Below, in pieces: positions 1-64,000 of a stretch of DNA of 64,000 bases. The translations under genes were made by a program, and so were the position numbers. Each line of letters opens with the position of its first letter. Positions within the stretch are counted from its first letter, which is position 1. Source of the DNA: a virus; IMG/VR virus record IMGVR_UViG_3300028800_000060, positions 32,001 to 96,000 of that record; one strand, written 5' to 3'. The notes under the pieces are model-generated. The model worked only from the letters and a program-made list of their open reading frames with translations, did no database searches and was not told where the DNA came from.

Positions 1-115
1 TAATGGTAATTATACTAATTGGGGATATTCTAGAACCGATGTAGGATGTCTGGTTTTGTATTATAGGCCCGTTTCTGTAGATATTAAAGTTTGGTAGATA
101 TTTAAAAGACATTTC

Positions 116-1609
116 ATGCTTACAATTGAAAATTTTTCCGATCTTCATCCTTTAGCTTATGAGCTATTGGTAAATGTTATCATGGATTCAGATAGTTACA
201 AGACCAGCCATTGGATGCAATATCCTCCTGGAACAGAGTTTGTTGTTAGCTATCTTGAAAGCCGCGGCGGCCAATTTGCCAAGACACGACAATTTGGTTA
301 TCAATATCTTATTAAGAATCAATTTGCGGGTGTTGTGATCACCCACGAAATGATTGATGTTGCCAAATTTATTATTGTCCAACATATGGGCGGTATTCCG
401 GAATACTTTAATGAAGCGGGATGGCGCTATATTGTTGATGTCTGCGGTGGAAAATTACCGATTTCTATTAGAATTATTCCAGAAGGATATCTTGTAGAAG
501 TCCATAATGCTTTAGCAGTAGTAATAAATACTGATCCTAGATGTTTTTGGTTAGTTAATTATCTTGAAACGGCATTTCATCGAGCGTGGTATCCTGTCAC
601 CGTCGCCACTCTTAGTGGAGAAATTAAGAAAATTATTCTTGAATTCTTAGAAACTTCTGGAACTCCTGCTCTTATCGATTTCATGTTGCAAGACTTTGGT
701 TCTCGTGGAGTGACATGTCGCGAACAAGCTATGATTGGTGGTGCTTCACATGCCGTCAATTTTAAGGGTTCGGATACAATGGTTGCAATTGGTATGCTTG
801 CACGGTATTACAAAGCTTCGAAGGTTCCTTTTTTCTCTGTTCCGGCGGCCGAGCATAGCACGATTACAACATGGACAAAAAAACACGAAGTAGATGCAGT
901 AGAAAATATGCTGGATAAGTATCCAACAGGAATTGTCTCTATCGTTGGCGATTCTTTTGATATTTTCAATTTCTGTAAAGAAATTCTTGGAAAGCAATTA
1001 CGTGAAAAAGTAATGCGCAGGAATGGTGTAGTTGTTGTCCGACCGGATTCGAGTGATGGAGTAAAATATACCATAGAATCCGTTGTGCTTTCATTGCTCA
1101 ATATCCTTGATGGGGCTTTTGGTTCAGAACTTAACTCTAAAGGATATAGAGTCCTTCCTCCCTTCATTCGTGTTTTGCAAGGTGATGGAATGAACATTCA
1201 TTCTCTGCGCCGTTTGTGTGCGGCTATTGTGGCTGCCGGTTGGTCGTTAGATAATATTGCTTGTTTTGGTATGGGTGGTAAATTATTACAAGGAGTGGAT
1301 CGCGATACTCAGAGATTTGCTTTCAAGTGTTGTGCCATTTATGTTAATGGTGTTTGGCAAGAAGTTTATAAAGATCCTATTACCGATCCTGGTAAGACTT
1401 CGATTCGTGGAATTCCACATGTACTTTATCGCCAGGGAAGTGGTTTTAGAACAATGACTAGTTTAGATCTTTCACCGAAATATGGTGATCGATTGGTTGA
1501 AATTTTCCATAATGGTGAAATAGTCGTTGAAACTACTTTTGATGAAATTTTGGAAAATGTCGCAAAAGATGATTATGGTATTGTTATGAGTACCAAGAAT
1601 GGAAAATAA
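116..1609 (+). CDS. nadV: Nicotinamide phosphoribosyltransferase (NAMPT)
   Basis: DSYKTSH, DFGSRG, PAAEHS, VVRPDS, QGDG, FGMGG, KDPITDPGK motifs of NAMPT. Confidence 0.95.
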   Translation: MLTIENFSDLHPLAYELLVNVIMDSDSYKTSHWMQYPPGTEFVVSYLESRGGQFAKTRQFGYQYLIKNQFAGVVITHEMIDVAKFIIVQHMGGIPEYFNEAGWRYIVDVCGGKLPISIRIIPEGYLVEVHNALAVVINTDPRCFWLVNYLETAFHRAWYPVTVATLSGEIKKIILEFLETSGTPALIDFMLQDFGSRGVTCREQAMIGGASHAVNFKGSDTMVAIGMLARYYKASKVPFFSVPAAEHSTITTWTKKHEVDAVENMLDKYPTGIVSIVGDSFDIFNFCKEILGKQLREKVMRRNGVVVVRPDSSDGVKYTIESVVLSLLNILDGAFGSELNSKGYRVLPPFIRVLQGDGMNIHSLRRLCAAIVAAGWSLDNIACFGMGGKLLQGVDRDTQRFAFKCCAIYVNGVWQEVYKDPITDPGKTSIRGIPHVLYRQGSGFRTMTSLDLSPKYGDRLVEIFHNGEIVVETTFDEILENVAKDDYGIVMSTKNGK

Positions 1610-1612
1610 TAC

Positions 1613-2152
1613 ATGAAAAACTTTTTCTTTTCTTTTCTGTTAGTATGCTCCGTTTTATTTGGACAGACAGCACATGTAAATACCAGTATCGATAATACCA
1701 AATACGATAAAGAACTTGTTCGGATCCAAAAATGGGTCAGACAGTATCAACATAAGTTTGGTATGGATGGTATCGATATTGGAGTATCTGTTGTTTCTCT
1801 GAAAGACCTTCAACCAAATACATGTGGTGATTCTTTATGGATATTGAAATTTGGGTTTCATTATGGAATCATACATGTCTTGCGCTTTGAAGATTATAAT
1901 TTACCAGGAAAACCTTGTCATTTTGCAAACCCCAGAAAAGATCAGGAAAATACGGTTGTTCATGAATTTGGCCATTTTGTTTTGAAATATGCAGAAGATG
2001 AAGAAATGGCGGTTTCTGTCTTTTCGAATATAATTGTACCAGAAAAGCCTATTAAAGAAAAGCCGAAAAAGGAACTACCTAAAAAGAAACCAATACCCAG
2101 TGATCTGATTTTTAACGATTATCAAAACCAACATTATCAGAATTTCCAATAA
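1613..2152 (+). CDS. Exported protein with HExxH zinc-peptidase-like motif
   Basis: N-terminal signal peptide MKNFFFSFLLVCSVLFG; VVHEFGH. Confidence 0.55.
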   Translation: MKNFFFSFLLVCSVLFGQTAHVNTSIDNTKYDKELVRIQKWVRQYQHKFGMDGIDIGVSVVSLKDLQPNTCGDSLWILKFGFHYGIIHVLRFEDYNLPGKPCHFANPRKDQENTVVHEFGHFVLKYAEDEEMAVSVFSNIIVPEKPIKEKPKKELPKKKPIPSDLIFNDYQNQHYQNFQ

Positions 2153-2162
2153 GTATTCACCA

Positions 2163-2210
2163 AAAAATAGCGTCAAAAGAGGCAAAACCTCTTTTGACGC
2201 TATTTTTGTT
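2163..2210. terminator. Long perfect hairpin, probable bidirectional intrinsic terminator
   Basis: 20-bp perfect stem aaaaatagcgtcaaaagagg/cctcttttgacgctattttt, 5-nt loop, A- and T-tracts at the base. Confidence 0.85.
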
Positions 2211-2252
2211 TGTCCATAGACTTTTGTTGTTCTGATAGCTTTAAGAGTACTT

Positions 2253-2278
2253 GATCCCCGACGATCCCAGACTGGCCA
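2253..2278 (+). repeat. Dispersed 10-bp-periodic intergenic element, copy 1
   Basis: gatccccgacgatcccagac is identical to 40700-40719. Confidence 0.8.
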
Positions 2279-2415
2279 TTCGATTTTCGAAGCTAGAATG
2301 ATGAAAGATGCTAGATTTTTATTATCCTATTACAAAAATGACGTTTATTTTTTCTTGACAAATTGATTGACAAGAGTTATAATTGTTGTGTAGCCTATTT
2401 GAGATGGTATAAATT

Positions 2416-3360
2416 ATGACTTGTTGGAACGAAATAAAGAAATTAACTGGACAAAATACAAATGTGTCCAAGTATGTTTTTTCTAAAGATGATGCGGTAG
2501 CAGAATCGGTACTTTATAAGTACCCCACATATCAAGAGAGAACGGTAATCTGTTGCTCCACCCAGAGTGGTTGTCCCGTAGGATGCCGTTTCTGTGGTTC
2601 AGGAGATTATTTTGTTCGTAATCTAACAACCAAAGAAATTCTTTCACAACCACTGGCTTTGTTGGAACAAACAGGAGTTGATCCTAATAGTATCAATAAA
2701 CTCCAGATTATGTTTATGAGTATGGGAGAACCTATGCTTAATCAAAAGCAATTATTTCCCGCACTACGTAAACTATATGAATTGTACCCCGAGGCAGCTT
2801 TACTCATTTCGACTATTGGTCCTTCATTGGATTATTATGAATTTTATCAAATTAGCCGAGAAATTCCGACAATTGGTTTACAATTCTCAGTTCATGAGAG
2901 TACTGATGTTGCCCGTGATCAATTGATTCCTTTCCGGAATAAAATGAGCTTACAAGAACTTGCTTGTGTTGGTGAAAATTGGTTTTATGAAACTGGCGGA
3001 AGACATCCATTTTTCAATTATTGCGCGAACGTACACAATACGACGGATGCGGATGTTGAGAGATTAGAACGATTATTTGATCCTTCTATATTCCAAGCAA
3101 CTATTTCGGTAATTTGTGAACGTGAAGAGACAGTGGCGGCATCTAATAGCCGTCAAAAGCAATTGGCATTAGATTTTATGCAAAAATTAAATTATTCCGG
3201 ATATTCTACCAGATGTTTTGATCCTGCGGGCCAAGATGACATTGGTGGTGGATGTGGTCAGTTATGGTATGTCCAAGATTGGATGAAAAATAACCCAGGA
3301 CATGTTCGTCCTAGTGTGGGACATGGTTTAGTTAGAATTCATACTCCTAAAAATAGTTGA
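2416..3360 (+). CDS. RlmN/Cfr-family radical SAM RNA methyltransferase-like protein
   Basis: CCSTQSGCPVGCRFC (CxxxCxxC plus resolving Cys), MSMGEP, SVH, DIGGGCGQL (methyl-carrier Cys). Confidence 0.88.
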   Translation: MTCWNEIKKLTGQNTNVSKYVFSKDDAVAESVLYKYPTYQERTVICCSTQSGCPVGCRFCGSGDYFVRNLTTKEILSQPLALLEQTGVDPNSINKLQIMFMSMGEPMLNQKQLFPALRKLYELYPEAALLISTIGPSLDYYEFYQISREIPTIGLQFSVHESTDVARDQLIPFRNKMSLQELACVGENWFYETGGRHPFFNYCANVHNTTDADVERLERLFDPSIFQATISVICEREETVAASNSRQKQLALDFMQKLNYSGYSTRCFDPAGQDDIGGGCGQLWYVQDWMKNNPGHVRPSVGHGLVRIHTPKNS

Positions 3361-3421
3361 AATCAGAATTATTTTGTGTTATTCTGTAAGTATAGAAAAA
3401 TGATAATGAAAAGGAATAATC

Positions 3422-4438
3422 ATGTCGGATCATAAATGTGAGGTAGTTCCAGTAGTGTTGGAAAAGCATCCAAATGCCGATGCTCTTTCCATTGTGAATG
3501 TGTTTGATGGATACCAGGTCTGTGTGCGTACGGCAGATTGGACGGGAGTCGATGTGGGGGTTTATATTCCTCCCGATTCTATAGTTCCTGATACCGAACA
3601 ATTCAAATTCCTTGAGGGACATTTGCGAATTAAAGCTAAGAAACTTCGTGGTATTGAAAGCTATGGTCTATTAGTTCCTGTTCCGTTAATGGATGACCCC
3701 ATTGGATGGAATAAGAAAGAATTTGAAATTGGAGAGGATCTTTCTGAGGAGATGGGAATCAAACACTATGAACCTGAAATGTCCTCATTCATTAAACGGT
3801 CGGTAGGTAATTTTTCTGATCCACCTCCCATCGCCGGTTCCATTTATGATATGGAAGCCTGGAAGAAATACGGACATGAATTTGTGGATGGAGAAGAAGT
3901 TGTAATTACTGAAAAGATCCATGGTACAAATTCAAGATATACATTCCAGAATGGACGAATGTATTGTGGATCTCATAATACATGGAAGAAACAAGATCCT
4001 GATGGTACGACTCAAAATATTTATTGGAACATACTTACAATCCATCCATGGGTAGAAGCGTTTTGTCGTTTGAATCCGAATGTTATTTTGTATGGAGAAA
4101 TTTTTGGTGAAGTGCAGAAAGGTTTTAATTATGGCTCAACTCAAGACAATCCTTACCAGTTTCGTGCTTTTGATGTGTACGCCGGTGGGCGTTTCCTTGA
4201 TTACGATGATGCTCTTGGCAACGCCAGCAGTGATTTTTTGGTTCCCGTCCTCTACCGGGGACCATATTCTTCTGAGGTTGTTGTAAAGCATACATCCGGT
4301 TTAACTACATTAGGACGAGGACATATTAGAGAAGGTGTTGTTATTAAACCCACCAAGGAACGTTATAGTGAAAGATTACGGGGACGTCTTATTCTCAAGA
4401 ATGTATCTATAGAATATTTGGAAGGAAAAAAGAAATGA
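3422..4438 (+). CDS. RNA ligase, DRB0094/Rnl5 family
   Basis: N-terminal HPNADAL...KLRGIESYGL OB-like domain; TEKIHGTN, YGEIFG, FRAFDV, REGVVIK ligase motifs. Confidence 0.9.
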   Translation: MSDHKCEVVPVVLEKHPNADALSIVNVFDGYQVCVRTADWTGVDVGVYIPPDSIVPDTEQFKFLEGHLRIKAKKLRGIESYGLLVPVPLMDDPIGWNKKEFEIGEDLSEEMGIKHYEPEMSSFIKRSVGNFSDPPPIAGSIYDMEAWKKYGHEFVDGEEVVITEKIHGTNSRYTFQNGRMYCGSHNTWKKQDPDGTTQNIYWNILTIHPWVEAFCRLNPNVILYGEIFGEVQKGFNYGSTQDNPYQFRAFDVYAGGRFLDYDDALGNASSDFLVPVLYRGPYSSEVVVKHTSGLTTLGRGHIREGVVIKPTKERYSERLRGRLILKNVSIEYLEGKKK

Positions 4439-4725
4439 TTAAATTTGAAAAAACGCCGCAATTAAACGATCATACATATGAATCTGGGAATATTCCTCCC
4501 GGAAAAACTTTTATGTGCAGGTATAAAAATGATGAAAATGATTGTGATGACTGTCCTAATGCCATTTATATGATGGTAAATCCTAGAATGGATGGGGAGG
4601 GAGTATGTGACATCTTGGTTAACCTAAAAACCGGATTAGGTACTCCATGTATACAAGATGGCAAGTATTTGATGTTAACAGATTTCCGCTTTGTAGACAT
4701 TATGGCAAAGTGTAAAAACGCCTGA
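4435..4725 (+). CDS. Hypothetical protein
   Basis: ATGA overlap with upstream gene. Confidence 0.6.
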   Translation: MIKFEKTPQLNDHTYESGNIPPGKTFMCRYKNDENDCDDCPNAIYMMVNPRMDGEGVCDILVNLKTGLGTPCIQDGKYLMLTDFRFVDIMAKCKNA

Positions 4726-4903
4726 AAAATGAAGAACCAAAAAGAACTTATATGGTTAACTGACGACTTGATTGCTCGTCTTAACCATATAAGAAATCGG
4801 GCAAATAAACCCGATTTCTCTCGAAAAGAGTGGGAGTTATATATTAACCAGTTTTCGGTGTTAGAAATTGAAACTCTGAAAAATTGGTTGGGAATATAAA
4901 TAA

Positions 4904-5257
4904 ATGCCTAAAATAAAAACCAAAGTAAAAAAGCGAATCGAGGAAGTTAAAAATAAATATTTCCAGTGGACTTTCGAAGTCTCAGGAACTTATAATCCTG
5001 ATGGTGACTCTAACTTTTTAGGCAAAGTAAAAGATGAGGCTGGAAGAGTTGTAATGACCATTAAAGAAGATCCAGATTTCAATCAACTCTCACGCCTAAT
5101 TCGGACATCAAAATATCTAACTAAACCTACCGATATGAAAGGCCTGGCCGAATACATTTGGGATCGTAATTTACTTCCTATGGATCCTGAAGATAAAGCG
5201 GAATGGCAAAAGAAAAAGCGTATTCCTATTGACGTTAAGTATATAACCGTCATATAA
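4904..5257 (+). CDS. Hypothetical protein (late-promoter driven)
   Basis: ORF directly after TATAAATA at 4895-4902. Confidence 0.6.
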   Translation: MPKIKTKVKKRIEEVKNKYFQWTFEVSGTYNPDGDSNFLGKVKDEAGRVVMTIKEDPDFNQLSRLIRTSKYLTKPTDMKGLAEYIWDRNLLPMDPEDKAEWQKKKRIPIDVKYITVI

Positions 5258-5265
5258 TAGTAAAT

Positions 5266-5532
5266 ATGCTTCAAGAAAAACGACAGCTATGTAGAGCTTG
5301 TGCTTTAGGTGATAATAAATTGAGCCATAATGGCGATCCCTATTCATGCATAAATGGAAGAGAAGAACTGATTAAATATCTTCCCGCAAAAGAACAATTG
5401 GTACAATTGTTAATACACGAGAGATTATCACATGATATGTTGGAATATATTGAAGCACTGGCAAAAGAAAGAAATAAAACTCCGATTGAAATTATTCGTG
5501 AGGAAGGATTAAATTTACTAGAAAATATTTAG
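5266..5532 (+). CDS. Hypothetical protein
   Basis: Co-oriented ORF, CxxC near N terminus. Confidence 0.55.
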   Translation: MLQEKRQLCRACALGDNKLSHNGDPYSCINGREELIKYLPAKEQLVQLLIHERLSHDMLEYIEALAKERNKTPIEIIREEGLNLLENI

Positions 5533-5577
5533 CAGCCGTGGCTGCGTTATATATTTTCTAGTAAGATTCATTTTTGT

Positions 5578-5606
5578 TTGACATCCTAAACGAGGTATGA
5601 TACAAT
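5578..5606 (+). promoter_or_regulatory. Sigma70-type early promoter
   Basis: TTGACA-17 bp-TGnTACAAT. Confidence 0.8.
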
Positions 5607-5820
5607 GGTAGTGAAGAAGAAAGCTAGTCAGTTGCGTGTAAATGATAAGATTTTAGGCAATACAAATTATTATATTATTACATCTGTAAAAAATAGTACT
5701 TTTACCGGAAGTACATATCCAGTTATTGAAGTAGTCGATGCCTTTGGAAATAAAAAGACTATCGAAACTGGATCTAGTGAGAAGTTGCAGGATCATATTT
5801 ACGAAGTTGAAGTAATGTAA
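5605..5820 (+). CDS. Hypothetical protein (true start probably GTG 5611)
   Basis: ORF between promoter and tRNA-Ser; annotated ATG overlaps the -10 box. Confidence 0.55.
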   Translation: MVVKKKASQLRVNDKILGNTNYYIITSVKNSTFTGSTYPVIEVVDAFGNKKTIETGSSEKLQDHIYEVEVM

Positions 5821-5824
5821 AAAT

Positions 5825-5914
5825 GGAGGGTTGGCAGAGTCCGGCTGATCGCGACTGGTTGCTAACCAGTTAGGCCTCGCAAGGGCCTCATAGGTTCAAA
5901 TCCTATATCCTCCG
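5825..5914 (+). tRNA. tRNA-Ser(GCT)
   Basis: GGAGGGT/ATCCTCC acceptor, ACTGG-TTGCTAA-CCAGT, long variable arm, GTTCAAATC; CCA not encoded. Confidence 0.92.
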
Positions 5915-5922
5915 GAGGTTTT

Positions 5923-5986
5923 TATGTAGTTAGTAAGGTGCTTACGTGTTAAATGGCTGATTCAGTCTTGCCAGGAAAGCTACATA
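5923..5986 (+). ncRNA. Unassigned structured RNA between tRNA-Ser and tRNA-Arg
   Basis: 9-bp closing stem tatgtagtt/agctacata enclosing two hairpins. Confidence 0.4.
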
Positions 5987-5987
5987 C

Positions 5988-6063
5988 GCCCCTATCGTCT
6001 AATAGGATAAGGCATTGGTCTTCTAAACCAACAACCGGGGTTCGAATCCCTGTAGGGGTACCA
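5988..6063 (+). tRNA. tRNA-Arg(TCT)
   Basis: GCCCCTA/TAGGGGT-A-CCA, TTGGT-CTTCTAA-ACCAA, GGTTCGAATCC. Confidence 0.95.
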
Positions 6064-6086
6064 AATTATTTGAAAGGTGAATTATT

Positions 6087-6302
6087 ATGACAATTGACGA
6101 TGCTCTTATTAGACTCAACCAATTAAAAGAAGATTGGGGAGGTAATGAACCTTTGTTTCTTGTTGATAGAAGAGATAATCGATTATTCAACGAAAGACCT
6201 TTGGGTCATAATGACATGTGTCCTCCAACTGGTAAAATTTATATAGGTTATGGATACAATCAAAATGCTTCAATTGACATCTTTGATGATTTTTGGGATT
6301 AG
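6087..6302 (+). CDS. Hypothetical protein
   Basis: AAGGTGA RBS upstream. Confidence 0.6.
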   Translation: MTIDDALIRLNQLKEDWGGNEPLFLVDRRDNRLFNERPLGHNDMCPPTGKIYIGYGYNQNASIDIFDDFWD

Positions 6303-6464
6303 GTGAATCTTATGAACGCAAGAACAACGCCCTTCTAAGGCGGGTGTTGGGATATGAAAATTTTGGTTGTTATTTTCCTTGCTCACTATGTGATTTATTA
6401 GATGCTAATAAATTTGCATGTGTCATGCAGGTAATGTTATATGATTTTAATAGGGATAACTAGA

Positions 6465-6494
6465 TTGACATTTATGTTTCTTGTGTGATATACT
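6465..6494 (+). promoter_or_regulatory. Sigma70-type promoter for tRNA-Ile
   Basis: TTGACA-18 bp-TGnTATACT. Confidence 0.75.
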
Positions 6495-6512
6495 TGATTT
6501 GTTGAAAGAAAT

Positions 6513-6587
6513 GGCCCCATAATTCAGTGGTAGAAAGCTCTCCTTATAAGGGGTATGTCGGTGGTTCGAATCCATCTGGGGCTACCA
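6513..6587 (+). tRNA. tRNA-Ile(TAT)
   Basis: GGCCCCA/TGGGGCT-A-CCA, anticodon loop CTTATAA, GGTTCGAATCC. Confidence 0.88.
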
Positions 6588-6593
6588 TATCAA

Positions 6594-6629
6594 AATCGAA
6601 CCTCTACAATATTTAGTAGAGGTTCGATT
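6594..6629 (+). promoter_or_regulatory. 14-bp inverted repeat hairpin sequestering the RBS of the HNH gene
   Basis: aatcgaacctctac/gtagaggttcgatt; AGAGG lies in the 3' arm and the ATG is at 6632. Confidence 0.75.
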
Positions 6630-6631
6630 AT

Positions 6632-7128
6632 ATGAAATTTTGTCCTAAATGTAAAAAAGAACGTTCTAAACACGGAATATTTTGTAGTAGATCTTGTGCT
6701 AATTCTCGGAAATTTTCCGAGGTATCTTGTCAAAAGAAATCGGAATCTAATAAGAACTGGTATCTCCCGAATATAAAAAATCCTTATTAGAAAAAAGTAT
6801 TTTCTCAAAAAGAAGTATTGATAAATCCCAAAAGATTAAGCAACAAATAAAAGATGGACGTCTTTGGGAAGAGTTGTGTTATGATCTAAAGAAAGAAAAA
6901 GTAAGATTAGAACAAAATGGATTCTGTAATAAATGTGGTTTAAATACATGGTTAAATGAACCAATTGTATTGGAAATTCATCACATTGACCATGATAGTA
7001 TAAATGATACGCGAGAAAATTTAGAAGGTTTATGTCCTAATTGTCATTCGGTGACAGATAATTGGAGAGGTCGAGGAAAGAAATTTAAACGGAATAAACT
7101 TAACAAAAAGAAGATTTCTTCTTTTTGA
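6632..7128 (+). pseudogene. Frameshifted HNH homing endonuclease
   Basis: 5' frame MKFCPKC...FCSRSCANS stops at TAG 6788-6790; the -1 frame is open from 6754 and encodes CNKC...LEIHHIDHDSINDTRENLEGLCPNCH. Confidence 0.8.
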
Positions 7129-7153
7129 CATTTACACTTTGTTGTGATATATT
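7125..7153 (+). promoter_or_regulatory. Sigma70-type promoter upstream of tRNA-Lys
   Basis: TTGACA-17 bp-TGnTATATT. Confidence 0.75.
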
Positions 7154-7241
7154 AGATGAGTATGACAACACACAATTTTGTGGTTGTTTACCATTAGTTC
7201 ATTATGTAGGTGAATGTTCGCATGCGATATTTTAAAGTTTT

Positions 7242-7316
7242 GACCTGGTAGCTCAATGGTAGAGCTTTCGGCTTTTAACCGAAAGGTTGTGGGTTCGAGT
7301 CCCACCCGGGTCACCA
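7242..7316 (+). tRNA. tRNA-Lys(TTT)
   Basis: GACCTGG/CCGGGTC-A-CCA, TTCGG-CTTTTAA-CCGAA. Confidence 0.95.
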
Positions 7317-7325
7317 AAAGTTTGT

Positions 7326-7420
7326 GTCCCTTAGTGGTGAAGGTATAGCCTTCCTCAGCAAAGAATAAACTTTGTCAGGGACCGCCCGTCTTAGACCACG
7401 GTAATTACCGTGAATCTAAA
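7326..7420 (+). ncRNA. Unassigned structured RNA after tRNA-Lys
   Basis: gtccct/agggac three-way junction plus cacggt/accgtg hairpin. Confidence 0.4.
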
Positions 7421-7444
7421 TCCGTAAAGAAAAAGGAAAACTAT

Positions 7445-7789
7445 ATGATTAAATTTGAAACACCGTATCTTGGAAAGGTAATTATCCGATTCAAGCATTA
7501 TCTTCCAAAAGTTGTTGTCCCTAACCAAAACAATTCTCTGGTTTCAATTGTGAATGGAATTAAGTTAATTCCTGGTCACACCGAATGTATTTTGCAGATT
7601 GATTGCGACCAGAATAATCAACCATTGTATCAATTTTTTGGTTTCGCAGATCTTCATCCTTCTGATAATTATAAGAAGGAGACGGGACGAGTTTTGGCTC
7701 TTAATCGTGCTGTTGAAGCTATGACCGAATCGGAACTTTTTGGAGATGCAGATTCACGCGCAGTTATGGCTGGATATTATAGTCGTTAA
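7445..7789 (+). CDS. Hypothetical phage protein
   Basis: AAGGA RBS; HPSDNYKKETGRVLALNRA motif seen in phage proteins. Confidence 0.65.
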   Translation: MIKFETPYLGKVIIRFKHYLPKVVVPNQNNSLVSIVNGIKLIPGHTECILQIDCDQNNQPLYQFFGFADLHPSDNYKKETGRVLALNRAVEAMTESELFGDADSRAVMAGYYSR

Positions 7790-7825
7790 AAGTAGTATGT
7801 GGCCTTCGGGCCACTGGAGTATTTT

Positions 7826-8077
7826 ATGAAATTAAAAATTGGTGATCTAATTAAAGCATACCATTCTGGTATTCATGAAGTAACAGTAGAACCCGGATAT
7901 GCTAAGACTGTTGGGTATAAACAAGTTTATACTAATGAAGGAAAACCTTTTAGGGGTAAAAATTATGTTTGTCATGTGGATTATTGCCGAAAGATTGACC
8001 CCGAATGGATTGAAGGGGAAGTTGCAATTCATAAACTAGTTATAAAGCAATTATATGATTTAATTAACCATGTTTGA
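7826..8077 (+). CDS. Hypothetical protein
   Basis: GGAG RBS before ATG 7826; LKIGDLI SH3-like start. Confidence 0.6.
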   Translation: MKLKIGDLIKAYHSGIHEVTVEPGYAKTVGYKQVYTNEGKPFRGKNYVCHVDYCRKIDPEWIEGEVAIHKLVIKQLYDLINHV

Positions 8078-8822
8078 TCTCAGTATTTTTAATCTCGGTA
8101 ACCATATTGGTACACCTATTCTAATAGGTCAATTAGGTTCTAAAGCATACGGAACAGATACTCCCGATTCTGATGATGATTTCGTGAGTGTTGTTGTTTC
8201 ACCTCTTTCATATTATATCGGATTAAATTCTTGGGAAAATGACGGTTCGTTAAAGATTGAACGTAAAGAAACACATAATGCTGAATTAACGGCATTTGAC
8301 ATTAAGAAGTTTTTGAAGTTATGTTTGAATTTTAATCCTAATGTGATTCCTCTTTTATATTTACGTCAAAATGATTATGAATTTATGACGTCCGGAGGAA
8401 TTCGTTTATTGGCCGATCGGTCAGCATTTACCAGTAAAAGAGCTTACAATACAATGATTGGTTATGCCAAATCACAACGTAAAGCTGTTGTGAATGGTGA
8501 TACCGGTAAATTGGGAATGAAAAGAAAAGAATTAGTAGCAAAGTATAGCTATGATGTTAAATTTGCGAGCCATACTATTCGTATTTTAAAAATGGCCATT
8601 GAATTTTTCCGAGAGGGACAATTGAATGTTTATCGGGAGAATGATCGTGATTTGTTGGTTGGTATAAGACAAGGAAAATGGTCTTTGAAACAATGGTTAA
8701 ATGAAGTAGATTATTTACTTGAACAGGCGCAAAAAGCCGAAGCAGAAAGTAATTTACCAGAAACTCCAGATTACGAAAGGGTAAATGATCTTTGTATGGA
8801 TCTTATCAAGACTTATGCGTGA
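8070..8822 (+). CDS. Pol-beta-superfamily nucleotidyltransferase (YcgL/RlaP/NrdC.11-like)
   Basis: GSKAYGTDTPDSDDD, NPN, YDVKFASHTIR. Confidence 0.88.
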   Translation: MFDLSIFNLGNHIGTPILIGQLGSKAYGTDTPDSDDDFVSVVVSPLSYYIGLNSWENDGSLKIERKETHNAELTAFDIKKFLKLCLNFNPNVIPLLYLRQNDYEFMTSGGIRLLADRSAFTSKRAYNTMIGYAKSQRKAVVNGDTGKLGMKRKELVAKYSYDVKFASHTIRILKMAIEFFREGQLNVYRENDRDLLVGIRQGKWSLKQWLNEVDYLLEQAQKAEAESNLPETPDYERVNDLCMDLIKTYA

Positions 8823-9273
8823 AATTACCGGTGATATTTGGGACTTTCACGAACAAGGTTTTCCTATCGTCATAACCACAAATTGTAATATAAATAGCCG
8901 ACATAATGCGGTAATGGGAAAAGGTATAGCTTCGGAAGCCAAAGAACATTTTCCTGGTTTACCAAAGATGTTGGGAGAACATATCAAATGTTTTTATGAT
9001 GCTGTAAAATATTTTCCCGAATTTAATTTATTTGTATTACCCACCAAATATAATTGGTGGGAAAAATCTGATTTGGAACTCATAGAACAAGGTGTAATAC
9101 AATTACGAAAAATAGTTCATTATAAACAGACGGTTATGCCTAAAGTTGGGTTTGATAAAGTTTATATGGTCAGACCTGGTTGTTCTAATGGCCACTTAAA
9201 ATGGGAAGATGTTAAACCTATTTTAGTAAATAATTTGGATGTTTCATTTTTTGTAGTAGAAAAAAGAACTTGA
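8815..9273 (+). CDS. Macro-domain (ADP-ribose processing) protein
   Basis: ITGDIWD, ITTN, AVMGKGIA, PTKYNW, PGCSNG. Confidence 0.85.
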   Translation: MREITGDIWDFHEQGFPIVITTNCNINSRHNAVMGKGIASEAKEHFPGLPKMLGEHIKCFYDAVKYFPEFNLFVLPTKYNWWEKSDLELIEQGVIQLRKIVHYKQTVMPKVGFDKVYMVRPGCSNGHLKWEDVKPILVNNLDVSFFVVEKRT

Positions 9274-9298
9274 CAAACCAAGTATTTTTTAGTATACT
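9270..9298 (+). promoter_or_regulatory. Sigma70-type promoter
   Basis: TTGACA-17 bp-TATACT. Confidence 0.8.
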
Positions 9299-9343
9299 AG
9301 AATAGTTGAACAAAATATTGAGAATTTAGAAAGAAGGAATATT

Positions 9344-9544
9344 ATGAACTTTAAAAGAGCATTATCAATTTTGGCAAAGTTTTTCGTAATGAATGAAGAA
9401 GCATTTTCTCATGCCTTGTCCAAGGCAACTATTATTGCCTGGGCCGAACAGGTTAAGGAACAGACAGTCCAAGAGCTAGGCGATGTGTATCAGTTGACAC
9501 AACAGCAACATGCATTTTTAATTGGTGAAATTTTTTCTTTCTAA
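9344..9544 (+). CDS. Hypothetical protein
   Basis: AAGGA RBS, downstream of promoter. Confidence 0.6.
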   Translation: MNFKRALSILAKFFVMNEEAFSHALSKATIIAWAEQVKEQTVQELGDVYQLTQQQHAFLIGEIFSF

Positions 9545-9553
9545 GGAATATTA

Positions 9554-9787
9554 ATGGCACAACATAGTTGTAGTAATCCGCGTTGTAATGATTTGGCTTC
9601 TGGAAGAAATTTATTTTGTGCGAAATGCTGGTTTCATATTCCAGATGGTCATCGAGAAGAAATCCGAGGTGACACCGAAAAGGCAGTTCACACATTGCGC
9701 GCCCATCCTAGCCGTGAGTGGCTTTCACGGGCACTGAAGTATATTACTGAACCACGAAGGCCGGCGCCCGCAGCTTCTGTACTATAA
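9554..9787 (+). CDS. Small Cys-rich hypothetical protein
   Basis: TAAGGA RBS; CSNPRC...CAKC. Confidence 0.6.
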   Translation: MAQHSCSNPRCNDLASGRNLFCAKCWFHIPDGHREEIRGDTEKAVHTLRAHPSREWLSRALKYITEPRRPAPAASVL

Positions 9788-9794
9788 AAGAAAT

Positions 9795-9903
9795 TGCGTC
9801 TTATTGAATTTTGAAGTATTATTGAGGTCGTAAATAAATGGAACATGGAACCTGCTTCGGCACAGACACTGTACCAGCCTCAATAAAGGGAACGATAGAC
9901 ACA
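9795..9903 (+). ncRNA. Unassigned structured RNA with cUUCGg tetraloop
   Basis: ttattgaggt/gcctcaataa stem, tgc-ttcg-gca hairpin, outer gtc/gac stem. Confidence 0.45.
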
Positions 9904-9906
9904 TTT

Positions 9907-9978
9907 GATATATCGTCTAGTGGCAGGACATTGCCCGTGAATAGGGTGAAAATGGTGGGTTCGAATCCCCGTATATCT
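9907..9978 (+). tRNA. Atypical or degenerate tRNA-like gene (anticodon unclear)
   Basis: GATATAT/GTATATC acceptor, GTCTAGTGGCAGGAC D arm, GGGTTCGAATCCC T arm; non-canonical anticodon arm ttgccc-gtgaata-gggtga; no CCA. Confidence 0.55.
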
Positions 9979-10011
9979 TTTAGCCTTTAAAAGCTATTAT
10001 TGTGGAACAAA

Positions 10012-10035
10012 TATAAATCGGTGCACCGATTTATA
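10012..10035. repeat. Perfect 24-bp palindrome
   Basis: tataaatcggtgcaccgatttata. Confidence 0.85.
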
Positions 10036-10099
10036 AGTGAGATCCGTCCCGCCGCGGTTTTATATATTATTGTAGTAATCTAACACCAAGAGAAATTTA

Positions 10100-10178
10100 G
10101 GGCTATGGAGATGCACGGGGTGTCTACTTCATTTGCAATGAAGAAAGCAGATCGGTTCAATTCCGATATGGTCCACCA
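10100..10178 (+). tRNA. tRNA-Ala(TGC)
   Basis: GGGCTAT/ATGGTCC-A-CCA with G3:U70, CTTCA-TTTGCAA-TGAAG; atypical D arm. Confidence 0.88.
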
Positions 10179-10180
10179 AT

Positions 10181-10276
10181 ATTTGTCTGTGGCAAAGTGA
10201 AGTCAGTTTAGTTTCCACCTAACTGTAGGGTTATAACCAGCGACTAAACGTAAGTCGCAACGTACAGTAGACAAAT
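10181..10276 (+). ncRNA. Unassigned multibranch RNA between tRNA-Ala and tRNA-Cys
   Basis: atttgtct/agacaaat closing stem with internal hairpins (cagtt/aactg, ggtt/aacc, gcgact/agtcgc). Confidence 0.5.
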
Positions 10277-10292
10277 CGGATGAGTTGATTAA

Positions 10293-10369
10293 GCATTGGA
10301 TGCCGAAGAGGTCGAGGCGATGGTCTGCAAAACCATTCTTAGAGAGTTCGAGTCTCTCCCTTTGCTCCA
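10293..10369 (+). tRNA. tRNA-Cys(GCA)
   Basis: ATGGT-CTGCAAA-ACCAT, GAGAG-TTCGAGT-CTCTC, U73-CCA; two U-U mismatches in the acceptor. Confidence 0.85.
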
Positions 10370-10394
10370 TAAATAGTGTATTAGAGAAATAAAA

Positions 10395-11084
10395 ATGTCA
10401 CAAAAAACGAGAGAGCAATTCAAAGACGATAATAAGCAACTTCGCTGCCAATTACGGCAGTCGCAACGTGAAGTTCACCAATTACAAGCGGATATTCTTG
10501 ATCTTGAGGAACTCCGTGATGAAAGTTTAGACGAACAAGAAGATTTGGTTGAGGATTTAGAAAAAGAATTGACCGTATTAAGACAAGATGTAGAAAGTTT
10601 GGAACGTGATTTAAATACAGAAACTGAAATTGTAGAACAATTGCGAACTGAGTTGAAAACTTCAGAAGATTCGAATACTTCTCTCCGTGATGAAATTTCT
10701 GAATTGGAAGAAGAGGCCGAAAATTTAAGATACCAACTTGAAGATTTGGAATCTGATAGTAATGAATGTGAAGAATTGCGCGAAGAACTTGCAGATGCTA
10801 ATCAGGACATTGATAATCTTCAAGAACGGATTAAAGAACTGAATTCCGAACGTACGGATGCTATGGATTCTGTCGATTATCTTCAAGAGGAAGTCGATTC
10901 TCTTCGTGATGAACTTGTAAATCTTCGAGATGATGAATGTATTCATGAAGACGAAAATACCGCTCTTCAAGATGAAATTGACTCTCTTCGAGACGAAAAT
11001 AACTCTCTTGAACAGGAAAATAGGGAACTTGGAGAGGAAAATGTTAGACTTTTAGGACAACTAGAAGATTACGAATCTCTTTAG
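10395..11084 (+). CDS. Highly acidic coiled-coil protein
   Basis: Continuous heptad pattern, E/D-rich, recurring SLRDE. Confidence 0.75.
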   Translation: MSQKTREQFKDDNKQLRCQLRQSQREVHQLQADILDLEELRDESLDEQEDLVEDLEKELTVLRQDVESLERDLNTETEIVEQLRTELKTSEDSNTSLRDEISELEEEAENLRYQLEDLESDSNECEELREELADANQDIDNLQERIKELNSERTDAMDSVDYLQEEVDSLRDELVNLRDDECIHEDENTALQDEIDSLRDENNSLEQENRELGEENVRLLGQLEDYESL

Positions 11085-11090
11085 TTTTAT

Positions 11091-11201
11091 GTAGTCCGAA
11101 AGGACTACGGGGGTAGTTTATATCCTCTCGTAGAACGGTAAAATCACTCCGTTCCATCTTTAGATGGATAGATGGTCGAGTCGTGACGATCCGGGAGGGC
11201 C
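11091..11201 (+). ncRNA. Unassigned structured RNA upstream of tRNA-Leu(CAA)
   Basis: gtagtcc-GAAA-ggactac GNRA hairpin, gaacgg/ccgttc and overlapping alternative stems; GC-rich against background. Confidence 0.4.
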
Positions 11202-11210
11202 AAATATTAT

Positions 11211-11300
11211 GGCCGTGTAGCAGAACTGGTACTTGCGCGAGACTCAAAATCTCGGTCGAACTAAGATTCATTGTGGGTTCGAATCCCACCATGGCCACCA
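11211..11300 (+). tRNA. tRNA-Leu(CAA)
   Basis: GGCCGTG/CATGGCC-A-CCA, CGAGA-CTCAAAA-TCTCG, long variable arm. Confidence 0.93.
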
Positions 11301-11335
11301 AATCTCGAAATTAAAACTTAATAAGAGTGTAAAGC

Positions 11336-11548
11336 ATGCCTTACTACGATTATGAATGTACGAAATGCCATAAGCAATTTGAAGTTTTTCAGCATATGGT
11401 AGATGAACCTTTTACCGAATATCGGCATTTAGATAGATATCTTTGTACTTGTAATGGACCTGTTGTTCGGAATATATCCGTACCTTCGTTAAAATTTATA
11501 GGTAAGGGGTTTTTCGTTAATGATTATCCCAAGGACAGCAAATGCTGA
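11336..11548 (+). CDS. FmdB-family zinc-ribbon protein
   Basis: MPYYDYECTKC...FIGKGFFVNDY. Confidence 0.88.
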   Translation: MPYYDYECTKCHKQFEVFQHMVDEPFTEYRHLDRYLCTCNGPVVRNISVPSLKFIGKGFFVNDYPKDSKC

Positions 11549-11672
11549 ATTGGCAGTTAGATTATTATCGTTAAGTTATGGATATGAAAAAGAAGTAAAA
11601 TTGACAATGAAACAAGCTGCCGATTTATTAATTTGGATTCAAGAAGTAGACAAGTATTTAAAGAAACAAGTT

Positions 11673-11753
11673 TAGAGAGTAACCGCAACCTATTCGGTAT
11701 TAGGGATTATTAGTGGTAATAGGATAACACTAATATATAACTCCTGCTCTCTA
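11673..11753 (+). ncRNA. Unassigned three-way-junction RNA with potential kissing loops
   Basis: tagagagta/tgctctcta closing stem; loops cctatt and aatagg are complementary. Confidence 0.5.
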
Positions 11754-11765
11754 TTAAATTTAAAT

Positions 11766-11841
11766 GCCACAGTAACTCAGATGGTAGAGTGCCACACTTG
11801 TAATGTGGATGTCGGGGGTTCGAAGCCCTCCTGTGGCTCCA
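11766..11841 (+). tRNA. tRNA-Thr(TGT)
   Basis: GCCACAG/CTGTGGC-T-CCA, CCACA-CTTGTAA-TGTGG. Confidence 0.95.
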
Positions 11842-11920
11842 TTTATTTCGGGCCGGCCGCCAAGCGACCAGCCCGATTTCTCTTATTGCTTTCCCCACAA
11901 AAAATTGATATAATGAGAAT

Positions 11921-12142
11921 ATGAAAAAAGAAAATTTGCTGCCTTCGGGCACGCGTGTTAAAGTACATTCTTTAGGTGACGGAAAAATTGGATATGGCAC
12001 CGTTTGCGGAGTCTATACAGCGGATATACATCCAAATTTTGCCATATATATTGTCTGGATGGCTCCAAGTAATCCTTGGAAAGATTATATGAATGGATAT
12101 ACTTGCATTACTGTTCCTAATGTCTGTTTATCTGTGGTATAA
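11921..12142 (+). CDS. Hypothetical protein, probably leaderless
   Basis: ATG 6 nt after TATAAT (11909-11914). Confidence 0.6.
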   Translation: MKKENLLPSGTRVKVHSLGDGKIGYGTVCGVYTADIHPNFAIYIVWMAPSNPWKDYMNGYTCITVPNVCLSVV

Positions 12143-12297
12143 TTATGAAAAGAGAATTTCTATGTAAATTTAAGGACAATCGTCCTCATGAGGTATATTA
12201 TGGGGAATCTCTATTTGAGGTTTGGTACACATATATTCATGTACGCGGTTCCGAGTATATCGAACATATTATTTCTATTGAACGTGTGTGGTAGAAT

Positions 12298-13407
12298 ATG
12301 AAATTCCCAACATTATATCATAAAGGAAAAACTGGTGCTTTGGTTCAATGGGATATTTGGACCGAAGGAAGTACAATTTTTGCGCGACATGGACAAGTTG
12401 GAGGAAAACTTCAACTTACTCCCGGTATCGTTTGTGTGGGAAAAAATATCGGAAAAGCAAACGAAACTACTCCTTCTGAACAAGCTGATGCCGAAGCTAA
12501 AGCTATGTGGACGTTCAAGGTTGAACGGAAATATAGCGAAACACAAGAGGATGCTCAGGAAGAAGTTTTTCTTCCAATGTTGGCACATGACTATAAAAAG
12601 TTGACGGATAAAGCAAAGTCAAAGATTTCTTACCCAGTTGATGTTCAACCAAAACTTGATGGTGTCCGTGCCATGGCATTTTGGAGTGATGGACGTGTCG
12701 TGCTTTTCACTCGTGGTGGAAAAGAATGGATTGCACCAAAACACATTATTAAAGAACTTGAGAAGAAAATGCCACAGGAAATGGTTCTTGATGGAGAATT
12801 ATATATCCATGGTGTTGATTTTGAATCATTAACCTCTTGGGCAAAGAAGATTCATCCCGAAACGAAAGATTTACAATTCCACATTTTTGATATGCCCATT
12901 AATGAAATGGGTGCCCGGCAGCCTTGGTTTCAACGAGCTAAAAATTTAAAGAAATTTTTTACAGTTAACACCTTTAGTCATTCGGTGTTAGTTGATTGGG
13001 CAACGGCGAAAAGTGAAAAAGAAATTCTTCAAATGGAAGAAAATGCACTCGAACAAGGATATGAAGGTGTTATTGTTCGAACACTTAAAGGTGACTATAT
13101 CTTTGGACATAGATCTAAGGATCTTTTAAAGGTAAAAACATCGCAGGATGCTGAGTTCAAAATTATTGGTTTTGACCATGGGGTGGGTAAGTTTTCCAAA
13201 GCTATTGTTTGGAAATGTGAAACAAAAGAAGGAAAACCATTTAACGCTACTCCAAAAGCAACACAAGCTATTCGGGAAAAATTATATTCTGAAGGAAAGA
13301 AACATGTTGGTAAGTGGTTGAAGGTGAGATTTCAGAATTATACAGTAGAAGGTAAACCTCGATTTGGTAGAAGTTTGGGTTTTCGTGATCCCATTGATAT
13401 GGACTAA
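12298..13407 (+). CDS. lig: ATP-dependent DNA ligase
   Basis: PMLA, QPKLDGVR, LDGELY, FHIFD, GYEGVIVR, LLKVK, PRF motifs. Confidence 0.93.
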   Translation: MKFPTLYHKGKTGALVQWDIWTEGSTIFARHGQVGGKLQLTPGIVCVGKNIGKANETTPSEQADAEAKAMWTFKVERKYSETQEDAQEEVFLPMLAHDYKKLTDKAKSKISYPVDVQPKLDGVRAMAFWSDGRVVLFTRGGKEWIAPKHIIKELEKKMPQEMVLDGELYIHGVDFESLTSWAKKIHPETKDLQFHIFDMPINEMGARQPWFQRAKNLKKFFTVNTFSHSVLVDWATAKSEKEILQMEENALEQGYEGVIVRTLKGDYIFGHRSKDLLKVKTSQDAEFKIIGFDHGVGKFSKAIVWKCETKEGKPFNATPKATQAIREKLYSEGKKHVGKWLKVRFQNYTVEGKPRFGRSLGFRDPIDMD

Positions 13408-13415
13408 ATAAATAT

Positions 13416-13766
13416 ATGAAAACCTTTCGAGAAATATTTCGAGAATCAATACAGGCAACATTATTGAATTCTTATGGATATAGAGGTCCCTATCGTGGCG
13501 CTGATGGACATAACTCATTTATCTTAGATGAACATATTGAAATTTTAATTGATCTTCCTGGAAATGAGTGGCACTATGTTGTCGATGGTGTTGTAAAAAT
13601 TGTTGGTCATTTGAATGACCAATCATTGGTTGATTTCCTTCGAGGGAAAATAACTCCTCAAATGGAAACTGAAGAAACAGAAGATAATCGCTTAGCTAAA
13701 GCTAAGATATATGAACCTGATGGTGGTACATATTCAAGTACACCATCTACACCAGGAGATTCTTAA
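13416..13766 (+). CDS. Hypothetical protein with capsid-targeting-like N terminus
   Basis: MKTFREIFRE; preceded by TAAATA. Confidence 0.6.
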   Translation: MKTFREIFRESIQATLLNSYGYRGPYRGADGHNSFILDEHIEILIDLPGNEWHYVVDGVVKIVGHLNDQSLVDFLRGKITPQMETEETEDNRLAKAKIYEPDGGTYSSTPSTPGDS

Positions 13767-13911
13767 ATGAAAACGAATTATGAAATTGTGTCGTTATTAC
13801 TTTTTGTACTTTTTGTTGTATTGATGTCTGTTGGTTGTTTTTTTGTGGGTGGAATAGCTGCGGGATTAATAGTTGCATCAATACTTGTTTTAATTTTAGC
13901 TCTTGTGATTC

Positions 13912-14124
13912 ATGCGATATATGAATGAAATGAATGACCAATTAGCAGATTACTTTTTCTTTTTTCTCTTGCGAGATCATCTTCCGGCGGGAGCAATAGC
14001 AGAAGCATTACAAGATGCCGAAAAATCTCTCGCGCAAGAAGTAATAAAAGATACCTTAATAACAGAAGGTATGTTAAATCTAGCTTCGAAATTTACAGAT
14101 AGATTTTTTGTGAAACAAATATGA
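13912..14124 (+). CDS. Hypothetical protein
   Basis: LLRDHLPAG motif; coupled to next ORF. Confidence 0.55.
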   Translation: MRYMNEMNDQLADYFFFFLLRDHLPAGAIAEALQDAEKSLAQEVIKDTLITEGMLNLASKFTDRFFVKQI

Positions 14125-14330
14125 ATTGTTACGTCCTCATGAGGAACGATACGGGACAATATTACCGCGGTAATAATAAACCAATGTTTAAAGACCGATG
14201 GACGATGGATATAGAACAAGCAAAGAAATATAAACGTAAAGGTGATATTTCAAATGCGGTATCAATGATGCGTGACTATTCCAAAAAAGCGACAAAAATA
14301 TTACATTTACGGTGTACGTATATTCTTTAG
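14121..14330 (+). CDS. Hypothetical protein
   Basis: ATGA overlap. Confidence 0.55.
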   Translation: MNCYVLMRNDTGQYYRGNNKPMFKDRWTMDIEQAKKYKRKGDISNAVSMMRDYSKKATKILHLRCTYIL

Positions 14331-14339
14331 TGTACGCAG

Positions 14340-14624
14340 ATGAATACCAAATCTAGAGTAGTACATTGCAAAAAGGAACCATATGATGTTTATATTGGCC
14401 GTCCTAGTATTTGGGGAAATCCTTTTTCTCATATGGCCGGAACCCTAGCAGAGTTCCGTGTTAAAACCAGAGAAGAAGCCATCGAATGCTTCGCAAAATG
14501 GATCGAAAACCAACCCGGACTTATGGGACGTTTACCTGAACTCCGTGGGAAAGTTTTAGGTTGTTGGTGTTGTCCAAAAGCTTGTCACGGGGAAGTACTC
14601 GTGAGGCTTGCAAACAATGTATAA
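14340..14624 (+). CDS. DUF4326-family protein
   Basis: VYIGRPSIWGNPF...LRGKVLGCWCCPKACHGEVL. Confidence 0.9.
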   Translation: MNTKSRVVHCKKEPYDVYIGRPSIWGNPFSHMAGTLAEFRVKTREEAIECFAKWIENQPGLMGRLPELRGKVLGCWCCPKACHGEVLVRLANNV

Positions 14625-14627
14625 ATA
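14620..14627 (+). promoter_or_regulatory. T4-type late promoter
   Basis: TATAAATA; also at 4895, 50206, 51936, 54672 and 55436, with CATAAATA variants at 10368 and 40049. Confidence 0.75.
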
Positions 14628-14695
14628 GTTGTGTAGTTAAATCAACTGGCTTTAAGCAGATGAGCACTTAGCCAGTGTGCTGAGAAAAGGACAAA

Positions 14696-15538
14696 ATGAT
14701 GTATCAAAGTGGCCTAGTTGCCGTTATTAAAGTTGGAGGCAAAGTTCTCCGCGAAGACCGGGGAGAAGTTTGTATTCCTTTTGGTTCAGAGTATTCGATT
14801 CTAGTAAAGAATCTAAAGGTACAGAGAGTTAAAATTAGAATAACCATTGATGGTGATGATGCCTTCGATGGAACAGAAATTGTAATTCCCGCCCATTCAG
14901 AGGTTGAATTGGAGAGATTTATTCGCAACGGTAATTTCTCATCTGGTAATCGTTTTAAATTCATCGAACGTATCGCGGATATTGAAGAGTTTCGTGGCGT
15001 TAAAGTTGATGATGGTTTAATTCGAATCGAATACTGGACAGAGAAAGTTCATAATCCATATGTATTGGTAAATAACGCTTGGAAACATGAATTTGGAACA
15101 AGCTATTCAAATCCTTGGAGAAGTGGATTTCATAATTTCGATTCTTTGGATTCAGGACAAGTAAAATCTCGTGGTATTACCGGATCGAGTTCAGACCCGT
15201 TTTTAAATTCTTGCCATACAATGAATTATTCCAGTGATGTGAATGCACGAGGAATTGAAATTAGCGCTTGTAATGTTACTAGATCATTCACTCCACCTAA
15301 GAATGAGAATGGCATTACTGTGGGCGGTGGCCAGAGTAATCAGAGATTTGCGACAGTAGAATGGTTTGAAACAGAACCACAGAGTGAAGTACTTTTATTG
15401 CATTTAGTGGGAAAGATTTCAACAACAAAAATAGAAACCCCCATTACGGTAGATATGAAGAAACAATGTCCCACATGTGGAAAAATGGGGTTAGGTAGGT
15501 TTTGTTCACGTTGTAGTACAGCTTTAAATTGGATTTAA
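14696..15538 (+). CDS. Conserved-looking phage protein with C-terminal zinc ribbon
   Basis: IPFGSEYSILVKNL, DGLIRIE, CPTCG...FCSRC. Confidence 0.75.
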   Translation: MMYQSGLVAVIKVGGKVLREDRGEVCIPFGSEYSILVKNLKVQRVKIRITIDGDDAFDGTEIVIPAHSEVELERFIRNGNFSSGNRFKFIERIADIEEFRGVKVDDGLIRIEYWTEKVHNPYVLVNNAWKHEFGTSYSNPWRSGFHNFDSLDSGQVKSRGITGSSSDPFLNSCHTMNYSSDVNARGIEISACNVTRSFTPPKNENGITVGGGQSNQRFATVEWFETEPQSEVLLLHLVGKISTTKIETPITVDMKKQCPTCGKMGLGRFCSRCSTALNWI

Positions 15539-15543
15539 TTTAT

Positions 15544-15618
15544 TCCTCAATAGCTCAATGGTAGAGCTTTCGACTGTTAACCGAAGGGTTGTAGGTTCGA
15601 ATCCTACTTGAGGAGCCA
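15544..15618 (+). tRNA. tRNA-Asn(GTT)
   Basis: TCCTCAA/TTGAGGA-G-CCA, loop CTGTTAA, GGTTCGAATCC. Confidence 0.95.
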
Positions 15619-15622
15619 AGTT

Positions 15623-15767
15623 TTGTGAAAGATAGACTAACAAGGAACATAGGGAGCCCTTAAAGCCTAATTATAAGTATGGATGCATACAGAACATAAA
15701 TAAATGGCAGCTAGGAGCGGGGTAAAGCGGACCGCAATCCGTAATCTCAGGTGAAATCCTTTCACAA
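15623..15767 (+). ncRNA. Unassigned ~145-nt structured RNA after tRNA-Asn
   Basis: ttgtgaaag/ctttcacaa closing stem; T-loop-like agg-TGAAAT-cct next to the 3' strand; internal hairpins. Confidence 0.5.
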
Positions 15768-15878
15768 TGAAAGATATACATGAATTTTTTGAAAAAGATA
15801 ATAAATTTGATTCTGTGTATAATTTCGTTTTTGACTAAATATAACAGAGTTAAACTTGTAGCAACAATCGAGGGAAAT

Positions 15879-16190
15879 ATGTCAACACAATTAGTAGCAG
15901 GACAAGTAGCAACAGTTAAGTTGAGCGGTTTGGATGTAAAGGGAGATGTAGCTCCTGTTTATAATCTAGCTGGCTCTGTGGCCACGGCCGATGCCGCGGT
16001 ATTAGCAGTTACAGTTAACGCAGACGGCACTTTGTCTGTAACATCTCTAGGACCAATAGGAGCAGCAACAGTGACATTTACCGCCACTGATGCTGCTGTA
16101 AATGGGAATGTTTTATCAACAACTCTTGAATTTACTGTAGTAGCAGGACCTGCTGTGCAATTAGTAGCAACCGTTGTTTCTGTAGCGTAG
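15879..16190 (+). CDS. Ig-like domain protein (possible virion decoration); in-frame upstream start at 15780
   Basis: GAGGG RBS; V/A/T-rich beta pattern, GAATVTFTA. Confidence 0.65.
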   Translation: MSTQLVAGQVATVKLSGLDVKGDVAPVYNLAGSVATADAAVLAVTVNADGTLSVTSLGPIGAATVTFTATDAAVNGNVLSTTLEFTVVAGPAVQLVATVVSVA

Positions 16191-16221
16191 TAGTAAAATG
16201 ATGTTGATAGTTTACCGACTA

Positions 16222-16250
16222 TTGACATCCGGTGTAGTTAATGATACAAT
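16222..16250 (+). promoter_or_regulatory. Sigma70-type promoter (leaderless transcript)
   Basis: TTGACA-17 bp-TGnTACAAT; GTG start 6 nt later. Confidence 0.8.
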
Positions 16251-16256
16251 GAAATT

Positions 16257-16670
16257 GTGAAGATAATCAGACTTGGCTTTACTGGCACCAGAAAAGGAAT
16301 GACTGAAAGGCAAAAGAAAGAATTGTCTCTTTATTGCCGTTTATGGCAAAATTCTGGTAAAACAATTGAATGGCATCATGGATGTTGTATTGGTGCCGAT
16401 GTAGAATTTGATAATATCGTTCGTAATTACGAACGATATGGCCATTTACATCCTTCTAACAATACAAAAACATTTGTTGATTGTTTTGAAAATGGTGATA
16501 TTCTTTATCCAGAAAAACCACCATTAGTAAGAGATAGGGATATTGTGAATGCTGTTGAAATTTTAATTGCTGCCCCGTATCAAGAAAAAGAAATAATTCA
16601 CAGTGGAACTTGGACAACTGTTCGTTATGCGAAACAAAAAGGTATTGAGATTATTATTTTAAAAAGGTAA
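16257..16670 (+). CDS. SLOG-superfamily (DprA/YpsA-like) protein
   Basis: GFTGTR, HHGCCIGAD, SGTWTTVRYA. Confidence 0.8.
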   Translation: MKIIRLGFTGTRKGMTERQKKELSLYCRLWQNSGKTIEWHHGCCIGADVEFDNIVRNYERYGHLHPSNNTKTFVDCFENGDILYPEKPPLVRDRDIVNAVEILIAAPYQEKEIIHSGTWTTVRYAKQKGIEIIILKR

Positions 16671-16675
16671 AATGT

Positions 16676-16751
16676 AGCCACGTAGCCCAATTGGTATAGT
16701 CCTTGCCTTAGAAGCAAGTTAGTGTGGGTTCGAATCCCACCGTGGCTACCA
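16676..16751 (+). tRNA. tRNA with TAG anticodon (Leu) lacking the long variable arm
   Basis: AGCCACG/CGTGGCT-A-CCA, CTTGC-CTTAGAA-GCAAG, 5-nt variable loop. Confidence 0.85.
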
Positions 16752-16936
16752 AATATTATGGCAAAAAAGAACGAAAAACAAAAACGGTTTATCATTCATG
16801 AAAAATTAACAGAAGGATCTGAAACTACTAATAAAATTGGTTCTTATGACACATATGAGGAAGCTTGCAATACGGTAGAAAGGCTTCCCGTTTCTAGAAT
16901 TCCGTTTTGTTCTATTGAAGATACTGGTGTTATTTC

Positions 16937-17230
16937 ATGAAAGCATTAGATGTATTTAAAAGACCTGTTAGTGTTGGAGATTTTGTAGCTGCTGCTACGA
17001 CATGTTGCAAAAGCACATCTCTTAGAGTTGGAAAAGTTATCAATATTACTGAACAAGGAAATGTGTCCATTAAACTGCCAGGAAGAAAATGGGTAAACAA
17101 AACCAATTGTATTGGATTTCCAGTGCATGGATATGTAGATGCATTGGTTTCAGTAACAATACATGCGGGTAAGTTTATTATCATTTCTCCGGATTCTCTA
17201 CCGGAAGATTTCAAAAGTAAATTGATATAA
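16937..17230 (+). CDS. Hypothetical SH3/KOW-like protein
   Basis: DVFKRPVSVGDFV...GKV. Confidence 0.6.
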   Translation: MKALDVFKRPVSVGDFVAAATTCCKSTSLRVGKVINITEQGNVSIKLPGRKWVNKTNCIGFPVHGYVDALVSVTIHAGKFIIISPDSLPEDFKSKLI

Positions 17231-17237
17231 TAGTTTC

Positions 17238-17313
17238 GGGAGTTTCGTCTAATGGGAAGGATTCCTCCCTCCAAAGGAGTAAGACGGGTGTTCGAGTCAC
17301 CCAACTCCCGCCA
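17238..17313 (+). tRNA. tRNA-Trp(CCA)
   Basis: GGGAGTT/AACTCCC-G-CCA, loop CTCCAAA, GGGTG-TTCGAGT-CACCC. Confidence 0.9.
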
Positions 17314-17467
17314 TGGTTAATATTATGGAAACATACGAAAAAATTGATAAATTGCGGAATGTTTTGGATTTCTTAGTTGATACTCTGTCTAATAAGAAAA
17401 TTATTACAAGAGAAGAAGCCAAAAGATTCCATGAAGCATTGGATCGGGCTACAGAATAAATAGTTTT

Positions 17468-17938
17468 ATGGCAAAAATAATCGAAGCCCCAAATGTAGAT
17501 ACGAATAACCATATAAAATTATACTATACCATTTTCCTTGCTGGTTCCATTGAAAACGGAAAAGCAGAAAACTGGCAAGAAAAGCTAATAGAGACTCTTG
17601 TTAGATTTGATAATATAGTGATTCTCAATCCTCGCCGTAAACATTGGTCAGAACTAGAAAAGAATAATTTACGTTTTCAAATTGCATGGGAACAAGAAGG
17701 AATTGAAAAATCAGATCTTGTTGTTTTTTATTTTCATCCTGCAACCCAAAGTCCTATTAGTTTACTAGAATTGGGGCAATGTTTGGGATCTCATAAAAAA
17801 GTTATTGTTTATTGTCCACCAAATTTTTTCCGTTATACGAATGTGGAAATTACTTGTGAGCGGTATAGCATTAAACCTCACAAAGATTATCAGGTATTTA
17901 TTGCGGATATTATTAGTCATATATCGAGGTTTGCATGA
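17468..17938 (+). CDS. Nucleoside 2-deoxyribosyltransferase-like protein
   Basis: IFLAGSI, WQ, NPRR, QIAWE, SPISLLELG. Confidence 0.85.
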   Translation: MAKIIEAPNVDTNNHIKLYYTIFLAGSIENGKAENWQEKLIETLVRFDNIVILNPRRKHWSELEKNNLRFQIAWEQEGIEKSDLVVFYFHPATQSPISLLELGQCLGSHKKVIVYCPPNFFRYTNVEITCERYSIKPHKDYQVFIADIISHISRFA

Positions 17939-18228
17939 AGCCATTAACATTTGCAGATTATAATAAAGAAGTTAGAGATTTCCCAGGTGTCGTTATTCTA
18001 TTTTTTACAGCACCATGGGCCATACCGGCCTTAAAAACTGCGTCATTTCTACGTTCATCAAATTTAGAAATTAAAATATTTTCCGTAGATTATGATTCCC
18101 AACGAGAATTGGTATCACTATTTTCAGTTAGAGAATTACCTTTTGTTTACTGTTTACGAAATGGACAGGTTAATTCATTCGCATGGCATTGCGAAACGGA
18201 ATCTGAGTTGAAAGAATTATTGAAATGA
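17935..18228 (+). CDS. Thioredoxin-fold protein lacking CxxC
   Basis: FFTAPWAIPA in place of WCxPC; VDYD...FSVRELP. Confidence 0.7.
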   Translation: MKPLTFADYNKEVRDFPGVVILFFTAPWAIPALKTASFLRSSNLEIKIFSVDYDSQRELVSLFSVRELPFVYCLRNGQVNSFAWHCETESELKELLK

Positions 18229-18482
18229 TACGCGGAGCAAATAAAACACCACTCACATTTTTGGTCCTAATTTTGTGTTCGTTATTACAAACAACACCAG
18301 AACGAAGTGAGATGTACCAAGATTTGTGTGATTCATTAGGTGAACGTAGAGTGTTGAATAAAATTAATACCTTGGAAAAACATGGTTACGTTGATATCGG
18401 TGTTTCAACCAGAACCGCTTGGATCAATTCTAACGGAAAAGAGTTGTTAGATGACCTTAGAAAAATTTTTAGTCCTAAATAA
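18225..18482 (+). CDS. Winged-helix-like protein
   Basis: LEKHGYV...INSNGKELL. Confidence 0.55.
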   Translation: MIRGANKTPLTFLVLILCSLLQTTPERSEMYQDLCDSLGERRVLNKINTLEKHGYVDIGVSTRTAWINSNGKELLDDLRKIFSPK

Positions 18483-19227
18483 ATCAATCCTTTGTATTTC
18501 AGTTGCCGCTTCTCTCCTGGTTGTAACTCCCTTTATCGTTAACCGCCAATTGACAGCTTTTCGAAATGATGTTAATATACAATTGAGTAGTTTACGAAAC
18601 GATTCTAAAACATTGATTAATGAGCGGGCCGATAGTCTCCAATCGACTGTCGTTACTCTCTTCGATAAGACTAACGATAGAGTAAGTTCCCTTGAAAGGA
18701 ATACGTTTAATTTAGCAAATGATTTACGTGAAGATTCCTTTGGTGCGATTGGAGATGTTCGTAAAGATTTATTTGCGCGGGTCGATACATTAGGTGGTAC
18801 TCTAAATTCTAATCTCAATACGCAAATGTCTTCCTTGAATTCAACAATTGGAGATGTTGCTAAACCATACAAAGAGATGCCTGGTGTATTGGCTACACGG
18901 TTTGATAGGCAAACTGATTGTGACCATAACGCTTTATGTTGGCAAAATTTAACAACAGATGTTTTAACTAATTTCCGTTTTACTGGAAGAGATTTGAGTA
19001 CTTCAGCAAAAGTTTTTAGTGATGGATTTCCGGTTATAGAAACCGGTATACAAACATCGGTAACCAATTTTGCGTCTATAACTACAAATATTAATAAATT
19101 GACCACTCCAAAATGGTATGACAGACTTTTAGGTTATGGATTAAATGGTGTAATGATTTATCGAAATTTGAATCCCGTTACTAATTTGACAGTTAAGGGA
19201 ACGCAAGTGATATCTTCGTTGAAATAA
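18451..19227 (+). CDS. Membrane-anchored amphipathic helical protein
   Basis: N-terminal TM segment followed by apolipoprotein-like repeats. Confidence 0.6.
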   Translation: MTLEKFLVLNKSILCISVAASLLVVTPFIVNRQLTAFRNDVNIQLSSLRNDSKTLINERADSLQSTVVTLFDKTNDRVSSLERNTFNLANDLREDSFGAIGDVRKDLFARVDTLGGTLNSNLNTQMSSLNSTIGDVAKPYKEMPGVLATRFDRQTDCDHNALCWQNLTTDVLTNFRFTGRDLSTSAKVFSDGFPVIETGIQTSVTNFASITTNINKLTTPKWYDRLLGYGLNGVMIYRNLNPVTNLTVKGTQVISSLK

Positions 19228-19253
19228 ATACTAATATAGGAATGGCTGATTGA

Positions 19254-19619
19254 ATGACGACAATTTATAATGGTTTAGTCCAAAAAACATCAGAAGGACA
19301 ACAACCAATGTTGGAACAAACATCATGGGTAAAGATAAACAAACAATGCTATACCCTTGTCGACCAAAGTTTTAAAGTTTTTGCAATAATTACTACCGCT
19401 TATGATACAACAGATGGAGATGAATTATGTATTTGGGATGTAGAAATCGAAGGTGATGAATTTGGTTCTTATATAAGTTTGTACGCTGCAAAATTGGCAG
19501 TTCAAGAGGCCATAGCTCAATACGATGCGAAAGTAGCGGCGCAACAAAATCGGAAACAAAAGAAAAAGACTGTAGCAAAAAAGAAGACTGTAGAAAAAAA
19601 GAGTGTTAGTAGGAAATAA
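19254..19619 (+). CDS. Hypothetical protein with basic tail
   Basis: Preceded by ATAAATA; K-rich C terminus. Confidence 0.6.
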   Translation: MTTIYNGLVQKTSEGQQPMLEQTSWVKINKQCYTLVDQSFKVFAIITTAYDTTDGDELCIWDVEIEGDEFGSYISLYAAKLAVQEAIAQYDAKVAAQQNRKQKKKTVAKKKTVEKKSVSRK

Positions 19620-19778
19620 AATGAAAACATATGTCGTGGAATTAGAACGTAATTTACAATTAGTGCGTGTTGACGCATATAATATGGAAAGACTAGATGG
19701 TGATTTGGTTTTCTATAATAAATGCTATGAAGTGGTTGCGGCCTTTTCTAAAGGAAGTTGGAGCGTAGTTTTAAGTTC

Positions 19779-19807
19779 TTGACATTTTTATCGTAATTTG
19801 CTATATT
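19779..19807 (+). promoter_or_regulatory. Sigma70-type promoter of DNA polymerase (leaderless)
   Basis: TTGACA-17 bp-TGnTATATT; ATG 7 nt later, no SD. Confidence 0.75.
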
Positions 19808-19814
19808 ATTATTA

Positions 19815-22478
19815 ATGAGTCGAGTATACACTAATTGCCAGGTTTCAGGCAATCAAATCCTCCTAAAAGAAATTGAAGACGGAAAACGAAAGAGATACAG
19901 AGTTGATTATAAACCAACTCTGTATGTCTCTGGAAAGCCAAATAGTACTTGGCATACATTGTCTGGGTTGCCTGTCGAACCTCTCCAATTTGGAAGTATA
20001 AAAGAAGCACGTGAATTCGTGAAGATGAATGGGGAAGTTAAAGACTATCCTCTTTACGGAAACACAATGTTTCAATATGCCTTCATTTCGGATGAATATC
20101 CAGAGCATGAGATACATTATAACATAAACGATATTTGTATTATTTCTTTGGATATTGAGTGTGAAAGTGAAAGCGGTTTCACACAAGACGCAGCACAAGA
20201 AACTCCGGAACGTATCAATGTAATTACCATTAAAGAATTTGGAAAAGATATGTATTATGTCTTTACTATTTTGGATGGTGATATCTACAATTCTTCCAAT
20301 TGTTTTGTTCCCAAAAGTAAAAACATAACACATTATGAATATGACTCTGAAGCAGAAATGCTACAGGGTTTCCTTACTTTTTGGCGTAAATTAGATCCCG
20401 ATATTGTTACTGGATGGAACTCCAGATTCTTCGATATTCCTTACATTTATAACCGAATCGTAATGCTATTCGATGAAAAAATGGCCCGCAAATTATCTCC
20501 TTGGGGACAAGTTCAGGAAGAAATTGTTAATTTCATGATGCGGGATCATAAGTGTTATGCCATTAGCGGTATTTCACAATTAGATTATCTTCAGATCTAT
20601 CGAAAAAATGTACTTGATCCGCGCGAGAACTACAAATTAGATCATATCACTAAAGTAGAACTAGGTGAAGGAAAAGTTGATTGGCGCGAAAAATACGACA
20701 CAATGAAGGAATTCTACCATAAAGATTTCCAATGGTTCGTAGAATACAATATCCAAGATGTTCGTTTGATTGAGATGTTGGAAAAGAAACGCTCATTGAT
20801 AAATCTTATCGTCAATGTTGCGTATATGACCAAGACCAATTATGTGGATGTTTTGGCACAAACCCGTATCTGGGATGTATTCATTTACAATTGGCTTAAA
20901 GAGGAAAAGATTGTTATTCCTCAAAAAGAATTCCAGTTTAAAAATGACCAATTTGTTGGTGCATATGTTAAAGACCCCCTACCTGGTTTATACAATAATG
21001 TGGTATCATTTGACGTAGCATCTCTTTATCCAAATATCATTCGTGTTTTGAATATTGGACCAGAAACTAAAAATACCGACCATCGTTTACAATTAACTCC
21101 TGAAGATTACCTTAATGAAACGGATAATTGGGAAGAAGCATTTGGTTATGCGACTTCGAATAATTGTAGTATAGCATCAAATGGAGTTTTCTACAGTAAG
21201 GAAAAATTAAGTTTTTATAGTCGTATGGTTGCGACTTTGTTTACCAATAGAAAGAAATACCAAGCTGAAGTTAAAAAAGCAAAGAGTGAACTGGAAAATT
21301 GTGCTGATCCAAAACGTAAAGAAGAACTTGGAAATATTGTAGCATCATTCGACATCAAACAAAAAGCTACCAAAATTATGATGAATTCGTTGTATGGTGC
21401 TTTTGGTAGCCAGTATTTTAGATATTACGATTTAGATAATGCGGTGGCTGTTACAGCCACCGGCCAATTTATAATTCAGTATATCCAACAGGGAATAAAT
21501 GAATATTTCAATGATCTATTCAAGACTGATAAAGTTGATTTTGTTATCTATTCCGATACAGATTCTGTTTACGTTTCTTTAGATAAAATTACCCAACATG
21601 TTTTTAAAGGGAAAAAGATAGAAAAAGTCAAATTGATCCAATTTATGGATAAAATCTGTAAAGATAAATTGGAACCAAAAATTGATAAATTATTTGAAAA
21701 TATAACCCATTCGTTTATTAATGGCATGCGTGCTGAGAAACCTATTCTTAGTATGAAGCGCGAGGTTATTTCTGATCGTAGTATCTTTGCTTCCAAAAAA
21801 CATTACATTTTACAAGTATGGAATTCAGAAGGGGAAAATTATTATGAATGTGATGATTGCCATAATAAGTTCTCCGGTTTTTCTGAGGTAGCACCACATT
21901 GTAATAAATGCAAGAGTGAAAAAACCAAACGAGTACCCAAATTAAAAATTATGGGTTTCGATATGGTTAAATCAAGTTTGCCACAATTTTCAAAAGATGC
22001 TATGAAAACAGCGGTGAACATTGTTATGACCGGTACTCAAAGTGAATTAGCGGATTATATTGAGAGTACTAGATTGAAATTTATGAAATTGCCGGTAGAG
22101 GATGTTTCTTGTCCTCGCGGCGCTAATAATCTTGAAAAGTGGAGTGATGACGAAGATACGTATACAAAAGGAACACCTCTTCCCGTAAAAGGTGTTTTAC
22201 TCTTCAATGAATATTTGGTTAAATTAGGATTACAAGCCAAATATCCACCAATTGCATCTTCAGAAAAAATTAAATTTGTTTACTTAAAACAACCAAATCC
22301 GATACATGATAAGGTTATAGCATTTAATGGTAAACTTCCTGAAGAATTTGGTTTGCACAAATATATTGACCACAACAAAATGTTTGAGTTAACAATATTG
22401 CAACCTATTTCAAAAATTTTAGATCCAATTGGTTGGTCTACAGAAAAATCCTACGATATGGAAAAATTCTTTAAATAA
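19815..22478 (+). CDS. 43: Family B DNA polymerase (T4 gp43-like) with zinc-ribbon insertion
   Basis: DIE exo I, SFDVASLYP, KIMMNSLYGAFG, YSDTDS, KKHY; C-terminal clamp motif MEKFF. Confidence 0.97.
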   Translation: MSRVYTNCQVSGNQILLKEIEDGKRKRYRVDYKPTLYVSGKPNSTWHTLSGLPVEPLQFGSIKEAREFVKMNGEVKDYPLYGNTMFQYAFISDEYPEHEIHYNINDICIISLDIECESESGFTQDAAQETPERINVITIKEFGKDMYYVFTILDGDIYNSSNCFVPKSKNITHYEYDSEAEMLQGFLTFWRKLDPDIVTGWNSRFFDIPYIYNRIVMLFDEKMARKLSPWGQVQEEIVNFMMRDHKCYAISGISQLDYLQIYRKNVLDPRENYKLDHITKVELGEGKVDWREKYDTMKEFYHKDFQWFVEYNIQDVRLIEMLEKKRSLINLIVNVAYMTKTNYVDVLAQTRIWDVFIYNWLKEEKIVIPQKEFQFKNDQFVGAYVKDPLPGLYNNVVSFDVASLYPNIIRVLNIGPETKNTDHRLQLTPEDYLNETDNWEEAFGYATSNNCSIASNGVFYSKEKLSFYSRMVATLFTNRKKYQAEVKKAKSELENCADPKRKEELGNIVASFDIKQKATKIMMNSLYGAFGSQYFRYYDLDNAVAVTATGQFIIQYIQQGINEYFNDLFKTDKVDFVIYSDTDSVYVSLDKITQHVFKGKKIEKVKLIQFMDKICKDKLEPKIDKLFENITHSFINGMRAEKPILSMKREVISDRSIFASKKHYILQVWNSEGENYYECDDCHNKFSGFSEVAPHCNKCKSEKTKRVPKLKIMGFDMVKSSLPQFSKDAMKTAVNIVMTGTQSELADYIESTRLKFMKLPVEDVSCPRGANNLEKWSDDEDTYTKGTPLPVKGVLLFNEYLVKLGLQAKYPPIASSEKIKFVYLKQPNPIHDKVIAFNGKLPEEFGLHKYIDHNKMFELTILQPISKILDPIGWSTEKSYDMEKFFK

Positions 22479-22481
22479 AAA

Positions 22482-22907
22482 ATGGAAAAAGAAATTTTAA
22501 AACAAACAGAAACCCCCACGATAATTTGGCCACCTAATACTGTAAAAGAAGTAGTTAAAATGCGAGATTTTGGAACAGGTGCCACCCGTGATAATGAAGA
22601 CGGAAAATTAGATTTTGAAGCATGTTGTAGTCCACTTGTGGAAGAACGTTTTGCTGAATATATGTTACAATGTAGTTATCTGCCTGATGGTACTAGGCGA
22701 GCAGATGATAATTGGCAAAATGGGATTCCCAAAACCTCGTACATGAAATCACTCAAACGTCATATTCATGATGTGTGGAAGCTTCATAGAGGATATAAAA
22801 CAACAGACGGAAAGACTGGTAAACCAGTTGATATGGAAACAGCTTTATGTGCCGTTCTTTTTAATGTCAATGGTTATTTACATGAGATTTTGAAAGAGAG
22901 AAAATGA
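22482..22907 (+). CDS. dATP/dGTP diphosphohydrolase-like protein (DUF5664)
   Basis: FGTGATRD..GKLDF, DNWQNGIP, SLKRH, ALCAVLFN. Confidence 0.8.
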   Translation: MEKEILKQTETPTIIWPPNTVKEVVKMRDFGTGATRDNEDGKLDFEACCSPLVEERFAEYMLQCSYLPDGTRRADDNWQNGIPKTSYMKSLKRHIHDVWKLHRGYKTTDGKTGKPVDMETALCAVLFNVNGYLHEILKERK

Positions 22908-22908
22908 T

Positions 22909-23583
22909 ATGCAGCAAATTACGGAATTGACTGGTGAAGCTTTATATAATCGTGAATTGAAAAGTGGGACGCCAAATGGATCTTATGAAAAGGGAACATA
23001 TATGGTTACATACACTGGTAAGCATATTTTTCCTTTAGATCCAAATCCCGATGATATCGATATTAAAGATATCGCACATGCTCTATCAAATAATTGCCGT
23101 TTTGGTGGGCATGTGAGACAATTTTATTCTGTTGCCCAACATTGTGTAATTGTTAGTCAGTTATGTGAACCTGAAAATGCTCTTGGTGGTTTATTGCATG
23201 ATGCATCCGAAGCATATTTGAGTGATATTATTCGTCCGGTAAAGTATACCGAACGAATGAAGGGATATTTAGAAATTGAACGCCAATTAGAAAAAGTAAT
23301 TGCTAAAAGATTTTCTATACCTTTCCCCATGACGGAAGATATTAAATATGCGGATGACATGGCATTGATTGCTGAAGGATATGCATTATTCAAGCCTATT
23401 CCTGATTGGGTTTTTCGTAGATTACAAGGTTCTGGATTATCTGAACCATTGTACCAACTTGAAACTTGTTGGACACCCCTAGTTGCGAAGGGTATGTTTT
23501 TGAAACGTTTTATGGAATTAAAGGGTGTTAAAATTTCTGTTCCCACACAAGAGGAGATAGATGCCGCGACCAAAGAAAATTAA
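22909..23583 (+). CDS. HD-domain 5'-deoxynucleotidase (YfdR/YfbR-like)
   Basis: DIAHALS..CRFGGH, YSVAQH, LLHDASEAYLSD, IKYAD. Confidence 0.9.
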   Translation: MQQITELTGEALYNRELKSGTPNGSYEKGTYMVTYTGKHIFPLDPNPDDIDIKDIAHALSNNCRFGGHVRQFYSVAQHCVIVSQLCEPENALGGLLHDASEAYLSDIIRPVKYTERMKGYLEIERQLEKVIAKRFSIPFPMTEDIKYADDMALIAEGYALFKPIPDWVFRRLQGSGLSEPLYQLETCWTPLVAKGMFLKRFMELKGVKISVPTQEEIDAATKEN

Positions 23584-24790
23584 AGAAAAAAAGGTAAAAA
23601 TACCTAAAGCTCCCCGAGAAAAAAAAATCCAAAGAATTAAGAAAGTTGCTTCAAATGATGGATTCTTTTCCTCATTAGTTGCAGCAACCGGAAATGAATT
23701 AGCATCGGCAGCATCGAATGGTATTGCTGCGGGTGATGTTACCGGATGGATCGACACCGGTGTTTATTACCTAAATGCCCAATTATCGGGTTCATTGTAT
23801 GGTGGTATTCCCGATAATAAGATTGTTGTGTTTGCGGGTCTGTCAGGTGTAGGAAAAACTTTCTTTGTGTTGAGCATAGTAAAATATTACCTCGATACGC
23901 ATCCTACTGGTGGTGTAATGTTTTTTGAGAGTGAAAGTGCTATTTCCAAGAAAATGTTGGAAGATCGTGGCATTGACACTAAGAGAGTATTCATTATTCC
24001 CGTTTCTACAATCCAAGAATGGAGAACACAGGCCCTTAAAGTTTTGGCGAAATACAAGTCTGTGGCCGAAGAGAAACGCCAACCAATGTTGTATTGCTTG
24101 GACTCTTTGGGTATGTTGTCTACCACCAAAGAGATGGAAGATTCTGAATCGGGTTCAGAAAAAGCGGATATGACCCGAGCCAAGATAATTAAGGCAGCAT
24201 TCCGAACACTGACATTGAAATTAGGTGTTCTTGGTGTTCCATTTATCATAACAAATCACACCTATGAGACACAGGGATTATTTTCTAAGAAAGTTCAAAG
24301 CGGAGGTTCCGGCGTACAATATGCGAATTCAATGACCGTGATGCTCGGTAAATCAACCGAGAAAGAGGGAGATGAAGTTGTTGGTGCCGTCCTCTACAGT
24401 CAATTAGAAAAGGGACGTCTCACAAAAGAGAAAACCAAAATTGAAATCAAACTGAGATATACAACAGGATTGGATAGGTATTACGGTTTACTAGATCTTG
24501 CTGAGAAGTACGGTATCGCCGTCAAAAAGAAGAAGGATAAAGATCCTTCCGATAAGAAGAAAACTGGATTAGAAGCCTTGAAGGAAAAGAAAAAGGCGAA
24601 GAGTGGAGATTTCACTATGGGAGGCCAAACGGCTTCAGATAAGGAAATTTACGCAAATCCTGAAAAGTACTTTACACCTGAGGTTATGGCTGATTTAGAA
24701 ATTGCCGCAGCTAAAGAATTTAATTATGGTATTTCTGTTGAGATAGGTGCCACGGATGAGGAACCCGTAATAGAACAAGATGAACTCTAA
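23561..24790 (+). CDS. uvsX: UvsX RecA-like recombinase
   Basis: IDTG, AGLSGVGKT, FESE, DSLGML, DMTRAK, NHTY, SGGSG. Confidence 0.95.
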   Translation: MPRPKKIKEKKVKIPKAPREKKIQRIKKVASNDGFFSSLVAATGNELASAASNGIAAGDVTGWIDTGVYYLNAQLSGSLYGGIPDNKIVVFAGLSGVGKTFFVLSIVKYYLDTHPTGGVMFFESESAISKKMLEDRGIDTKRVFIIPVSTIQEWRTQALKVLAKYKSVAEEKRQPMLYCLDSLGMLSTTKEMEDSESGSEKADMTRAKIIKAAFRTLTLKLGVLGVPFIITNHTYETQGLFSKKVQSGGSGVQYANSMTVMLGKSTEKEGDEVVGAVLYSQLEKGRLTKEKTKIEIKLRYTTGLDRYYGLLDLAEKYGIAVKKKKDKDPSDKKKTGLEALKEKKKAKSGDFTMGGQTASDKEIYANPEKYFTPEVMADLEIAAAKEFNYGISVEIGATDEEPVIEQDEL

Positions 24791-25109
24791 AATATTACCA
24801 GACGGATATTACACGCGCGATGAAGCAAATCCTTACCTCATTAGGCTCCGTATGGGGCCTTTTGAGGGCCTTTTGATTCAGATTTGTGAAGGAATCAAAA
24901 TTCGAAAAGAAATTTTGACTTCCACCCCACAACTGTTGTATGATTATCGTATACTTCATTATGGGCATCTTAGTGCTCATGAGTGCGAAACTTCTAAATC
25001 TCTTTCCCGTATTATTGCTGCCATTGCTGTAGAATTGGTTTCTGTTGACATACAGAATGGAACTAAAATAGAAAGCGTCACATGCCCGAGTCCCGGATCG
25101 AAACGATAA
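24780..25109 (+). CDS. Hypothetical protein between uvsX and 41
   Basis: IRLRMGPFEG; position of T4 gene 40. Confidence 0.55.
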   Translation: MNSKILPDGYYTRDEANPYLIRLRMGPFEGLLIQICEGIKIRKEILTSTPQLLYDYRILHYGHLSAHECETSKSLSRIIAAIAVELVSVDIQNGTKIESVTCPSPGSKR

Positions 25110-26542
25110 TTCTAAAAAACCTTTTTAATAATGAAGATTACACGAGAAAAGTAATTCCTTATCTTAAGGAAGAATATTTCAGTTCTGAAGAAAAAATCAT
25201 ATTCCGTCATTCAAATAAATTTATTTCTGAGTGGAATAAATTACCTACAGTTTCTTCTATCGCAGTTTCTGTTGATGGAGATAAAGGTGTTGGTGAAGAC
25301 ACTTATAAAGAAGTTCTTGAAGTATTAGAAAATTTAGAAACAAATGAACCTGTTGATTCAGAGTGGTTGGTAAAACAGACTGAAGAATTTTGTAAAGAAA
25401 AGGCATTGGCAAATGCTGCATTCGCCGCTGTTGGTATCCTCGAAGGCAATAATAAAAAACTAGACAAAGGTGCCATACCAGGAATATTTGAGGATGCATT
25501 AGCTATTAGTTTTGATCCCCATATAGGACACGATTATATAGAAGATTCGGAATCTCGATATGACAAGTTACATGAATCGGTATATAAAATACCTTTTGGT
25601 GTAGATATTTGTAATAAGGTAACAAAAGGTGGTGTTGCAGCAAAAACATTGAACCTAGTTGCTGGTGGTGTATATGTGGGAAAAACATTGTTCTTGTGTG
25701 ATTTGGCTAAAAATTATATTTGTAATGGAAAAAATGTTCTGTACATCACACTAGAAATTAGTGAAGAAAATATCGGCCTTCGTATTGATTGTAACCTTTT
25801 AGATATATCAATTGATGATGCTGAAGATATACCAAAAGATGTATTCCTAAAACGTGTTGAAAAAGCTCGCGCTAAAGTTCCGGGCAAATTAATAATTCAT
25901 GAATATCCTGCTACAACAGTTCATGTAAATAATTTTAGGGCATTAATACATGAACTTAAATTGAAGTTGGATTTTATACCTGATGTAATTTTAATTGATT
26001 ACATTGGTTTGATGTTATCTTGCCGTGTTAAACCTAGTGAACCATCGCATGTGATTATTAAATCGGCCGCCGAAGAATTGCGGTCATTGGCACAGGAGTT
26101 AGGAATTCCTATTTGGTCTGCGGCGCAATTGAATGCTGAAGGTATGGGGAGTTCATCTCCTGGAATGACAGATACGGCAGGATCAAAAGTTGGATTGATT
26201 GCTACTTGTGATCTTATGTGGATGATTGTTTGTAGCGATGCTTTGCGCGAATTATCGCAATTATTGGTTATACAACACAAAAATAGATATAAAGATGCGG
26301 CCGATCATCCAAAATTTTATGTTGGTATTGATCGAAAGAAATTTAGATGGTATAATGTCGAACAAAAAGGACAAACTGACCCAGAACATGTTGATCCTTT
26401 GGAAGAGGATGCAGAAATTAAGCAAGCGGTTTCAAAAAAGTATGGGATGCAAGCTTATGAAAGTGCATACAAAAACGGCAAAACAGCCCAATTTGGGCCA
26501 AGAAAACCATTAAAGGAACGTTTCAAGGAATTTAAGGTATGA
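25082..26542 (+). CDS. 41: Replicative DnaB-like helicase (gp41)
   Basis: SFDPHIGHDY, GGVYVGKT, IHEYP, IDYIG, AEELR, KNRY. Confidence 0.95.
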   Translation: MPESRIETIILKNLFNNEDYTRKVIPYLKEEYFSSEEKIIFRHSNKFISEWNKLPTVSSIAVSVDGDKGVGEDTYKEVLEVLENLETNEPVDSEWLVKQTEEFCKEKALANAAFAAVGILEGNNKKLDKGAIPGIFEDALAISFDPHIGHDYIEDSESRYDKLHESVYKIPFGVDICNKVTKGGVAAKTLNLVAGGVYVGKTLFLCDLAKNYICNGKNVLYITLEISEENIGLRIDCNLLDISIDDAEDIPKDVFLKRVEKARAKVPGKLIIHEYPATTVHVNNFRALIHELKLKLDFIPDVILIDYIGLMLSCRVKPSEPSHVIIKSAAEELRSLAQELGIPIWSAAQLNAEGMGSSSPGMTDTAGSKVGLIATCDLMWMIVCSDALRELSQLLVIQHKNRYKDAADHPKFYVGIDRKKFRWYNVEQKGQTDPEHVDPLEEDAEIKQAVSKKYGMQAYESAYKNGKTAQFGPRKPLKERFKEFKV

Positions 26543-26554
26543 AAGGATATTTAA

Positions 26555-27532
26555 ATGGCATTTCAACTTACACCACCGGCAATTAAAAGTATGCTTTTGA
26601 GTTTCGGTTATTCAAACGTACAAACTCTTCCATTAGGTGGAAATAAGATTTCGGGATTTTATATCGTTTTAGAATCCAAAAATGTTAGTTGGCGTGCACC
26701 AATTTTTGCCTATTTGAGAGATATAAAAATCTTTGGTGAGCCTAAATTAGGCAATTCAGGCAAAAAAGAGCATACATGGGAAACAGATTTTATCGATATT
26801 GGTGGATATAGGATTACAGCGGGACTGAAAGAACTTAAAAATATAAAAGTTTCTGCGGGTAAATCTAATGAATTAGTTTTATACCATACTATAAAAGAAT
26901 ATTTGGATCAATATAAAATAATTGATATAAAATTTCAGGAAGGTAATAGGAGATTTTTTCTTATTTCTGGTGTTACTGATGTTGCTGATGTTAGTAAGAA
27001 AACTGGGGAACGAAGAAAAAGTGATATAAACCTAACAGGTCAGTTTTCGGGCACCTTCGCACTGTCATTGAAAGAGAAAAAATTTCCTTCTTGGGAAACA
27101 GTAGAAACCTACTGGAAAGACAAACATAATGTTTTGGCTTATGCGATTGCTAATCAAAAAACTAAGGTAGAAACTATTGGTACAGAATTTTCTTTATCCC
27201 AAAGTATAGCTGTAAAATGTAAACCATTTGAAGCCCAGTCTGTTATTTTCGGTTCAGATATTCATGATAAAGGACTAATACTAACACAAACCTGGAAATC
27301 AGGTAATTTTGATTGGGATTATAAAAATAGAACACTGATTATCGAAACTGTTGATATAATACATGCTATGAGCGATGTTAGTAGTTCTATGTGGCCCTAT
27401 TTTCAATTGAGAAATCACAGTGGCCATAAATCAAAATTTCTTCCCGGAGTACATGCTTTAGCAGTTCCTTTTGATAATCTATCGTCAAAGGATGTTATCC
27501 TACCTGAAAGTTCTAGGACATATACAAAATGA
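26555..27532 (+). CDS. Putative PD-(D/E)XK nuclease
   Basis: GKSNE...KSDINL...ALSLKE pattern. Confidence 0.5.
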   Translation: MAFQLTPPAIKSMLLSFGYSNVQTLPLGGNKISGFYIVLESKNVSWRAPIFAYLRDIKIFGEPKLGNSGKKEHTWETDFIDIGGYRITAGLKELKNIKVSAGKSNELVLYHTIKEYLDQYKIIDIKFQEGNRRFFLISGVTDVADVSKKTGERRKSDINLTGQFSGTFALSLKEKKFPSWETVETYWKDKHNVLAYAIANQKTKVETIGTEFSLSQSIAVKCKPFEAQSVIFGSDIHDKGLILTQTWKSGNFDWDYKNRTLIIETVDIIHAMSDVSSSMWPYFQLRNHSGHKSKFLPGVHALAVPFDNLSSKDVILPESSRTYTK

Positions 27533-27933
27533 GACATGATCGATTTATGAATACTGTTTTCCAAATTGCTCAAGAACTTCCTAAAACATCGGACCAGAGA
27601 GTTGCGGCAATTATAGCGTATAAGAATAATACCATTTCTGTTGGATGCAATCAACCCAAGACGCATCCAATGGTTGCGCAGAATAACTGCCATGAATGGT
27701 GTGAATATCTTCATGCCGAAACAAGTGCAATTATAAATGCATTACGGCAAATTAGTTCTAGAAAATTGGCTAAATGTGTTATGTATGTGTGCCGTGCCAA
27801 ATATAATAATGGCTCATATACTTGGGGAATTTCCAAACCGTGTATAGACTGTAGGAAGTTCTTGCAGAATTACCCAGTACATCGGGTATATTATAGTACT
27901 GAAGAAATAGGAGTATATGAGGTCCTTAAATAA
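27529..27933 (+). CDS. Zinc-dependent cytidine/dCMP deaminase-family protein
   Basis: HAE and KPCIDC. Confidence 0.85.
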   Translation: MRHDRFMNTVFQIAQELPKTSDQRVAAIIAYKNNTISVGCNQPKTHPMVAQNNCHEWCEYLHAETSAIINALRQISSRKLAKCVMYVCRAKYNNGSYTWGISKPCIDCRKFLQNYPVHRVYYSTEEIGVYEVLK

Positions 27934-28621
27934 AAAGAAGAAAGTGGTGCGTGGCTCGGAATTGGCCGGATACGGGTATCGCACAAAACAATGTGGTGCT
28001 GCTCTTTTAAAGATGACTGAAAAGAGGATGCAACTGAAGTGGAAATTAGATATAGTTTGTGCTGAATATGACCGCTATATCAAGACACAAGAATTAGATG
28101 CAAGTTTACTTGGAAATCCATTTAACTATAATCGTTTGAATGAGGACGAACAAGCGTTTGTCTGGGGTTTAACATTGAATGGTGTGGGTGGTGGAGACGA
28201 TAGTAAAGAAGGATACGAATTTAAAGCCGCCGAATATACGGGAATAAATAAGCGAACAAAGAAATTGAACGCACATTCAATGTCTTTTAATGGTAAGCCG
28301 GTATTCGATACTAAACGTAAAACACTGGATTATCTTGCCGATTATTTGTCTCATATTAAAGGTATCAAAATTGCAATAAGAACACCTATTGGCAAATATC
28401 TGCATTTTGAAAGTAAAATGAATGCCGCGACTAGACAGATCCTCTTGGCACATGGAGAAGAAAAGTATGAAGCATTACAAGAGGGTAGGAAAGATCCGCG
28501 CATGAATACCAAAATTACAACTTCCGAATTGCTAGCAATAAATAATCTTAAACTTTTAAAGGGAACAAATGAAGCTTTTGCAAGGCGATTTCTCGGAGAT
28601 ACCTATAACGAGGTTGTGTGA
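27917..28621 (+). CDS. Putative restriction-endonuclease-like protein
   Basis: GGGDD..GYEFK (PD-ExK-like), KDPR; overlaps the MTase gene. Confidence 0.45.
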   Translation: MRSLNKKKKVVRGSELAGYGYRTKQCGAALLKMTEKRMQLKWKLDIVCAEYDRYIKTQELDASLLGNPFNYNRLNEDEQAFVWGLTLNGVGGGDDSKEGYEFKAAEYTGINKRTKKLNAHSMSFNGKPVFDTKRKTLDYLADYLSHIKGIKIAIRTPIGKYLHFESKMNAATRQILLAHGEEKYEALQEGRKDPRMNTKITTSELLAINNLKLLKGTNEAFARRFLGDTYNEVV

Positions 28622-29297
28622 TTTAATTTGTTGTGATCCGCCATATAATATTTCTAGAGAACTTCATTGTTTGGATTGGGAAGGAAATACAATTCCGACA
28701 ATGAAGTTCGATAAAGATGATGATTGGGATTCAAAAACGCGCGAAGAATACATCTCGCTATTAAATCAATGGACATGTATTTTTGGTAAAGTTTTAAGGC
28801 CGGGTGGCCAATTTCTTTCATTTTGTGCTGATAGATATATTTCCCATTATTGGGAAGCATTAGAAAAAAATGGTATCATACCAAAACGAATATTTACGTG
28901 GGTAAAACCTAATGCTGTTCCATTTAATAGGAAATTTACTTTTTTGAGTAGTTGTGAATATGCACTCTGGGGAAATAAACCAGGTAAAAACAAAACATTT
29001 AATTATCAAAAAGAAAACCAACACAACTACAAAATATTGTCTGTAGTTCCCGGTAATAGATTACATCCAAATCAAAAACCTCTTGAGATCATAAAGTATT
29101 TTATTGAAACTTTATCCAATTCCGGTGATGTTGTTTTAGATCCTTTTATGGGTTCCGGAACAACAGGTGTGGCTTGTGTAGAAACGGGCCGAGATTTTAT
29201 CGGTATAGAAAAAGATGAGAAGTATTTCCAAATAGCTAAAAATCGGATAGAATCGACCGAACCAGAAACAGATTTTATTGATCGTTTTATGAAATAA
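28569..29297 (+). CDS. N4-C/N6-A DNA methyltransferase (beta class)
   Basis: DPPY, HPNQKP, VLDPFMGSGTTG, IGIE. Confidence 0.92.
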   Translation: MKLLQGDFSEIPITRLCDLICCDPPYNISRELHCLDWEGNTIPTMKFDKDDDWDSKTREEYISLLNQWTCIFGKVLRPGGQFLSFCADRYISHYWEALEKNGIIPKRIFTWVKPNAVPFNRKFTFLSSCEYALWGNKPGKNKTFNYQKENQHNYKILSVVPGNRLHPNQKPLEIIKYFIETLSNSGDVVLDPFMGSGTTGVACVETGRDFIGIEKDEKYFQIAKNRIESTEPETDFIDRFMK

Positions 29298-29336
29298 AGT
29301 TGTTTCCCTATTTGTTGTGTGTTAAACTATGATTGT

Positions 29337-30446
29337 ATGAAGAACACACATTTGCCCCATGTCGAAGATATGTTATTTATAACTGGAAGTCCGATTATAC
29401 CGGTCACATATCTTGAATCGATGTACCATTTTCTAGTTGGAAGACCCGAAATATTGACAACGGTAACCATTAAATATGACGGGTCTCCTGCTTTTGTTTT
29501 TGGAAAAGATCCTGAGAATGGTAAGTTTTTCTTGGGTACAAAAAGTGTCTTTAGTGGAAAAGTAAATTATTGTATCGGAGATATTATCCGGAATCATAAA
29601 AATCCTGCATTACAGATTAAACTCGAGGATCTTTTTGATGCATTAAAAGATATCGAATGGGATGGAGTATATCAAGGTGATTTACTTTGGACCGAAAACT
29701 CTAAGACGTATACAGATACCCAGTTTTCTTTTTGTCCCAATACACTGAGATACATTTTTCCAAAAAGTATTGACTCTGAAGTTGGAGCAGTAATCCATAC
29801 AAAATACTTAGGTGACACTTTCAAAACGATGAGGGCTGTCTTTGATTTTGATTTCCCAGTATATCAGACAACAAAGTACTTTTTATTTTCTCCCGAATAT
29901 GTTCCATGCCTTGATGGAATTTCGGAACAAGAAAATAGTTATTTGCGGTTTAAATTGAATTTCTTATATGAAATTTGTAAAGATTATGATCGCGAACGTT
30001 TTGCGGTAATTATGGCAATCAGAAACCCAAAATTTTTGGAAATATTCCAAAAGTATGTAAATCTGTCTGTGAAAACCGCGCACACAATTACTGCGGAGGG
30101 TTTTGTTGAATATTTGAGAAAAGAATTTTTAAAGCATGCTGATTCTCTGAAGTCCCAAAAGGGAAAAGAAAACGCCATTTCGGAATTGAATGCTTTTCAA
30201 GCTTCATTCGATTACAATGAACTTATTAGGGTTATAGAATTTTATAACTTAGTTACCGAGTTGAAAGTTGAAATGATTCGGAAACTTGACACTCATTCAA
30301 ATTATCTGATCTATTTACCTACAAATGTACCTTGTGGTCATGAAGGATATGTTATGAATAAATTTGACGTTCCCGTGAAGTTTGTGGATCGCAATACATT
30401 TTCGGCTGCTAATTTTAATAATGAAAAGGCGTGGTTGTTAAAATGA
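29337..30446 (+). CDS. Conserved T4-like phage protein with ligase-like KxDG motif (DUF6267-like)
   Basis: NTHLPHVED, KYDGSPA, FFLGTKSVF, YQGD, HEGYV, KFVDR..FSAANF. Confidence 0.75.
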   Translation: MKNTHLPHVEDMLFITGSPIIPVTYLESMYHFLVGRPEILTTVTIKYDGSPAFVFGKDPENGKFFLGTKSVFSGKVNYCIGDIIRNHKNPALQIKLEDLFDALKDIEWDGVYQGDLLWTENSKTYTDTQFSFCPNTLRYIFPKSIDSEVGAVIHTKYLGDTFKTMRAVFDFDFPVYQTTKYFLFSPEYVPCLDGISEQENSYLRFKLNFLYEICKDYDRERFAVIMAIRNPKFLEIFQKYVNLSVKTAHTITAEGFVEYLRKEFLKHADSLKSQKGKENAISELNAFQASFDYNELIRVIEFYNLVTELKVEMIRKLDTHSNYLIYLPTNVPCGHEGYVMNKFDVPVKFVDRNTFSAANFNNEKAWLLK

Positions 30447-31051
30447 CACAATTACCAGGAAATGAACATGCGTTGATGGTATTTGGTAGATTTCAACCAG
30501 TGACACTTGGTCACGATGCATTATTTCAAAAGGTGTGGAATCTATTCTATGCGCGTCCATACCGAAATGATTTTATCTTTATTTCTCCTACGGTCGACCA
30601 CAAAAAGAATCCTCTATCTCTCAAAGATCGGTATAACGTTCTCACTAAGTTATATCCGTATCACAATATAATTGCTGATCCTGAAATTAAAAATCCTTTT
30701 CAGGCAGTTGTTTGGTTAGGAAAACAAGGATATACCAAAATCGATATTCTCTCGGGACCAGACCGTGTAGACAAGTATGCATCGTTTTGCCAATACATTA
30801 ATCATCCTGATCCAGAAAAATGTATTACTAATGTTCAGGAAATAAATATCATTTCTTTTGGAGTGCGTGATCCTGATTCAGATGATAACATTCAAAAAAT
30901 CAGTGGTACCGCTGCGCGACAAGCTGTTAAGGATAATGATTTTATTAGATTTTCTAGTATGTTGCCCCATTGTTCCTTAGAAGACCAAATCCAGATATAT
31001 ATTAGTATACGAAAAGGATTAGGTCTAAATGAAACTTGCAAGAGACATTAA
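30443..31051 (+). CDS. Cytidylyltransferase-like (HIGH-superfamily) nucleotidyltransferase
   Basis: FGRFQPVTLGH, KNPL, GPDR, RDPD, ISGTAAR. Confidence 0.85.
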   Translation: MTQLPGNEHALMVFGRFQPVTLGHDALFQKVWNLFYARPYRNDFIFISPTVDHKKNPLSLKDRYNVLTKLYPYHNIIADPEIKNPFQAVVWLGKQGYTKIDILSGPDRVDKYASFCQYINHPDPEKCITNVQEINIISFGVRDPDSDDNIQKISGTAARQAVKDNDFIRFSSMLPHCSLEDQIQIYISIRKGLGLNETCKRH

Positions 31052-32237
31052 TTTCGGCGATAGAACAGCCAATGAGGATTGGACACAAAAAGTATCCTCT
31101 ATGGTAGAGAACACACATACTGCTCCATCATATTCATTTGCGGCATATTGTGAAGCTATAGAATCTGGAAAAAGAAAAAAGTATTTTGAAGAAGAATTCC
31201 ATCTTTCAGAATGCCGTAATGAAATTTTTGGTCCTGATAATGGTTGTGAATGTTGCTCTGGCACTGGATGGATGCCAGTAACAAAATCGAATATGGATGA
31301 ACCCTTAAGATCATTGTGGGTTCAAGCTGAAGAAGATACTCCCACCGAAGATGGTTTCCATCTAGTTCCCTGCCCCAAATGTAATCCTATCCGAGAAGAA
31401 CTTGACGAGCATATCGTTAAAAAGGGTTCTCAATTTGAACTTAAATCCAAAAAATCTGGTAAAAATTTAGGTACATACCATAGTAAATCTGGCGCTTTAA
31501 AGCGAGAACGCCAGGTTGAATATTTTAAACACCTTCACGAACATGAAGCTATAGGCCAATGGGCACCTGATAAAGTTCCAGATACTCGTCCTCTTCCTTG
31601 GAGATTACACGAAGATCATCCTCTTCCAGGACATCCACCCGATACTGGTTTTTCTGATTATGTAAAACCCGGCCATGAGAAACCTGCTGTGAGTGAAGAT
31701 ATGCAACCTAGCCAATATAATAAGACTCAGAGCCAAGCAAAAAAGGATCAAAAGAAAGCAGGAGAAACCAAAAAAGATCCTAATGCACCTAAGAAAGATC
31801 CGAATGAAACTGAGGAAGATCGTAAGGAAAAAGGAAAAGAAAAACGAGAAGAAAAAGAACGTTTAAGAAAATCAAAGAAGTTATTACCTTACGAATTTAC
31901 GGACCAGAAAGATGCTGAGAGAACTGCTGGGCACATGGGTATTCACGGCGCACATGCTACAGGAAATGGTATCTATAAACCTGGAACATCGGATTCTTCG
32001 CTGCGCGATGCTGTAGCGAAGAAAAAAGCGAAACAAAAAACTTACGGTAAATTAAAAGAAGATGTTGATACTGGCGTTCGTAGTACTGTAAGTGTTAATG
32101 ACCCATATGCGCTAGATAAAGGTAATTGCCACGAAGATCGCGATTATATGCATGCTGAAAATCCTAAAACGGATGGCGAACGATTACCTGAAATGGTTCA
32201 AAAAATTAAAGAATGTGTTATTTGGAAAAAACTATAA
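31029..32237 (+). CDS. Charged low-complexity protein, probable internal head protein
   Basis: Multiple (L/I)xE sites; KSGKNLG...RERQVEYFKH module; CxxC pairs. Confidence 0.6.
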   Translation: MKLARDINFGDRTANEDWTQKVSSMVENTHTAPSYSFAAYCEAIESGKRKKYFEEEFHLSECRNEIFGPDNGCECCSGTGWMPVTKSNMDEPLRSLWVQAEEDTPTEDGFHLVPCPKCNPIREELDEHIVKKGSQFELKSKKSGKNLGTYHSKSGALKRERQVEYFKHLHEHEAIGQWAPDKVPDTRPLPWRLHEDHPLPGHPPDTGFSDYVKPGHEKPAVSEDMQPSQYNKTQSQAKKDQKKAGETKKDPNAPKKDPNETEEDRKEKGKEKREEKERLRKSKKLLPYEFTDQKDAERTAGHMGIHGAHATGNGIYKPGTSDSSLRDAVAKKKAKQKTYGKLKEDVDTGVRSTVSVNDPYALDKGNCHEDRDYMHAENPKTDGERLPEMVQKIKECVIWKKL

Positions 32238-32241
32238 GCAT

Positions 32242-32703
32242 ATGAGAACTTTGAGGCGTATAAAGGAATTAATAGAAGAGGCACAACAAGAATTATTAAT
32301 TCCTCGGGGTCAATTTAGTATACCGAGACATCAAATGCCTCAAATTTCTCAAGTTGACCGAGAAGAATATTTTGATCTACTCCGCATGCGCGGTATTACC
32401 GTGGTACATAAATATGTTTTGGCTAAAGACCTTCGGGCGGCTCAGAATGAAATTGATGAAGTACGCGTTAGAGAATGGATCAAACATATGCCCCATAGAG
32501 CAGAAATAAAACCATGTTTGGTTTCTATTGACAATTATGTTTTGGATGGCAATCATACTTGGTTAGCATTTTTAAATCGTGACCCATATTCGTATGTTGG
32601 ATGTTGTATGATCGGTTTAAATTTCCAAGATCTGATAAATACTACTAGATTATTTGATAAGGTTACAAATAAAACTATTAAAGAGGAAAACACCAATGTA
32701 TGA
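32242..32703 (+). CDS. ParB/Sulfiredoxin-like N-terminal domain protein
   Basis: PRHQMPQI, QNEI, VSIDNYVLDGNHTW. Confidence 0.7.
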   Translation: MRTLRRIKELIEEAQQELLIPRGQFSIPRHQMPQISQVDREEYFDLLRMRGITVVHKYVLAKDLRAAQNEIDEVRVREWIKHMPHRAEIKPCLVSIDNYVLDGNHTWLAFLNRDPYSYVGCCMIGLNFQDLINTTRLFDKVTNKTIKEENTNV

Positions 32704-33097
32704 TATGTTTGATAATCCGGCTTTAGTCGAAAAGATTGCCAAGTTTTTACAGAAACCAAAACCTGAGGTGATTTCTGAAAATGAAGAATTACAGGAAGTT
32801 TCTGCACCTGGTCAAGAATCATGGATAAAGGCAAACAAAGCCCGCTTTGAAAAGGAATATGGAGTAGAAAAAGGAAAAGAAGTTCTTTATGCAAAAGCCT
32901 GGAAAATGCATGAAGAAGAAACAGAACACGACCAAAAGAAAGTAGCGGTATCACCCCGTCATGAAGATGACTCTAAGGTTCTATTAGAAAAGGGAAAGAA
33001 GAAAGACGTGGATGAAGCAAAGGAAAAAATTATTTTTGATCCTGAGGTCCATCCAGACAGAATTAACGAACCTGATAAAAATCAGAGAACAGTTTAA
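32696..33097 (+). CDS. Hypothetical charged protein (possible internal protein)
   Basis: GAGG RBS; FEKEYG..KGKEVLYAKAWK. Confidence 0.6.
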   Translation: MYDMFDNPALVEKIAKFLQKPKPEVISENEELQEVSAPGQESWIKANKARFEKEYGVEKGKEVLYAKAWKMHEEETEHDQKKVAVSPRHEDDSKVLLEKGKKKDVDEAKEKIIFDPEVHPDRINEPDKNQRTV

Positions 33098-33108
33098 AGG
33101 AAAAAAAT

Positions 33109-33672
33109 ATGTCTATTTGGACAAGAACAACACCACCTAAATTTGCACCACATGCTGTTGCCGGTAAAGATGGCTGGATACACCCAGTTTCAAATGAAGT
33201 ATTAGAAACATTCGGTGACGGATCTTCTAATAAACCAACTGTAGTAACCACACCAACAATCAATAGTGTTAAGTTATATAAAGGATTTGTGGTTGCGAGT
33301 GGTGAAACAGTAGCCGATAAAAGAACGCACGTGGTAACTAAAGATGTAATAACACTTGCAGTTCAATTTAATTCACAAGTTGTGGTAACTGGTCAACCAT
33401 ATATTGTAATAAACTTTAATGGTTCTCCAAAAAATGCACTTTATCTTCCAAAACGAGGTTTTGATTTTGGGGAAGATACAACTCACACTACTGGTGGAAC
33501 GGCCACATTACTTTTTTACTACACAATTGCATCTGCTGTTGTTGCCACATCAGGACAAGTGGTAGTATTAAGTCCAGTTCAACTCGGAACAGGAACAATT
33601 AAGAGCTTGTTAAAGGGTAATAATGCTACGCTAACATTTACTCCTCCAGTTCTTACTATAGCGGCTAATTAA
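33109..33672 (+). CDS. Putative virion structural beta-rich protein
   Basis: GWIHP..EVL N-terminal motif; V/T-rich Ig-like body. Confidence 0.55.
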   Translation: MSIWTRTTPPKFAPHAVAGKDGWIHPVSNEVLETFGDGSSNKPTVVTTPTINSVKLYKGFVVASGETVADKRTHVVTKDVITLAVQFNSQVVVTGQPYIVINFNGSPKNALYLPKRGFDFGEDTTHTTGGTATLLFYYTIASAVVATSGQVVVLSPVQLGTGTIKSLLKGNNATLTFTPPVLTIAAN

Positions 33673-33681
33673 GGAACAAAT

Positions 33682-34152
33682 ATGTCCCTCGATCAACATT
33701 TCCAAAAATTCCTAAAAGAGGACAATACAAATCCGACAATACCGTCAACTGGTAATATATTGGATGGTTTAAATTCTGAAGAACAAAACCATTTGTTATT
33801 GATGGTGAATAGCATGCTTTCGGCATTAACAGATATGCCAGCAATGAATCCCTATTACATTGTTGAACGAATTAAAACTCGGTTAAAAATAATGTTGGGA
33901 CTTTCATTTGATGATACCTTTTTTGTGGGTGAATATGGTTCTTTTGAAAAACCTCTTTACGCGTATAACGATGTAGTTTCTGTATATGGTGGTATGGTTA
34001 ATCCAAAACCAGATAATGCTTGGTGTAAACTTTTCCCACATGGTCTTACATTGAGAGTTCATTTTCTAAAATCGGGAACATTGTTTAATGTTAATGCTGA
34101 GGTTGTACCATCAACAACACCCGGAGTAGCACCCCCTATTTCGGAAAACTAA
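33682..34152 (+). CDS. Hypothetical virion-associated protein
   Basis: TAAGGA RBS; FQKFLKED N terminus. Confidence 0.6.
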   Translation: MSLDQHFQKFLKEDNTNPTIPSTGNILDGLNSEEQNHLLLMVNSMLSALTDMPAMNPYYIVERIKTRLKIMLGLSFDDTFFVGEYGSFEKPLYAYNDVVSVYGGMVNPKPDNAWCKLFPHGLTLRVHFLKSGTLFNVNAEVVPSTTPGVAPPISEN

Positions 34153-34161
34153 CTATATTAG

Positions 34162-34563
34162 ATGAAAAAAGAAAATCTTACCGAAAAGAATTTTACTAAT
34201 TTTGCCATATCGGTGTATACAAACATACATTGCCGCGGAAAAGAAGAATTCAATGATGATTTGCTCCTGATTAAATATATCAAAAGACTTTTTAGGAAGT
34301 ATAACGAAAATGGAGAAATCGATCAACTTCGGTTAAGATTAGCATTAAATCATATTATAATTTTCTATAATGTTTTTGAGATGGAATCGGCAACAAGGAT
34401 TTTATTTTTTAAAATAGAACCTGAATTACATTCCATCTTAAAAACATTTCTGGTTTTTTTAAATTATATGCCAGCTATAGTTCATGGTGTAAATGGTAAA
34501 GATATTTTGTCCAAAAATATTCCATTGATAGAAACGATTTTTACGAGGTTGAAAACAGCTTAA
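34162..34563 (+). CDS. Conserved T4-like phage hypothetical protein
   Basis: EFNDDL..IKYIKRLF, RLALNHIIIFYNVF, LKTFLVFLNY. Confidence 0.75.
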   Translation: MKKENLTEKNFTNFAISVYTNIHCRGKEEFNDDLLLIKYIKRLFRKYNENGEIDQLRLRLALNHIIIFYNVFEMESATRILFFKIEPELHSILKTFLVFLNYMPAIVHGVNGKDILSKNIPLIETIFTRLKTA

Positions 34564-34797
34564 ATGAAATCATATCGTAATTTAAAAGAAGATATCGGTC
34601 TTTCGACAGGTATTGGCCTGGCCGGTATTGATATGCCTTTAGGTGCCCCTGTTCAAAAAAGAAGAAATAATGGATATAATAATGACATTTCTTTGGCTCA
34701 CCGGATTTACGAATCCCTTGGTATTTGCGAGTACTGTTTGGAACCAATGACTATGAATTTGAAAGAAGGAAAATTAATCTGTAAGACTTGTAAATAA
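34564..34797 (+). CDS. Small hypothetical protein
   Basis: MKSYRNLKED; CxxC pairs. Confidence 0.55.
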   Translation: MKSYRNLKEDIGLSTGIGLAGIDMPLGAPVQKRRNNGYNNDISLAHRIYESLGICEYCLEPMTMNLKEGKLICKTCK

Positions 34798-34806
34798 AGG
34801 AAAACT

Positions 34807-35253
34807 ATGCCAAGTGCAGCCCAATCCCAAGTATTAGAAATAAAAAATGATTTAGGAACGGTAAAAAAAGATATTTCACGGTTCGAACGATATTATGAAA
34901 AAGTTAATTCAGTAATGGAAGAAATAAAAACTGTTATTACCACACATGATAGTAAACTTAGTTTGTATCACGATGATATCGTTGAGGTAAAACAGAAGAT
35001 GGAAACACAAGGTGAGAAGATTTCGGATTCGATTACTAGTATGAAACAGGAATTATTGCATGAAATAATTAAAACACGTGAAGAATCGGATTCAAGAATT
35101 AGAACATTGGAATATTGGAGATACATAATTGCAGGTGGAGCCATCATCATTGGTTTATTTGCAACCACATTATTCCAGAATATCATGCATAAGGCGATAG
35201 AACCGGCAATAGCACCAACAACAATTGAATTGCAACAACATCCAGAAAAATAG
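34807..35253 (+). CDS. Coiled-coil protein with C-terminal TM (holin/XhlA-like architecture)
   Basis: RIRTLEYWRYIIAGGAIIIG. Confidence 0.6.
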   Translation: MPSAAQSQVLEIKNDLGTVKKDISRFERYYEKVNSVMEEIKTVITTHDSKLSLYHDDIVEVKQKMETQGEKISDSITSMKQELLHEIIKTREESDSRIRTLEYWRYIIAGGAIIIGLFATTLFQNIMHKAIEPAIAPTTIELQQHPEK

Positions 35254-35302
35254 TTGTTTTTCTTTTCATTATGTGTTACACTATAATTAGTGAGGTTTAT
35301 TT

Positions 35303-35668
35303 GTGCTAATAGATTTAGATGATTATGATTGGGAAGAAGTATTCAGTGAAGGTAATGGCGGAAATTGTTCTGCCATTATGCCCCGACGTATTCCCGGAGA
35401 GAAATGTTCGTTAGCTAGTTTTTGTCGAGAAGATGTTAAAGAAATTTGTGGGCTCGACCCTGGCGAAAAAGATGTACGTGATTGGATCATTTGGGGTATT
35501 TTAAATGATGGAAGATATTTCTTTGTGTGTGGTGGATGTGACTATATGGGTTGGGATTGTCACGCACAAAATTACGGTAATGTAGCAGAAACTGCCAAAA
35601 ATCTAATTCGATTTGCAATGTCGGATGAAGAACGTCGGAGATTTGGACTACATTTAGGTGATGAATAA
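35303..35668 (+). CDS. Hypothetical protein
   Basis: GAGG RBS; DGRY...GCDYMGWDC. Confidence 0.65.
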   Translation: MLIDLDDYDWEEVFSEGNGGNCSAIMPRRIPGEKCSLASFCREDVKEICGLDPGEKDVRDWIIWGILNDGRYFFVCGGCDYMGWDCHAQNYGNVAETAKNLIRFAMSDEERRRFGLHLGDE

Positions 35669-36688
35669 GTGAGTCTTTTTATTGATCATAATTACATAGC
35701 GCAAATTAGTTCACGCCTGGATCGCTTCAAACGAAAAACACAACGATCCTATAATTTTCGTTGTCCCTTCTGCCACGATTCTTCCAAAAGTAAAATTAAG
35801 GCCCGTGGTTATTTCTTTACAAAAGGAAATAATATATCCTTCTATTGTCACAACTGCTTACAAAGTAAATCTTTTTCCCAATTTCTAAAAGAATTTGATC
35901 CCTCGTTATACGAAAAGTATATTTTCGAGAATTACCGAGAAAAGAATCCTGAGGAGAAAAAAGAAAATTTCGATGAATTTAATTTCAAACCAGAATTTAA
36001 GGAACACCTAGTTGTCGATATTCTCTCTGGCTGCACTAACATTGATGAACTTCCTTTGGATCATTATGCTCGTAAATACATCCAAGGACGGCAAATCCCC
36101 AAAGTCTTTTGGAAAGATATCTGGTATGTTCCAGATTTTAAAGAATTGGTTGATAAAGTAGAACCTGAAAATGAATATAATCTTAAACCAAAAGATCCAA
36201 GAATTATCTTCCCGTTTAGAGATAAGGAAAAAAGAATCACAGCTATCCAAGGAAGGTCTTTCCAAAACCGAGGTCTTAGGTTCATTATTGTTAAGATTGA
36301 CAAAGATTCTCCAAAAGTTTTTGGGCTGGATAGAGTTGATCCCGAAAATCGAGTATACATTTGTGAGGGTACTGTGGACAGCTTTTTTCTTACTAATGCT
36401 ATTGCTTGTGCGGGATCCCATCTCTGTTCTTATATTTTACCCAATTGCCATGATATGGTTTATTTACTTGATAATGAACCCAGGAATAAAGCCATAATCG
36501 ACCAGATGAAAAAAATTGCTGATTCGGGTAAAAAATTATGTGTGTGGCCTGAAACTGTGGGAGAAAAAGATATTAATGATTTAATTTTGGCTGGATATAC
36601 TTCGGAAAAAATTGTAAAAATTATCAATGCAAATACGTATACCGGGTTATCGGCACGTATCGCAATTAATGAATGGAAAAGGTGTTAA
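35669..36688 (+). CDS. 61: DNA primase (gp61)
   Basis: NFRCPFCHDS...YCHNC zinc finger; CEGTVDS, DNEPRN, KDIND TOPRIM. Confidence 0.95.
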   Translation: MSLFIDHNYIAQISSRLDRFKRKTQRSYNFRCPFCHDSSKSKIKARGYFFTKGNNISFYCHNCLQSKSFSQFLKEFDPSLYEKYIFENYREKNPEEKKENFDEFNFKPEFKEHLVVDILSGCTNIDELPLDHYARKYIQGRQIPKVFWKDIWYVPDFKELVDKVEPENEYNLKPKDPRIIFPFRDKEKRITAIQGRSFQNRGLRFIIVKIDKDSPKVFGLDRVDPENRVYICEGTVDSFFLTNAIACAGSHLCSYILPNCHDMVYLLDNEPRNKAIIDQMKKIADSGKKLCVWPETVGEKDINDLILAGYTSEKIVKIINANTYTGLSARIAINEWKRC

Positions 36689-36704
36689 CGAAAAGGATAT
36701 ATGA

Positions 36705-37625
36705 ATGTATAGTAAACCGGAAGCAAAAATTATCTGTGACTCCATAAGCCCAGAAGGTATTCGTTTAACGACAATGGAAGTAAAATTACACAGAATGGTT
36801 CTGGCTGAACTGAATACCCACAGGGTTTTCTCCCGCAATAGTGCTTCTAGTCGTGCCATCCCCGTAAGTAAGATGCTGGAAAGAGTTAAGACTGATCCGG
36901 CAATGCCTTTGTTTTGGGGAAAGAATCAGGCTGGAATGGCAGCCGCAGTTGAATTGCCATATATTGAAAAATGCCGGGTTGAACAACGTTGGTTACATGC
37001 ACGAGACCAAGCAGTGGAAAATGTAGAAGCTCTATTAGAACTAGGTCTACATAAGCAGTTAACCAACCGTCTATTAGAGCCATGGTTGTGGCATACTGCT
37101 ATTATTAGTTCCACCGAATGGGACAATTTCTTCGGTCAACGGACAGCTATCAATCCGGATACACAACAACCTTATGCGATGCCGGAAATGTATGCTCTTG
37201 CTAAGGCAATGGAAGATGCATATTACGATAGCACACCAAAATTGGTGGGATGGCGTCAGTGGCATTTACCTTATATTCAAAATGACGATGCTAACTGGGC
37301 AATTGCATATTATGCAGAAAATCGTGGTTCTCCAAAAGTGGAAGAATTACTTAAGAAGATTTCCGCAGGTCGTTGTGCTAGGGTTTCATACCTAACTCAT
37401 GACGGAAAACGTGACCCGTTGGAAGATATTAAACTTGGTGATAAATTGGCTTCAGCAACTCCCATGCACCCCAGCCCATTCGAACACCAGGCAACTCCCC
37501 ATCCAGATTGGAATCCTAACGAAGACAGATTCAATGGTGTAAAAGGTAATTTTCATGGTTGGATGCAATATCGGCACGAATTTAAAAATGAGAGCATAAA
37601 AGATTTTAAACCACAAACTAAATAA
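36705..37625 (+). CDS. thyX: Flavin-dependent thymidylate synthase
   Basis: ELNTHRVFSRNSASSRAIP, HKQLTNRLLEP, RCARVSY, SPFEHQA. Confidence 0.88.
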   Translation: MYSKPEAKIICDSISPEGIRLTTMEVKLHRMVLAELNTHRVFSRNSASSRAIPVSKMLERVKTDPAMPLFWGKNQAGMAAAVELPYIEKCRVEQRWLHARDQAVENVEALLELGLHKQLTNRLLEPWLWHTAIISSTEWDNFFGQRTAINPDTQQPYAMPEMYALAKAMEDAYYDSTPKLVGWRQWHLPYIQNDDANWAIAYYAENRGSPKVEELLKKISAGRCARVSYLTHDGKRDPLEDIKLGDKLASATPMHPSPFEHQATPHPDWNPNEDRFNGVKGNFHGWMQYRHEFKNESIKDFKPQTK

Positions 37626-37630
37626 ATTTA

Positions 37631-39538
37631 ATGACAACTTTACCTACTGATTACCAAAATTTCATCCATCTCTCAAAATACTCCAGATGGAGAGATGATT
37701 TAAATAGAAGAGAAACCTGGCAAGAAACAATTCAAAGATATACGGATTTCTTTTCTGATTATATTTTGGAAAATCATACCCCAAAAAACCGAGTTGAGTT
37801 TTTAAAAGAATTAGAAAAAGCAAAAGAAGGTATTCTGAATTTAGATGTAGTGCCATCTATGCGTGCTTTGAAAACGGCCGGCCCGGCACTTAAGAAACAC
37901 CACACAGCCGGTTATAATTGTAGCTTTATTGTTATCGATCATCCTCATGCTTTTGATGAAATTTTATACCTTTCTTGTTGTGGATCAGGAGTTGGCTTTT
38001 CTGTTGAAAAGAAGTATGTTTCTAAATTATCAGAAATACCCGCCGAATTTTATCCTACAAGTACTGTAATTGATGTTCCTGATTCCAAAATTGGTTGGGC
38101 TACTGCATTACGGGAATTAATTTCTTTGTTATATGCGGGTAAAGTTCCTAAATGGGATATATCAAAAGTCCGTCCATATGGGTCAATTCTAAAGACATTT
38201 GGCGGAAGAGCTTCAGGTCCGGACCCTCTTGTAGATCTGTTTGAATTTACCGTAAAAACTTTCTTAAATGCTGCGGGAAGAAAATTAGAAAGTATCGAAT
38301 GCCATGATATTTGTTGCAAAATTGGTTTAATTGCTGAATCTGGTGGGACGCGCCGCGCAGCATTGATTTCACTTTCTGATATTCTAGATGGTGAAATGCG
38401 CCACGCTAAATCTGGTAATTGGTGGGATATGAACTCTCAAAGAGCATATGCCAATAATACGGCCGTTTATTATACTAAACCAGAACTTGGCATTTTTATG
38501 GAAGAATGGCTTTCTCTGTATCGTAGCAAATCTGGCGAAAGAGGAATTTTAAGTTTATGGAATCTTTCTAAAAAAGGTAATGATCGTAGGGATTGGTCAA
38601 AAGTTGCTGGCGTCAACCCTTGTGGCGAAATCCTATTACGACCAAATTCTTTCTGTAATCTTTCGGAAGTTATTGTTCGCCCGGATGATACTTTAGAAAC
38701 TTTGATGGCTAAAGTACAAATAGCCACATTTATAGGAACAATGCAGTCGTGTTTGACAAAGTTTAAATATATCCGAAAAATATGGCAAAAGAATGCTGAG
38801 GAAGAAAGATTACTTGGTGTTTCTCTAACAGGTATTATGGATAATACTCTGCTTGTCAGCACCGCAGGATCAGAAGTTTTACAGAAGTTAAAAGCTGAAG
38901 CCATTAAAGTAAACAAATATTGGGCTGATATATTTAAAATAAACCAATCGGTTGCGATCACTACAGTAAAGCCTAGTGGAAATACTTCACAGTTGGTAGA
39001 CTCATCATCTGGAATTCATCCTAGATATTCACCATATTACATTCGCACTGTACGAATGGACAATAAAGATCCACTAACTGCACTAATGATAGCTCAGGGT
39101 ATCCCAAATGAACCTTGCCACATGAAGCCGCAGAATACAACTATATTTTCTTTCCCAATTAAATCACCGGAAAAATCAGTTTTCCGTAATGATTATAATG
39201 CTTTACAACAATTAGAATTGATGAAGCGGTTTAAACAAAATTGGGCGGAGCATAATATTAGTATTACCATTTATGTCAAAGAAACAGAATGGATGGATGT
39301 GGCTTCTTGGGTTTATAATAATTTTGATATTGTTGGTGGTATAACATTTCTTCCTTTTGATGGTGGAACGTATAAGCAAGCGCCATATCAAGAAATTACG
39401 AAAGAAAAATATTATGAATATCTAAAAAAGATGCCAACAAATATTGATTGGTCAAAAATTGCTGAATATGAAAAAGATGATAGGACAACAAATTCTAGAG
39501 AATTGGCTTGTATGAGTGGAAATAGTTGTGAATTGTAA
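37631..39538 (+). CDS. nrdJ: Class II (B12-dependent) ribonucleotide reductase
   Basis: PSMRAL, YNCS, RRAALISL, NPCGEI, FCNLSEV, TTVKPSG, C-terminal ACMSGNSCEL. Confidence 0.92.
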   Translation: MTTLPTDYQNFIHLSKYSRWRDDLNRRETWQETIQRYTDFFSDYILENHTPKNRVEFLKELEKAKEGILNLDVVPSMRALKTAGPALKKHHTAGYNCSFIVIDHPHAFDEILYLSCCGSGVGFSVEKKYVSKLSEIPAEFYPTSTVIDVPDSKIGWATALRELISLLYAGKVPKWDISKVRPYGSILKTFGGRASGPDPLVDLFEFTVKTFLNAAGRKLESIECHDICCKIGLIAESGGTRRAALISLSDILDGEMRHAKSGNWWDMNSQRAYANNTAVYYTKPELGIFMEEWLSLYRSKSGERGILSLWNLSKKGNDRRDWSKVAGVNPCGEILLRPNSFCNLSEVIVRPDDTLETLMAKVQIATFIGTMQSCLTKFKYIRKIWQKNAEEERLLGVSLTGIMDNTLLVSTAGSEVLQKLKAEAIKVNKYWADIFKINQSVAITTVKPSGNTSQLVDSSSGIHPRYSPYYIRTVRMDNKDPLTALMIAQGIPNEPCHMKPQNTTIFSFPIKSPEKSVFRNDYNALQQLELMKRFKQNWAEHNISITIYVKETEWMDVASWVYNNFDIVGGITFLPFDGGTYKQAPYQEITKEKYYEYLKKMPTNIDWSKIAEYEKDDRTTNSRELACMSGNSCEL

Positions 39539-39760
39539 TCTCACATCCCAATTTTATATTGCAAACCCACATCACAATGAATTATAATTGATGTGTGACA
39601 ATTACTCAACGAGATTTACTATTACTTAAACTTTTTCAAACCATTAAAAATAATGGTGCCACATATGTAAATAGGTATGAATGTTATCGAATTGGAGAAG
39701 GATTAGTTACCGAATACCTAGATATGGATTATAAAATAACATTAATAGATATCCGTAATA

Positions 39761-39973
39761 TTGAAGAATTATGATATGAAACGTGCATATACAAAACAAG
39801 AAATTGGTGATTTGATCCGCGAAACCAAGCAGGAACTTTCCTCTTTCGAGCGGGGCATAAAAAATGCTCCACTCGAAACAAAGGGAGAATTAAAAGTTTG
39901 GGTAAAGAAAACGAAAACTAAATTACGGCAATTGGAAGACATATTTAAATCAGGTAAATGGAAGATAGAATAG
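39761..39973 (+). CDS. Hypothetical protein
   Basis: Co-oriented helical ORF. Confidence 0.5.
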   Translation: MKNYDMKRAYTKQEIGDLIRETKQELSSFERGIKNAPLETKGELKVWVKKTKTKLRQLEDIFKSGKWKIE

Positions 39974-40062
39974 TTGGAGGTGTAGTACAAAGCACTTCTA
40001 AGGATTCAAGCTTGAATTAGGTGAATCTTTGGACGATGAGGAATTACCCATAAATAGGGGTA

Positions 40063-40506
40063 ATGACTCCTTGGATTTACCAGAATAAACCCGTTGAAAT
40101 TCCTCCTGATGGTATGGTTGGGTTTATTTATAACATCACCTGTAAATTAACAGGAAAACAATATATCGGGAAGAAATTTTGTTTTTCGAGGCGCCGCCAT
40201 AAAGTTGCGGGCAGAAAAAATAAGAAGATCATCATTAAGGATTCTGGATGGCAAGAATATTGGAGTTCTTCTGATTTCTTATTAGAAGATATTGCGAAAC
40301 TGGGAAAAGAAAATTTTACCCGAGAGATATTAGAATTTTACCCTACAAAAAAAGAAGTTTCTTTTGCGGAATTAGAAGAACAGATAAAACGTGATGTACT
40401 TAGAGCCAAATTACCCGATGGTTCTAAAGCATACTACAATAGATCTATATTGGGGAAATATTTTTGTCCTCCAGAAAATATACTTGACAATCCTGCCAAA
40501 ACTTGA
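40063..40506 (+). CDS. denA: GIY-YIG endonuclease II-like nuclease
   Basis: GFIY...YIGKK, W..YWSSS, FTREIL, YYN; follows CATAAATA. Confidence 0.8.
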   Translation: MTPWIYQNKPVEIPPDGMVGFIYNITCKLTGKQYIGKKFCFSRRRHKVAGRKNKKIIIKDSGWQEYWSSSDFLLEDIAKLGKENFTREILEFYPTKKEVSFAELEEQIKRDVLRAKLPDGSKAYYNRSILGKYFCPPENILDNPAKT

Positions 40507-40697
40507 TAGCATCAACATATGATTACTAACATCTATTTGATTTCCTCCACACTTGCAACAATTTTGGCCACATTTACCGTCCGGTGGACTGGTAAGGGGG
40601 TTCCCTTAATTAAAATAATTTTGTTCTTACTCTCAGTACTGGGAATCATTGTGACGCTCGGCCACTTCGGCATACTACTCGTTCGTTTTCTATAAGT

Positions 40698-40727
40698 ACG
40701 ATCCCCGACGATCCCAGACGATCCTAG
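40698..40727 (+). repeat. Dispersed 10-bp-periodic element, copy 2 (three tandem units)
   Basis: acgatccccg acgatcccag acgatcctag. Confidence 0.8.
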
Positions 40728-40795
40728 CTAGTCCAAAACGAAAGTGCATAATCTGCTGTCATTTTAATTAAAACGTTAAAAAAGATGCAAAACCG

Positions 40796-41509
40796 ATGAT
40801 ACTCATTATTCCCGACATTCATACAGAAATAGCGACCTACAATTATTTGATGAACAAATATAAGGATATTAAAATAAAAATATCTTTGGGTGATTGGTAT
40901 GATTCTTTCATTTTCCAATCTGGAGTCGAAGCGGGAGAAATGGCTCGTTTGCAAGCCGATTTTGTTTCTAATCCTGATAATATTTGTTTGTTTGGTAATC
41001 ATGACATGCAATATGCATTTCCTAATTGTCCAGCATTAGGATGTAGTGGATGGAGTAGTTGGAAACAAAAACCTATTGATAGGTGGATGAAAGGTCTTTG
41101 GAGTAAAGTGAAGTTGTGCCACTGGGTATATGCTGCTGATAAAACGTGGTTAATTTCGCATGCAGGTATCCATCCATATTTTTCGCATCCAATTAATGGA
41201 TTAAATGAATTAGAAACGACATTGTTGTCACAAAAAACAATTTGTAGTATCATAGATGATAATGAAATTACGGAATTTGTTTCTGTTGGAAGACGTCGGC
41301 GTGGGAATCATTTGTGTGGTGGATGTACTTGGATGGATTGGCAAGATTTTAAACCTATTGTAGGTATCAATCAAATTGTGGGTCATACGAGAGGAAATTT
41401 TATTCGTGAATATCGTATTGATGGTTCTGAAAATTATTGCATTGATACCGGACTAAATCATGTAGCTCTTTTGGATGATATCGGAAAAATTACTATCGAA
41501 AAAATATAG
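40796..41509 (+). CDS. Calcineurin-like metallophosphoesterase
   Basis: DIH, GDWYD, GNHD, HAG, GHT. Confidence 0.9.
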   Translation: MILIIPDIHTEIATYNYLMNKYKDIKIKISLGDWYDSFIFQSGVEAGEMARLQADFVSNPDNICLFGNHDMQYAFPNCPALGCSGWSSWKQKPIDRWMKGLWSKVKLCHWVYAADKTWLISHAGIHPYFSHPINGLNELETTLLSQKTICSIIDDNEITEFVSVGRRRRGNHLCGGCTWMDWQDFKPIVGINQIVGHTRGNFIREYRIDGSENYCIDTGLNHVALLDDIGKITIEKI

Positions 41510-41516
41510 GATTAAT

Positions 41517-41933
41517 ATGCCCACCATAGTTTATGATAGAGTCGGACAAGAAATTGTTCCGGGTTGTTTTATTGCTTACGGTCATGCTCTTGGAAGATGT
41601 GCCGGACTTCGAATTGGTCGAGTAGAAACGGTTAATTTCAAAAAAGTCGATGAGTATGATTGGGAAAAACAGAAAAACAAGAAAGTTGAAGCTATTAGCA
41701 TCACAGTTCTGGGAATTGATGATGACTCGGAATCAAAAAAGCCTCATTTGCTTGAAAAGCGCAGTACTCTCTTTTTCCCGAGTAGAATGGTGGTTTTAAA
41801 TTCTCTTCCTGAAAAGTATGCTACGTTATATGAAACTGATTGTGTTGCATTGGGTGGAAAGCATAAGTGGGGAAAAGTGAAAACATATTATAAGAAGTGT
41901 ACGAAGTGTAATTTAAATACTGATCCTTGGTAA
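41517..41933 (+). CDS. Hypothetical protein
   Basis: AGGA RBS; DRVGQEIVPGCFIAY. Confidence 0.6.
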   Translation: MPTIVYDRVGQEIVPGCFIAYGHALGRCAGLRIGRVETVNFKKVDEYDWEKQKNKKVEAISITVLGIDDDSESKKPHLLEKRSTLFFPSRMVVLNSLPEKYATLYETDCVALGGKHKWGKVKTYYKKCTKCNLNTDPW

Positions 41934-41940
41934 TAGAATT

Positions 41941-42669
41941 ATGAAAAAATTAAGAAAACCTATTACCGTTTTCAATATAATTGACGTCTTGTGTGTGACA
42001 CTCCAAACTATTGAAGACCGTGGAAAATATGTTTCACAAAAAACATCCGATTCTACCGGGGAAGTATCTACAACAAAATTTGTGGTGAACCATCTCAAAA
42101 CTAGTGATCTCGATCTTAAAGAGTTATATTCCAAATATTTGGATAAAACTAATGAGATCCGAAAACATTTTTCTTCACCACCGATTGAACAAGATAAATT
42201 TCTAGAAACCATATACAATTTATTTTCGATAGGTATGGTTTCAGAAAAAATGATAGGATATATTGTTGCTTTACCGTCAATGTATGAGACAATGTATCAA
42301 AGAACAGCCAAATTATTAAAAATTGCGGATAAGTATGCGGCTAGTTCTTATATGGGTGAAATAGGAAAACAAGATATTTTTACTGTTAAGCTTTTAGAGG
42401 TTCTCGAATTTTCTAAAAAAGAACAAGAGGTATTTTTTCTTTATCGGGTTAGTGATATTTTAGGAAATTTAGGATTTTTCTTTTCCAAAATACCCCCAGT
42501 AAATTATCCTGGAGATCTTACGTTGCCAATTAAATTGTGGGATTGTTTTGAAATGCGAGCAACTCCCTGTAAAATAGAACCCAATAAGGAAACTGGTATT
42601 AAAGAAACACAATTTTCAAAAATAGAAATTATTGAAATTATCGGAAAAGGAACAGAGGAAATATTATAA
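41941..42669 (+). CDS. Hypothetical protein with C-terminal OB-fold-like region
   Basis: YMGEIG...GN...KETQ. Confidence 0.55.
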   Translation: MKKLRKPITVFNIIDVLCVTLQTIEDRGKYVSQKTSDSTGEVSTTKFVVNHLKTSDLDLKELYSKYLDKTNEIRKHFSSPPIEQDKFLETIYNLFSIGMVSEKMIGYIVALPSMYETMYQRTAKLLKIADKYAASSYMGEIGKQDIFTVKLLEVLEFSKKEQEVFFLYRVSDILGNLGFFFSKIPPVNYPGDLTLPIKLWDCFEMRATPCKIEPNKETGIKETQFSKIEIIEIIGKGTEEIL

Positions 42670-42671
42670 AA

Positions 42672-43898
42672 ATGCCAGAACTTAATGTACAGAAATTTCT
42701 TCGTGAGGTTCCGGGAGGACTTATTCGGCTTCAAGAGCCTCCCTATAATTTGAAAGTTAGACCGCATCCAGAATTTGCCAATCTGGTTTCTTTTTGTTAT
42801 GACCAGATTGATTCTCCAAAAGCCGATCCGATTGTACTTGAATGCCGGGGTCTGATTCTCGATTCACAAGATAATTGGAACGTAGTTGCTTTTCCTTTTA
42901 CCAGATTTTTCAATGATGGAGAATTCCAAGCGGCAAAGATTGACTGGAATACTGCACGAGTATATGAGAAAGTTGATGGCACTCTCATAATCATGTATTG
43001 GTATGAAGGTAAGTGGCGTATTGCTACTCGTGGTAGCCCGAATGCCTCTGGTTCTGTTGGTTTTTTTCCTTGGATAGAAAATGGTAGTACTGTTCCTTTA
43101 ACATATGAACGGCTCTTTTGGCGTTCTGCGGAACATTGGCTTAAGGGACTCAGTAAGTCTGGTGAATTCGATTCTACATGCACTTATATGTGGGAATTAA
43201 CTTCACCACTAAATCGTGTAGTTTGTGATTATACGGAAATTGGTCCCGTGGGCCAATGTATTGATGGAAATAATAAGCTCGTTTGGGTAGATACTGAAAT
43301 TGATAACACTGGCTATGCCCATGATGGTTCTCGGATCACATTAATTGGTATCCGTAATAATATAACATTTAAGGAATATGACATTAAGTATTCCGATGCG
43401 CATTATAAAGCAAAATATTTTCCTCTTAGAGATTTACAAGAGGTAATCACTGCCGCTTCAAAATTAAATCCGTTACGTCAAGAGGGATTTGTGGTCGTTG
43501 ATGGTGATTACAATCGGGTCAAGATTAAATCGCCCGTTTATGTGGCATTCCATCATTTACGAGATGGAAATCCTAGAAAGCGTTTAATGGAGATCATTCA
43601 ATCTGGTGAAAAAGAAGAAATGATGGCTTATAAAATATTGGATGAGTTCCCGGCTGAAAAGAAAATGTATGAAGAGATGCTTGCGGAAGTTGAATCTTTA
43701 ATCTTGCAAACCGAACAAATATATGATAGAATTAAAGATATTGAATTGCAAAAAGACTTTGCATTAGAAGCTTTGAAATCTCCAATGCCATATGCATTAT
43801 TTGGAATGCGTAAAGGATTGAGAGATCAAAAAACTATCCGACAAATCATTCTTTCTTGCCCGACACAAAAGTTATTGGATATGCTAAAAGGAAAATAA
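42672..43898 (+). CDS. rnlA: T4 Rnl1-family RNA ligase
   Basis: ECRGLI, FTRFFN, YEKVDGT, WELTSP, EGFVV, RVKIK. Confidence 0.9.
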   Translation: MPELNVQKFLREVPGGLIRLQEPPYNLKVRPHPEFANLVSFCYDQIDSPKADPIVLECRGLILDSQDNWNVVAFPFTRFFNDGEFQAAKIDWNTARVYEKVDGTLIIMYWYEGKWRIATRGSPNASGSVGFFPWIENGSTVPLTYERLFWRSAEHWLKGLSKSGEFDSTCTYMWELTSPLNRVVCDYTEIGPVGQCIDGNNKLVWVDTEIDNTGYAHDGSRITLIGIRNNITFKEYDIKYSDAHYKAKYFPLRDLQEVITAASKLNPLRQEGFVVVDGDYNRVKIKSPVYVAFHHLRDGNPRKRLMEIIQSGEKEEMMAYKILDEFPAEKKMYEEMLAEVESLILQTEQIYDRIKDIELQKDFALEALKSPMPYALFGMRKGLRDQKTIRQIILSCPTQKLLDMLKGK

Positions 43899-44099
43899 AT
43901 TTATGACATTACCTAATATGGAAATTCATGCGACAACGGATAAATTACGAAATTAAAACTGATTGTCCCGAAGACTCTTTCGGTCTTGATATAACACAAA
44001 TCTTATGGTGTCTCGAAGATTATATTAAACAGGGACCTCGTGGTAGAATGAAAACATATGATGGTGGTTCCGATAGATCTATAAGGATTAAAAGTTTTA

Positions 44100-44570
44100 A
44101 TGACACTTCAAAAACAAATAAAAGACATTAATAATATCCGTTCACAAATGTGGCCGAATAGTGCCATATTTAATATTAATGAATTGGATCATCTTATTGG
44201 CACTTTGATAGAGGAAACGGGTGAGTACAGACAAGCATGTCGTTCCTTTTTGGGAAGACCATTTTCTCCGGAAAAGGTGGCATCAAAAGAACACATGGTT
44301 GAAGAGTTGGGAGATATTTTAGTTCCAGTTATTGCTTTGTCCAACCAATCGGGAATTTCTTTTGAAGAGGCTTTGGAAGTTGCCTATCAAAAGCTTCGTA
44401 AACGTTTGGAAAATAAAAGAGAAAAAGAACGATTGGACCACATAGCAAAAACAGATGAAACGTCTGTTTTAAAATTTAATCCTATGGATCATCAACCTTT
44501 CAAGTATGATGTGGAGGATGAAATTAATAAACCACATCCGGAAGATTCTATACCCAAATATAATTGGTAA
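44100..44570 (+). CDS. MazG-like NTP pyrophosphohydrolase
   Basis: EETGE...EELGD. Confidence 0.8.
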   Translation: MTLQKQIKDINNIRSQMWPNSAIFNINELDHLIGTLIEETGEYRQACRSFLGRPFSPEKVASKEHMVEELGDILVPVIALSNQSGISFEEALEVAYQKLRKRLENKREKERLDHIAKTDETSVLKFNPMDHQPFKYDVEDEINKPHPEDSIPKYNW

Positions 44571-44576
44571 GTTATA

Positions 44577-45359
44577 ATGGGAACTTTTATAAGTGATTGG
44601 GAATATCCTCAACCTGAGGTTTGTGTTTGTGGTAATCTTACAAGAGAACATTGGAGAAAACGGAATTGTCTTATGACTGAACGAATAAAATATCCAAAGA
44701 CGATGCACTTCCCATGGTCACCGAATCTCCAGAATGATGATCGTCTCATTCAAGATAACCAAATGCCTGGTAAGGTAGTTGTAATGACTGAGAAAATGGA
44801 TGGAGAAAATACAACAATGTATTATGATGGTATCCATGCTCGGTCAAGAGATTCATTGTCACACCCCTCCAGAACATTTGTCCAAGCTTTGCATGGTCAA
44901 ATTGCGCATTTGATCCCGGTAGGATTTCGAATTTGTGGAGAAAATTTATTTGCAAAACATTCTATACATTATCGCAATTTGAAATCTTATTTCCATGTAT
45001 TCTCTATTTGGGATAAAGATAACAACTGCTTTTCTTGGGATGATACCAAAATCTTTTGTGACTTGTTAGGATTGAAACCAGTACCTGAAATTTGGTGGGG
45101 TGTTTATGATGAGCAGGCAATTCACAATGCTTACCATTATTACAGTCCCGGTCACGAAGTTGAAGGATATGTTGTTCGTGTAACTAACATTTTCTCGGCC
45201 GATAAATTTGAAAATTGTGTGGCTAAATATGTACGCAAAGGGCATGTCCAAACGTCAGAACATTGGATGAATGAGGCTATGGTTAAGAATGAATTAGAGC
45301 AAGAGTTTACCTTTCCAAATCACCCCATATTACCCTTGAAGAATGCCGAGTTTGAATAG
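44577..45359 (+). CDS. Rnl2-type RNA ligase family protein
   Basis: KYPKTMHFPWS, TEKMDGEN, CGENL, EGYVVR, AKYVR. Confidence 0.88.
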   Translation: MGTFISDWEYPQPEVCVCGNLTREHWRKRNCLMTERIKYPKTMHFPWSPNLQNDDRLIQDNQMPGKVVVMTEKMDGENTTMYYDGIHARSRDSLSHPSRTFVQALHGQIAHLIPVGFRICGENLFAKHSIHYRNLKSYFHVFSIWDKDNNCFSWDDTKIFCDLLGLKPVPEIWWGVYDEQAIHNAYHYYSPGHEVEGYVVRVTNIFSADKFENCVAKYVRKGHVQTSEHWMNEAMVKNELEQEFTFPNHPILPLKNAEFE

Positions 45360-46024
45360 TGTACGAACATTTAAATATTCAAATTCCTGAACTTGCTAAA
45401 CAGGTTTCCATAGACGGACAATCTGGTCCAAGATTGTATCAAACACCTTATGGAAAAATATATCCATCTATAACAAGTTGCTTGGCTCCTCTTAAAGAAG
45501 AAATAATTGCAAACTGGCGCGCCCGCGTTGGTAATGAGGTTGCCGATAAAGAATCAAAATGGGGTAGGGACCGGGGGACCGCACTTCATTTGGCTCTTGA
45601 AGACGTCTTAAAAAATAAACCACTAAAGGGACATCCACTCTTAATTAGGATGCTCGTTGATGAATTAATGCCTTATCTAAGAAAGATAGGAAGGATTCAT
45701 TGTCAAGAAACTCCTTTATATTCAGATTATTTCGAAATTGGAGGTAGATGTGATTGCATCGGAGAGTATGCTGGAAAATTATCGGTAATTGACTTTAAGG
45801 GATCTAATAGAACTAAAAAACGTGAATGGATTATAGATTACTTTATGCAGTGTGCGTTTTACGCATACGCATACTGGGAACGCACTGGGGAACGCATAGA
45901 ACAGTCTGTTATTTTGGTCGCTAACGAACAAGGCCAGGCTTCAGAATTCATTGAGAAGCCATGGGACTGGTGGAAAGAACTGAAAGAAGTACGCGAATCA
46001 TATAGAACGAGGTACGATATATGA
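45359..46024 (+). CDS. PD-(D/E)XK (Cas4-like) exonuclease
   Basis: YPSIT, RGTALH, GRCDCI, IDFKGS, YFMQ. Confidence 0.85.
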   Translation: MYEHLNIQIPELAKQVSIDGQSGPRLYQTPYGKIYPSITSCLAPLKEEIIANWRARVGNEVADKESKWGRDRGTALHLALEDVLKNKPLKGHPLLIRMLVDELMPYLRKIGRIHCQETPLYSDYFEIGGRCDCIGEYAGKLSVIDFKGSNRTKKREWIIDYFMQCAFYAYAYWERTGERIEQSVILVANEQGQASEFIEKPWDWWKELKEVRESYRTRYDI

Positions 46025-46341
46025 ATAAATATGGTATTAAATGTAATGTATGCGGTTCAGAAGGAGAAGATGTTGGTGTGTATCAAGTTCCTTTTCCTAT
46101 CCCCTATAGTGATGCCTATTGTGAAGAGTGTTGCAAAAAGGGACGTGAAAGTGTTTCCTCTATTTTAGGTTTACTACATTGGGAAGAAGTAGCTAAAAAG
46201 TGTGGTATTGAAGATTTTCAACGTATTACTGGCCGTAGTGAATTTCTCACCGGTTATATGGATGGATTTGAAATTCCCATGGTTCAATTGGTTAAGATTT
46301 ACAAAATGGTAAGAGCATTCAAGGATGAAGAGGTACTATAA
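46021..46341 (+). CDS. Hypothetical Cys-rich protein
   Basis: CxxC pairs; coupled ORF. Confidence 0.5.
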   Translation: MNKYGIKCNVCGSEGEDVGVYQVPFPIPYSDAYCEECCKKGRESVSSILGLLHWEEVAKKCGIEDFQRITGRSEFLTGYMDGFEIPMVQLVKIYKMVRAFKDEEVL

Positions 46342-46616
46342 TGACAACAATTAATGCAAACAAAGATAGATTGACGGAAGCACAACAAAAAGAAATCGTA
46401 GAGCGTTGCAATGAATCATATGACCGCGGCGGCGCTGATGCCCTAAAGTTTGTTATAGATGCAGCTAAACAAATTGCTGTTGATATGCCGGGTTTTTCTG
46501 AACATGCCGCTTTTACAGTGTATGTGGTTGAAGCTATCCGCGAAAAACTCGCAGCCGCAGTAAATGAACAAGTTCATGATACTATTCCGGAAGAATCGAG
46601 AATATGTATTCCTTAA
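46341..46616 (+). CDS. Hypothetical protein
   Basis: GAGG RBS. Confidence 0.55.
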   Translation: MTTINANKDRLTEAQQKEIVERCNESYDRGGADALKFVIDAAKQIAVDMPGFSEHAAFTVYVVEAIREKLAAAVNEQVHDTIPEESRICIP

Positions 46617-47005
46617 GCTATTTGATCGAAGATGCTCCTAAATGTGCAGCCTATATTAATGGACATTATGTACCTTCTCGTCCTATTCCTTGGGGATTTG
46701 GTATATGGCGCATTAAGGATGCATGGGCTGTTCTTACCGGAAAAGCTGATGCCGTATTTTGGCCTGAAGGACAATAATGCCTCTCTACGATTGGTTTAAC
46801 CTAAACATCAAAAATCATCATCACATTTGGGGTCCTTGGGTTCTTGTAGATACCAAGAACCTCAAATATAATCATCGAGTTATTCAAGGCCAACAATGGA
46901 CCATGAAACGCGAATGTTCTACTTGTGGTGAAATTGATTACCAATCAAAAGAAACAAAACTCAAATTGACGTCCTAAAAGAATTCTTGTTATCATTAACA
47001 TTGTT

Positions 47006-47995
47006 ATGAGCAAAAAAAGAACTAATCAAACTGTAACTATCACCCTTGGTTTACCTGCCTCAGGAAAAACTACTTGGGCAAAAAAAGAAGTTGAATTAGC
47101 AAAACTTTGCAATGAAATTCCCATTGTGCGGGTGAACAATGATGATATACGGGATGAATTAAATGGCGGTCCAATGGATCATTCCAATTGGACTCCCGAA
47201 TTTGAGAAAAAGGTTCGTAAAGTTCGGTTTGAAAGAATTACGGAAGCCCTGAAATCAGGTTGTGATGTTATTGTAGATAACACACATCTGTCCTACAAAA
47301 CTCTAAATAGCCTGAAAACCTGGTTGAAACAGAATTTTCCTAATGTCATTATTGAAGAGAAAGACTTCCGTGATGTTCCTCTCCAAGAATGTTTGGATCG
47401 AGATAAGGCAAGAATTGCTCGGGGTGAGCGTGGAGTAGGTTCTGAGGTAATTATGAAAATGGCAAGTGAAGCGGGACTCATCAAAGAAATTCCTCCACAT
47501 ACAATCGATTGGACTTTGCCGTGGACTATCATGTGTGATTTAGATGGTACTTTAGCTCGCATTGGTAAACGTAGTCCATATGATTGTTCTCAATGCGATC
47601 TATTAGATACTCCCAATCTACATGTCCTACAACTATTGAGGACTTATCAAACTGGACATATTGTTGAGAATATGGATGGATTTGTAACTTCGCATCCAAA
47701 TATTGAAAAAATTCATTTCTTCACTGGCCGAACCGACAATTACAAAGGTCCCACGCTTCGGTTTCTACTAACTAAATGTGGTTTTGATGTTGCTAATGAT
47801 CCATATTTTGAATTAGTTATGCGCCAAACAGGTGATAGTAGACCCGATGAGATCATTAAACGTGAAATGTTTGACTCCCACATCAAAAATAAGTATAATG
47901 TATTTGTAGTTGTAGATGATAGGCCGCGCGTTGTTCGTATGTGGCACAGTTTAGGATTACCAGTTTTTAATGTGGGTGATGGAAGAGAATTTTAA
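47006..47995 (+). CDS. pseT: Polynucleotide 5'-kinase/3'-phosphatase
   Basis: GLPASGKTT P-loop; DLDGT HAD motif; TGR; DDR. Confidence 0.93.
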   Translation: MSKKRTNQTVTITLGLPASGKTTWAKKEVELAKLCNEIPIVRVNNDDIRDELNGGPMDHSNWTPEFEKKVRKVRFERITEALKSGCDVIVDNTHLSYKTLNSLKTWLKQNFPNVIIEEKDFRDVPLQECLDRDKARIARGERGVGSEVIMKMASEAGLIKEIPPHTIDWTLPWTIMCDLDGTLARIGKRSPYDCSQCDLLDTPNLHVLQLLRTYQTGHIVENMDGFVTSHPNIEKIHFFTGRTDNYKGPTLRFLLTKCGFDVANDPYFELVMRQTGDSRPDEIIKREMFDSHIKNKYNVFVVVDDRPRVVRMWHSLGLPVFNVGDGREF

Positions 47996-47998
47996 TAC

Positions 47999-48382
47999 AT
48001 GACTATTTACGGACCAAAACATGATGATGTTGTGGATATGTTCTTAACTCAACATGTAGAAGACCGTATCCGAGATCGTTTTCCTTCTCTCAAATTTAAA
48101 ACAAATTTAAAAATTTATGTTTCCTATTGTGAAAGCCCAACAGCAGCACCTATGTGGTCTATACCAGTTTCTGGTGGATATATTATAGGAAAATGGATTC
48201 CCTCACATCACGGAAGTTATATTAAGGGAATTTTTATCGCCCAAACGGCGTTAATGACTTGGCAATTTAAAAGATCCAAGTTTGAAAAGAAACGGTCAGT
48301 CTGGGTAACTTTTAGAAGGATTATTTCTCAAACAGAGAATAAAGCTAAATGTGGAAAAGGTGAACAAAATGAATCTAAATGA
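47999..48382 (+). CDS. Hypothetical protein
   Basis: LTQHVEDRIRDR. Confidence 0.5.
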   Translation: MTIYGPKHDDVVDMFLTQHVEDRIRDRFPSLKFKTNLKIYVSYCESPTAAPMWSIPVSGGYIIGKWIPSHHGSYIKGIFIAQTALMTWQFKRSKFEKKRSVWVTFRRIISQTENKAKCGKGEQNESK

Positions 48383-48617
48383 AACTTTAATTGCTTTACG
48401 CGCAGGAAATTGTAATCTCATTTACCAAAAAATGAATGGTGACATTCGTGTTGCTGTGGGTACTTTGAATTTGAATTTGGTTCCAAAGGAAAATTGGCCG
48501 AAAATTTCAACTCAAGAACCCAACAAAGAAAATGAATTGATCCATTACTACGATCAAACGATTAATGGATGGCGCTGTTTCTGGATGGAAAATCTGAAAA
48601 GTCTTTCTTTGGTGTAA
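48369..48617 (+). CDS. SH3-like beta-barrel (WYL-2-like) protein
   Basis: YQKMNGDIR..GTL, YYD...GWRCF. Confidence 0.75.
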   Translation: MNLNETLIALRAGNCNLIYQKMNGDIRVAVGTLNLNLVPKENWPKISTQEPNKENELIHYYDQTINGWRCFWMENLKSLSLV

Positions 48618-48619
48618 GA

Positions 48620-49027
48620 ATGAATAAAGAAGAAATTAAAGATAATCTCCATTATGGTTGGTCCTGGAAAGATGCTGTGCTTAATGCTGAAGCCACCGGC
48701 ATGAAGGTTTATAGATCTACAGATACGTTATTACTCCTAGATCTGGATGATTCGGAAAGCTTGTTTAAGTACGAGAGTATGTTTCCGTTATTGGAAAAAC
48801 AGTTTGAATTGGTAGAATTAAATCGTTGGCATTCCAAATCTGGAATAGGATGGCATGTAATACTTTTATGTAGTCCTCAAAATATGCTAACCCGAATTAC
48901 GTTACAGGCAGTCCTCGGTTCAGATATTAAACGTGAAGCATTGGCACTATTAATGCATCGGGACGGCATTGAAAATTGTAGTTGGCTTTTTAAGCCTAAA
49001 GTAGAAAAAGAAGTTTGTCCTTTTTGA
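48620..49027 (+). CDS. Hypothetical protein
   Basis: LLLDLD, SKSG..WHV, LQAVLGSD. Confidence 0.55.
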   Translation: MNKEEIKDNLHYGWSWKDAVLNAEATGMKVYRSTDTLLLLDLDDSESLFKYESMFPLLEKQFELVELNRWHSKSGIGWHVILLCSPQNMLTRITLQAVLGSDIKREALALLMHRDGIENCSWLFKPKVEKEVCPF

Positions 49028-49036
49028 TGTACGTGG

Positions 49037-49063
49037 AAAGGGGAAGCTTAAAGCTTCCCTTCT
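49037..49063. terminator. Hairpin between convergent genes
   Basis: aaggggaagc/gcttccctt inverted repeat. Confidence 0.6.
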
Positions 49064-49758
49064 TTATCCAAATAAGCTAATTTAGCAACGATCCATTCTT
49101 TTACAATACCAGAACGAACGATATCTTCCTCTTCAAATTCGATAAAACTAAAACTTTCGCAATTTTCAATTATATCCAAAAATTGTGGAACACCAGTCTT
49201 ATCATATTTGCTGCGGTATAAATCAGTTTGATCTATATCACCACAAAAGACAACACGGCATCTATTTCCGATACGTGTAATAACTGTATCGAGTTCTTCG
49301 AAATTCATATTTTGGATTTCATCTACGATAATAACAGCATCATTTAAAGTTGTTCCTCTTAAATGTGATGTGGTTATAAATTCAATCATCATTTTCTGTT
49401 TCAATATATCGTAGGCATCACCTCTACCAAATAATTCAGAACAAATCTTCTGGTATGGTGCCTCATAAACGGCCATTTTTTCTCCGGCGGTACCGGGAAG
49501 AAATCCCATATCACGTGAGGGAACAATACTTCGAATAATTATCACTCGCTGATACTTACCATTTAGGACTTCTTGAAGACCTAACCATAATGAAAGGAAT
49601 GTTTTTCCTGTCCCAGCAACACCATGTAAAACTAAATTGTAATCAGAACGGAATGATTCGATCATTGCATTTTGAGTTGGTGTTTTGGGTTCTATTTTCC
49701 TCATGGGAAAACTTTTATCTGGACCAGGTTTCGTCTTTATCTTCTTTTTTGTTGCCAT
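49048..49758 (-). CDS. phoH: PhoH-family ATPase
   Basis: GVAGTGKT, GFLPG, LRGTTL, DEIQN, GDIDQTD, DIVRS. Confidence 0.95.
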   Translation of the reverse strand: MATKKKIKTKPGPDKSFPMRKIEPKTPTQNAMIESFRSDYNLVLHGVAGTGKTFLSLWLGLQEVLNGKYQRVIIIRSIVPSRDMGFLPGTAGEKMAVYEAPYQKICSELFGRGDAYDILKQKMMIEFITTSHLRGTTLNDAVIIVDEIQNMNFEELDTVITRIGNRCRVVFCGDIDQTDLYRSKYDKTGVPQFLDIIENCESFSFIEFEEEDIVRSGIVKEWIVAKLAYLDKEGKL

Positions 49759-49781
49759 CCGTATTTTTCCTTTTAGGATTT

Positions 49782-50129
49782 TTAAACGAGTCGGCCGGGA
49801 GAATACCGAGCTTTACTGAAATTAACAAACTTTCTTTTAATTTTGCCATCAGGTGTTATTGTGCTTTTATCTGGTACTGAATTTTCCATACGGCCTAAAA
49901 CGCCATGCAAAAACGCATCTGGAGGACGTGTAATGCCAAGTTTAATAGGATCTCCTAAAGCTGGTGGGGAACTTAAATAAATGTGCAGGCAATCATTTTC
50001 GCGGCATTCGGGGCAAGGAGAGTGCTCCGGAAGTAGGTAATCTACCATAGGAAGTTTAGCTTCAAAAATAGTATCACAATTAGAGCAAAGATATTCGTAA
50101 TTAGGCAAGGATTTTAAAACTCCATTCAA
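49782..50129 (-). CDS. FmdB-family zinc-ribbon protein
   Basis: PNYEYLCSNC...PCPEC; likely start at TTG before PNY. Confidence 0.8.
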   Translation of the reverse strand: MNGVLKSLPNYEYLCSNCDTIFEAKLPMVDYLLPEHSPCPECRENDCLHIYLSSPPALGDPIKLGITRPPDAFLHGVLGRMENSVPDKSTITPDGKIKRKFVNFSKARYSPGRLV

Positions 50130-50212
50130 ATAATTAATGAGTACAGAACTATTTAGTTCTTCCTTTTGAAGGAATGCTTGACATCGTGTGTTATTTCTTA
50201 TAAACTATAAAT

Positions 50213-51379
50213 ATGGGCAGACATAAAAAGCAACGAATTAGTATCCCTAAAGAAGGCGATGCAGTATCGAAAAAGGCACTAAAAGATTCATCTATTGTGG
50301 TTTGGGGTAATGAACCAAATTGGGTTCCCGTAAACCAACTATTAGATAGTGCCGAGAAGCATTTCGAAACTCAACGCCAGTTAGGCTTGGCTTTCAACTG
50401 GTATTACAATATGACGGATGAAAAACTCCGTAAATCTTTTTTTGTTGATTATGCCGAAAAATTCTTCCCCAATAATGTGGACAATGTTCGAAATATTTCT
50501 CCAGATCTTTTTACGTGTGGAGAATATCACACATACGGTGTTCTAGCAAGAATGATCATGCGCGGTTGGCCCATTGATCAGACGAAAAAGGAACATCTGT
50601 CATCGTTGATTAAAACCTACAACAAAAATTCTGCAAAGATTATTGAACCTCAGGTCGAAAAAAAGAAAGACCGAGATCCTGTAATTTCGAAATGTATTAA
50701 TCTTGTAAACGAACAACTGGATGATTTTGGTTTTGTTGCTCGTAAGAAATTTCCTGAGCCGAGTATGGCTGATACTGTTCTGAAGGTAGGCGCAACAAAC
50801 GGCCAAAGAACTAAAGTGCATGAGCATTTTGGTAATACCATTTTGGAAATCAAACAGGTGATTACTGGTGATGATGAACTTTTGAAAGAAGCCTATAGTG
50901 GTGTATCCAAGGGTACTTTACAGAAAGTTTATAATTGGTTTACAGCAATGCCTTCCGAGGGGTTAGTTGTTACTCAAAAAACTAGGAAAACCCGAAAGAA
51001 GAAAGTGAAGAGTGCGGCACAAATCCTGAAATTATTCATTTGCCAAAAATCTGATTCAGAATTAAACGTCCAATCTGTAGATCCCGAAACTATTCTCGGT
51101 GCTCAACAATTGTGGGTATTTAATACCAAGACTCGCAAGCTCGGTGTTTATTATGCCGCAAATGAAAAGGGACTTGGCGTATCACGTAAATCTATTGATA
51201 ACTATGATGAAAAAACCTCTTTCTGTAAAAAGATCCGTAAACCGAAAGAGATTATTCCGGGCGTAATTACAGCAGGAAAGGTGGCATTGCGTCATGCGAT
51301 GGATGAAATTCGCGCCACAAAATCACCTATGAAGAGTCGAATTTGTGAAACTGTACTCCTATTAAGGACGGTAAAATAA
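50213..51379 (+). CDS. Conserved T4-like phage hypothetical protein
   Basis: GNEP, AFNWYY, ILGAQQLWVFNTKTRKL, KKIRKP; behind overlapping sigma70 and TATAAATA promoters. Confidence 0.75.
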   Translation: MGRHKKQRISIPKEGDAVSKKALKDSSIVVWGNEPNWVPVNQLLDSAEKHFETQRQLGLAFNWYYNMTDEKLRKSFFVDYAEKFFPNNVDNVRNISPDLFTCGEYHTYGVLARMIMRGWPIDQTKKEHLSSLIKTYNKNSAKIIEPQVEKKKDRDPVISKCINLVNEQLDDFGFVARKKFPEPSMADTVLKVGATNGQRTKVHEHFGNTILEIKQVITGDDELLKEAYSGVSKGTLQKVYNWFTAMPSEGLVVTQKTRKTRKKKVKSAAQILKLFICQKSDSELNVQSVDPETILGAQQLWVFNTKTRKLGVYYAANEKGLGVSRKSIDNYDEKTSFCKKIRKPKEIIPGVITAGKVALRHAMDEIRATKSPMKSRICETVLLLRTVK

Positions 51380-51642
51380 TGGAAAGAACTTTATTTAGAA
51401 AATTTCCTGAAAGCCCCAATGAAGAACCTTACCATACATATGGGCTATCGGTACATGAAATTGAATTGCCCGATTGCAAAATCTCTCCTAGAGAAGGATG
51501 GTTAGTTCATTTGATGAAAATCTATCGGGATTTATATCCGAGATATCCCGAAGAATGTTATCAAAGATGGGCAGAAACACAACTTAACCGTGAACTTGAC
51601 AGGCTTGGTGATTATTTTAGTCTGAGTTCTTTTTATGACTAA
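51379..51642 (+). CDS. Hypothetical protein
   Basis: Coupled ORF. Confidence 0.5.
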   Translation: MERTLFRKFPESPNEEPYHTYGLSVHEIELPDCKISPREGWLVHLMKIYRDLYPRYPEECYQRWAETQLNRELDRLGDYFSLSSFYD

Positions 51643-51957
51643 TTGTCCTCGTTGTCTTTCACCACTAGAACTTGATGGTAATTGTCCAAATGAATGTCGT
51701 CCTTTTCAATCAAAAATTGAAGAGGAAGAATATTTTGATGATTTGGAAGATATTAGTGTGAATGTTTATGAAGACGAAAGTATTACCAATTAAAGAAAAA
51801 GCAGAAGAGGCTGGGATTCTTTCAGCAAAAGAAATTGAATTTACTCCTGATAGGAAGATTATTTACCTTACCGTTTCTTTTGAAGACGAAGATCCGGATT
51901 TTATGAAAACAGAAACGAAAAAATTCTGGTTACTATATAAATATTCTCATCCAAAAA

Positions 51958-52410
51958 ATGAATCTACTAAAGAAAATACTCAAAAAGATCCTCAAACAAT
52001 CTAAATTACCCAAATTGGTTAAAATCACACCAACTGGTGTGCCAACTTGGCATCGTGATTCGGATAGAAGCGAATGTGGTATGGTTGAAACTGAACCAAA
52101 CCAAGAAGTTTATTCGCGAATGGTAAGAGTTCAGGGAGAAGTTATTGAACCGCTTCCTGATGATACGCCCGAAGATCTGGCATCATTGATTAGTTGTGCT
52201 GCTTGTGACCATGAATTTTCTAGGGTTATTGTTTACCCCATATGTCAAGAAATGCGTAAGCAGGTAATGGATCTAATTGTTGGTAACAAGGATAATTTAT
52301 ATCCTATGTACGAATACCGGTTAGCTAATATTATTGCCAATGATGATTTGGATTCAAAGACATTAATTTACAAGTATGGGGGAAAAACCCACTTCGCAAA
52401 ACCTATTTAA
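51958..52410 (+). CDS. Hypothetical protein
   Basis: After TATAAATA at 51936. Confidence 0.55.
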   Translation: MNLLKKILKKILKQSKLPKLVKITPTGVPTWHRDSDRSECGMVETEPNQEVYSRMVRVQGEVIEPLPDDTPEDLASLISCAACDHEFSRVIVYPICQEMRKQVMDLIVGNKDNLYPMYEYRLANIIANDDLDSKTLIYKYGGKTHFAKPI

Positions 52411-52412
52411 TT

Positions 52413-52922
52413 ATGAATACAATAACCGAACATAATGGTTTAGGTTCTACGGCAATATTTTCATCTGATAAAATTTATCGTTATTTTCTTTCCAGAAAAA
52501 CTGGTATACCTGGTAATAAAAAACTCATATGGATAATGCTTAATCCTTCCACAGCGGATGCTTTTAAATTAGATCCTACGGTTATACGTTGTTTTGTTCG
52601 TAGTAAAAGGCATTCGGCCAATGAAATGATTATCTTAAACCTATTCGGGTTTAGATCTCCATATCCCAAAGACCTTTACACAATTGAAGATCCCATAGGT
52701 CCCGATAATGACGAAATAATTGCATCTTCCTTACAAGGAAATAATGTTACATTAGTTTGTGCGTGGGGCAGTCATAAACTAGTACATGAACGCAGCCTTG
52801 AGCTTTGGAGTCGTTTGGTTGATATCTCCAAATATTGTCTGGGCACAACAAAGACGGGCCAGCCAAAGCATCCGCTTCATGTAGCTTATGAAGATGATTT
52901 AATTCCCTTTGACATCTTCTAA
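52413..52922 (+). CDS. DUF1643-family protein
   Basis: YRYFL, IMLNPSTAD, DPT, NLF, AWG, PKHPL. Confidence 0.9.
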   Translation: MNTITEHNGLGSTAIFSSDKIYRYFLSRKTGIPGNKKLIWIMLNPSTADAFKLDPTVIRCFVRSKRHSANEMIILNLFGFRSPYPKDLYTIEDPIGPDNDEIIASSLQGNNVTLVCAWGSHKLVHERSLELWSRLVDISKYCLGTTKTGQPKHPLHVAYEDDLIPFDIF

Positions 52923-52937
52923 ATAATGTTGTATACT
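52909..52937 (+). promoter_or_regulatory. Sigma70-type promoter of rnh
   Basis: TTGACA-17 bp-TATACT. Confidence 0.8.
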
Positions 52938-52956
52938 TAAATTAAAAGAGAATATA

Positions 52957-53541
52957 ATGGTACTTATAGATTTTAGCCAGGTTATGATTAGTAATCTGTG
53001 CGTGCTTCCGATGAAACAATTGGAAGAAAAAGAAACAAACGAATTGCCGGATCTTCGTCATTCTGTTATTCCTGGAATTCCTTCAGAAAAAAAAGATGAA
53101 ATTAACGAAGATTTATTGAGACATATGGTACTCAATAGTCTCCGATTTTATAATACTAAATTCGGAATAAAATACGGCCGGTTGGTGATTTGCTGTGATA
53201 GTCGCCATTATTGGCGAAAAGATGTATTCAAATATTATAAGGCGGGAAGAAAAAAGACCAGAGATAAATCTCCTTTAAATTGGAATTTAATTTTTGAAAC
53301 TCTCAATAAACTCCAAGATGAACTTGTAGAATACTTTCCCTATCAGGTTATTAATGTTAATGGTGCTGAAGCTGATGATTTAATCGGTGTGGTGGCAAAA
53401 CGAGAAAAAAAGAATGGTCCGGTTTTGATAATATCAAACGATAAAGATTTTATCCAACTATTAGATAAAAATGTTTCTCTATATCGGAATATATCCAAAG
53501 AATTATGGATTTTTGATAACAGTCCATCCATTACAGTTTAA
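52957..53541 (+). CDS. rnh: T4 RNase H (5'-3' exonuclease), N-terminal part of split gene
   Basis: LIDFSQ, YWR, YKAGRK, EADD, SNDKDFIQL. Confidence 0.9.
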   Translation: MVLIDFSQVMISNLCVLPMKQLEEKETNELPDLRHSVIPGIPSEKKDEINEDLLRHMVLNSLRFYNTKFGIKYGRLVICCDSRHYWRKDVFKYYKAGRKKTRDKSPLNWNLIFETLNKLQDELVEYFPYQVINVNGAEADDLIGVVAKREKKNGPVLIISNDKDFIQLLDKNVSLYRNISKELWIFDNSPSITV

Positions 53542-53715
53542 ACGTTTTTGCGTGACTTTTCTAGCTTTAGAATTTGGAGGTAGTATTGGCCCTAAATTTG
53601 CATTTTTGTAAATTGTTGGAAAAGCCAATTGGTGTGTCTCACAAAAAGAAACAAGCATGCCGCAAAATTCAAAAATATTTCCGGAAATATCTATAAGGAC
53701 AAAGATTTTGAACAA
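53503..53715 (-). mobile_element. Relic of homing-endonuclease C-terminal DNA-binding domain inserted antisense in rnh
   Basis: Minus-strand frame KIFVLIDISGNIFEF...FCETHQL...NGWTV* resembles C-terminal modules of phage GIY-YIG/HNH endonucleases. Confidence 0.6.
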
Positions 53716-54105
53716 ATGGACTATAAGATTGTAAAACTTACAAAGAAACAAGTACACGAAAAACTCAGAGAACATATTATGCTCGGAGACCACAGCGATG
53801 GAATACCCAATTTCAAATCTCCGGATGATGCCTTTGTTTCTGGAACTCGTCAAACATCAATCCGGAAGAGTGATTTAGAACGTTGGGTAAAAGAAACTAA
53901 ACCGGAAAATTTTTGTGATAGTACGATGCTACGAGGATACCGGAGAAATCAAAAATTGATTGATCTGGATTTTATTCCTCAAGAAATACAAAATGCTATT
54001 GTGGAAGCATGGGATAAACCTTTCAGTGAATCGCGAAAGAAATTGTGGGATTATTTTGTAAAGTATAAGTTAGCTACATTAGCGGATCATTTAGGAGAAT
54101 TCTGA
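53716..54105 (+). CDS. rnh: T4 RNase H, C-terminal part of split gene
   Basis: EHIMLGDHSDGIPN, RQ, RNQKLIDLDFIP; start uncertain (frame open from 53629). Confidence 0.85.
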   Translation: MDYKIVKLTKKQVHEKLREHIMLGDHSDGIPNFKSPDDAFVSGTRQTSIRKSDLERWVKETKPENFCDSTMLRGYRRNQKLIDLDFIPQEIQNAIVEAWDKPFSESRKKLWDYFVKYKLATLADHLGEF

Positions 54106-54244
54106 TGTGGAGATATTTGATATCTGCTTTTAATTCAATTATGGGAACTCATATTTGTTGCCATGAATGGGGAAAATGGCATGCCACATTCCATTTTCAA
54201 CATAGATATTGTAAATTGTGTTTTTATAAACAAGAAAAAGAAAT

Positions 54245-54676
54245 ATGAAATCTGTAGGAGAATTAATGAACATAAAAATTATTCCAGAAATTCTGGATGA
54301 AGTTGCAGCTTGTACCACGGAAGAAGAAGTGAGAAAAGTTCTATTTAAGAACCAATCTCCCGCAATTAAGAAAATGTTTGAATTGGTTTTTAGACCAGAA
54401 CACACATTTACTATTAAAGAACTTCCAAAATATAAACAAGATCCTGGGCCAATAGGTTTGAGCCCAAATTCACTATACGTAGAATTACGGAGATTCTATG
54501 TACTAGAGGATACCAAAGTTATTCCAGAAAAAAAGAAATTGGAAATACTTACTCAAATTCTCGAATCTATCCATCCCACTGAGGCCGAACTTGTCGGGAA
54601 AATTATCAGAAAAGATTTGGGTATTCCACTTCTAACTAAAGAAGTAATTAATTCCGTATATCCAGGTTTGGTATAA
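54245..54676 (+). CDS. Conserved T4-like phage protein (DUF6433-like)
   Basis: LPKY, SLYVELRRFY, QILESIHPTEA. Confidence 0.75.
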   Translation: MKSVGELMNIKIIPEILDEVAACTTEEEVRKVLFKNQSPAIKKMFELVFRPEHTFTIKELPKYKQDPGPIGLSPNSLYVELRRFYVLEDTKVIPEKKKLEILTQILESIHPTEAELVGKIIRKDLGIPLLTKEVINSVYPGLV

Positions 54677-54780
54677 ATACGTAAGGAGGAAAACTCAATG
54701 CCGGCAATTTTTGTTTTTGTGTTGATTGTTGCTGTAGGTACATACTTGTACTACAAGCATACCTAAAATTGGATTAAATT

Positions 54781-55440
54781 ATGACTAAATGTTCCATACA
54801 CACTGAAAATAATATTTTTTACCATGATTCTCTACACGAAACTGACATATGTTTTCAGTGTGTGTGGGACTGGTTTGGTGAACATAGAGAACAAAAAGAG
54901 CACGTGGCGAAACTAACTTACATGAGTTGTGGTCCCGATGTATTCATTGATATTGGTAATTTCGAATCGGGTAAAACCTATCGAAATTATTACAAGACAA
55001 TTATAAATGTTTCCGATTCTTTTTCGGAATATGCCACACATTGGTTCCCCATAAATGAAATATCTCCTTGGACTTATGCACCATTTTATTGGTTCAAGAA
55101 AATTGCGGATAGAAAACGAAATGAATATATTTTAGTCCACTGTGCCGCTGGAATACATAGATCTTTAATGATGGCACATTGTTGGCTACTTTCTTTGGGT
55201 TATTCACAAGAACAATCGGCCGAAATTTTTAATTGCCCTAATATCATTAGGGATTATTACCACGACATTCAGACGGGAATTATACCAGAAGATCTCTTGG
55301 TATTTTATAAAATCATGAATGATCATCCTACTTGGTCTTTACCCGGGTGCTTGCGAGACTTAGGAATACCTAATCTACTCAATAATACAAGTTTGCGTAA
55401 AACTACCAAATATCAGGACTATTTAGGAAATACACTATAA
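54781..55440 (+). CDS. Dual-specificity/PTP-type phosphatase
   Basis: HCAAGIHRS (HCx5R). Confidence 0.8.
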   Translation: MTKCSIHTENNIFYHDSLHETDICFQCVWDWFGEHREQKEHVAKLTYMSCGPDVFIDIGNFESGKTYRNYYKTIINVSDSFSEYATHWFPINEISPWTYAPFYWFKKIADRKRNEYILVHCAAGIHRSLMMAHCWLLSLGYSQEQSAEIFNCPNIIRDYYHDIQTGIIPEDLLVFYKIMNDHPTWSLPGCLRDLGIPNLLNNTSLRKTTKYQDYLGNTL

Positions 55441-55448
55441 ATAGTGTT

Positions 55449-55862
55449 GTGCTTCCAATTCTACAAAAAATACACGAACCCGGTGAATTTTGTCCTACCA
55501 TCAAAGATGTTAGAAAATGGCACGGAGTTTTGAATGAGGCAGTATTTGATGGAGTTGTTCCTAAATTTTATGATATTGTAATCGTAGATAAACTTCCCCG
55601 TCAATTTGCGGCCACAATGGCCTTAAAAGATAAAAAGGTACCTGATAAACGTTTTGCCCGTTTAGAAATTAATCCTAGATTTCCATCTTTCAAAAAATTT
55701 ATCATCATACTCATCCACGAAATGATACATTGTTGGCAATGGATATGCGAAAATCGGATGGATCATGGAAAGACATTCTTTCAGTGGAAAGAAAAATTAA
55801 AAGATCAGGGAATACCTTTGAGTGAAAAATATCACAGAAAATTTCTTGACATACCTGAATAG
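55449..55862 (+). CDS. SprT-like metalloprotease
   Basis: LNEAVFDG, HEMIH, HGKTF; after TATAAATA. Confidence 0.8.
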   Translation: MLPILQKIHEPGEFCPTIKDVRKWHGVLNEAVFDGVVPKFYDIVIVDKLPRQFAATMALKDKKVPDKRFARLEINPRFPSFKKFIIILIHEMIHCWQWICENRMDHGKTFFQWKEKLKDQGIPLSEKYHRKFLDIPE

Positions 55863-56037
55863 CTTTGATATACTCATTATATGAAAACAGTGAATGTGAG
55901 TTTAACAGCAGAAGAGTTACGCTTTGCTATTTTTTTGTCAGATATGTGGATAGCTAACCCAAAGCAATCTCCTTTTGAGTTCCGAGAACCAACAAAGCTT
56001 TGTTCGAAGCTTTACGAAGCAGAAGCGGAAATTAACC

Positions 56038-56394
56038 ATGGCTAACTATTATAGTTATTGTCCTGAGACATTCCCTATTGTGTTAACTACTTGTATTCAG
56101 GATGCTAAGGAACGATATCCAGAAGAAAAGGTTCAAGATGTGCGAATGTGGACACAGAAGTGGCCAGATATCTCTTGTGGGTTTTCTTCTGGTTCTGAAT
56201 TGCATATTGAAACTCTATCACCTACGGTTGTGATTAAGTTCTCTCACACACTGAGATTGGTTTACCACAATGCGGAATTAGCATATGTTTTGGATGGTGA
56301 AACTACTGTTAGATTTTATGACTCCGTACGGAGAAGGAATTTACCGGGTGCTTCAGACTCGGAAAAAGAATATCTCATCAATGGATCGGAATAA
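56038..56394 (+). CDS. Hypothetical protein
   Basis: QKWPDISCGF...VYH..LAY. Confidence 0.55.
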   Translation: MANYYSYCPETFPIVLTTCIQDAKERYPEEKVQDVRMWTQKWPDISCGFSSGSELHIETLSPTVVIKFSHTLRLVYHNAELAYVLDGETTVRFYDSVRRRNLPGASDSEKEYLINGSE

Positions 56395-56542
56395 AATGAT
56401 TGCATATATATTCCCTGTTCTTCAGATTTTAATTTGCTTGGGAGCGGCCGGAATGTATTTGTATACCGGCAACATTAGGAAAACCATTTATTGGTTGGCG
56501 GCCGCTGTTATAACCGCGTCTATTACGTTTTGAGAGATTATT

Positions 56543-56908
56543 ATGCCTTTTATTTCCGTAAGAAATTATGTTTGGTTGTCAGTTAGACCTTCTAGATTGG
56601 GAAAAATCTTCATCTTAGATGGATATGATTATTTACATTGTTCGTCAGAGTTTTTGGAAGATTTTGAAAAAACGCATGGTTGTTTCGAAAAATATTTATG
56701 TGAATTTGGAGTATGGTTATACAATAAAACGGTAAATATTACGTTTAACCCAATTGAAATTGATGAAGGAACACTTGATGAATTAAGTAATTCCAGTTTC
56801 TTTACGAAAATTTTTGTTGTTGTAGATAAAACCATTTCAAGTAATGGAAAAGAATTTTTTACTTTAATCTTCCGTCTCGGTAAAAAAGAATGGTTAAAGG
56901 TATTATAA
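56543..56908 (+). CDS. Hypothetical protein
   Basis: Co-oriented ORF. Confidence 0.5.
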   Translation: MPFISVRNYVWLSVRPSRLGKIFILDGYDYLHCSSEFLEDFEKTHGCFEKYLCEFGVWLYNKTVNITFNPIEIDEGTLDELSNSSFFTKIFVVVDKTISSNGKEFFTLIFRLGKKEWLKVL

Positions 56909-56909
56909 T

Positions 56910-56986
56910 CGGGATGTAGCGCAATCTGGTAGCGCATCTGATTTGGGATCAGAGGGTCGCTGGTTCGAATCCAGCCATCCCGACCA
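56910..56986 (+). tRNA. tRNA-Pro(TGG)
   Basis: CGGGATG/CATCCCG-A-CCA, TCTGA-TTTGGGA-TCAGA. Confidence 0.95.
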
Positions 56987-56991
56987 AAATT

Positions 56992-57077
56992 CTAGGTGTA
57001 GGCAAAAGTTTAAGCCGCCATCCACGGGGATGGAGAGTCATGGTGGGCTTTAGGGCAGCAACGACCATGTACCTAGA
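56992..57077 (+). ncRNA. Remodelled tRNA-Pro-like RNA
   Basis: CTAGGTG/TACCTAG-A acceptor, D arm, CCATC-CACGGG-GATGG (6-nt loop), CATGG/CCATG T stem with 21-nt loop. Confidence 0.6.
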
Positions 57078-57091
57078 ACAAGAGAGATTTT

Positions 57092-57283
57092 ATGGCACGC
57101 AAACAAACGGTCATTAAATGTGGATGTAGAAATTGTATTTGGGGAATGCATCATTCTTCTTGGGGAAAAACCAAAATGCAAGCGACAATCCGTAGTCTTC
57201 GGCGTAGTATCAAAATTGCATTAAGAGTGGGAGATTTTGATAAGGCACAAGATGCAATCATTAGTGCCGGATATTTGGATTAA
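57092..57283 (+). CDS. Small basic hypothetical protein
   Basis: CGCRNC. Confidence 0.5.
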   Translation: MARKQTVIKCGCRNCIWGMHHSSWGKTKMQATIRSLRRSIKIALRVGDFDKAQDAIISAGYLD

Positions 57284-57284
57284 C

Positions 57285-57827
57285 ATGAGCAATATTTTTT
57301 TGACAGCCGATACCCACTTTGGGCATTGCAACATTCTGAAGTACTGTAATAGGCCTTTTAAAGATCACGAGGAAATGAATGAAGGAATTATTTCTCGATT
57401 TCTTGAAGTCTTGAGAAATGGAGATACCTTATATCATCTGGGTGATGTTTGTCACTCACATTTTCCTATAAAATCTTGGCTAGATAGAATGCCGGGAATT
57501 CAAGTTCACTTAATTTACGGTAACCATGATAAACATAAATTACTTTTACACCCTAAGATTATTTGGACGGGTGAACGCAAAGGTGTCCAAATTGGCAAAG
57601 ATCGGTTTGAATTATTTCATTATCCTATGAGGAGTTGGAACCATAAAGGACATGGTGCATATCATTGCTTTGGTCATTGTCACGGAAGACTTCCAATATA
57701 TGACCGAAGTATGGATGTTGGAGTAGATACACACAATTATTATCCTTATCATGTTGATGAAATTGTAAAGACTTTGAAAGATAACCCATTTTTTCATGAT
57801 AGTGATCATCACAATAAAGGAATATGA
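57285..57827 (+). CDS. Calcineurin-like phosphoesterase
   Basis: ADTHFGH, LGD, GNHD, HYP, GHCH, DVGVD. Confidence 0.9.
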   Translation: MSNIFLTADTHFGHCNILKYCNRPFKDHEEMNEGIISRFLEVLRNGDTLYHLGDVCHSHFPIKSWLDRMPGIQVHLIYGNHDKHKLLLHPKIIWTGERKGVQIGKDRFELFHYPMRSWNHKGHGAYHCFGHCHGRLPIYDRSMDVGVDTHNYYPYHVDEIVKTLKDNPFFHDSDHHNKGI

Positions 57828-58066
57828 CAGTAAAAAAATTAGAAACGAAGAAATTGGACCCCGTAGACTACAAACACAAAGATATTCCGTTTATGTTTTT
57901 TACGGCAGGCTCTCTAGCATGCGAATTATTCCTTAATGCCGAGGAAATTATTTATAAGCTTACCAATAATGGTATTAAGAAATATTGTATTGATCCAGAA
58001 AATACTTTTTTTGATGTGATGGAAGTGGAAATCGATAAAATCTCGTGGCGTGTTAAAAGTGCATAG
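57824..58066 (+). CDS. Hypothetical protein
   Basis: AAGGA RBS, ATGA overlap. Confidence 0.5.
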   Translation: MTVKKLETKKLDPVDYKHKDIPFMFFTAGSLACELFLNAEEIIYKLTNNGIKKYCIDPENTFFDVMEVEIDKISWRVKSA

Positions 58067-58077
58067 TTGTTCGTAAA

Positions 58078-58174
58078 GGTGGATGTGGCATAGCTTAAGT
58101 ATAAAGCACTACGGCATCCGGTGAAATACGGGGATGAACCATGTTATACCAAATGAAAGGTTGGTTGCCCACCA
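58078..58174 (+). ncRNA. tRNA-like multibranch RNA ending in ACCA
   Basis: ggtgg/ccacc-a ends; D-arm-like TAGCTTAAGTATAAAGC; ccg-GTGAAATA-cgg hairpin. Confidence 0.4.
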
Positions 58175-58182
58175 AGAATTTT

Positions 58183-58530
58183 AGCGGTATTATCGTATAG
58201 ATCTGTGTAGACACTTTTTCGGACCCGGGTTCGACTCCCGGCAGGTCCACCAAGATACACTAAATGGGTAACAGACTGGCCTCTTTTAATACATTCTCTA
58301 GTGGGCTGGCGAAGTGCAATGGGACCTAGAGCATTTGGTGTATCTCGGTGGGCCTGTAATGGTTTCGACGAGACTGTTGCGAGCATGGTGCGATACGTGG
58401 ACTACCCACGTTAAACAGAAGAAAACAACAAAAGACACAGAAATGTATCTAGCAATGGCTGCGTAAGCAGCATTGAGGGGTTTGGTAGTTTTCCTTTTTA
58501 CCCAAAAACTACCCCCTTCGGGGTTCCCTC
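58183..58530 (+). ncRNA. ssrA: Circularly permuted (two-piece) tmRNA
   Basis: 3' end GGACCCGGGTTCGACTCCCGGCAGGTCCACCA (58221-58252) precedes 5' end GGGCCTGTAATGGTTTCGAC (58350); G3:U70; tag ...KDTEMYLAMAA* ends at 58466. Confidence 0.92.
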
Positions 58531-58580
58531 CTTTTTAAATAATTCTTGCAAAATAAAAATGTCTGTGATATAATATAAGC

Positions 58581-58838
58581 ATGAATATAAATCTGTTGGT
58601 AGATGAAGCGGTATTCGAAACACTTTTCATTGACCATCCCTTATACACAATGACACCCCATTCATTTGCTCTAGAAATTGAACGAATTGTACGGGAACAA
58701 AAGATAGATTATTTGGCCGCAACAGCGCAATTATGCGAACAATATGAAATCGATTATTCCTCTATTCCCAAACTCCTTACAAAAACAATGAAAGAAAAGA
58801 TTGAAGTATCCGCACTTGAAAGAAATTATAAAATATGA
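58581..58838 (+). CDS. 33: Late transcription co-activator (gp33)
   Basis: FALEIE..V....IDYL.A....CE...I...KLL...MKEKIE.SA; upstream of 59 and 32. Confidence 0.8.
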   Translation: MNINLLVDEAVFETLFIDHPLYTMTPHSFALEIERIVREQKIDYLAATAQLCEQYEIDYSSIPKLLTKTMKEKIEVSALERNYKI

Positions 58839-58966
58839 TTTATGAAATTTAAATGCAAAATTATTTTCCGTTGGTATGATTTTTGGATTGGTGCGTTCTT
58901 AGATACTCACAAACATAAATTATATATTTTCCCCATACCAATGGTTGGTATTGAAATACAATTTCC

Positions 58967-59590
58967 GTGAATGCCTTTGAAGCTTACGAAACCTATCTTT
59001 CGATAAAACAACACTTCACTCAGAAGTCTTACGACTTCCATAAGTATAATGGAAAAGTCAACACTTCAGTTTCTCGTTTTGAATCTCGTCCCGATAGAGC
59101 TTTTTTCTATAAAATTTCCAAGAAATATCCTAAAGATAAATTGATAGATTTCTTCGTTGCTAATTTTGTTGCCAATCCTTTTTCTTGGATTGGCGATATG
59201 ATGGATGATTATTCTGAGGAAGTTTATATCGACTGGAAGAAAAAAATTGAAAGTTTAACTTATTATTTTTCGGAAGAGTGCGATGCTATGTTGCATTGGG
59301 CCGAAATGAATAGTTATAAATTTAATGACCTATTTAAAATCAATGGTTCAGATCATCCGATTATTGTTAAAATGTCATTGCAACGTGTCCTTAGTTTCGA
59401 ATCTTTTATTATCCTCAATAGGATATTTTCTTTTGGACAAAATTTCGATAGAAAAATGGAAGATGTAATTTGGAAAGAATTTTGGTTTAAAATTTGCAAA
59501 TATGAAACCTTTCTAAATAATATTGATAGGAAGAAATGTAAACAAATTCTTCGAAATAAAATAGAAACGGATTATCCCCATGTTGTATGA
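58967..59590 (+). CDS. 59: Helicase loader (gp59)
   Basis: YLSIKQHF...YDFHKYNGK, FFVANF, HPII. Confidence 0.9.
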   Translation: MNAFEAYETYLSIKQHFTQKSYDFHKYNGKVNTSVSRFESRPDRAFFYKISKKYPKDKLIDFFVANFVANPFSWIGDMMDDYSEEVYIDWKKKIESLTYYFSEECDAMLHWAEMNSYKFNDLFKINGSDHPIIVKMSLQRVLSFESFIILNRIFSFGQNFDRKMEDVIWKEFWFKICKYETFLNNIDRKKCKQILRNKIETDYPHVV

Positions 59591-59932
59591 AGATTTAGTA
59601 GAGCATTATAATGCGGTATGTGAAAAATGCAGTAAGGCAATTGCACGCGCCAATGATGAAATTGCAAAAAGAGGATGCCTTGAAATCGAGTTGGCCGGCC
59701 TAAGAAATGAATTGAAAGAAGCGTATGGAGAAATATCAGAATTAAAATGCCAAATACCAAATTAGCTGTATCCAAAAATGACGATGAGATATTACAATTT
59801 ACGGTATCAAGTACAGATCCAGAATTATTTTGTAAGATCTCGGATTATATCCGAACTATAAAAGAAACCAAAGAAGTGGAGCCTAGTCCGCAATTATTAC
59901 TCGAAACCGAAAATTTTTAACTTTAGTAGCAT

Positions 59933-59966
59933 TTGACATACCTTAAAATTTGTGATATACTAAATA
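59933..59966 (+). promoter_or_regulatory. Overlapping sigma70 and late-type promoters of gene 32
   Basis: TTGACA-17 bp-TGnTATACT overlapping CTAAATA. Confidence 0.7.
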
Positions 59967-60043
59967 GAATAGTAGTTCCTATATTATGGAGGTCCTGTGA
60001 ACAAGACAAATACAAATACAAAAAAAGAGAAAATATAAAACAT

Positions 60044-61039
60044 ATGAGCTTTGCATCATACAAAAAGAGTCGTACAGATTTAACAAGTTTAAATAAAAAA
60101 GTAGAAGAAATTGCCGAAGGTACTCGAAAGTCTTTTAAAGACGAGCGTATTTGGAGAGTTACCGTCGATAAAGCTGGTTCTGGTTCCGCCCGCCTCAGGT
60201 TTTTATCTGCCCCAGATGGAGAAGATCTTCCTTGGGTTCAATATCACGAACATAATTTTTCTATCAATGGGTCTTATTTTATAGAATTATGCCCGACCAC
60301 ATTAGGACGTGAATGCCCTGTCTGTAAGGCAAACAATGTTTTGTGGAATCTTGATGGTGGTGTTAAGGAAAATCAGGATATTGTTCGTAATAGAAAACGT
60401 AAGTTAGTCTATATTTCCAATATCTACGTCATTAAAGATAAAGAAAATACAGAAACCGAAGGAAAGGTTTATCTTTATCAATACGGACAAAAAATCTTCG
60501 AGAAGATCAAAATGGCATTAAAGCCTAAGGATGAAGATGATCCTGCTGTTAATGTTTTTGATTTTTGGGAAGGTGCTGATTTTGCTTTAGAAGTAAAGAA
60601 TGTTGCTGGTTATCGTAATTACGATGATAGTAAATTCAGGGCACCGTCAGCCTTATTGTCTGGCGATGATAAGAAACTCGAAGAGATTTATAAGAAGTTA
60701 TATCCACTTCTTCCCTTCAAGGATGAAAAGAAATTTAAGTCCTACGAAGAGTTGGAAAAGAAATTCAATGATGTAATTTCTGGAGTAAAAGGAAAAGTAC
60801 AGAAAAAAGCTGATCAACTTTTCCCTGAAACCGCGCCAGTGGCCGCCGATGCACCAGCGCCAAAGAAAGAACGTAAACCTAAAGAAACTGCCACAGAAGA
60901 AACACCTTGGAAGGAACCTACACGCAAGCCCAAGGCATCTTCTAAAAAAGAACCAAAAACTGAACCAACAGTTGAAGATGTTCCTTTAGAGGATAATGAT
61001 GCATTAAATTATTACGAACAACTAGCAGAAGAAAACTAA
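60044..61039 (+). CDS. 32: Single-stranded DNA-binding protein (gp32)
   Basis: DERIW, RFL, ELCPTT..CPVC, KRKLVYISNI, GQKIFEKI, FDFWEGADF, NYDDSKF, acidic tail. Confidence 0.95.
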   Translation: MSFASYKKSRTDLTSLNKKVEEIAEGTRKSFKDERIWRVTVDKAGSGSARLRFLSAPDGEDLPWVQYHEHNFSINGSYFIELCPTTLGRECPVCKANNVLWNLDGGVKENQDIVRNRKRKLVYISNIYVIKDKENTETEGKVYLYQYGQKIFEKIKMALKPKDEDDPAVNVFDFWEGADFALEVKNVAGYRNYDDSKFRAPSALLSGDDKKLEEIYKKLYPLLPFKDEKKFKSYEELEKKFNDVISGVKGKVQKKADQLFPETAPVAADAPAPKKERKPKETATEETPWKEPTRKPKASSKKEPKTEPTVEDVPLEDNDALNYYEQLAEEN

Positions 61040-61061
61040 ATGTAACCCAATTTGGGAATGC

Positions 61062-61102
61062 AAAGGGCGCTTAGATCGAAAGATCAAAAGCGCCCTTTTT
61101 TA
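61062..61102. terminator. Intrinsic terminator after gene 32
   Basis: aaagggcgct...gatc-gaaa-gatc...agcgcccttttt. Confidence 0.8.
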
Positions 61103-61151
61103 TGCTTTTTTGTGCGGATAAGTACTTGCCCCTACTCTGATACGCTTTTAT

Positions 61152-61198
61152 GTCTGAAAACGCAAGGCCGAGTCTGGGAACGCAAGGGAATGTACTTT
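61152..61198 (-). repeat. Dispersed 10-bp-periodic element, divergent copy 3
   Basis: Reverse complement aagtacattcccttgcgttcccagactcggccttgcgttttcagac. Confidence 0.5.
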
Positions 61199-61202
61199 TA
61201 AA

Positions 61203-63977
61203 TTAACTGTGAACGCTGTTTCTGTATCTTGTATCTCTATATGTATTATCCGTATTATGTGGTTGTTGCTGTTGAGCTAATACAGTAGTGTTATTTTGTT
61301 GGTTATTTGTCGGAGCAATAATATTACCCCCTCCGCTTCCTTTTTTAGAAGCTATGTCTGCCTTTTTATCCTCATTATCTTTTGTTGCAGCCAATAAAGT
61401 TTTACCTTGTGCGGGTGGTTCTTTTTGTGCCATATCAACATTTGGTGCTTTATAACCAAAAGCTATAGCTTCATCATCTCTTCGTGCTTGTAAACCTTTA
61501 CTAAATTCTAGTTTGCCAGATTTATTAGGCACCTTATTATATTCTCTCATTTTTTCACCAGCTTTTTGGGCTGAATCATGATTACCAGAATTCAAAATTG
61601 ATGCGATATTTTTTAATTTCCCCACACCTACGTTATAACTAAAATCCACAAGTGAATCAAACATTTGCTGAGAAATTGGTACTTTAACTGCATCATTAAC
61701 CGCACTCTCATATTTACCAAGATCTTTAGCTAATAATTGTGTAGCTTGTTCGGGAGTAATTTCTGTAAATTTTTCACCAGGTTGAATTTGATGTCCGTAA
61801 CCTATAGAGAATTTACCTGAACCGGGAGGATCAGGAAAAGGTTTCAACGCCCATTTAGGAAGTCCTTCATATTTCTTTAATCTATTAATTCCTTCAGAAC
61901 TCATCTTCATATTATTTTTTCCTCCATTTTTCGTTAATAACGATGGTGTATTTTCCGGTTTTGTTTCTATTGGTTTTTCCCTTTTCATTACTTCTGATGC
62001 GGGATTTACACCATTAAATCCTTGCATTACAAGAGGAACAGTTGACTTTGGTGCAATAATAGTTCCTGTAGGAGCTTTTATTGCTGGTGTTTTATCTGCT
62101 ATCTTCGGTGAAGAGTTTATTATTTGCTCCGGTTTTTTAATATCAACATGTTCCTGTTCTTTTTCCTTTTCTTCTTCGGGATAAGAGAATGTCTTTTTTG
62201 CTATATCTGGATAATGTTGCAATAACCAATCTTTAAATAAACCATTATGTTTTTTATCATCCGTAAATTTTCCGAATTTTTCGTTTACTTTACGAACCCA
62301 AATACCATAAGGCATCCACCAAGGCTTTTCTACAGGCACTTTCATATCCCGCAAAAATTCAGCCATTTTATCAGTCCAGTTTTCTGCTGATACCCCATTT
62401 TTCTGTTCGCGAGCTTCACTAGCTCCTTTTGTGGCTACTTTTTCAATTAATTTAGCACCAGTAATACCAATAAGGGCCCCCGCACCTACGCCAGTAGCCG
62501 ATAATCCAACAACACCCGCAGTTGTTGCCGCTGCTCCACCTAAAGCAGCTTCTACTCCACCTGCGGCTGCTCCAGCAGCTTCTACTCCACCTGCGGCAGC
62601 TTCTACTCCACCTGCGGCAGCTTCTACTCCTGTTCCTATACCTAAAAGCCGTTTAATTAATCCTGCTCCACCCCGTAAAGCTTTCAATCCTAAATTAAGT
62701 TCTGTAAATTCACCAACTGTTTTAGTAATTGTATCTGTCAAAGAACCTTGTTTAGTATCTGTACCCGGTTTCATTAAACCGGTTTCTTTTTTTCCCGGAC
62801 CGAGTAGTTTTATGGAATTAATTAATTCTGCGTGTTCTCTCCGTGCAATAATCCGATTTTCTTCGTCTTCATCTAGTTGGTCATCGGTTTTAGTCTTATC
62901 ATCCTTGTGATTTTTTTCCAAAGTTTCATTTATTTTAACCGCAACTATTTTAAGATCTCCAACTTCACGTTCAAGCTTTTCTTGCGGAGCAATACCGCTA
63001 AAACCAGGAACAACACCTGGCTGTCTTTGAACATAATTACCTTCTTCAAAACCTTTAGCAAAATGTCCTTTAGCATTCCGTTTTCTTATTTTGCCTGATC
63101 CCAACAATTTAGGTGCGTTTTGTTGTGCTACAAAATCATCTGATGGAGGAGGTGTTACGATTGGTGGTGGAGGCGTTATTATCGGGTCATTTGGTTTTCT
63201 TTCAGCAGCCCCCTTTATTTCCCGGGAACTATATGGATGAGATGTGCGGGCCCTCTCCCTAGCTTCTTCGTGTTCTCTTTTTTCTTGCGAATTTAATAAT
63301 CTAGGAGGTGTAATATCTGGTGGATTTGGTGGATTAGCTTCATAATCTGCTGCCGCATAAGTTTGATCTCCAATATCCTCATATTCAGCATCTACAATAT
63401 TTACCTTCGGTATTGGACCTGTAGTTTCTTCTGGTTCATTTTCTTGCTGCGCTCGTTTTCTACTTTTAGGTTCTTTGGGTTCTCGTGTACTTTTTCTTCT
63501 GCGGCGTCCCCCACCCTCTGTTTCTTCATAATCTTCTCCCGAACCTCTTCTAGAAGATCTTCTTTGTGGACGTAAAGACCCTTCCATTTGTTTTTGTAAA
63601 CGTTCACGGCGCTTGTGAAGGTAAACACGGAATTCAGCAATACCAAAATCATTTTCTTTTTTGGCAGCCTCTTTGGCCATTCTAAATCTTTCAAACATAT
63701 ACTTGATACCTAAATTAATAAGTGGCGACTTACTAGTAAAAGCAACGAGCATATTTTCAGCATCATATCCCTGTTTTTTAAGGAAATTATTTACATGAGA
63801 ATTTACTTCATTCGCACGTTTTCCCGAATTTTTTGCTGCATTACGGACAGCCCTAACTCGTATTTCCGCATCATACATCGCCTTTTCTGTTTCACTCAAT
63901 GTTTCGCGAATTTTTTTGGCCATTTCAGAAACGGCGGCATTAACTTGGTCAACCTGTTTTTTGATATTGCTGTCCAT
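61203..63977 (-). CDS. Large virion protein (baseplate hub/tape-measure-like) with GH24 lysozyme domain
   Basis: Coiled-coil and low-complexity N terminus, Gly/Ala-rich hydrophobic segment, EG..PFPDP..SIGYGH, FDSLVDFSYNVG, GL.ARR.DE, C-terminal NNTTV. Confidence 0.75.
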   Translation of the reverse strand: MDSNIKKQVDQVNAAVSEMAKKIRETLSETEKAMYDAEIRVRAVRNAAKNSGKRANEVNSHVNNFLKKQGYDAENMLVAFTSKSPLINLGIKYMFERFRMAKEAAKKENDFGIAEFRVYLHKRRERLQKQMEGSLRPQRRSSRRGSGEDYEETEGGGRRRRKSTREPKEPKSRKRAQQENEPEETTGPIPKVNIVDAEYEDIGDQTYAAADYEANPPNPPDITPPRLLNSQEKREHEEARERARTSHPYSSREIKGAAERKPNDPIITPPPPIVTPPPSDDFVAQQNAPKLLGSGKIRKRNAKGHFAKGFEEGNYVQRQPGVVPGFSGIAPQEKLEREVGDLKIVAVKINETLEKNHKDDKTKTDDQLDEDEENRIIARREHAELINSIKLLGPGKKETGLMKPGTDTKQGSLTDTITKTVGEFTELNLGLKALRGGAGLIKRLLGIGTGVEAAAGGVEAAAGGVEAAGAAAGGVEAALGGAAATTAGVVGLSATGVGAGALIGITGAKLIEKVATKGASEAREQKNGVSAENWTDKMAEFLRDMKVPVEKPWWMPYGIWVRKVNEKFGKFTDDKKHNGLFKDWLLQHYPDIAKKTFSYPEEEKEKEQEHVDIKKPEQIINSSPKIADKTPAIKAPTGTIIAPKSTVPLVMQGFNGVNPASEVMKREKPIETKPENTPSLLTKNGGKNNMKMSSEGINRLKKYEGLPKWALKPFPDPPGSGKFSIGYGHQIQPGEKFTEITPEQATQLLAKDLGKYESAVNDAVKVPISQQMFDSLVDFSYNVGVGKLKNIASILNSGNHDSAQKAGEKMREYNKVPNKSGKLEFSKGLQARRDDEAIAFGYKAPNVDMAQKEPPAQGKTLLAATKDNEDKKADIASKKGSGGGNIIAPTNNQQNNTTVLAQQQQPHNTDNTYRDTRYRNSVHS
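62545..62630 (-). repeat. 21-bp coding tandem repeat (AAAGGVE)
   Basis: gcagcttctactccacctgcg x3 plus a partial copy. Confidence 0.85.
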
Positions 63978-64000
63978 AAATTTCCTGTGTTATTGTTGGG

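Follow-up and report, generated by a model that had tools for sequence, protein, structure and literature searches.

RNA-repair and translation-support parts of an uncultured T4-like phage probably lie in three separate modules

The window analysed here, a stretch of 64,000 nucleotides from the 176-kb, 37.6% GC genome of an uncultured T4-like phage, is probably an early/middle-gene region in which parts for RNA repair and translation support are distributed over three separate modules. The parts are of kinds already known for large phages, and do not constitute a single new system. The original prediction had described one self-contained kit for rescuing translation; nearly all of the parts in its inventory are real, but most of the extra RNAs were unsupported. 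RNA healing and sealing, tRNA supply and trans-translation make a reasonable theme for the layered response that had been proposed, although not as a single system.

The first, module A (about 0.1-17.3 kb), is a tRNA island rich in promoters, with NAMPT, RlmN/Cfr-type methylase and Rnl5-type ligase genes at its head and an embedded RlaP-Macro pair. In module B (40.8-49.8 kb), a T4-style healing-and-sealing cluster, a metallophosphoesterase gene and a gene for a conserved protein are joined by those for Rnl1, MazG, a short ligase, a PD-(D/E)XK nuclease, Pnkp and PhoH. In module C (56.9-58.5 kb), the tRNA-Pro and phosphoesterase genes are accompanied by a two-piece tmRNA, and gp33-gp59-gp32 follow immediately downstream. 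Modules A and B are separated by about 20 kb of replication genes (PolB, UvsX-like recombinase, DnaB-like helicase and others), modules B and C are themselves embedded among replication genes, and the whole replication module falls inside the 56-kb span first assigned to the kit. A scan of the + strand for sigma70-like promoters with at least 11 of 12 matches found 13 sites, against 1.8 +/- 1.4 in shuffles. Nine of these lie at 2.3-19.8 kb, ahead of the tRNA blocks and the RlmN-like gene. The Rnl1-Pnkp cluster contains none, and none immediately precedes the tmRNA; by this measure, promoter content differs among the modules. These different transcription contexts, with replication genes between, contradict the description of the parts as one system.

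The genome (G000) was compared with the complete relatives G004 and G007 and with the fragments G001, G002, L041 and G005, a small set of three complete genomes and four fragments. Amino-acid identity among the complete relatives is about 60%, with genome-wide medians of 62% and 60%. The features of module A are as follows.

116-1609, + strand: NAMPT (nicotinamide phosphoribosyltransferase), NAD+ salvage (PF04095, PF18127); context gene at the module head
2416-3360, + strand: short RlmN/Cfr-type radical-SAM RNA methyltransferase (PDB RlmN 6fz6, E 6e-19; Cfr 9p0p, E 2e-16)
3422-4438, + strand: Rnl5-type RNA ligase (PF21189 N-terminal OB domain and PF09414 nucleotidyltransferase)
5824-7316, + strand: tRNA block 1, Ser(GCU), Arg(UCU), Ile(UAU), Lys(UUU) (ARAGORN and Rfam)
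8070-8822, + strand: RlaP nucleotidyltransferase (PF10127, 64 bits; phrog_388)
8785-9273 (probable start 8815), + strand: Macro-domain protein overlapping the end of RlaP (PDB macro 5m3i, E 5e-4; phrog_335 'phosphatase')
9906-9979, + strand: tRNA-like RNA (Rfam tRNA, 23.6 bits, below the cut-off)
10100-11841, + strand: tRNA block 2, Ala(UGC), Cys(GCA), Leu(CAA), Thr(UGU) (ARAGORN and Rfam)
15544-17313, + strand: tRNA block 3, Asn(GUU), Leu(UAG), Trp(CCA) (ARAGORN and Rfam)

The RlmN-like protein retains the CX3CX2C motif and both mechanistic cysteines and lacks the N-terminal domain, and its identification as a methylase of this type was confirmed. The gene is preceded by a perfect 12/12 sigma70-like promoter (2355-2383) and occurs in G000 only, among four relatives. 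Of 10 unrelated phage contexts of the short RlmN-like family, 8 have an RNA-ligase or NAD-salvage gene next to it, and these neighbourhoods support the earlier grouping of the gene with RNA repair. In one actinobacterial assembly, the gene order is ligase, two small ORFs, RlmN-like gene and Pnkp. The Rnl5-type ligase matches NgrRnl (6vt4/5cot; E 2e-9, residues 19-252) and is 65-72% identical in G004, G007 and G001. RlaP, correctly recognized from the start, is present in G004 and G001 and absent in G007, as is NAMPT. The Atlas structure of the Macro protein has a TM of 0.92 to Macro clusters. Macro and NAMPT, together with the MazG and PhoH genes of module B, had been overlooked.

All 12 tRNAs in the window were found by ARAGORN and 11 also exceed the Rfam gathering score; tRNA-Ala (10100-10178) falls below it, yet has the same place and length in relatives. 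Block 1 carries 11/12 sigma70-like promoters at 5578, 6465 and 7125, and block 2 is syntenic in G004, G007 and G001. An ARAGORN call of tRNA-Tyr(ATA) was corrected to tRNA-Ile(UAU), the loop being CUUAUAA in the Rfam alignment. The suggestion of non-standard tRNA bodies is borne out for tRNA-Leu(UAG), which has a 76-nt class-I body without a long variable arm, for tRNA-Ala, and for tRNA-Cys, which has two U.U mismatches. The anticodon loops are canonical, and no recognizable escape changes were found in them. Three further RNAs had been described as tRNA-like. That at 9906-9979 is supported: its D and T arms resemble those of tRNA-Glu, its acceptor stem is weak, CCA is lacking, and orthologues lie upstream of tRNA-Ala in G007 and G004. 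In contrast, 11124-11202 and 15623-15767 fold no better than shuffles and bear no resemblance to tRNA. Of seven other proposed structured RNAs, two fold better than shuffles (z <= -3.4), two more have z near -2 and the others show no significance; none was matched in the relatives. Nothing supports a 'decoy' role for these RNAs.

Module B comprises the following features.

40796-41509, + strand: calcineurin-like metallophosphoesterase (PF00149) at the module head; in G004, G002 and L041, absent in G007
41941-42669, + strand: conserved protein next to Rnl1, with a remote link to phrog_2319 (function unknown)
42672-43898, + strand: Rnl1-type RNA ligase (PF09511, 50 bits; T4 Rnl1 2c5u, E 7e-8); 61-72% identical in G004, G007, G002 and L041
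44100-44570, + strand: MazG-like NTP pyrophosphohydrolase (PF03819)
44577-45359, + strand: short, nucleotidyltransferase-only RNA ligase of the PF09414 ('Rnl2 family') clade (104 bits)
45359-46024, + strand: PD-(D/E)XK nuclease (PF12705, phrog_298); in all relatives
47006-47995, + strand: T4-type Pnkp, 5'-kinase and HAD 3'-phosphatase (PF13671, PF25109); in all relatives
49048-49758, - strand: PhoH-like ATPase (phrog_170) flanking the module; in G004, G007 and L041

The assignment of Pnkp was upheld by a full-length match to T4 Pnk (1ltq, E 1e-26). The conserved protein at 41941-42669 is encoded by each of the five relatives whose sequence spans it, and neither Pfam nor PDB folds gave a match. 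The short ligase has an invariant motif I, KMDGEN; the best match to its model is T4 Rnl2 (2hvq, E 1.5e-5), of which it lacks the C-terminal domain, and its nearest homologues are in the jumbo phages XacN1, RsoM2USA, CcrBL9 and Atu_ph07. The nearest homologues of individual parts fall in different phage groups. All three RNA ligases in the inventory are real, but they do not belong to three different families, as two share PF09414 and differ in architecture.

Module C and its downstream neighbour comprise four features.

56910-56986, + strand: tRNA-Pro(UGG) (ARAGORN and Rfam), upstream of the tmRNA
57237-57827, + strand: aq_1665-like metallophosphoesterase (phrog_547; PDB 1xm7, E 7.5e-8)
58140-58527, + strand: circularly permuted (two-piece) tmRNA gene (RF04321, 97.4 bits, cut-off 47; beta_tmRNA, 82.2 bits)
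58581-58838, + strand: gp33-like late-transcription coactivator (phrog_254); context gene

The two phosphoesterases of the inventory, at 40796 and 57237, were both verified; the latter occurs in G000 only and is absent from G004 and G007. The two-piece tmRNA, likewise verified, is also found in G004, G007 and G005. All four genomes retain G3.U70, with compensatory changes in the T stem and in acceptor pairs 4-6, and their in-frame tags finish with MAA or LAA, the Ala codons differing synonymously; this conservation suggests that the tmRNA is functional. The best covariance class is betaproteobacterial in G000, G007 and G005 and alphaproteobacterial in G004. In G004, G007 and G005, the tmRNA is preceded by a tRNA at a distance of 0.35-1.2 kb.

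Co-occurrence across the relatives separates the parts. The tRNA island, the Rnl5-type ligase, Rnl1, Pnkp and the tmRNA remain syntenic across the complete relatives and the four fragments, and identity among the core proteins (61-72%) equals or exceeds the genome-wide medians. Judged by synteny and identity, this core appears to be vertically inherited in the lineage. Several other parts are patchy even in close relatives: the RlmN-like gene, RlaP and Macro, MazG and the short ligase, both metallophosphoesterases, and NAMPT. RlaP and Macro occur together in G000, G004 and G001 and are jointly missing from G007; G000, G007, G002 and L041 have MazG as well as the short ligase, and G004 has neither. 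From these distributions, the non-core parts can be described as putative small exchangeable cassettes.

In T4, PrrC cleavage is reversed by Pnkp and Rnl1. Our phage resembles T4 in having a T4-type Pnkp, Rnl1, RlaP and a tRNA cluster in a T4-like backbone, as well as a second ligase with an Rnl2-like nucleotidyltransferase fold. It differs in that a single conserved cluster contains both Rnl1 and Pnkp, some 3 kb from each other, that the second ligase lacks the Rnl2 C-terminal domain, and that an Rnl5-type third ligase, a Macro partner of RlaP, an RlmN-like methylase and a tmRNA are added, none of which is, to our knowledge, part of the T4 pathway. The earlier contrast with T4, said to use only Rnl1 plus Pnk, was overstated, as T4 also has Rnl2, RlaP (NrdC.11) and tRNAs. 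Each step of the mechanism that we propose is drawn by homology from T4 and characterized enzymes. The two PF09414 ligases would seal other breaks, probably duplex nicks; RlaP may, by analogy, restore one or two lost nucleotides; the phage tRNAs, most of which decode A/U-ending codons, would meet AT-rich codon demand and stand in for depleted host tRNAs; and the tmRNA would free stalled ribosomes with host SmpB. RlaP, of which T4 NrdC.11 is an example, adds 1-2 NMP to damaged RNA 3' ends, preferring damaged RNA, and is needed for restored aminoacylation of over-damaged tRNA (bioRxiv 10.64898/2025.12.29.696909).

For jumbo phages, a layered concept of RNA repair has appeared in print before (Iyer et al. 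2021, PMC7824862). That work, in its section 3.4.9 and building on Burroughs and Aravind 2016, presents tRNAs with Rnl1, Rnl2-family or RtcB ligases, polynucleotide kinase/HAD phosphatase and RlaP as a counter to translation attack; the repertoires also include calcineurin-like phosphatases, Macro, PhoH and NAD+ salvage, and several ligases per genome are read as non-redundant. Concept and families are the same here, but our 176-kb genome is below jumbo size, no CCA-adding enzyme was found in it, and it probably also lacks RtcB, PTH2 and Thg1. An RlmN-like methylase is not mentioned in PMC7824862, nor does the term 'tmRNA' occur in its text. Some 2.3% of phage genomes encode a tmRNA, two-piece in 53 of the 133 unique cases, and the OM43 phage Melnitz and related pelagimyophage-like contigs carry a two-piece ssrA upstream of gp33 (PMC9004378). 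Phage Lacusarx has 24 tRNAs and a tmRNA together. As in Melnitz, a complete permuted tmRNA lies directly upstream of the gp33 coactivator in a T4-like myophage; it differs in that blastn showed no similarity to any tmRNA in 50,697 phage records, that Rfam detected no glutamine riboswitch, and that tRNA-Pro lies upstream in every relative.

It is improbable that the parts form one integrated, self-contained, layered counter-defence (replacement, modification, repair, decoy and rescue) against anticodon nucleases and ribosome-stalling abortive infection. Such a reading draws on the presence of every enzyme class in one genome, the retention of the core in three complete relatives, the recurrent linkage of the RlmN-like family to RNA ligases, Pnkp and NAD salvage in other phages, and an RlaP distribution that mirrors RNA ligases in jumbo phages (PMC7824862). 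However, the set is not self-contained, as searches of the genome and its relatives found neither SmpB nor a CCA-adding enzyme; about 20 kb of replication genes and unequal promoter content divide the three modules; at least six parts are independently present or absent among relatives about 60% identical; the nearest homologues of each part lie in different phage groups; and one tRNA-like RNA is conserved, leaving the decoy layer unsupported.

Somewhat less doubtful, though still unlikely, is a housekeeping role without counter-defence, in which tRNAs and tmRNA sustain AT-rich translation after host shut-off, and the ligases, Pnkp and phosphoesterases serve nucleic-acid metabolism or, for Rnl1, tail-fibre attachment. 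T4 gp63 (Rnl1) is a precedent for this second role, which appears in database annotations. The 37.6% GC content agrees with such a role, as the tRNAs mostly read the most-used A-ending codons (GAA is 84% of Glu and AAA 73% of Lys codons, and ACA and GCA are the top Thr and Ala codons), and tRNA-Ile(UAU) serves AUA, 25% of Ile codons. Canonical anticodon loops and the placement of modules B and C amid replication genes fit as well. Against it, Pnkp and Rnl1 are the textbook tRNA-repair pair, RlaP prefers damaged RNA, tRNA-Leu(UAG) reads the rare codons CUA (9% of Leu) and CUG (5%), and there is a published case for nuclease-resistant phage tRNAs (PMC10264068). G001, at 46.7% GC, carries more tRNAs rather than fewer (30, G/C-ending codon decoders among them), a poor fit to simple AT-codon compensation. 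For the phage tRNAs, codon compensation is not separable from nuclease evasion.

Within the three-module arrangement that we favour, the RlmN-like gene invites comparison with bacterial Pnkp-Hen1, a 'repair and then methylate' system in which Hen1, a Rossmann-fold 2'-O-methyltransferase, acts at the repair junction. The likeness is a methyltransferase gene beside those for an RNA ligase and Pnkp, as in the actinobacterial assembly, the order in the window being RlmN-like gene, then Rnl5-type ligase; the difference is that our enzyme is a predicted radical-SAM adenine C-methylase of RlmN/Cfr type. The linkage of RlmN-like genes to ligases and NAD salvage hints at more functional coupling than a 'loose collection' of parts, and the neighbourhood of this short family with RNA-ligase or NAD-salvage genes is the freshest lead from our analysis.

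The window covers bases 32001–96000 of the G000 record (IMGVR_UViG_3300028800_000060; 175,698 bp, 37.6% GC) and carries a T4-type replication set, comprising a family-B DNA polymerase, a UvsX-like recombinase and a DnaB-like helicase, along with homologues of gp33, gp59 and gp32. Since no cultured phage has a polymerase more than 41% identical to this one, with cyanomyoviruses the closest, and a megablast search of 50,697 phage genomes found no near-identical record, sequence comparison places G000 as an uncultured, deep-branching T4-like phage. The original prediction treated the parts between positions 2416 and 58530 as one self-contained translation-rescue kit. Nearly all genes of the window lie on the + strand, and the parts are arranged in three modules kept apart by replication genes.

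Modules and parts (window coordinates)
About 0.1–17.3 kb, module A, headed by NAMPT
2416–3360, RlmN-like methylase
3422–4438, Rnl5-type RNA ligase
8070–8822, RlaP nucleotidyltransferase
8785–9273, probable Macro domain protein
40.8–49.8 kb, module B, the Rnl1–Pnkp cluster, flanked by PhoH
42672–43898, Rnl1
44100–44570, MazG
44577–45359, short RNA ligase
47006–47995, Pnkp
56.9–58.5 kb, module C, holding the tmRNA
58140–58527, two-piece tmRNA

Absent from the prediction were the Macro gene, the MazG gene before the short ligase, NAMPT at the head of the region and PhoH beside the Pnkp cluster; both of the phosphoesterases that it listed are of the calcineurin type. The set is not self-contained, as genes for SmpB and for a CCA-adding enzyme are both lacking. 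SmpB (PF01668) was absent from G000 and from its relatives G004 and G001, in searches that detected the controls. Promoters were scored against the pattern TTGACA, 17 nt, TATAAT, and at 11 or more of 12 matches there were 13 near-consensus sigma70-type promoters on the + strand, compared with 1.8 ± 1.4 in shuffled sequences. Nine of these fall in the module A region (window 2355–19807, 17 kb), all intergenic, where they precede the tRNA blocks and the RlmN-like gene, the latter with a perfect 12/12 match; this cluster marks an early-gene region. No sigma70-type promoter at this threshold was found inside the Rnl1–Pnkp cluster or directly before the tmRNA. Because promoter placement differs between modules, co-expression as one unit is not indicated, although the listed parts are alike in having no T4-type late promoter motif immediately upstream.

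Inheritance was examined in two complete relatives, G004 (179,687 bp) and G007 (176,794 bp), and in the genome fragments G001, G002, G005 and L041, which were reached by way of PolB, gp32 and homologue look-ups; IMG/VR scans based on Rnl1 or on a phosphoesterase gave few or no relatives. All are syntenic with G000, with a median protein identity of about 60%. Wherever covered, the relatives have the tRNA island, Rnl5-type ligase, Rnl1, Pnkp, a PD-(D/E)XK nuclease, orf242, PhoH and the tmRNA, and the proteins among these are 61–72% identical. RlaP and Macro occur together in G000, G004 and G001, and G007 has neither, an absence confirmed by six-frame Pfam search. G004 lacks both MazG and the short ligase, a pair that G000, G007, G002 and L041 all have. 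NAMPT and the phosphoesterase at 40796 are absent from G007, and the RlmN-like gene and the phosphoesterase at 57237 occur only in G000 among the relatives compared. Outside the lineage, the nearest homologues come from a different set of phages for each enzyme, at about 30–50% identity. Co-occurrence across relatives, the check that the original prediction had named, therefore revealed a patchy distribution rather than gain and loss as one set. The division into three modules and the independent presence or absence of at least six parts in G004, G007 and G001 contradict a single co-inherited kit. The picture suggested by these comparisons is of a vertically inherited core with small exchangeable cassettes dependent on host factors.

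Homing-endonuclease genes of the GIY-YIG/SegE-like and NUMOD3 types are scattered through the Rnl1–Pnkp cluster of the relatives (5959–20376 of L039, a piece of G007; window 40063–40506), and may be what causes parts of this cluster to come and go like cassettes. A DUF1643 protein (52413–52922; PF07799, 116 bits) is found in G007 and G002 and is absent from G004. The RNase H/5'-3' exonuclease is split into two ORFs, 52957–53541 and 53629–54105 (both phrog_107), and is a single gene of 302–313 aa in L039 and L041. For orf242 (41941–42669), there was no Pfam or PHROG match, the Atlas gave only virus-specific unnamed clusters, and an AlphaFold model (pLDDT 71) had no PDB fold match; a profile search reached fused relatives of ~400 aa in phrog_2319, itself without assigned function.

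The enzyme identities in the original prediction largely held. Its PNK is a T4-type Pnkp, with an N-terminal P-loop 5'-kinase (PF13671, 63 bits) and a C-terminal HAD 3'-phosphatase (PF25109, 122 bits), and aligns over its full length with T4 Pnk (1ltq, E 1.2e-26, residues 10–326 on 4–299). The Rnl1 assignment is supported at sequence level by PF09511 (50.1 bits, cut-off 28.3) and by similarity to T4 Rnl1 (2c5u, E 7e-8). The predicted Rnl5-like ligase does have an N-terminal OB domain (PF21189, residues 14–87) followed by a PF09414 nucleotidyltransferase domain (residues 158–326), and aligns with Naegleria NgrRnl over 19–252. Three ligases are present as claimed, but they do not represent three Pfam families, both non-Rnl1 enzymes being PF09414 proteins.

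The short ligase (260 aa; PF09414, 103.8 bits) carries a motif I, KMDGEN, that is invariant across 24 homologues. It has an Rnl2-like NTase fold, and its best fold match was T4 Rnl2 (2hvq, E 1.5e-5), with Rnl3 and Rnl5 structures as near-ties and a TM score of only about 0.4, and the confident part of the model is the NTase core alone (about residues 35–240). Relatives are mostly about 210 aa and include HNH-fused forms and jumbo-phage proteins. The C-terminal domain of T4 Rnl2 is needed for nick recognition, and no such domain was found in the short ligase. The name 'short PF09414 ligase' suits the protein better than Rnl2; it does match the 'Rnl2 family' in the usage of the jumbo-phage survey of Iyer et al. 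(PMC7824862).

The predicted RlaP-like nucleotidyltransferase scored well above the gathering threshold of PF10127 (64.2 bits, cut-off 23; six-frame search E 8e-18), and its sequence matched no solved structure. The addition of 1–2 nucleotides to damaged RNA by RlaP has been demonstrated (bioRxiv 10.64898/2025.12.29.696909). The gene at 8785–9273 overlaps the 3' end of RlaP, and encodes a protein with no Pfam match at E <= 0.1; it matched the PDB macro structure 5m3i (E 5e-4), and its Atlas structure gave a TM of 0.92 to Macro clusters, consistent with its probably being a divergent Macro domain. Two Bastille-like phages do not show the RlaP–Macro adjacency; in them RlaP lies beside RNR genes.

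The two-piece tmRNA of the original prediction was recovered as a permuted tmRNA (RF04321, 97.4 bits). In G000, the acceptor stem GGGCCUG/CAGGUCC is followed by ACCA, and the tag ends ...YLAMAA. G3.U70 is the alanine identity pair. It is kept in all four genomes compared (G000, G004, G007 and G005), with compensatory changes at pairs 4–6, so that the tmRNA features are conserved with covariation.

tmRNA acceptor stems in the four genomes
GGGCCUG/CAGGUCC
GGGAGUG/CACUUCC
GGGUCUG/CAGAUCC
GGGGAUG/CAUCUCC

The tag frames (...TTKDTEMYLAMAA, ...NDESNFSYLQMAA, ANTTKDEFNYSLPLAA and ...NDETFVLPMAA) all end in (L/M)AA, with differing Ala codons. Together, G3.U70, the compensatory acceptor changes and the tags argue for a working trans-translation RNA that would use host SmpB. 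It should be noted that the G005 tmRNA has the 3' end ACCC, not ACCA. The tmRNA lies directly upstream of gp33, as does the two-piece ssrA of the OM43 phage Melnitz; about 2% of phage genomes carry a tmRNA, and many of these are two-piece (PMC9004378). Every relative has a tRNA 0.35–1.2 kb upstream of its tmRNA: Pro(UGG) in G000, G004 and G007, and a tRNA in G005 too. A blastn search of 50,697 phage records found no relatives of the tmRNA beyond T-arm-sized matches. Three genomes matched the beta covariance class best and one the alpha class, mostly with scores under the class cut-offs; as this inconsistency means that the class does not identify the host, host inference from it was abandoned.

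ARAGORN identified the 12 predicted tRNAs in the window, 11 of them supported by Rfam; a thirteenth tRNA, for Glu, lies upstream of the window. One call, 'tRNA-Tyr(ATA)', was rejected in favour of tRNA-Ile(UAU), since the covariance model aligns the loop CUUAUAA and G007 has tRNA-Ile(UAU) at the corresponding place. Twelve of the 13 G000 tRNAs encode their own 3' CCA. Codon supply is favoured by the canonical anticodon loops and by the match to the A-ending codons preferred by the phage, which most of the tRNAs decode (GAA, AAA, ACA, GCA, AUA and AGA). Simple codon compensation does not fit two observations: the codons read by tRNA-Leu(UAG) are rare ones, and G001 (IMGVR_UViG_3300042904_000107), a relative with 46.7% GC, has at least 30 tRNAs in its syntenic island (13175–44681), against 13–18 in 37% GC genomes. 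Nuclease evasion has been proposed for phage tRNAs (PMC10264068). The tRNA-Leu(UAG) (16676–16751) is itself unusual, having a class-I body of 76 nt without a long variable arm and sharing its T-arm sequence exactly with tRNA-Leu(CAA) next to it; at the syntenic place, G004 has a Leu(AAG) of the normal form, 86 nt long. With counts of 13 to at least 30 across the lineage, tRNA content turns over fast. At 78916–78993 of G007 (contained in the piece L052), ARAGORN called a tRNA whose anticodon loop has 8 nt and whose anticodon, UUCA, has four bases; this tRNA could be frameshift-suppressor-like or a degenerate tRNA-Glu.

Further structured RNAs had been predicted, and decoy action was among the roles proposed for the kit. 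Eight candidate segments were folded against shuffled sequences and compared with 74 tRNAs of four related genomes. Only 7326–7419 (z -3.8) and 10181–10276 (z -3.4) folded clearly better than shuffles, and blastn-short found no matches to the candidate segments in relatives. Decayed tRNAs were rejected as an explanation for seven of the eight, which showed no above-shuffle similarity to the 74 tRNAs; that explanation holds only for 9906–9979 (Rfam tRNA, 23.6 bits, under the cut-off). Orthologues of this one conserved RNA lie shortly upstream of tRNA-Ala in G007 (79642–79713; L052:19642–19713) and G004 (about 137591–137641, in the piece L031), and all resemble tRNA-Glu in the D arm (UCGUCUAGnGG..AGGAC) and in the T arm (GGUUCGAAUCC). 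Each of the three genomes has its own form of the anticodon arm (loops GUGAAUA, CUUGAAA and one shortened); the RNA has a weak acceptor stem and lacks CCA. These comparisons of the eight segments gave no evidence of decoy RNAs, and of the predicted extra RNAs only 9906–9979 was conserved in relatives.

The predicted RlmN-like methylase is a genuine RlmN/Cfr-type protein. It keeps the CX3CX2C cluster motif and both mechanistic cysteines (equivalent to E. coli C118 and C355), with 'CCSTQSGCPVGCRFC' and the C-terminal 'GCGQL' at corresponding positions in alignments to 3rf9 and 6fz6. The N-terminal accessory RNA-binding domain is absent, query residue 36 corresponding to RlmN residue 108. This short family is large and highly conserved (63–74% identity among the best 120 cluster representatives, about 310 aa), and many members lie on phage-sized contigs. 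An RNA ligase is found within about 6 kb of the gene in five of ten independent contexts, and NAMPT in four of ten; one or the other is nearby in eight, and a cRec domain in a ninth. Methylase and ligase are adjacent in the window and in L037, another of the ten contexts. The clearest operon-like link to RNA repair is a phage-like region of a Mycolicibacterium assembly (GCA_030417535.1, contig L061, 4205–7895), where a ligase, two small ORFs, the RlmN-like gene and Pnkp form a tight, partly overlapping string.

Our literature search found no papers on phage RlmN-like genes. We put forward, as an improbable reading, that the truncated methylase recurs, so far unrecognised, as part of the phage gene neighbourhoods for RNA repair and NAD salvage, where it would methylate tRNA A37 or an rRNA adenine and so shield repaired or phage-made RNA from renewed attack; on the same reading, the tRNA-Glu-like RNA at 9906–9979 may be a further, non-decoding RNA partner. 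Bacterial Pnkp-Hen1 follows a 'repair then immunise' logic. If the RlmN-like enzyme methylates repaired RNA, a 'repair then methylate' role that we only infer, it would be the radical-SAM counterpart of that system.

The observation behind the original prediction is therefore partly confirmed, and its interpretation partly supported. T4 has Pnkp, Rnl1, Rnl2, an RlaP and tRNAs. The T4 RlaP is NrdC.11 (bioRxiv 10.64898/2025.12.29.696909). In the account of Iyer et al., tRNAs, multiple ligases, kinase/HAD phosphatases and calcineurin-like phosphatases form a layered answer to attacks by the host on translation, and the authors put RlaP, Macro, PhoH and NAD salvage in the same answer (PMC7824862). 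Phage Lacusarx has 24 tRNAs and a tmRNA. Given these repertoires and the known phage tmRNAs, the kit is already of a known kind: its novelty as a whole is low, and as a 'system' the finding is ordinary. The RlmN-like gene and the RlaP–Macro pairing are moderate leads. That pairing is one of two that could repay experiments, the second being the recurrent placement of RlmN-like genes by RNA ligases, Pnkp and NAD salvage. For the lineage itself, the analysis shows that a sub-jumbo T4-like group holds almost all of the genes for RNA repair and translation support that have been reported from jumbo phages. Its core (tRNAs, Rnl5-type ligase, Rnl1, Pnkp and tmRNA) is now separable from swappable cassettes (RlaP with Macro, MazG with the short ligase, and the RlmN-like gene), and this split offers a natural presence/absence panel for asking which part counters which host tRNase.

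Follow-up and report, generated by a model that had tools for sequence, protein, structure and literature searches.

Three endonuclease-associated split genes, nrdA, 39/60, and 43, are listed for T4-like phages in a review (PMC2988022). In Aeromonas phage Aeh1 the ribonucleotide reductase gene is arranged as nrdA-a/mobE/nrdA-b, and the split enzyme is active, as that review summarizes the work (Friedrich et al. 2007 PNAS, cited in PMC2988022). The T4 topoisomerase genes 39 and 60 are separated by mobA, and gene 43 of Aeromonas phages occurs as 43A and 43B, with a seg-like insert in phage 25 and only a short untranslated spacer in 44RR (PMC2988022). We describe here a split rnh gene that is apparently the fourth case of "genes-in-pieces" in T4-like phages and the first for rnh, as no earlier report of a split rnh was found in full-text searches of the literature.

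The gene lies in a window of 64,000 nucleotides, which comprises bases 32001 to 96000 of a metagenome-assembled viral contig of 175.7 kb (IMG/VR record IMGVR_UViG_3300028800_000060) judged to be 98% complete. T4-type RNase H is a 5'-3' exonuclease and flap endonuclease (FEN) that removes Okazaki primers. A first-pass annotation of the window had proposed that its RNase H gene is split in two by an antisense relic of a homing endonuclease gene. The features of the locus, in window coordinates, are as follows.

52909-52937, plus strand: sigma-70-like promoter, TTGACA-17-TATACT, 11 of 12 positions, a consensus match only; just upstream of the N-piece
52957-53541, plus strand: rnh N-piece open reading frame (ORF), 194 aa; residues 1-182 are the 5'-3' exonuclease N domain (PF02739)
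53503-53538, plus strand: N-piece tail, residues 183-194, LWIFDNSPSITV, encoded by the strand antisense to the endonuclease relic
53503-53718, minus strand: by homology, relic of a GIY-YIG (Seg-like) homing endonuclease; last ~70 codons, C-terminal DNA-binding module
53521-53527, plus strand: AGUCCAU, candidate translational-coupling helix arm in the N-piece tail; pairs with AUGGACU (53716-53722)
53542-53715, no strand: spacer between the rnh ORFs, 174 nt, noncoding; 5 nt in the sister phage
53675-53690, no strand: perfect 16-nt palindrome ATATTTCCGGAAATAT, inside the relic and 26 nt upstream of the C-piece ATG
53716-54105, plus strand: rnh C-piece ORF, 129 aa; T4 RNase H C-terminal domain (PF09293) with two active-site Asp residues (GDHSDG)

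Both pieces were recognized in Pfam. The N-piece matched PF02739 with an E value of 3.6e-21 (76 bits against a cut-off of 34.3), and the C-piece matched PF09293 with an E value of 1.1e-16 (61.8 bits; cut-off of 25). Their best protein matches were the rnh products of T4-like cyanophages and of Pelagibacter and Methylophilales myophages, at 45 to 47% identity. No further FEN gene with PF02739 or PF09293 was found in the 98%-complete genome, and the split rnh is thus the only one. The N-piece ORF ends in ...NVSLYRNISKE, followed by LWIFDNSPSITV and TAA (53539-53541). The C-piece frame is open from 53596, and its product begins at the conserved ATG 53716 with MDYKIVKLTKKQVHEKLREHIMLGD. The two ORFs are in the same frame, with in-frame stops between them at 53539 (TAA), 53581 (TAG), and 53593 (TAA). 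Directly upstream of rnh, at 52413-52922 (plus strand), lies a DUF1643 gene (E value of 2e-33) that is absent at the syntenic site in an intact-rnh relative (L011). The gene downstream of rnh, at 54245-54676 (plus strand), has a weak DUF6433 match under the Pfam cut-off, and a frame resembling it is also found 3' of the C-piece in the sister phage described below (L015).

Joining the two parts was predicted in the first-pass annotation to restore a contiguous T4 RNase H, and the alignments bore this out. In a phmmer comparison with solved structures, N-piece residues 45 to 180 aligned to T4 RNase H residues 34 to 174 (E value of 3e-25) and C-piece residues 14 to 129 aligned to residues 186 to 305 (1tfr; E value of 5e-7), placing N-piece residue 180 at T4 174 and C-piece residue 14 at T4 186. 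Ungapped extension brings N-piece E182 to T4 K176 and C-piece I5 to T4 W177 with no residue lost, and the join of NISKE with IVKL therefore gives a contiguous protein. The break position is the boundary between the Pfam domains PF02739 and PF09293 (T4 residues 176/177). Since E182 and I5 are adjacent in T4 numbering, the foreign DNA is 53503-53727 (225 nt), which comprises the 12-codon tail LWIFDNSPSITV, the stop codon, the 174-nt spacer, and the first four C-piece codons, MDYK (53716-53727), a leader without a counterpart in intact rnh.

The catalytic carboxylates are distributed over both pieces. Those of the N-piece are D5, D81, D140 (D140/141), D162, and D164, and those of the C-piece are D278 and D281 (read-through numbering), in GDHSDG. 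They are the equivalents of the seven metal-binding carboxylates of T4 RNase H, D19, D71, D132, D155, D157, D197, and D200. The active-site acidic residues had been described as intact in both halves, in agreement with our finding that all seven carboxylate columns are invariant or nearly so among 61 homologues. An AlphaFold model was computed for the read-through protein, with the stops entered as Q and with an alignment of intact homologues. Both halves were modeled at a pLDDT of >90 in the T4 RNase H fold, the insert was disordered (pLDDT of <50), and the model matched 2ihn and 1tfr in Foldseek with target-normalized TM scores of 0.78 to 0.82. Because the alignment of intact homologues drives the packing, the model shows compatibility of the two halves and is no proof of their assembly. 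The N-piece also has a variable insertion of 20 to 45 residues after the first helix (residues 15-50; window 52957-53100), which is present in the split clade and its nearest intact relatives and missing from cyanophage and T4 RNase H; its residues 28-43 were modeled as disordered (pLDDT of <50).

With five of the seven catalytic carboxylates in the N-piece, the pieces could in principle work without reassembly, the N-piece as a minimal nuclease and the C-piece in a function of its own, for example, the binding of DNA or of the single-strand-binding protein. The purifying selection reported below would suit such an arrangement as well, as it shows that each half is useful and not that they bind each other. 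However, the Asp pair of GDHSDG is strictly kept in the C-piece, which makes little sense unless it sits at the active site, and the packing of the halves in the AlphaFold model is that of T4 RNase H, though here again the intact-homologue alignment drives the result. We consider separate roles unlikely. Reassembly of the two chains would be favored because the metal ligands of the C-piece are strictly retained.

The strand opposite the insert accounts for its origin. Positions 53506-53718 of the minus strand form an open frame of 71 codons, and its native stop is the reverse complement of 53503-53505, at the first base past the end of rnh homology. The earlier observation that the insert starts exactly at the stop codon of a minus-strand, endonuclease-like C-terminal fragment was therefore correct. 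Nothing was found for the minus-strand ORFs at the locus in Pfam or PHROGs, and the homology was seen only by tblastn and exhaustive phmmer searches. In the tblastn search against phage genomes, the relic matched annotated GIY-YIG homing endonucleases of Ackermannviridae phages with an E value of 2e-4 and 39% identity over 66 residues. The matching protein of Klebsiella phage Menlow has 230 aa and an N-terminal GIY-YIG domain, and the relic aligns to its residues 162-228. The phmmer search of 1.84 billion proteins gave 20 matches at an E value of <=1e-3, the best at 5.7e-15. Ten of the matches were scanned with Pfam; seven had a GIY-YIG-type catalytic domain (GIY-YIG, LEM-3, or SegE type), two had NUMOD3 only, and one had DUF7028 only, these Pfam matches being mostly under the curated cut-offs. 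The relic is 35 to 48% identical over ~65 residues to the C-terminal module of the family, reaching the extreme C-terminus. In single-module members of 210 to 218 aa, the last ~65 residues align to the relic, and the end motif LNCxGWTV is common to the relic and P0131.

The minus-strand ORF had no Pfam match to a GIY-YIG catalytic domain, and the minus strand upstream of the relic is merely the antisense of the C-piece, indicating a relic and not a working endonuclease. The antisense homing-endonuclease relic of the first-pass annotation is thereby confirmed at the level of homology; the frame is the C-terminal DNA-binding module of a Seg-like endonuclease, its catalytic part deleted. No closer relatives and no intact copy of the endonuclease were found in IMG/VR, and the JGI metagenomes yielded only the sister phage. 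A word-indexed search found no longer homologues of the relic. Genome-wide, a single ORF, at 40063-40506 (plus strand, 147 aa), had a match to a GIY-YIG catalytic domain; it is without the C-terminal DNA-binding module and bears no resemblance to the rnh relic. The palindrome at 53675-53690 could be due to chance, a protein-binding site, or a weak hairpin.

Two other origins of the spacer were considered and rejected. A repeated mobile or regulatory cassette was excluded by its single occurrence, with no second copy elsewhere in the genome. A decayed duplicate of rnh was suggested by a near-duplicate of the motif DKDFxQ on both sides of the insert. The repeat is there (DKDFEQ, in frame just before MDYK), but it is a weak signal; a 5/6 match to the hexapeptide arises in 1 to 5% of shuffled spacers, the rnh hidden Markov model scored <=0 bits on all six spacer frames, and blastn gave only noise. 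The spacer DNA is already accounted for by the relic on the opposite strand.

The split is not confined to one assembly. Three contigs carry the N-piece protein. The window belongs to a metagenome-assembled viral contig, and a chimeric join or other assembly or sequencing artifact, which the earlier annotation had itself raised, would mimic a split gene. However, a separate 16.7-kb ENA contig, independently assembled, has identical DNA across the whole locus, including the junction, and the third contig is identical as far as its end, inside the spacer. The nearest N-piece relative (P0002, 207 aa, 64 to 69% identity) is from a different phage, referred to here as the sister phage (about 70% aa identity), in which rnh is also split. 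The locus of this phage (P0002/L008/L015) is present in four contigs from different samples, mutually 100% identical. An artifact can be dismissed with near certainty.

In the sister phage, the N ORF ends in ...KELWVFDDSPTIAI-TAA, and five bases on, an ATG opens the reading frame MDYKTVKLTK... of its C-piece (P0122). This protein has the same length (129 aa) and MDYK start as the C-piece of the window, with 71% identity, and it is in a different frame from the N ORF. The insert is 56 nt in length, compared to 225 nt in the window. Comparison with relatives, as the first-pass annotation had proposed, also identified contiguous rnh genes, e.g., P0003. In a maximum-likelihood tree, the two split genes were sisters (support of 100/99), nested among intact genes of 285 to 313 aa, indicating that the split had one origin and was then inherited. 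A 122-aa stand-alone C domain (P0123) was rejected as a second split lineage, as it results from an internal start within an intact 287-aa gene. Another protein, P0060 (159 aa; 12 contigs of up to 217 kb, ENA), is an rnh N-domain fragment that ends in ...VKKIFTYVNDRPTDGIGKFF, with neither the C domain nor the initial ~45 residues. It may come from a further rnh that was interrupted, in another lineage of phages; no close relative of it was found in IMG/VR.

Relaxed selection on the halves, as expected of a simple pseudogene, was not observed. The dN/dS ratio between the window and the sister phage (Nei-Gojobori) was 0.167 for the N-piece (dS of 1.4) and 0.159 for the C-piece (dS of 1.1), values from one pairwise comparison of two lineages with synonymous sites near saturation. 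On this codon comparison, both halves are under purifying selection. Together, the shared split, the omega of ~0.16, and the intact residues indicate that both pieces have long been functional after the break. The rnh gene is physically interrupted, and T4 rnh is not strictly essential, so that the insertion might have inactivated it while a host nuclease or another phage nuclease substitutes. Such a dead gene is very improbable, as both halves are open and constrained at a dS of >1 between two lineages with an inherited split, none of the catalytic residues has been lost, and the genome has no other FEN gene.

A heterodimer, bypassing, and splicing had all been offered as ways to obtain a functional enzyme, and the comparison with the sister phage favors the first. 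Rejoining of the pieces into a single chain by intron splicing, by ribosomal bypassing as in T4 gene 60, or by a frameshift could draw on the length of the 225-nt insert, which is a multiple of three, on the shared frame of the ORFs in the window, and on a long-range helix that draws the end of the N-piece ORF near the C-piece AUG. In the sister phage, however, the insert of 56 nt is too short for a group I or group II intron, the ORFs are in different frames so that the same bypass cannot fit, and a matched pair of take-off and landing codons is not conserved. The insert of the window had been described as having no recognizable group I core, and likewise we found no group I intron or other Rfam family at an E value of <=10 except noise. 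The fold of the insert RNA is ordinary, no better than that of shuffled sequences (z of -0.4), and the open endonuclease relic on the opposite strand already explains the insert. We judge rejoining to be very improbable and favor separately made chains.

The promoter at 52909-52937 likely drives both rnh pieces, which would most likely be cotranscribed from it and translated separately. The C-piece ATG is 174 nt from the N-piece stop and has no well-placed Shine-Dalgarno (SD) motif. The absence had been noted before, but it carries little weight, because an SD-like motif at the proper spacing is present for only 16 of the 63 long ORFs in the window and the N-piece is also without one. The AGUCCAU in the N-piece tail pairs with the AUGGACU at the C-piece start with a probability of 0.73 to 0.88 in partition-function folding. 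The sister phage equivalent, AGUCCA/UGGAUU, has a probability of ~0.5 to 0.57 and spans a 21-nt loop that holds the stop codon. Such a helix is typical of translational coupling, in which the second start is freed by ribosomes as they complete the first ORF. By masking the C-piece start codon, the mRNA helix may thus link the synthesis of the two chains, though the helices are short and A/U rich and the global fold is ordinary. A second long-range helix (53472-78 with 53744-50) was rejected as an A/U-rich coincidence, as it involves nonhomologous codons in the sister phage.

The history of the insert can be tentatively reconstructed from the two phages. A free-standing GIY-YIG endonuclease gene would have invaded an intact ancestral rnh of the T4 type, antisense to it and at the point where the nuclease N domain meets the C-terminal domain (T4 residues 176/177). 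The upstream frame would then have ended after 12 foreign codons, the antisense of the endonuclease C-terminus, and the insertion would have left or created an ATG (MDYK) ahead of the downstream part; the pieces have presumably been kept as separate genes since. The endonuclease would subsequently have decayed by deletion, with loss of the catalytic part and retention of the last ~70 codons in the window phage. The sister phage is without the 169 nt between TTTAAAC (53537-43) and TTTGAAC (53706-12), a pattern suggestive of microhomology-mediated deletion from a relic like that of the window. This further deletion in the sister lineage would have left 13 codons and a 5-nt gap. The simplest order that we infer is insertion, loss of the catalytic part, and near-total loss in the sister lineage.

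The pattern of divergence near the break hints at a more complicated history, as it fits a simple two-step order of deletions poorly. Over the last 33 codons of the N ORF, 3 of 20 synonymous sites differ between the phages, compared to 71 of 96 in the rest (Fisher p of 1.2e-6), and the 21 rnh codons before the tail have unusually few synonymous changes. The 12-codon tail (53503-53538, compared with L008 901-936) has five differences, all at the first codon position of the rnh strand (p of ~0.004 if positions are random). They are nonsynonymous for rnh and synonymous (wobble) for the antisense endonuclease, whose peptide LNCNGWTVIKNP is identical in both phages. One possible reading is that selection on the endonuclease outlasted the separation of the lineages, so that it decayed independently in each. 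The low-divergence stretch could also be a coconversion tract from homing or exchange between lineages, or the mRNA could be constrained at the nucleotide level.

Taken as a whole, the locus is likely explained by an rnh gene split by a homing endonuclease gene (HEG) that has since decayed, with the two chains kept separately and reassembling into one nuclease. Within this explanation, we infer that the pieces are translated separately, that the chains reassemble, that the enzyme is active, and that the deletions took place in the order given. RNase H of this phage probably functions as a pair of separate chains, given that the endonuclease has decayed while both halves were kept by selection. 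The chains would reassemble noncovalently, with the second metal site using Asp from the C-chain. The 12-residue tail of the N-chain and the leader of the C-chain may act as strands that zip the chains together. A more specific proposal, in which a two-chain FEN has its active site across two polypeptides and its break fixed after HEG decay, together with the zipping strands and the coupled translation, is tentative, and we would give it somewhat less than an even chance.

The locus provides a time series, from intact relatives to a phage with a 70-codon relic to a sister phage with the break and almost no invader. It shows that a selfish insertion can permanently alter the architecture of a gene. 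It also presents a natural split site in the FEN fold, at a domain boundary and with a metal site that would be shared by the chains, which could guide the engineering of split nucleases. Compared to T4 RNase H itself (1tfr, 2ihn), the two-domain fold, the catalytic carboxylates, and the T4-like neighboring genes are alike, but the single 305-aa chain of T4 is here broken at ~176/177, with a 12-aa foreign tail and a 4-aa leader.

The parallel with the mobE-split nrdA and the mobA-associated 39/60 genes drawn in the first-pass annotation is supported by the relic and by the boundary at its stop codon. As in Aeh1 nrdA, a free-standing HEG is found inside an essential gene of nucleotide or DNA metabolism, leaving two ORFs whose products would have to reassemble, with active-site residues on both chains. 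Aeh1, however, has a split ribonucleotide reductase with an intact, HNH-type MobE, whereas in the present case rnh is split and an antisense endonuclease of the GIY-YIG type has been reduced to the C-terminal module. The activity of the split enzyme has been demonstrated for Aeh1, whereas that of the split rnh is a prediction. Similar to T4 39/60, in which the split is fixed and functional, a gene that is contiguous in relatives is present as two, separated by an endonuclease-derived insert. In contrast to T4 gene 60, which bypasses a 50-nt gap, there is no conserved sign of bypassing at rnh. The gene 43 case is similar in that the break holds either an endonuclease-related insert or a short spacer, comparable to the spacers of 174 nt in the window and 5 nt in the sister phage, and in that the endonuclease is of the seg/GIY-YIG kind. 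It differs in its target, and at rnh the direction of change is readable, since the long form appears to have given rise to the short one by a microhomology-flanked deletion.
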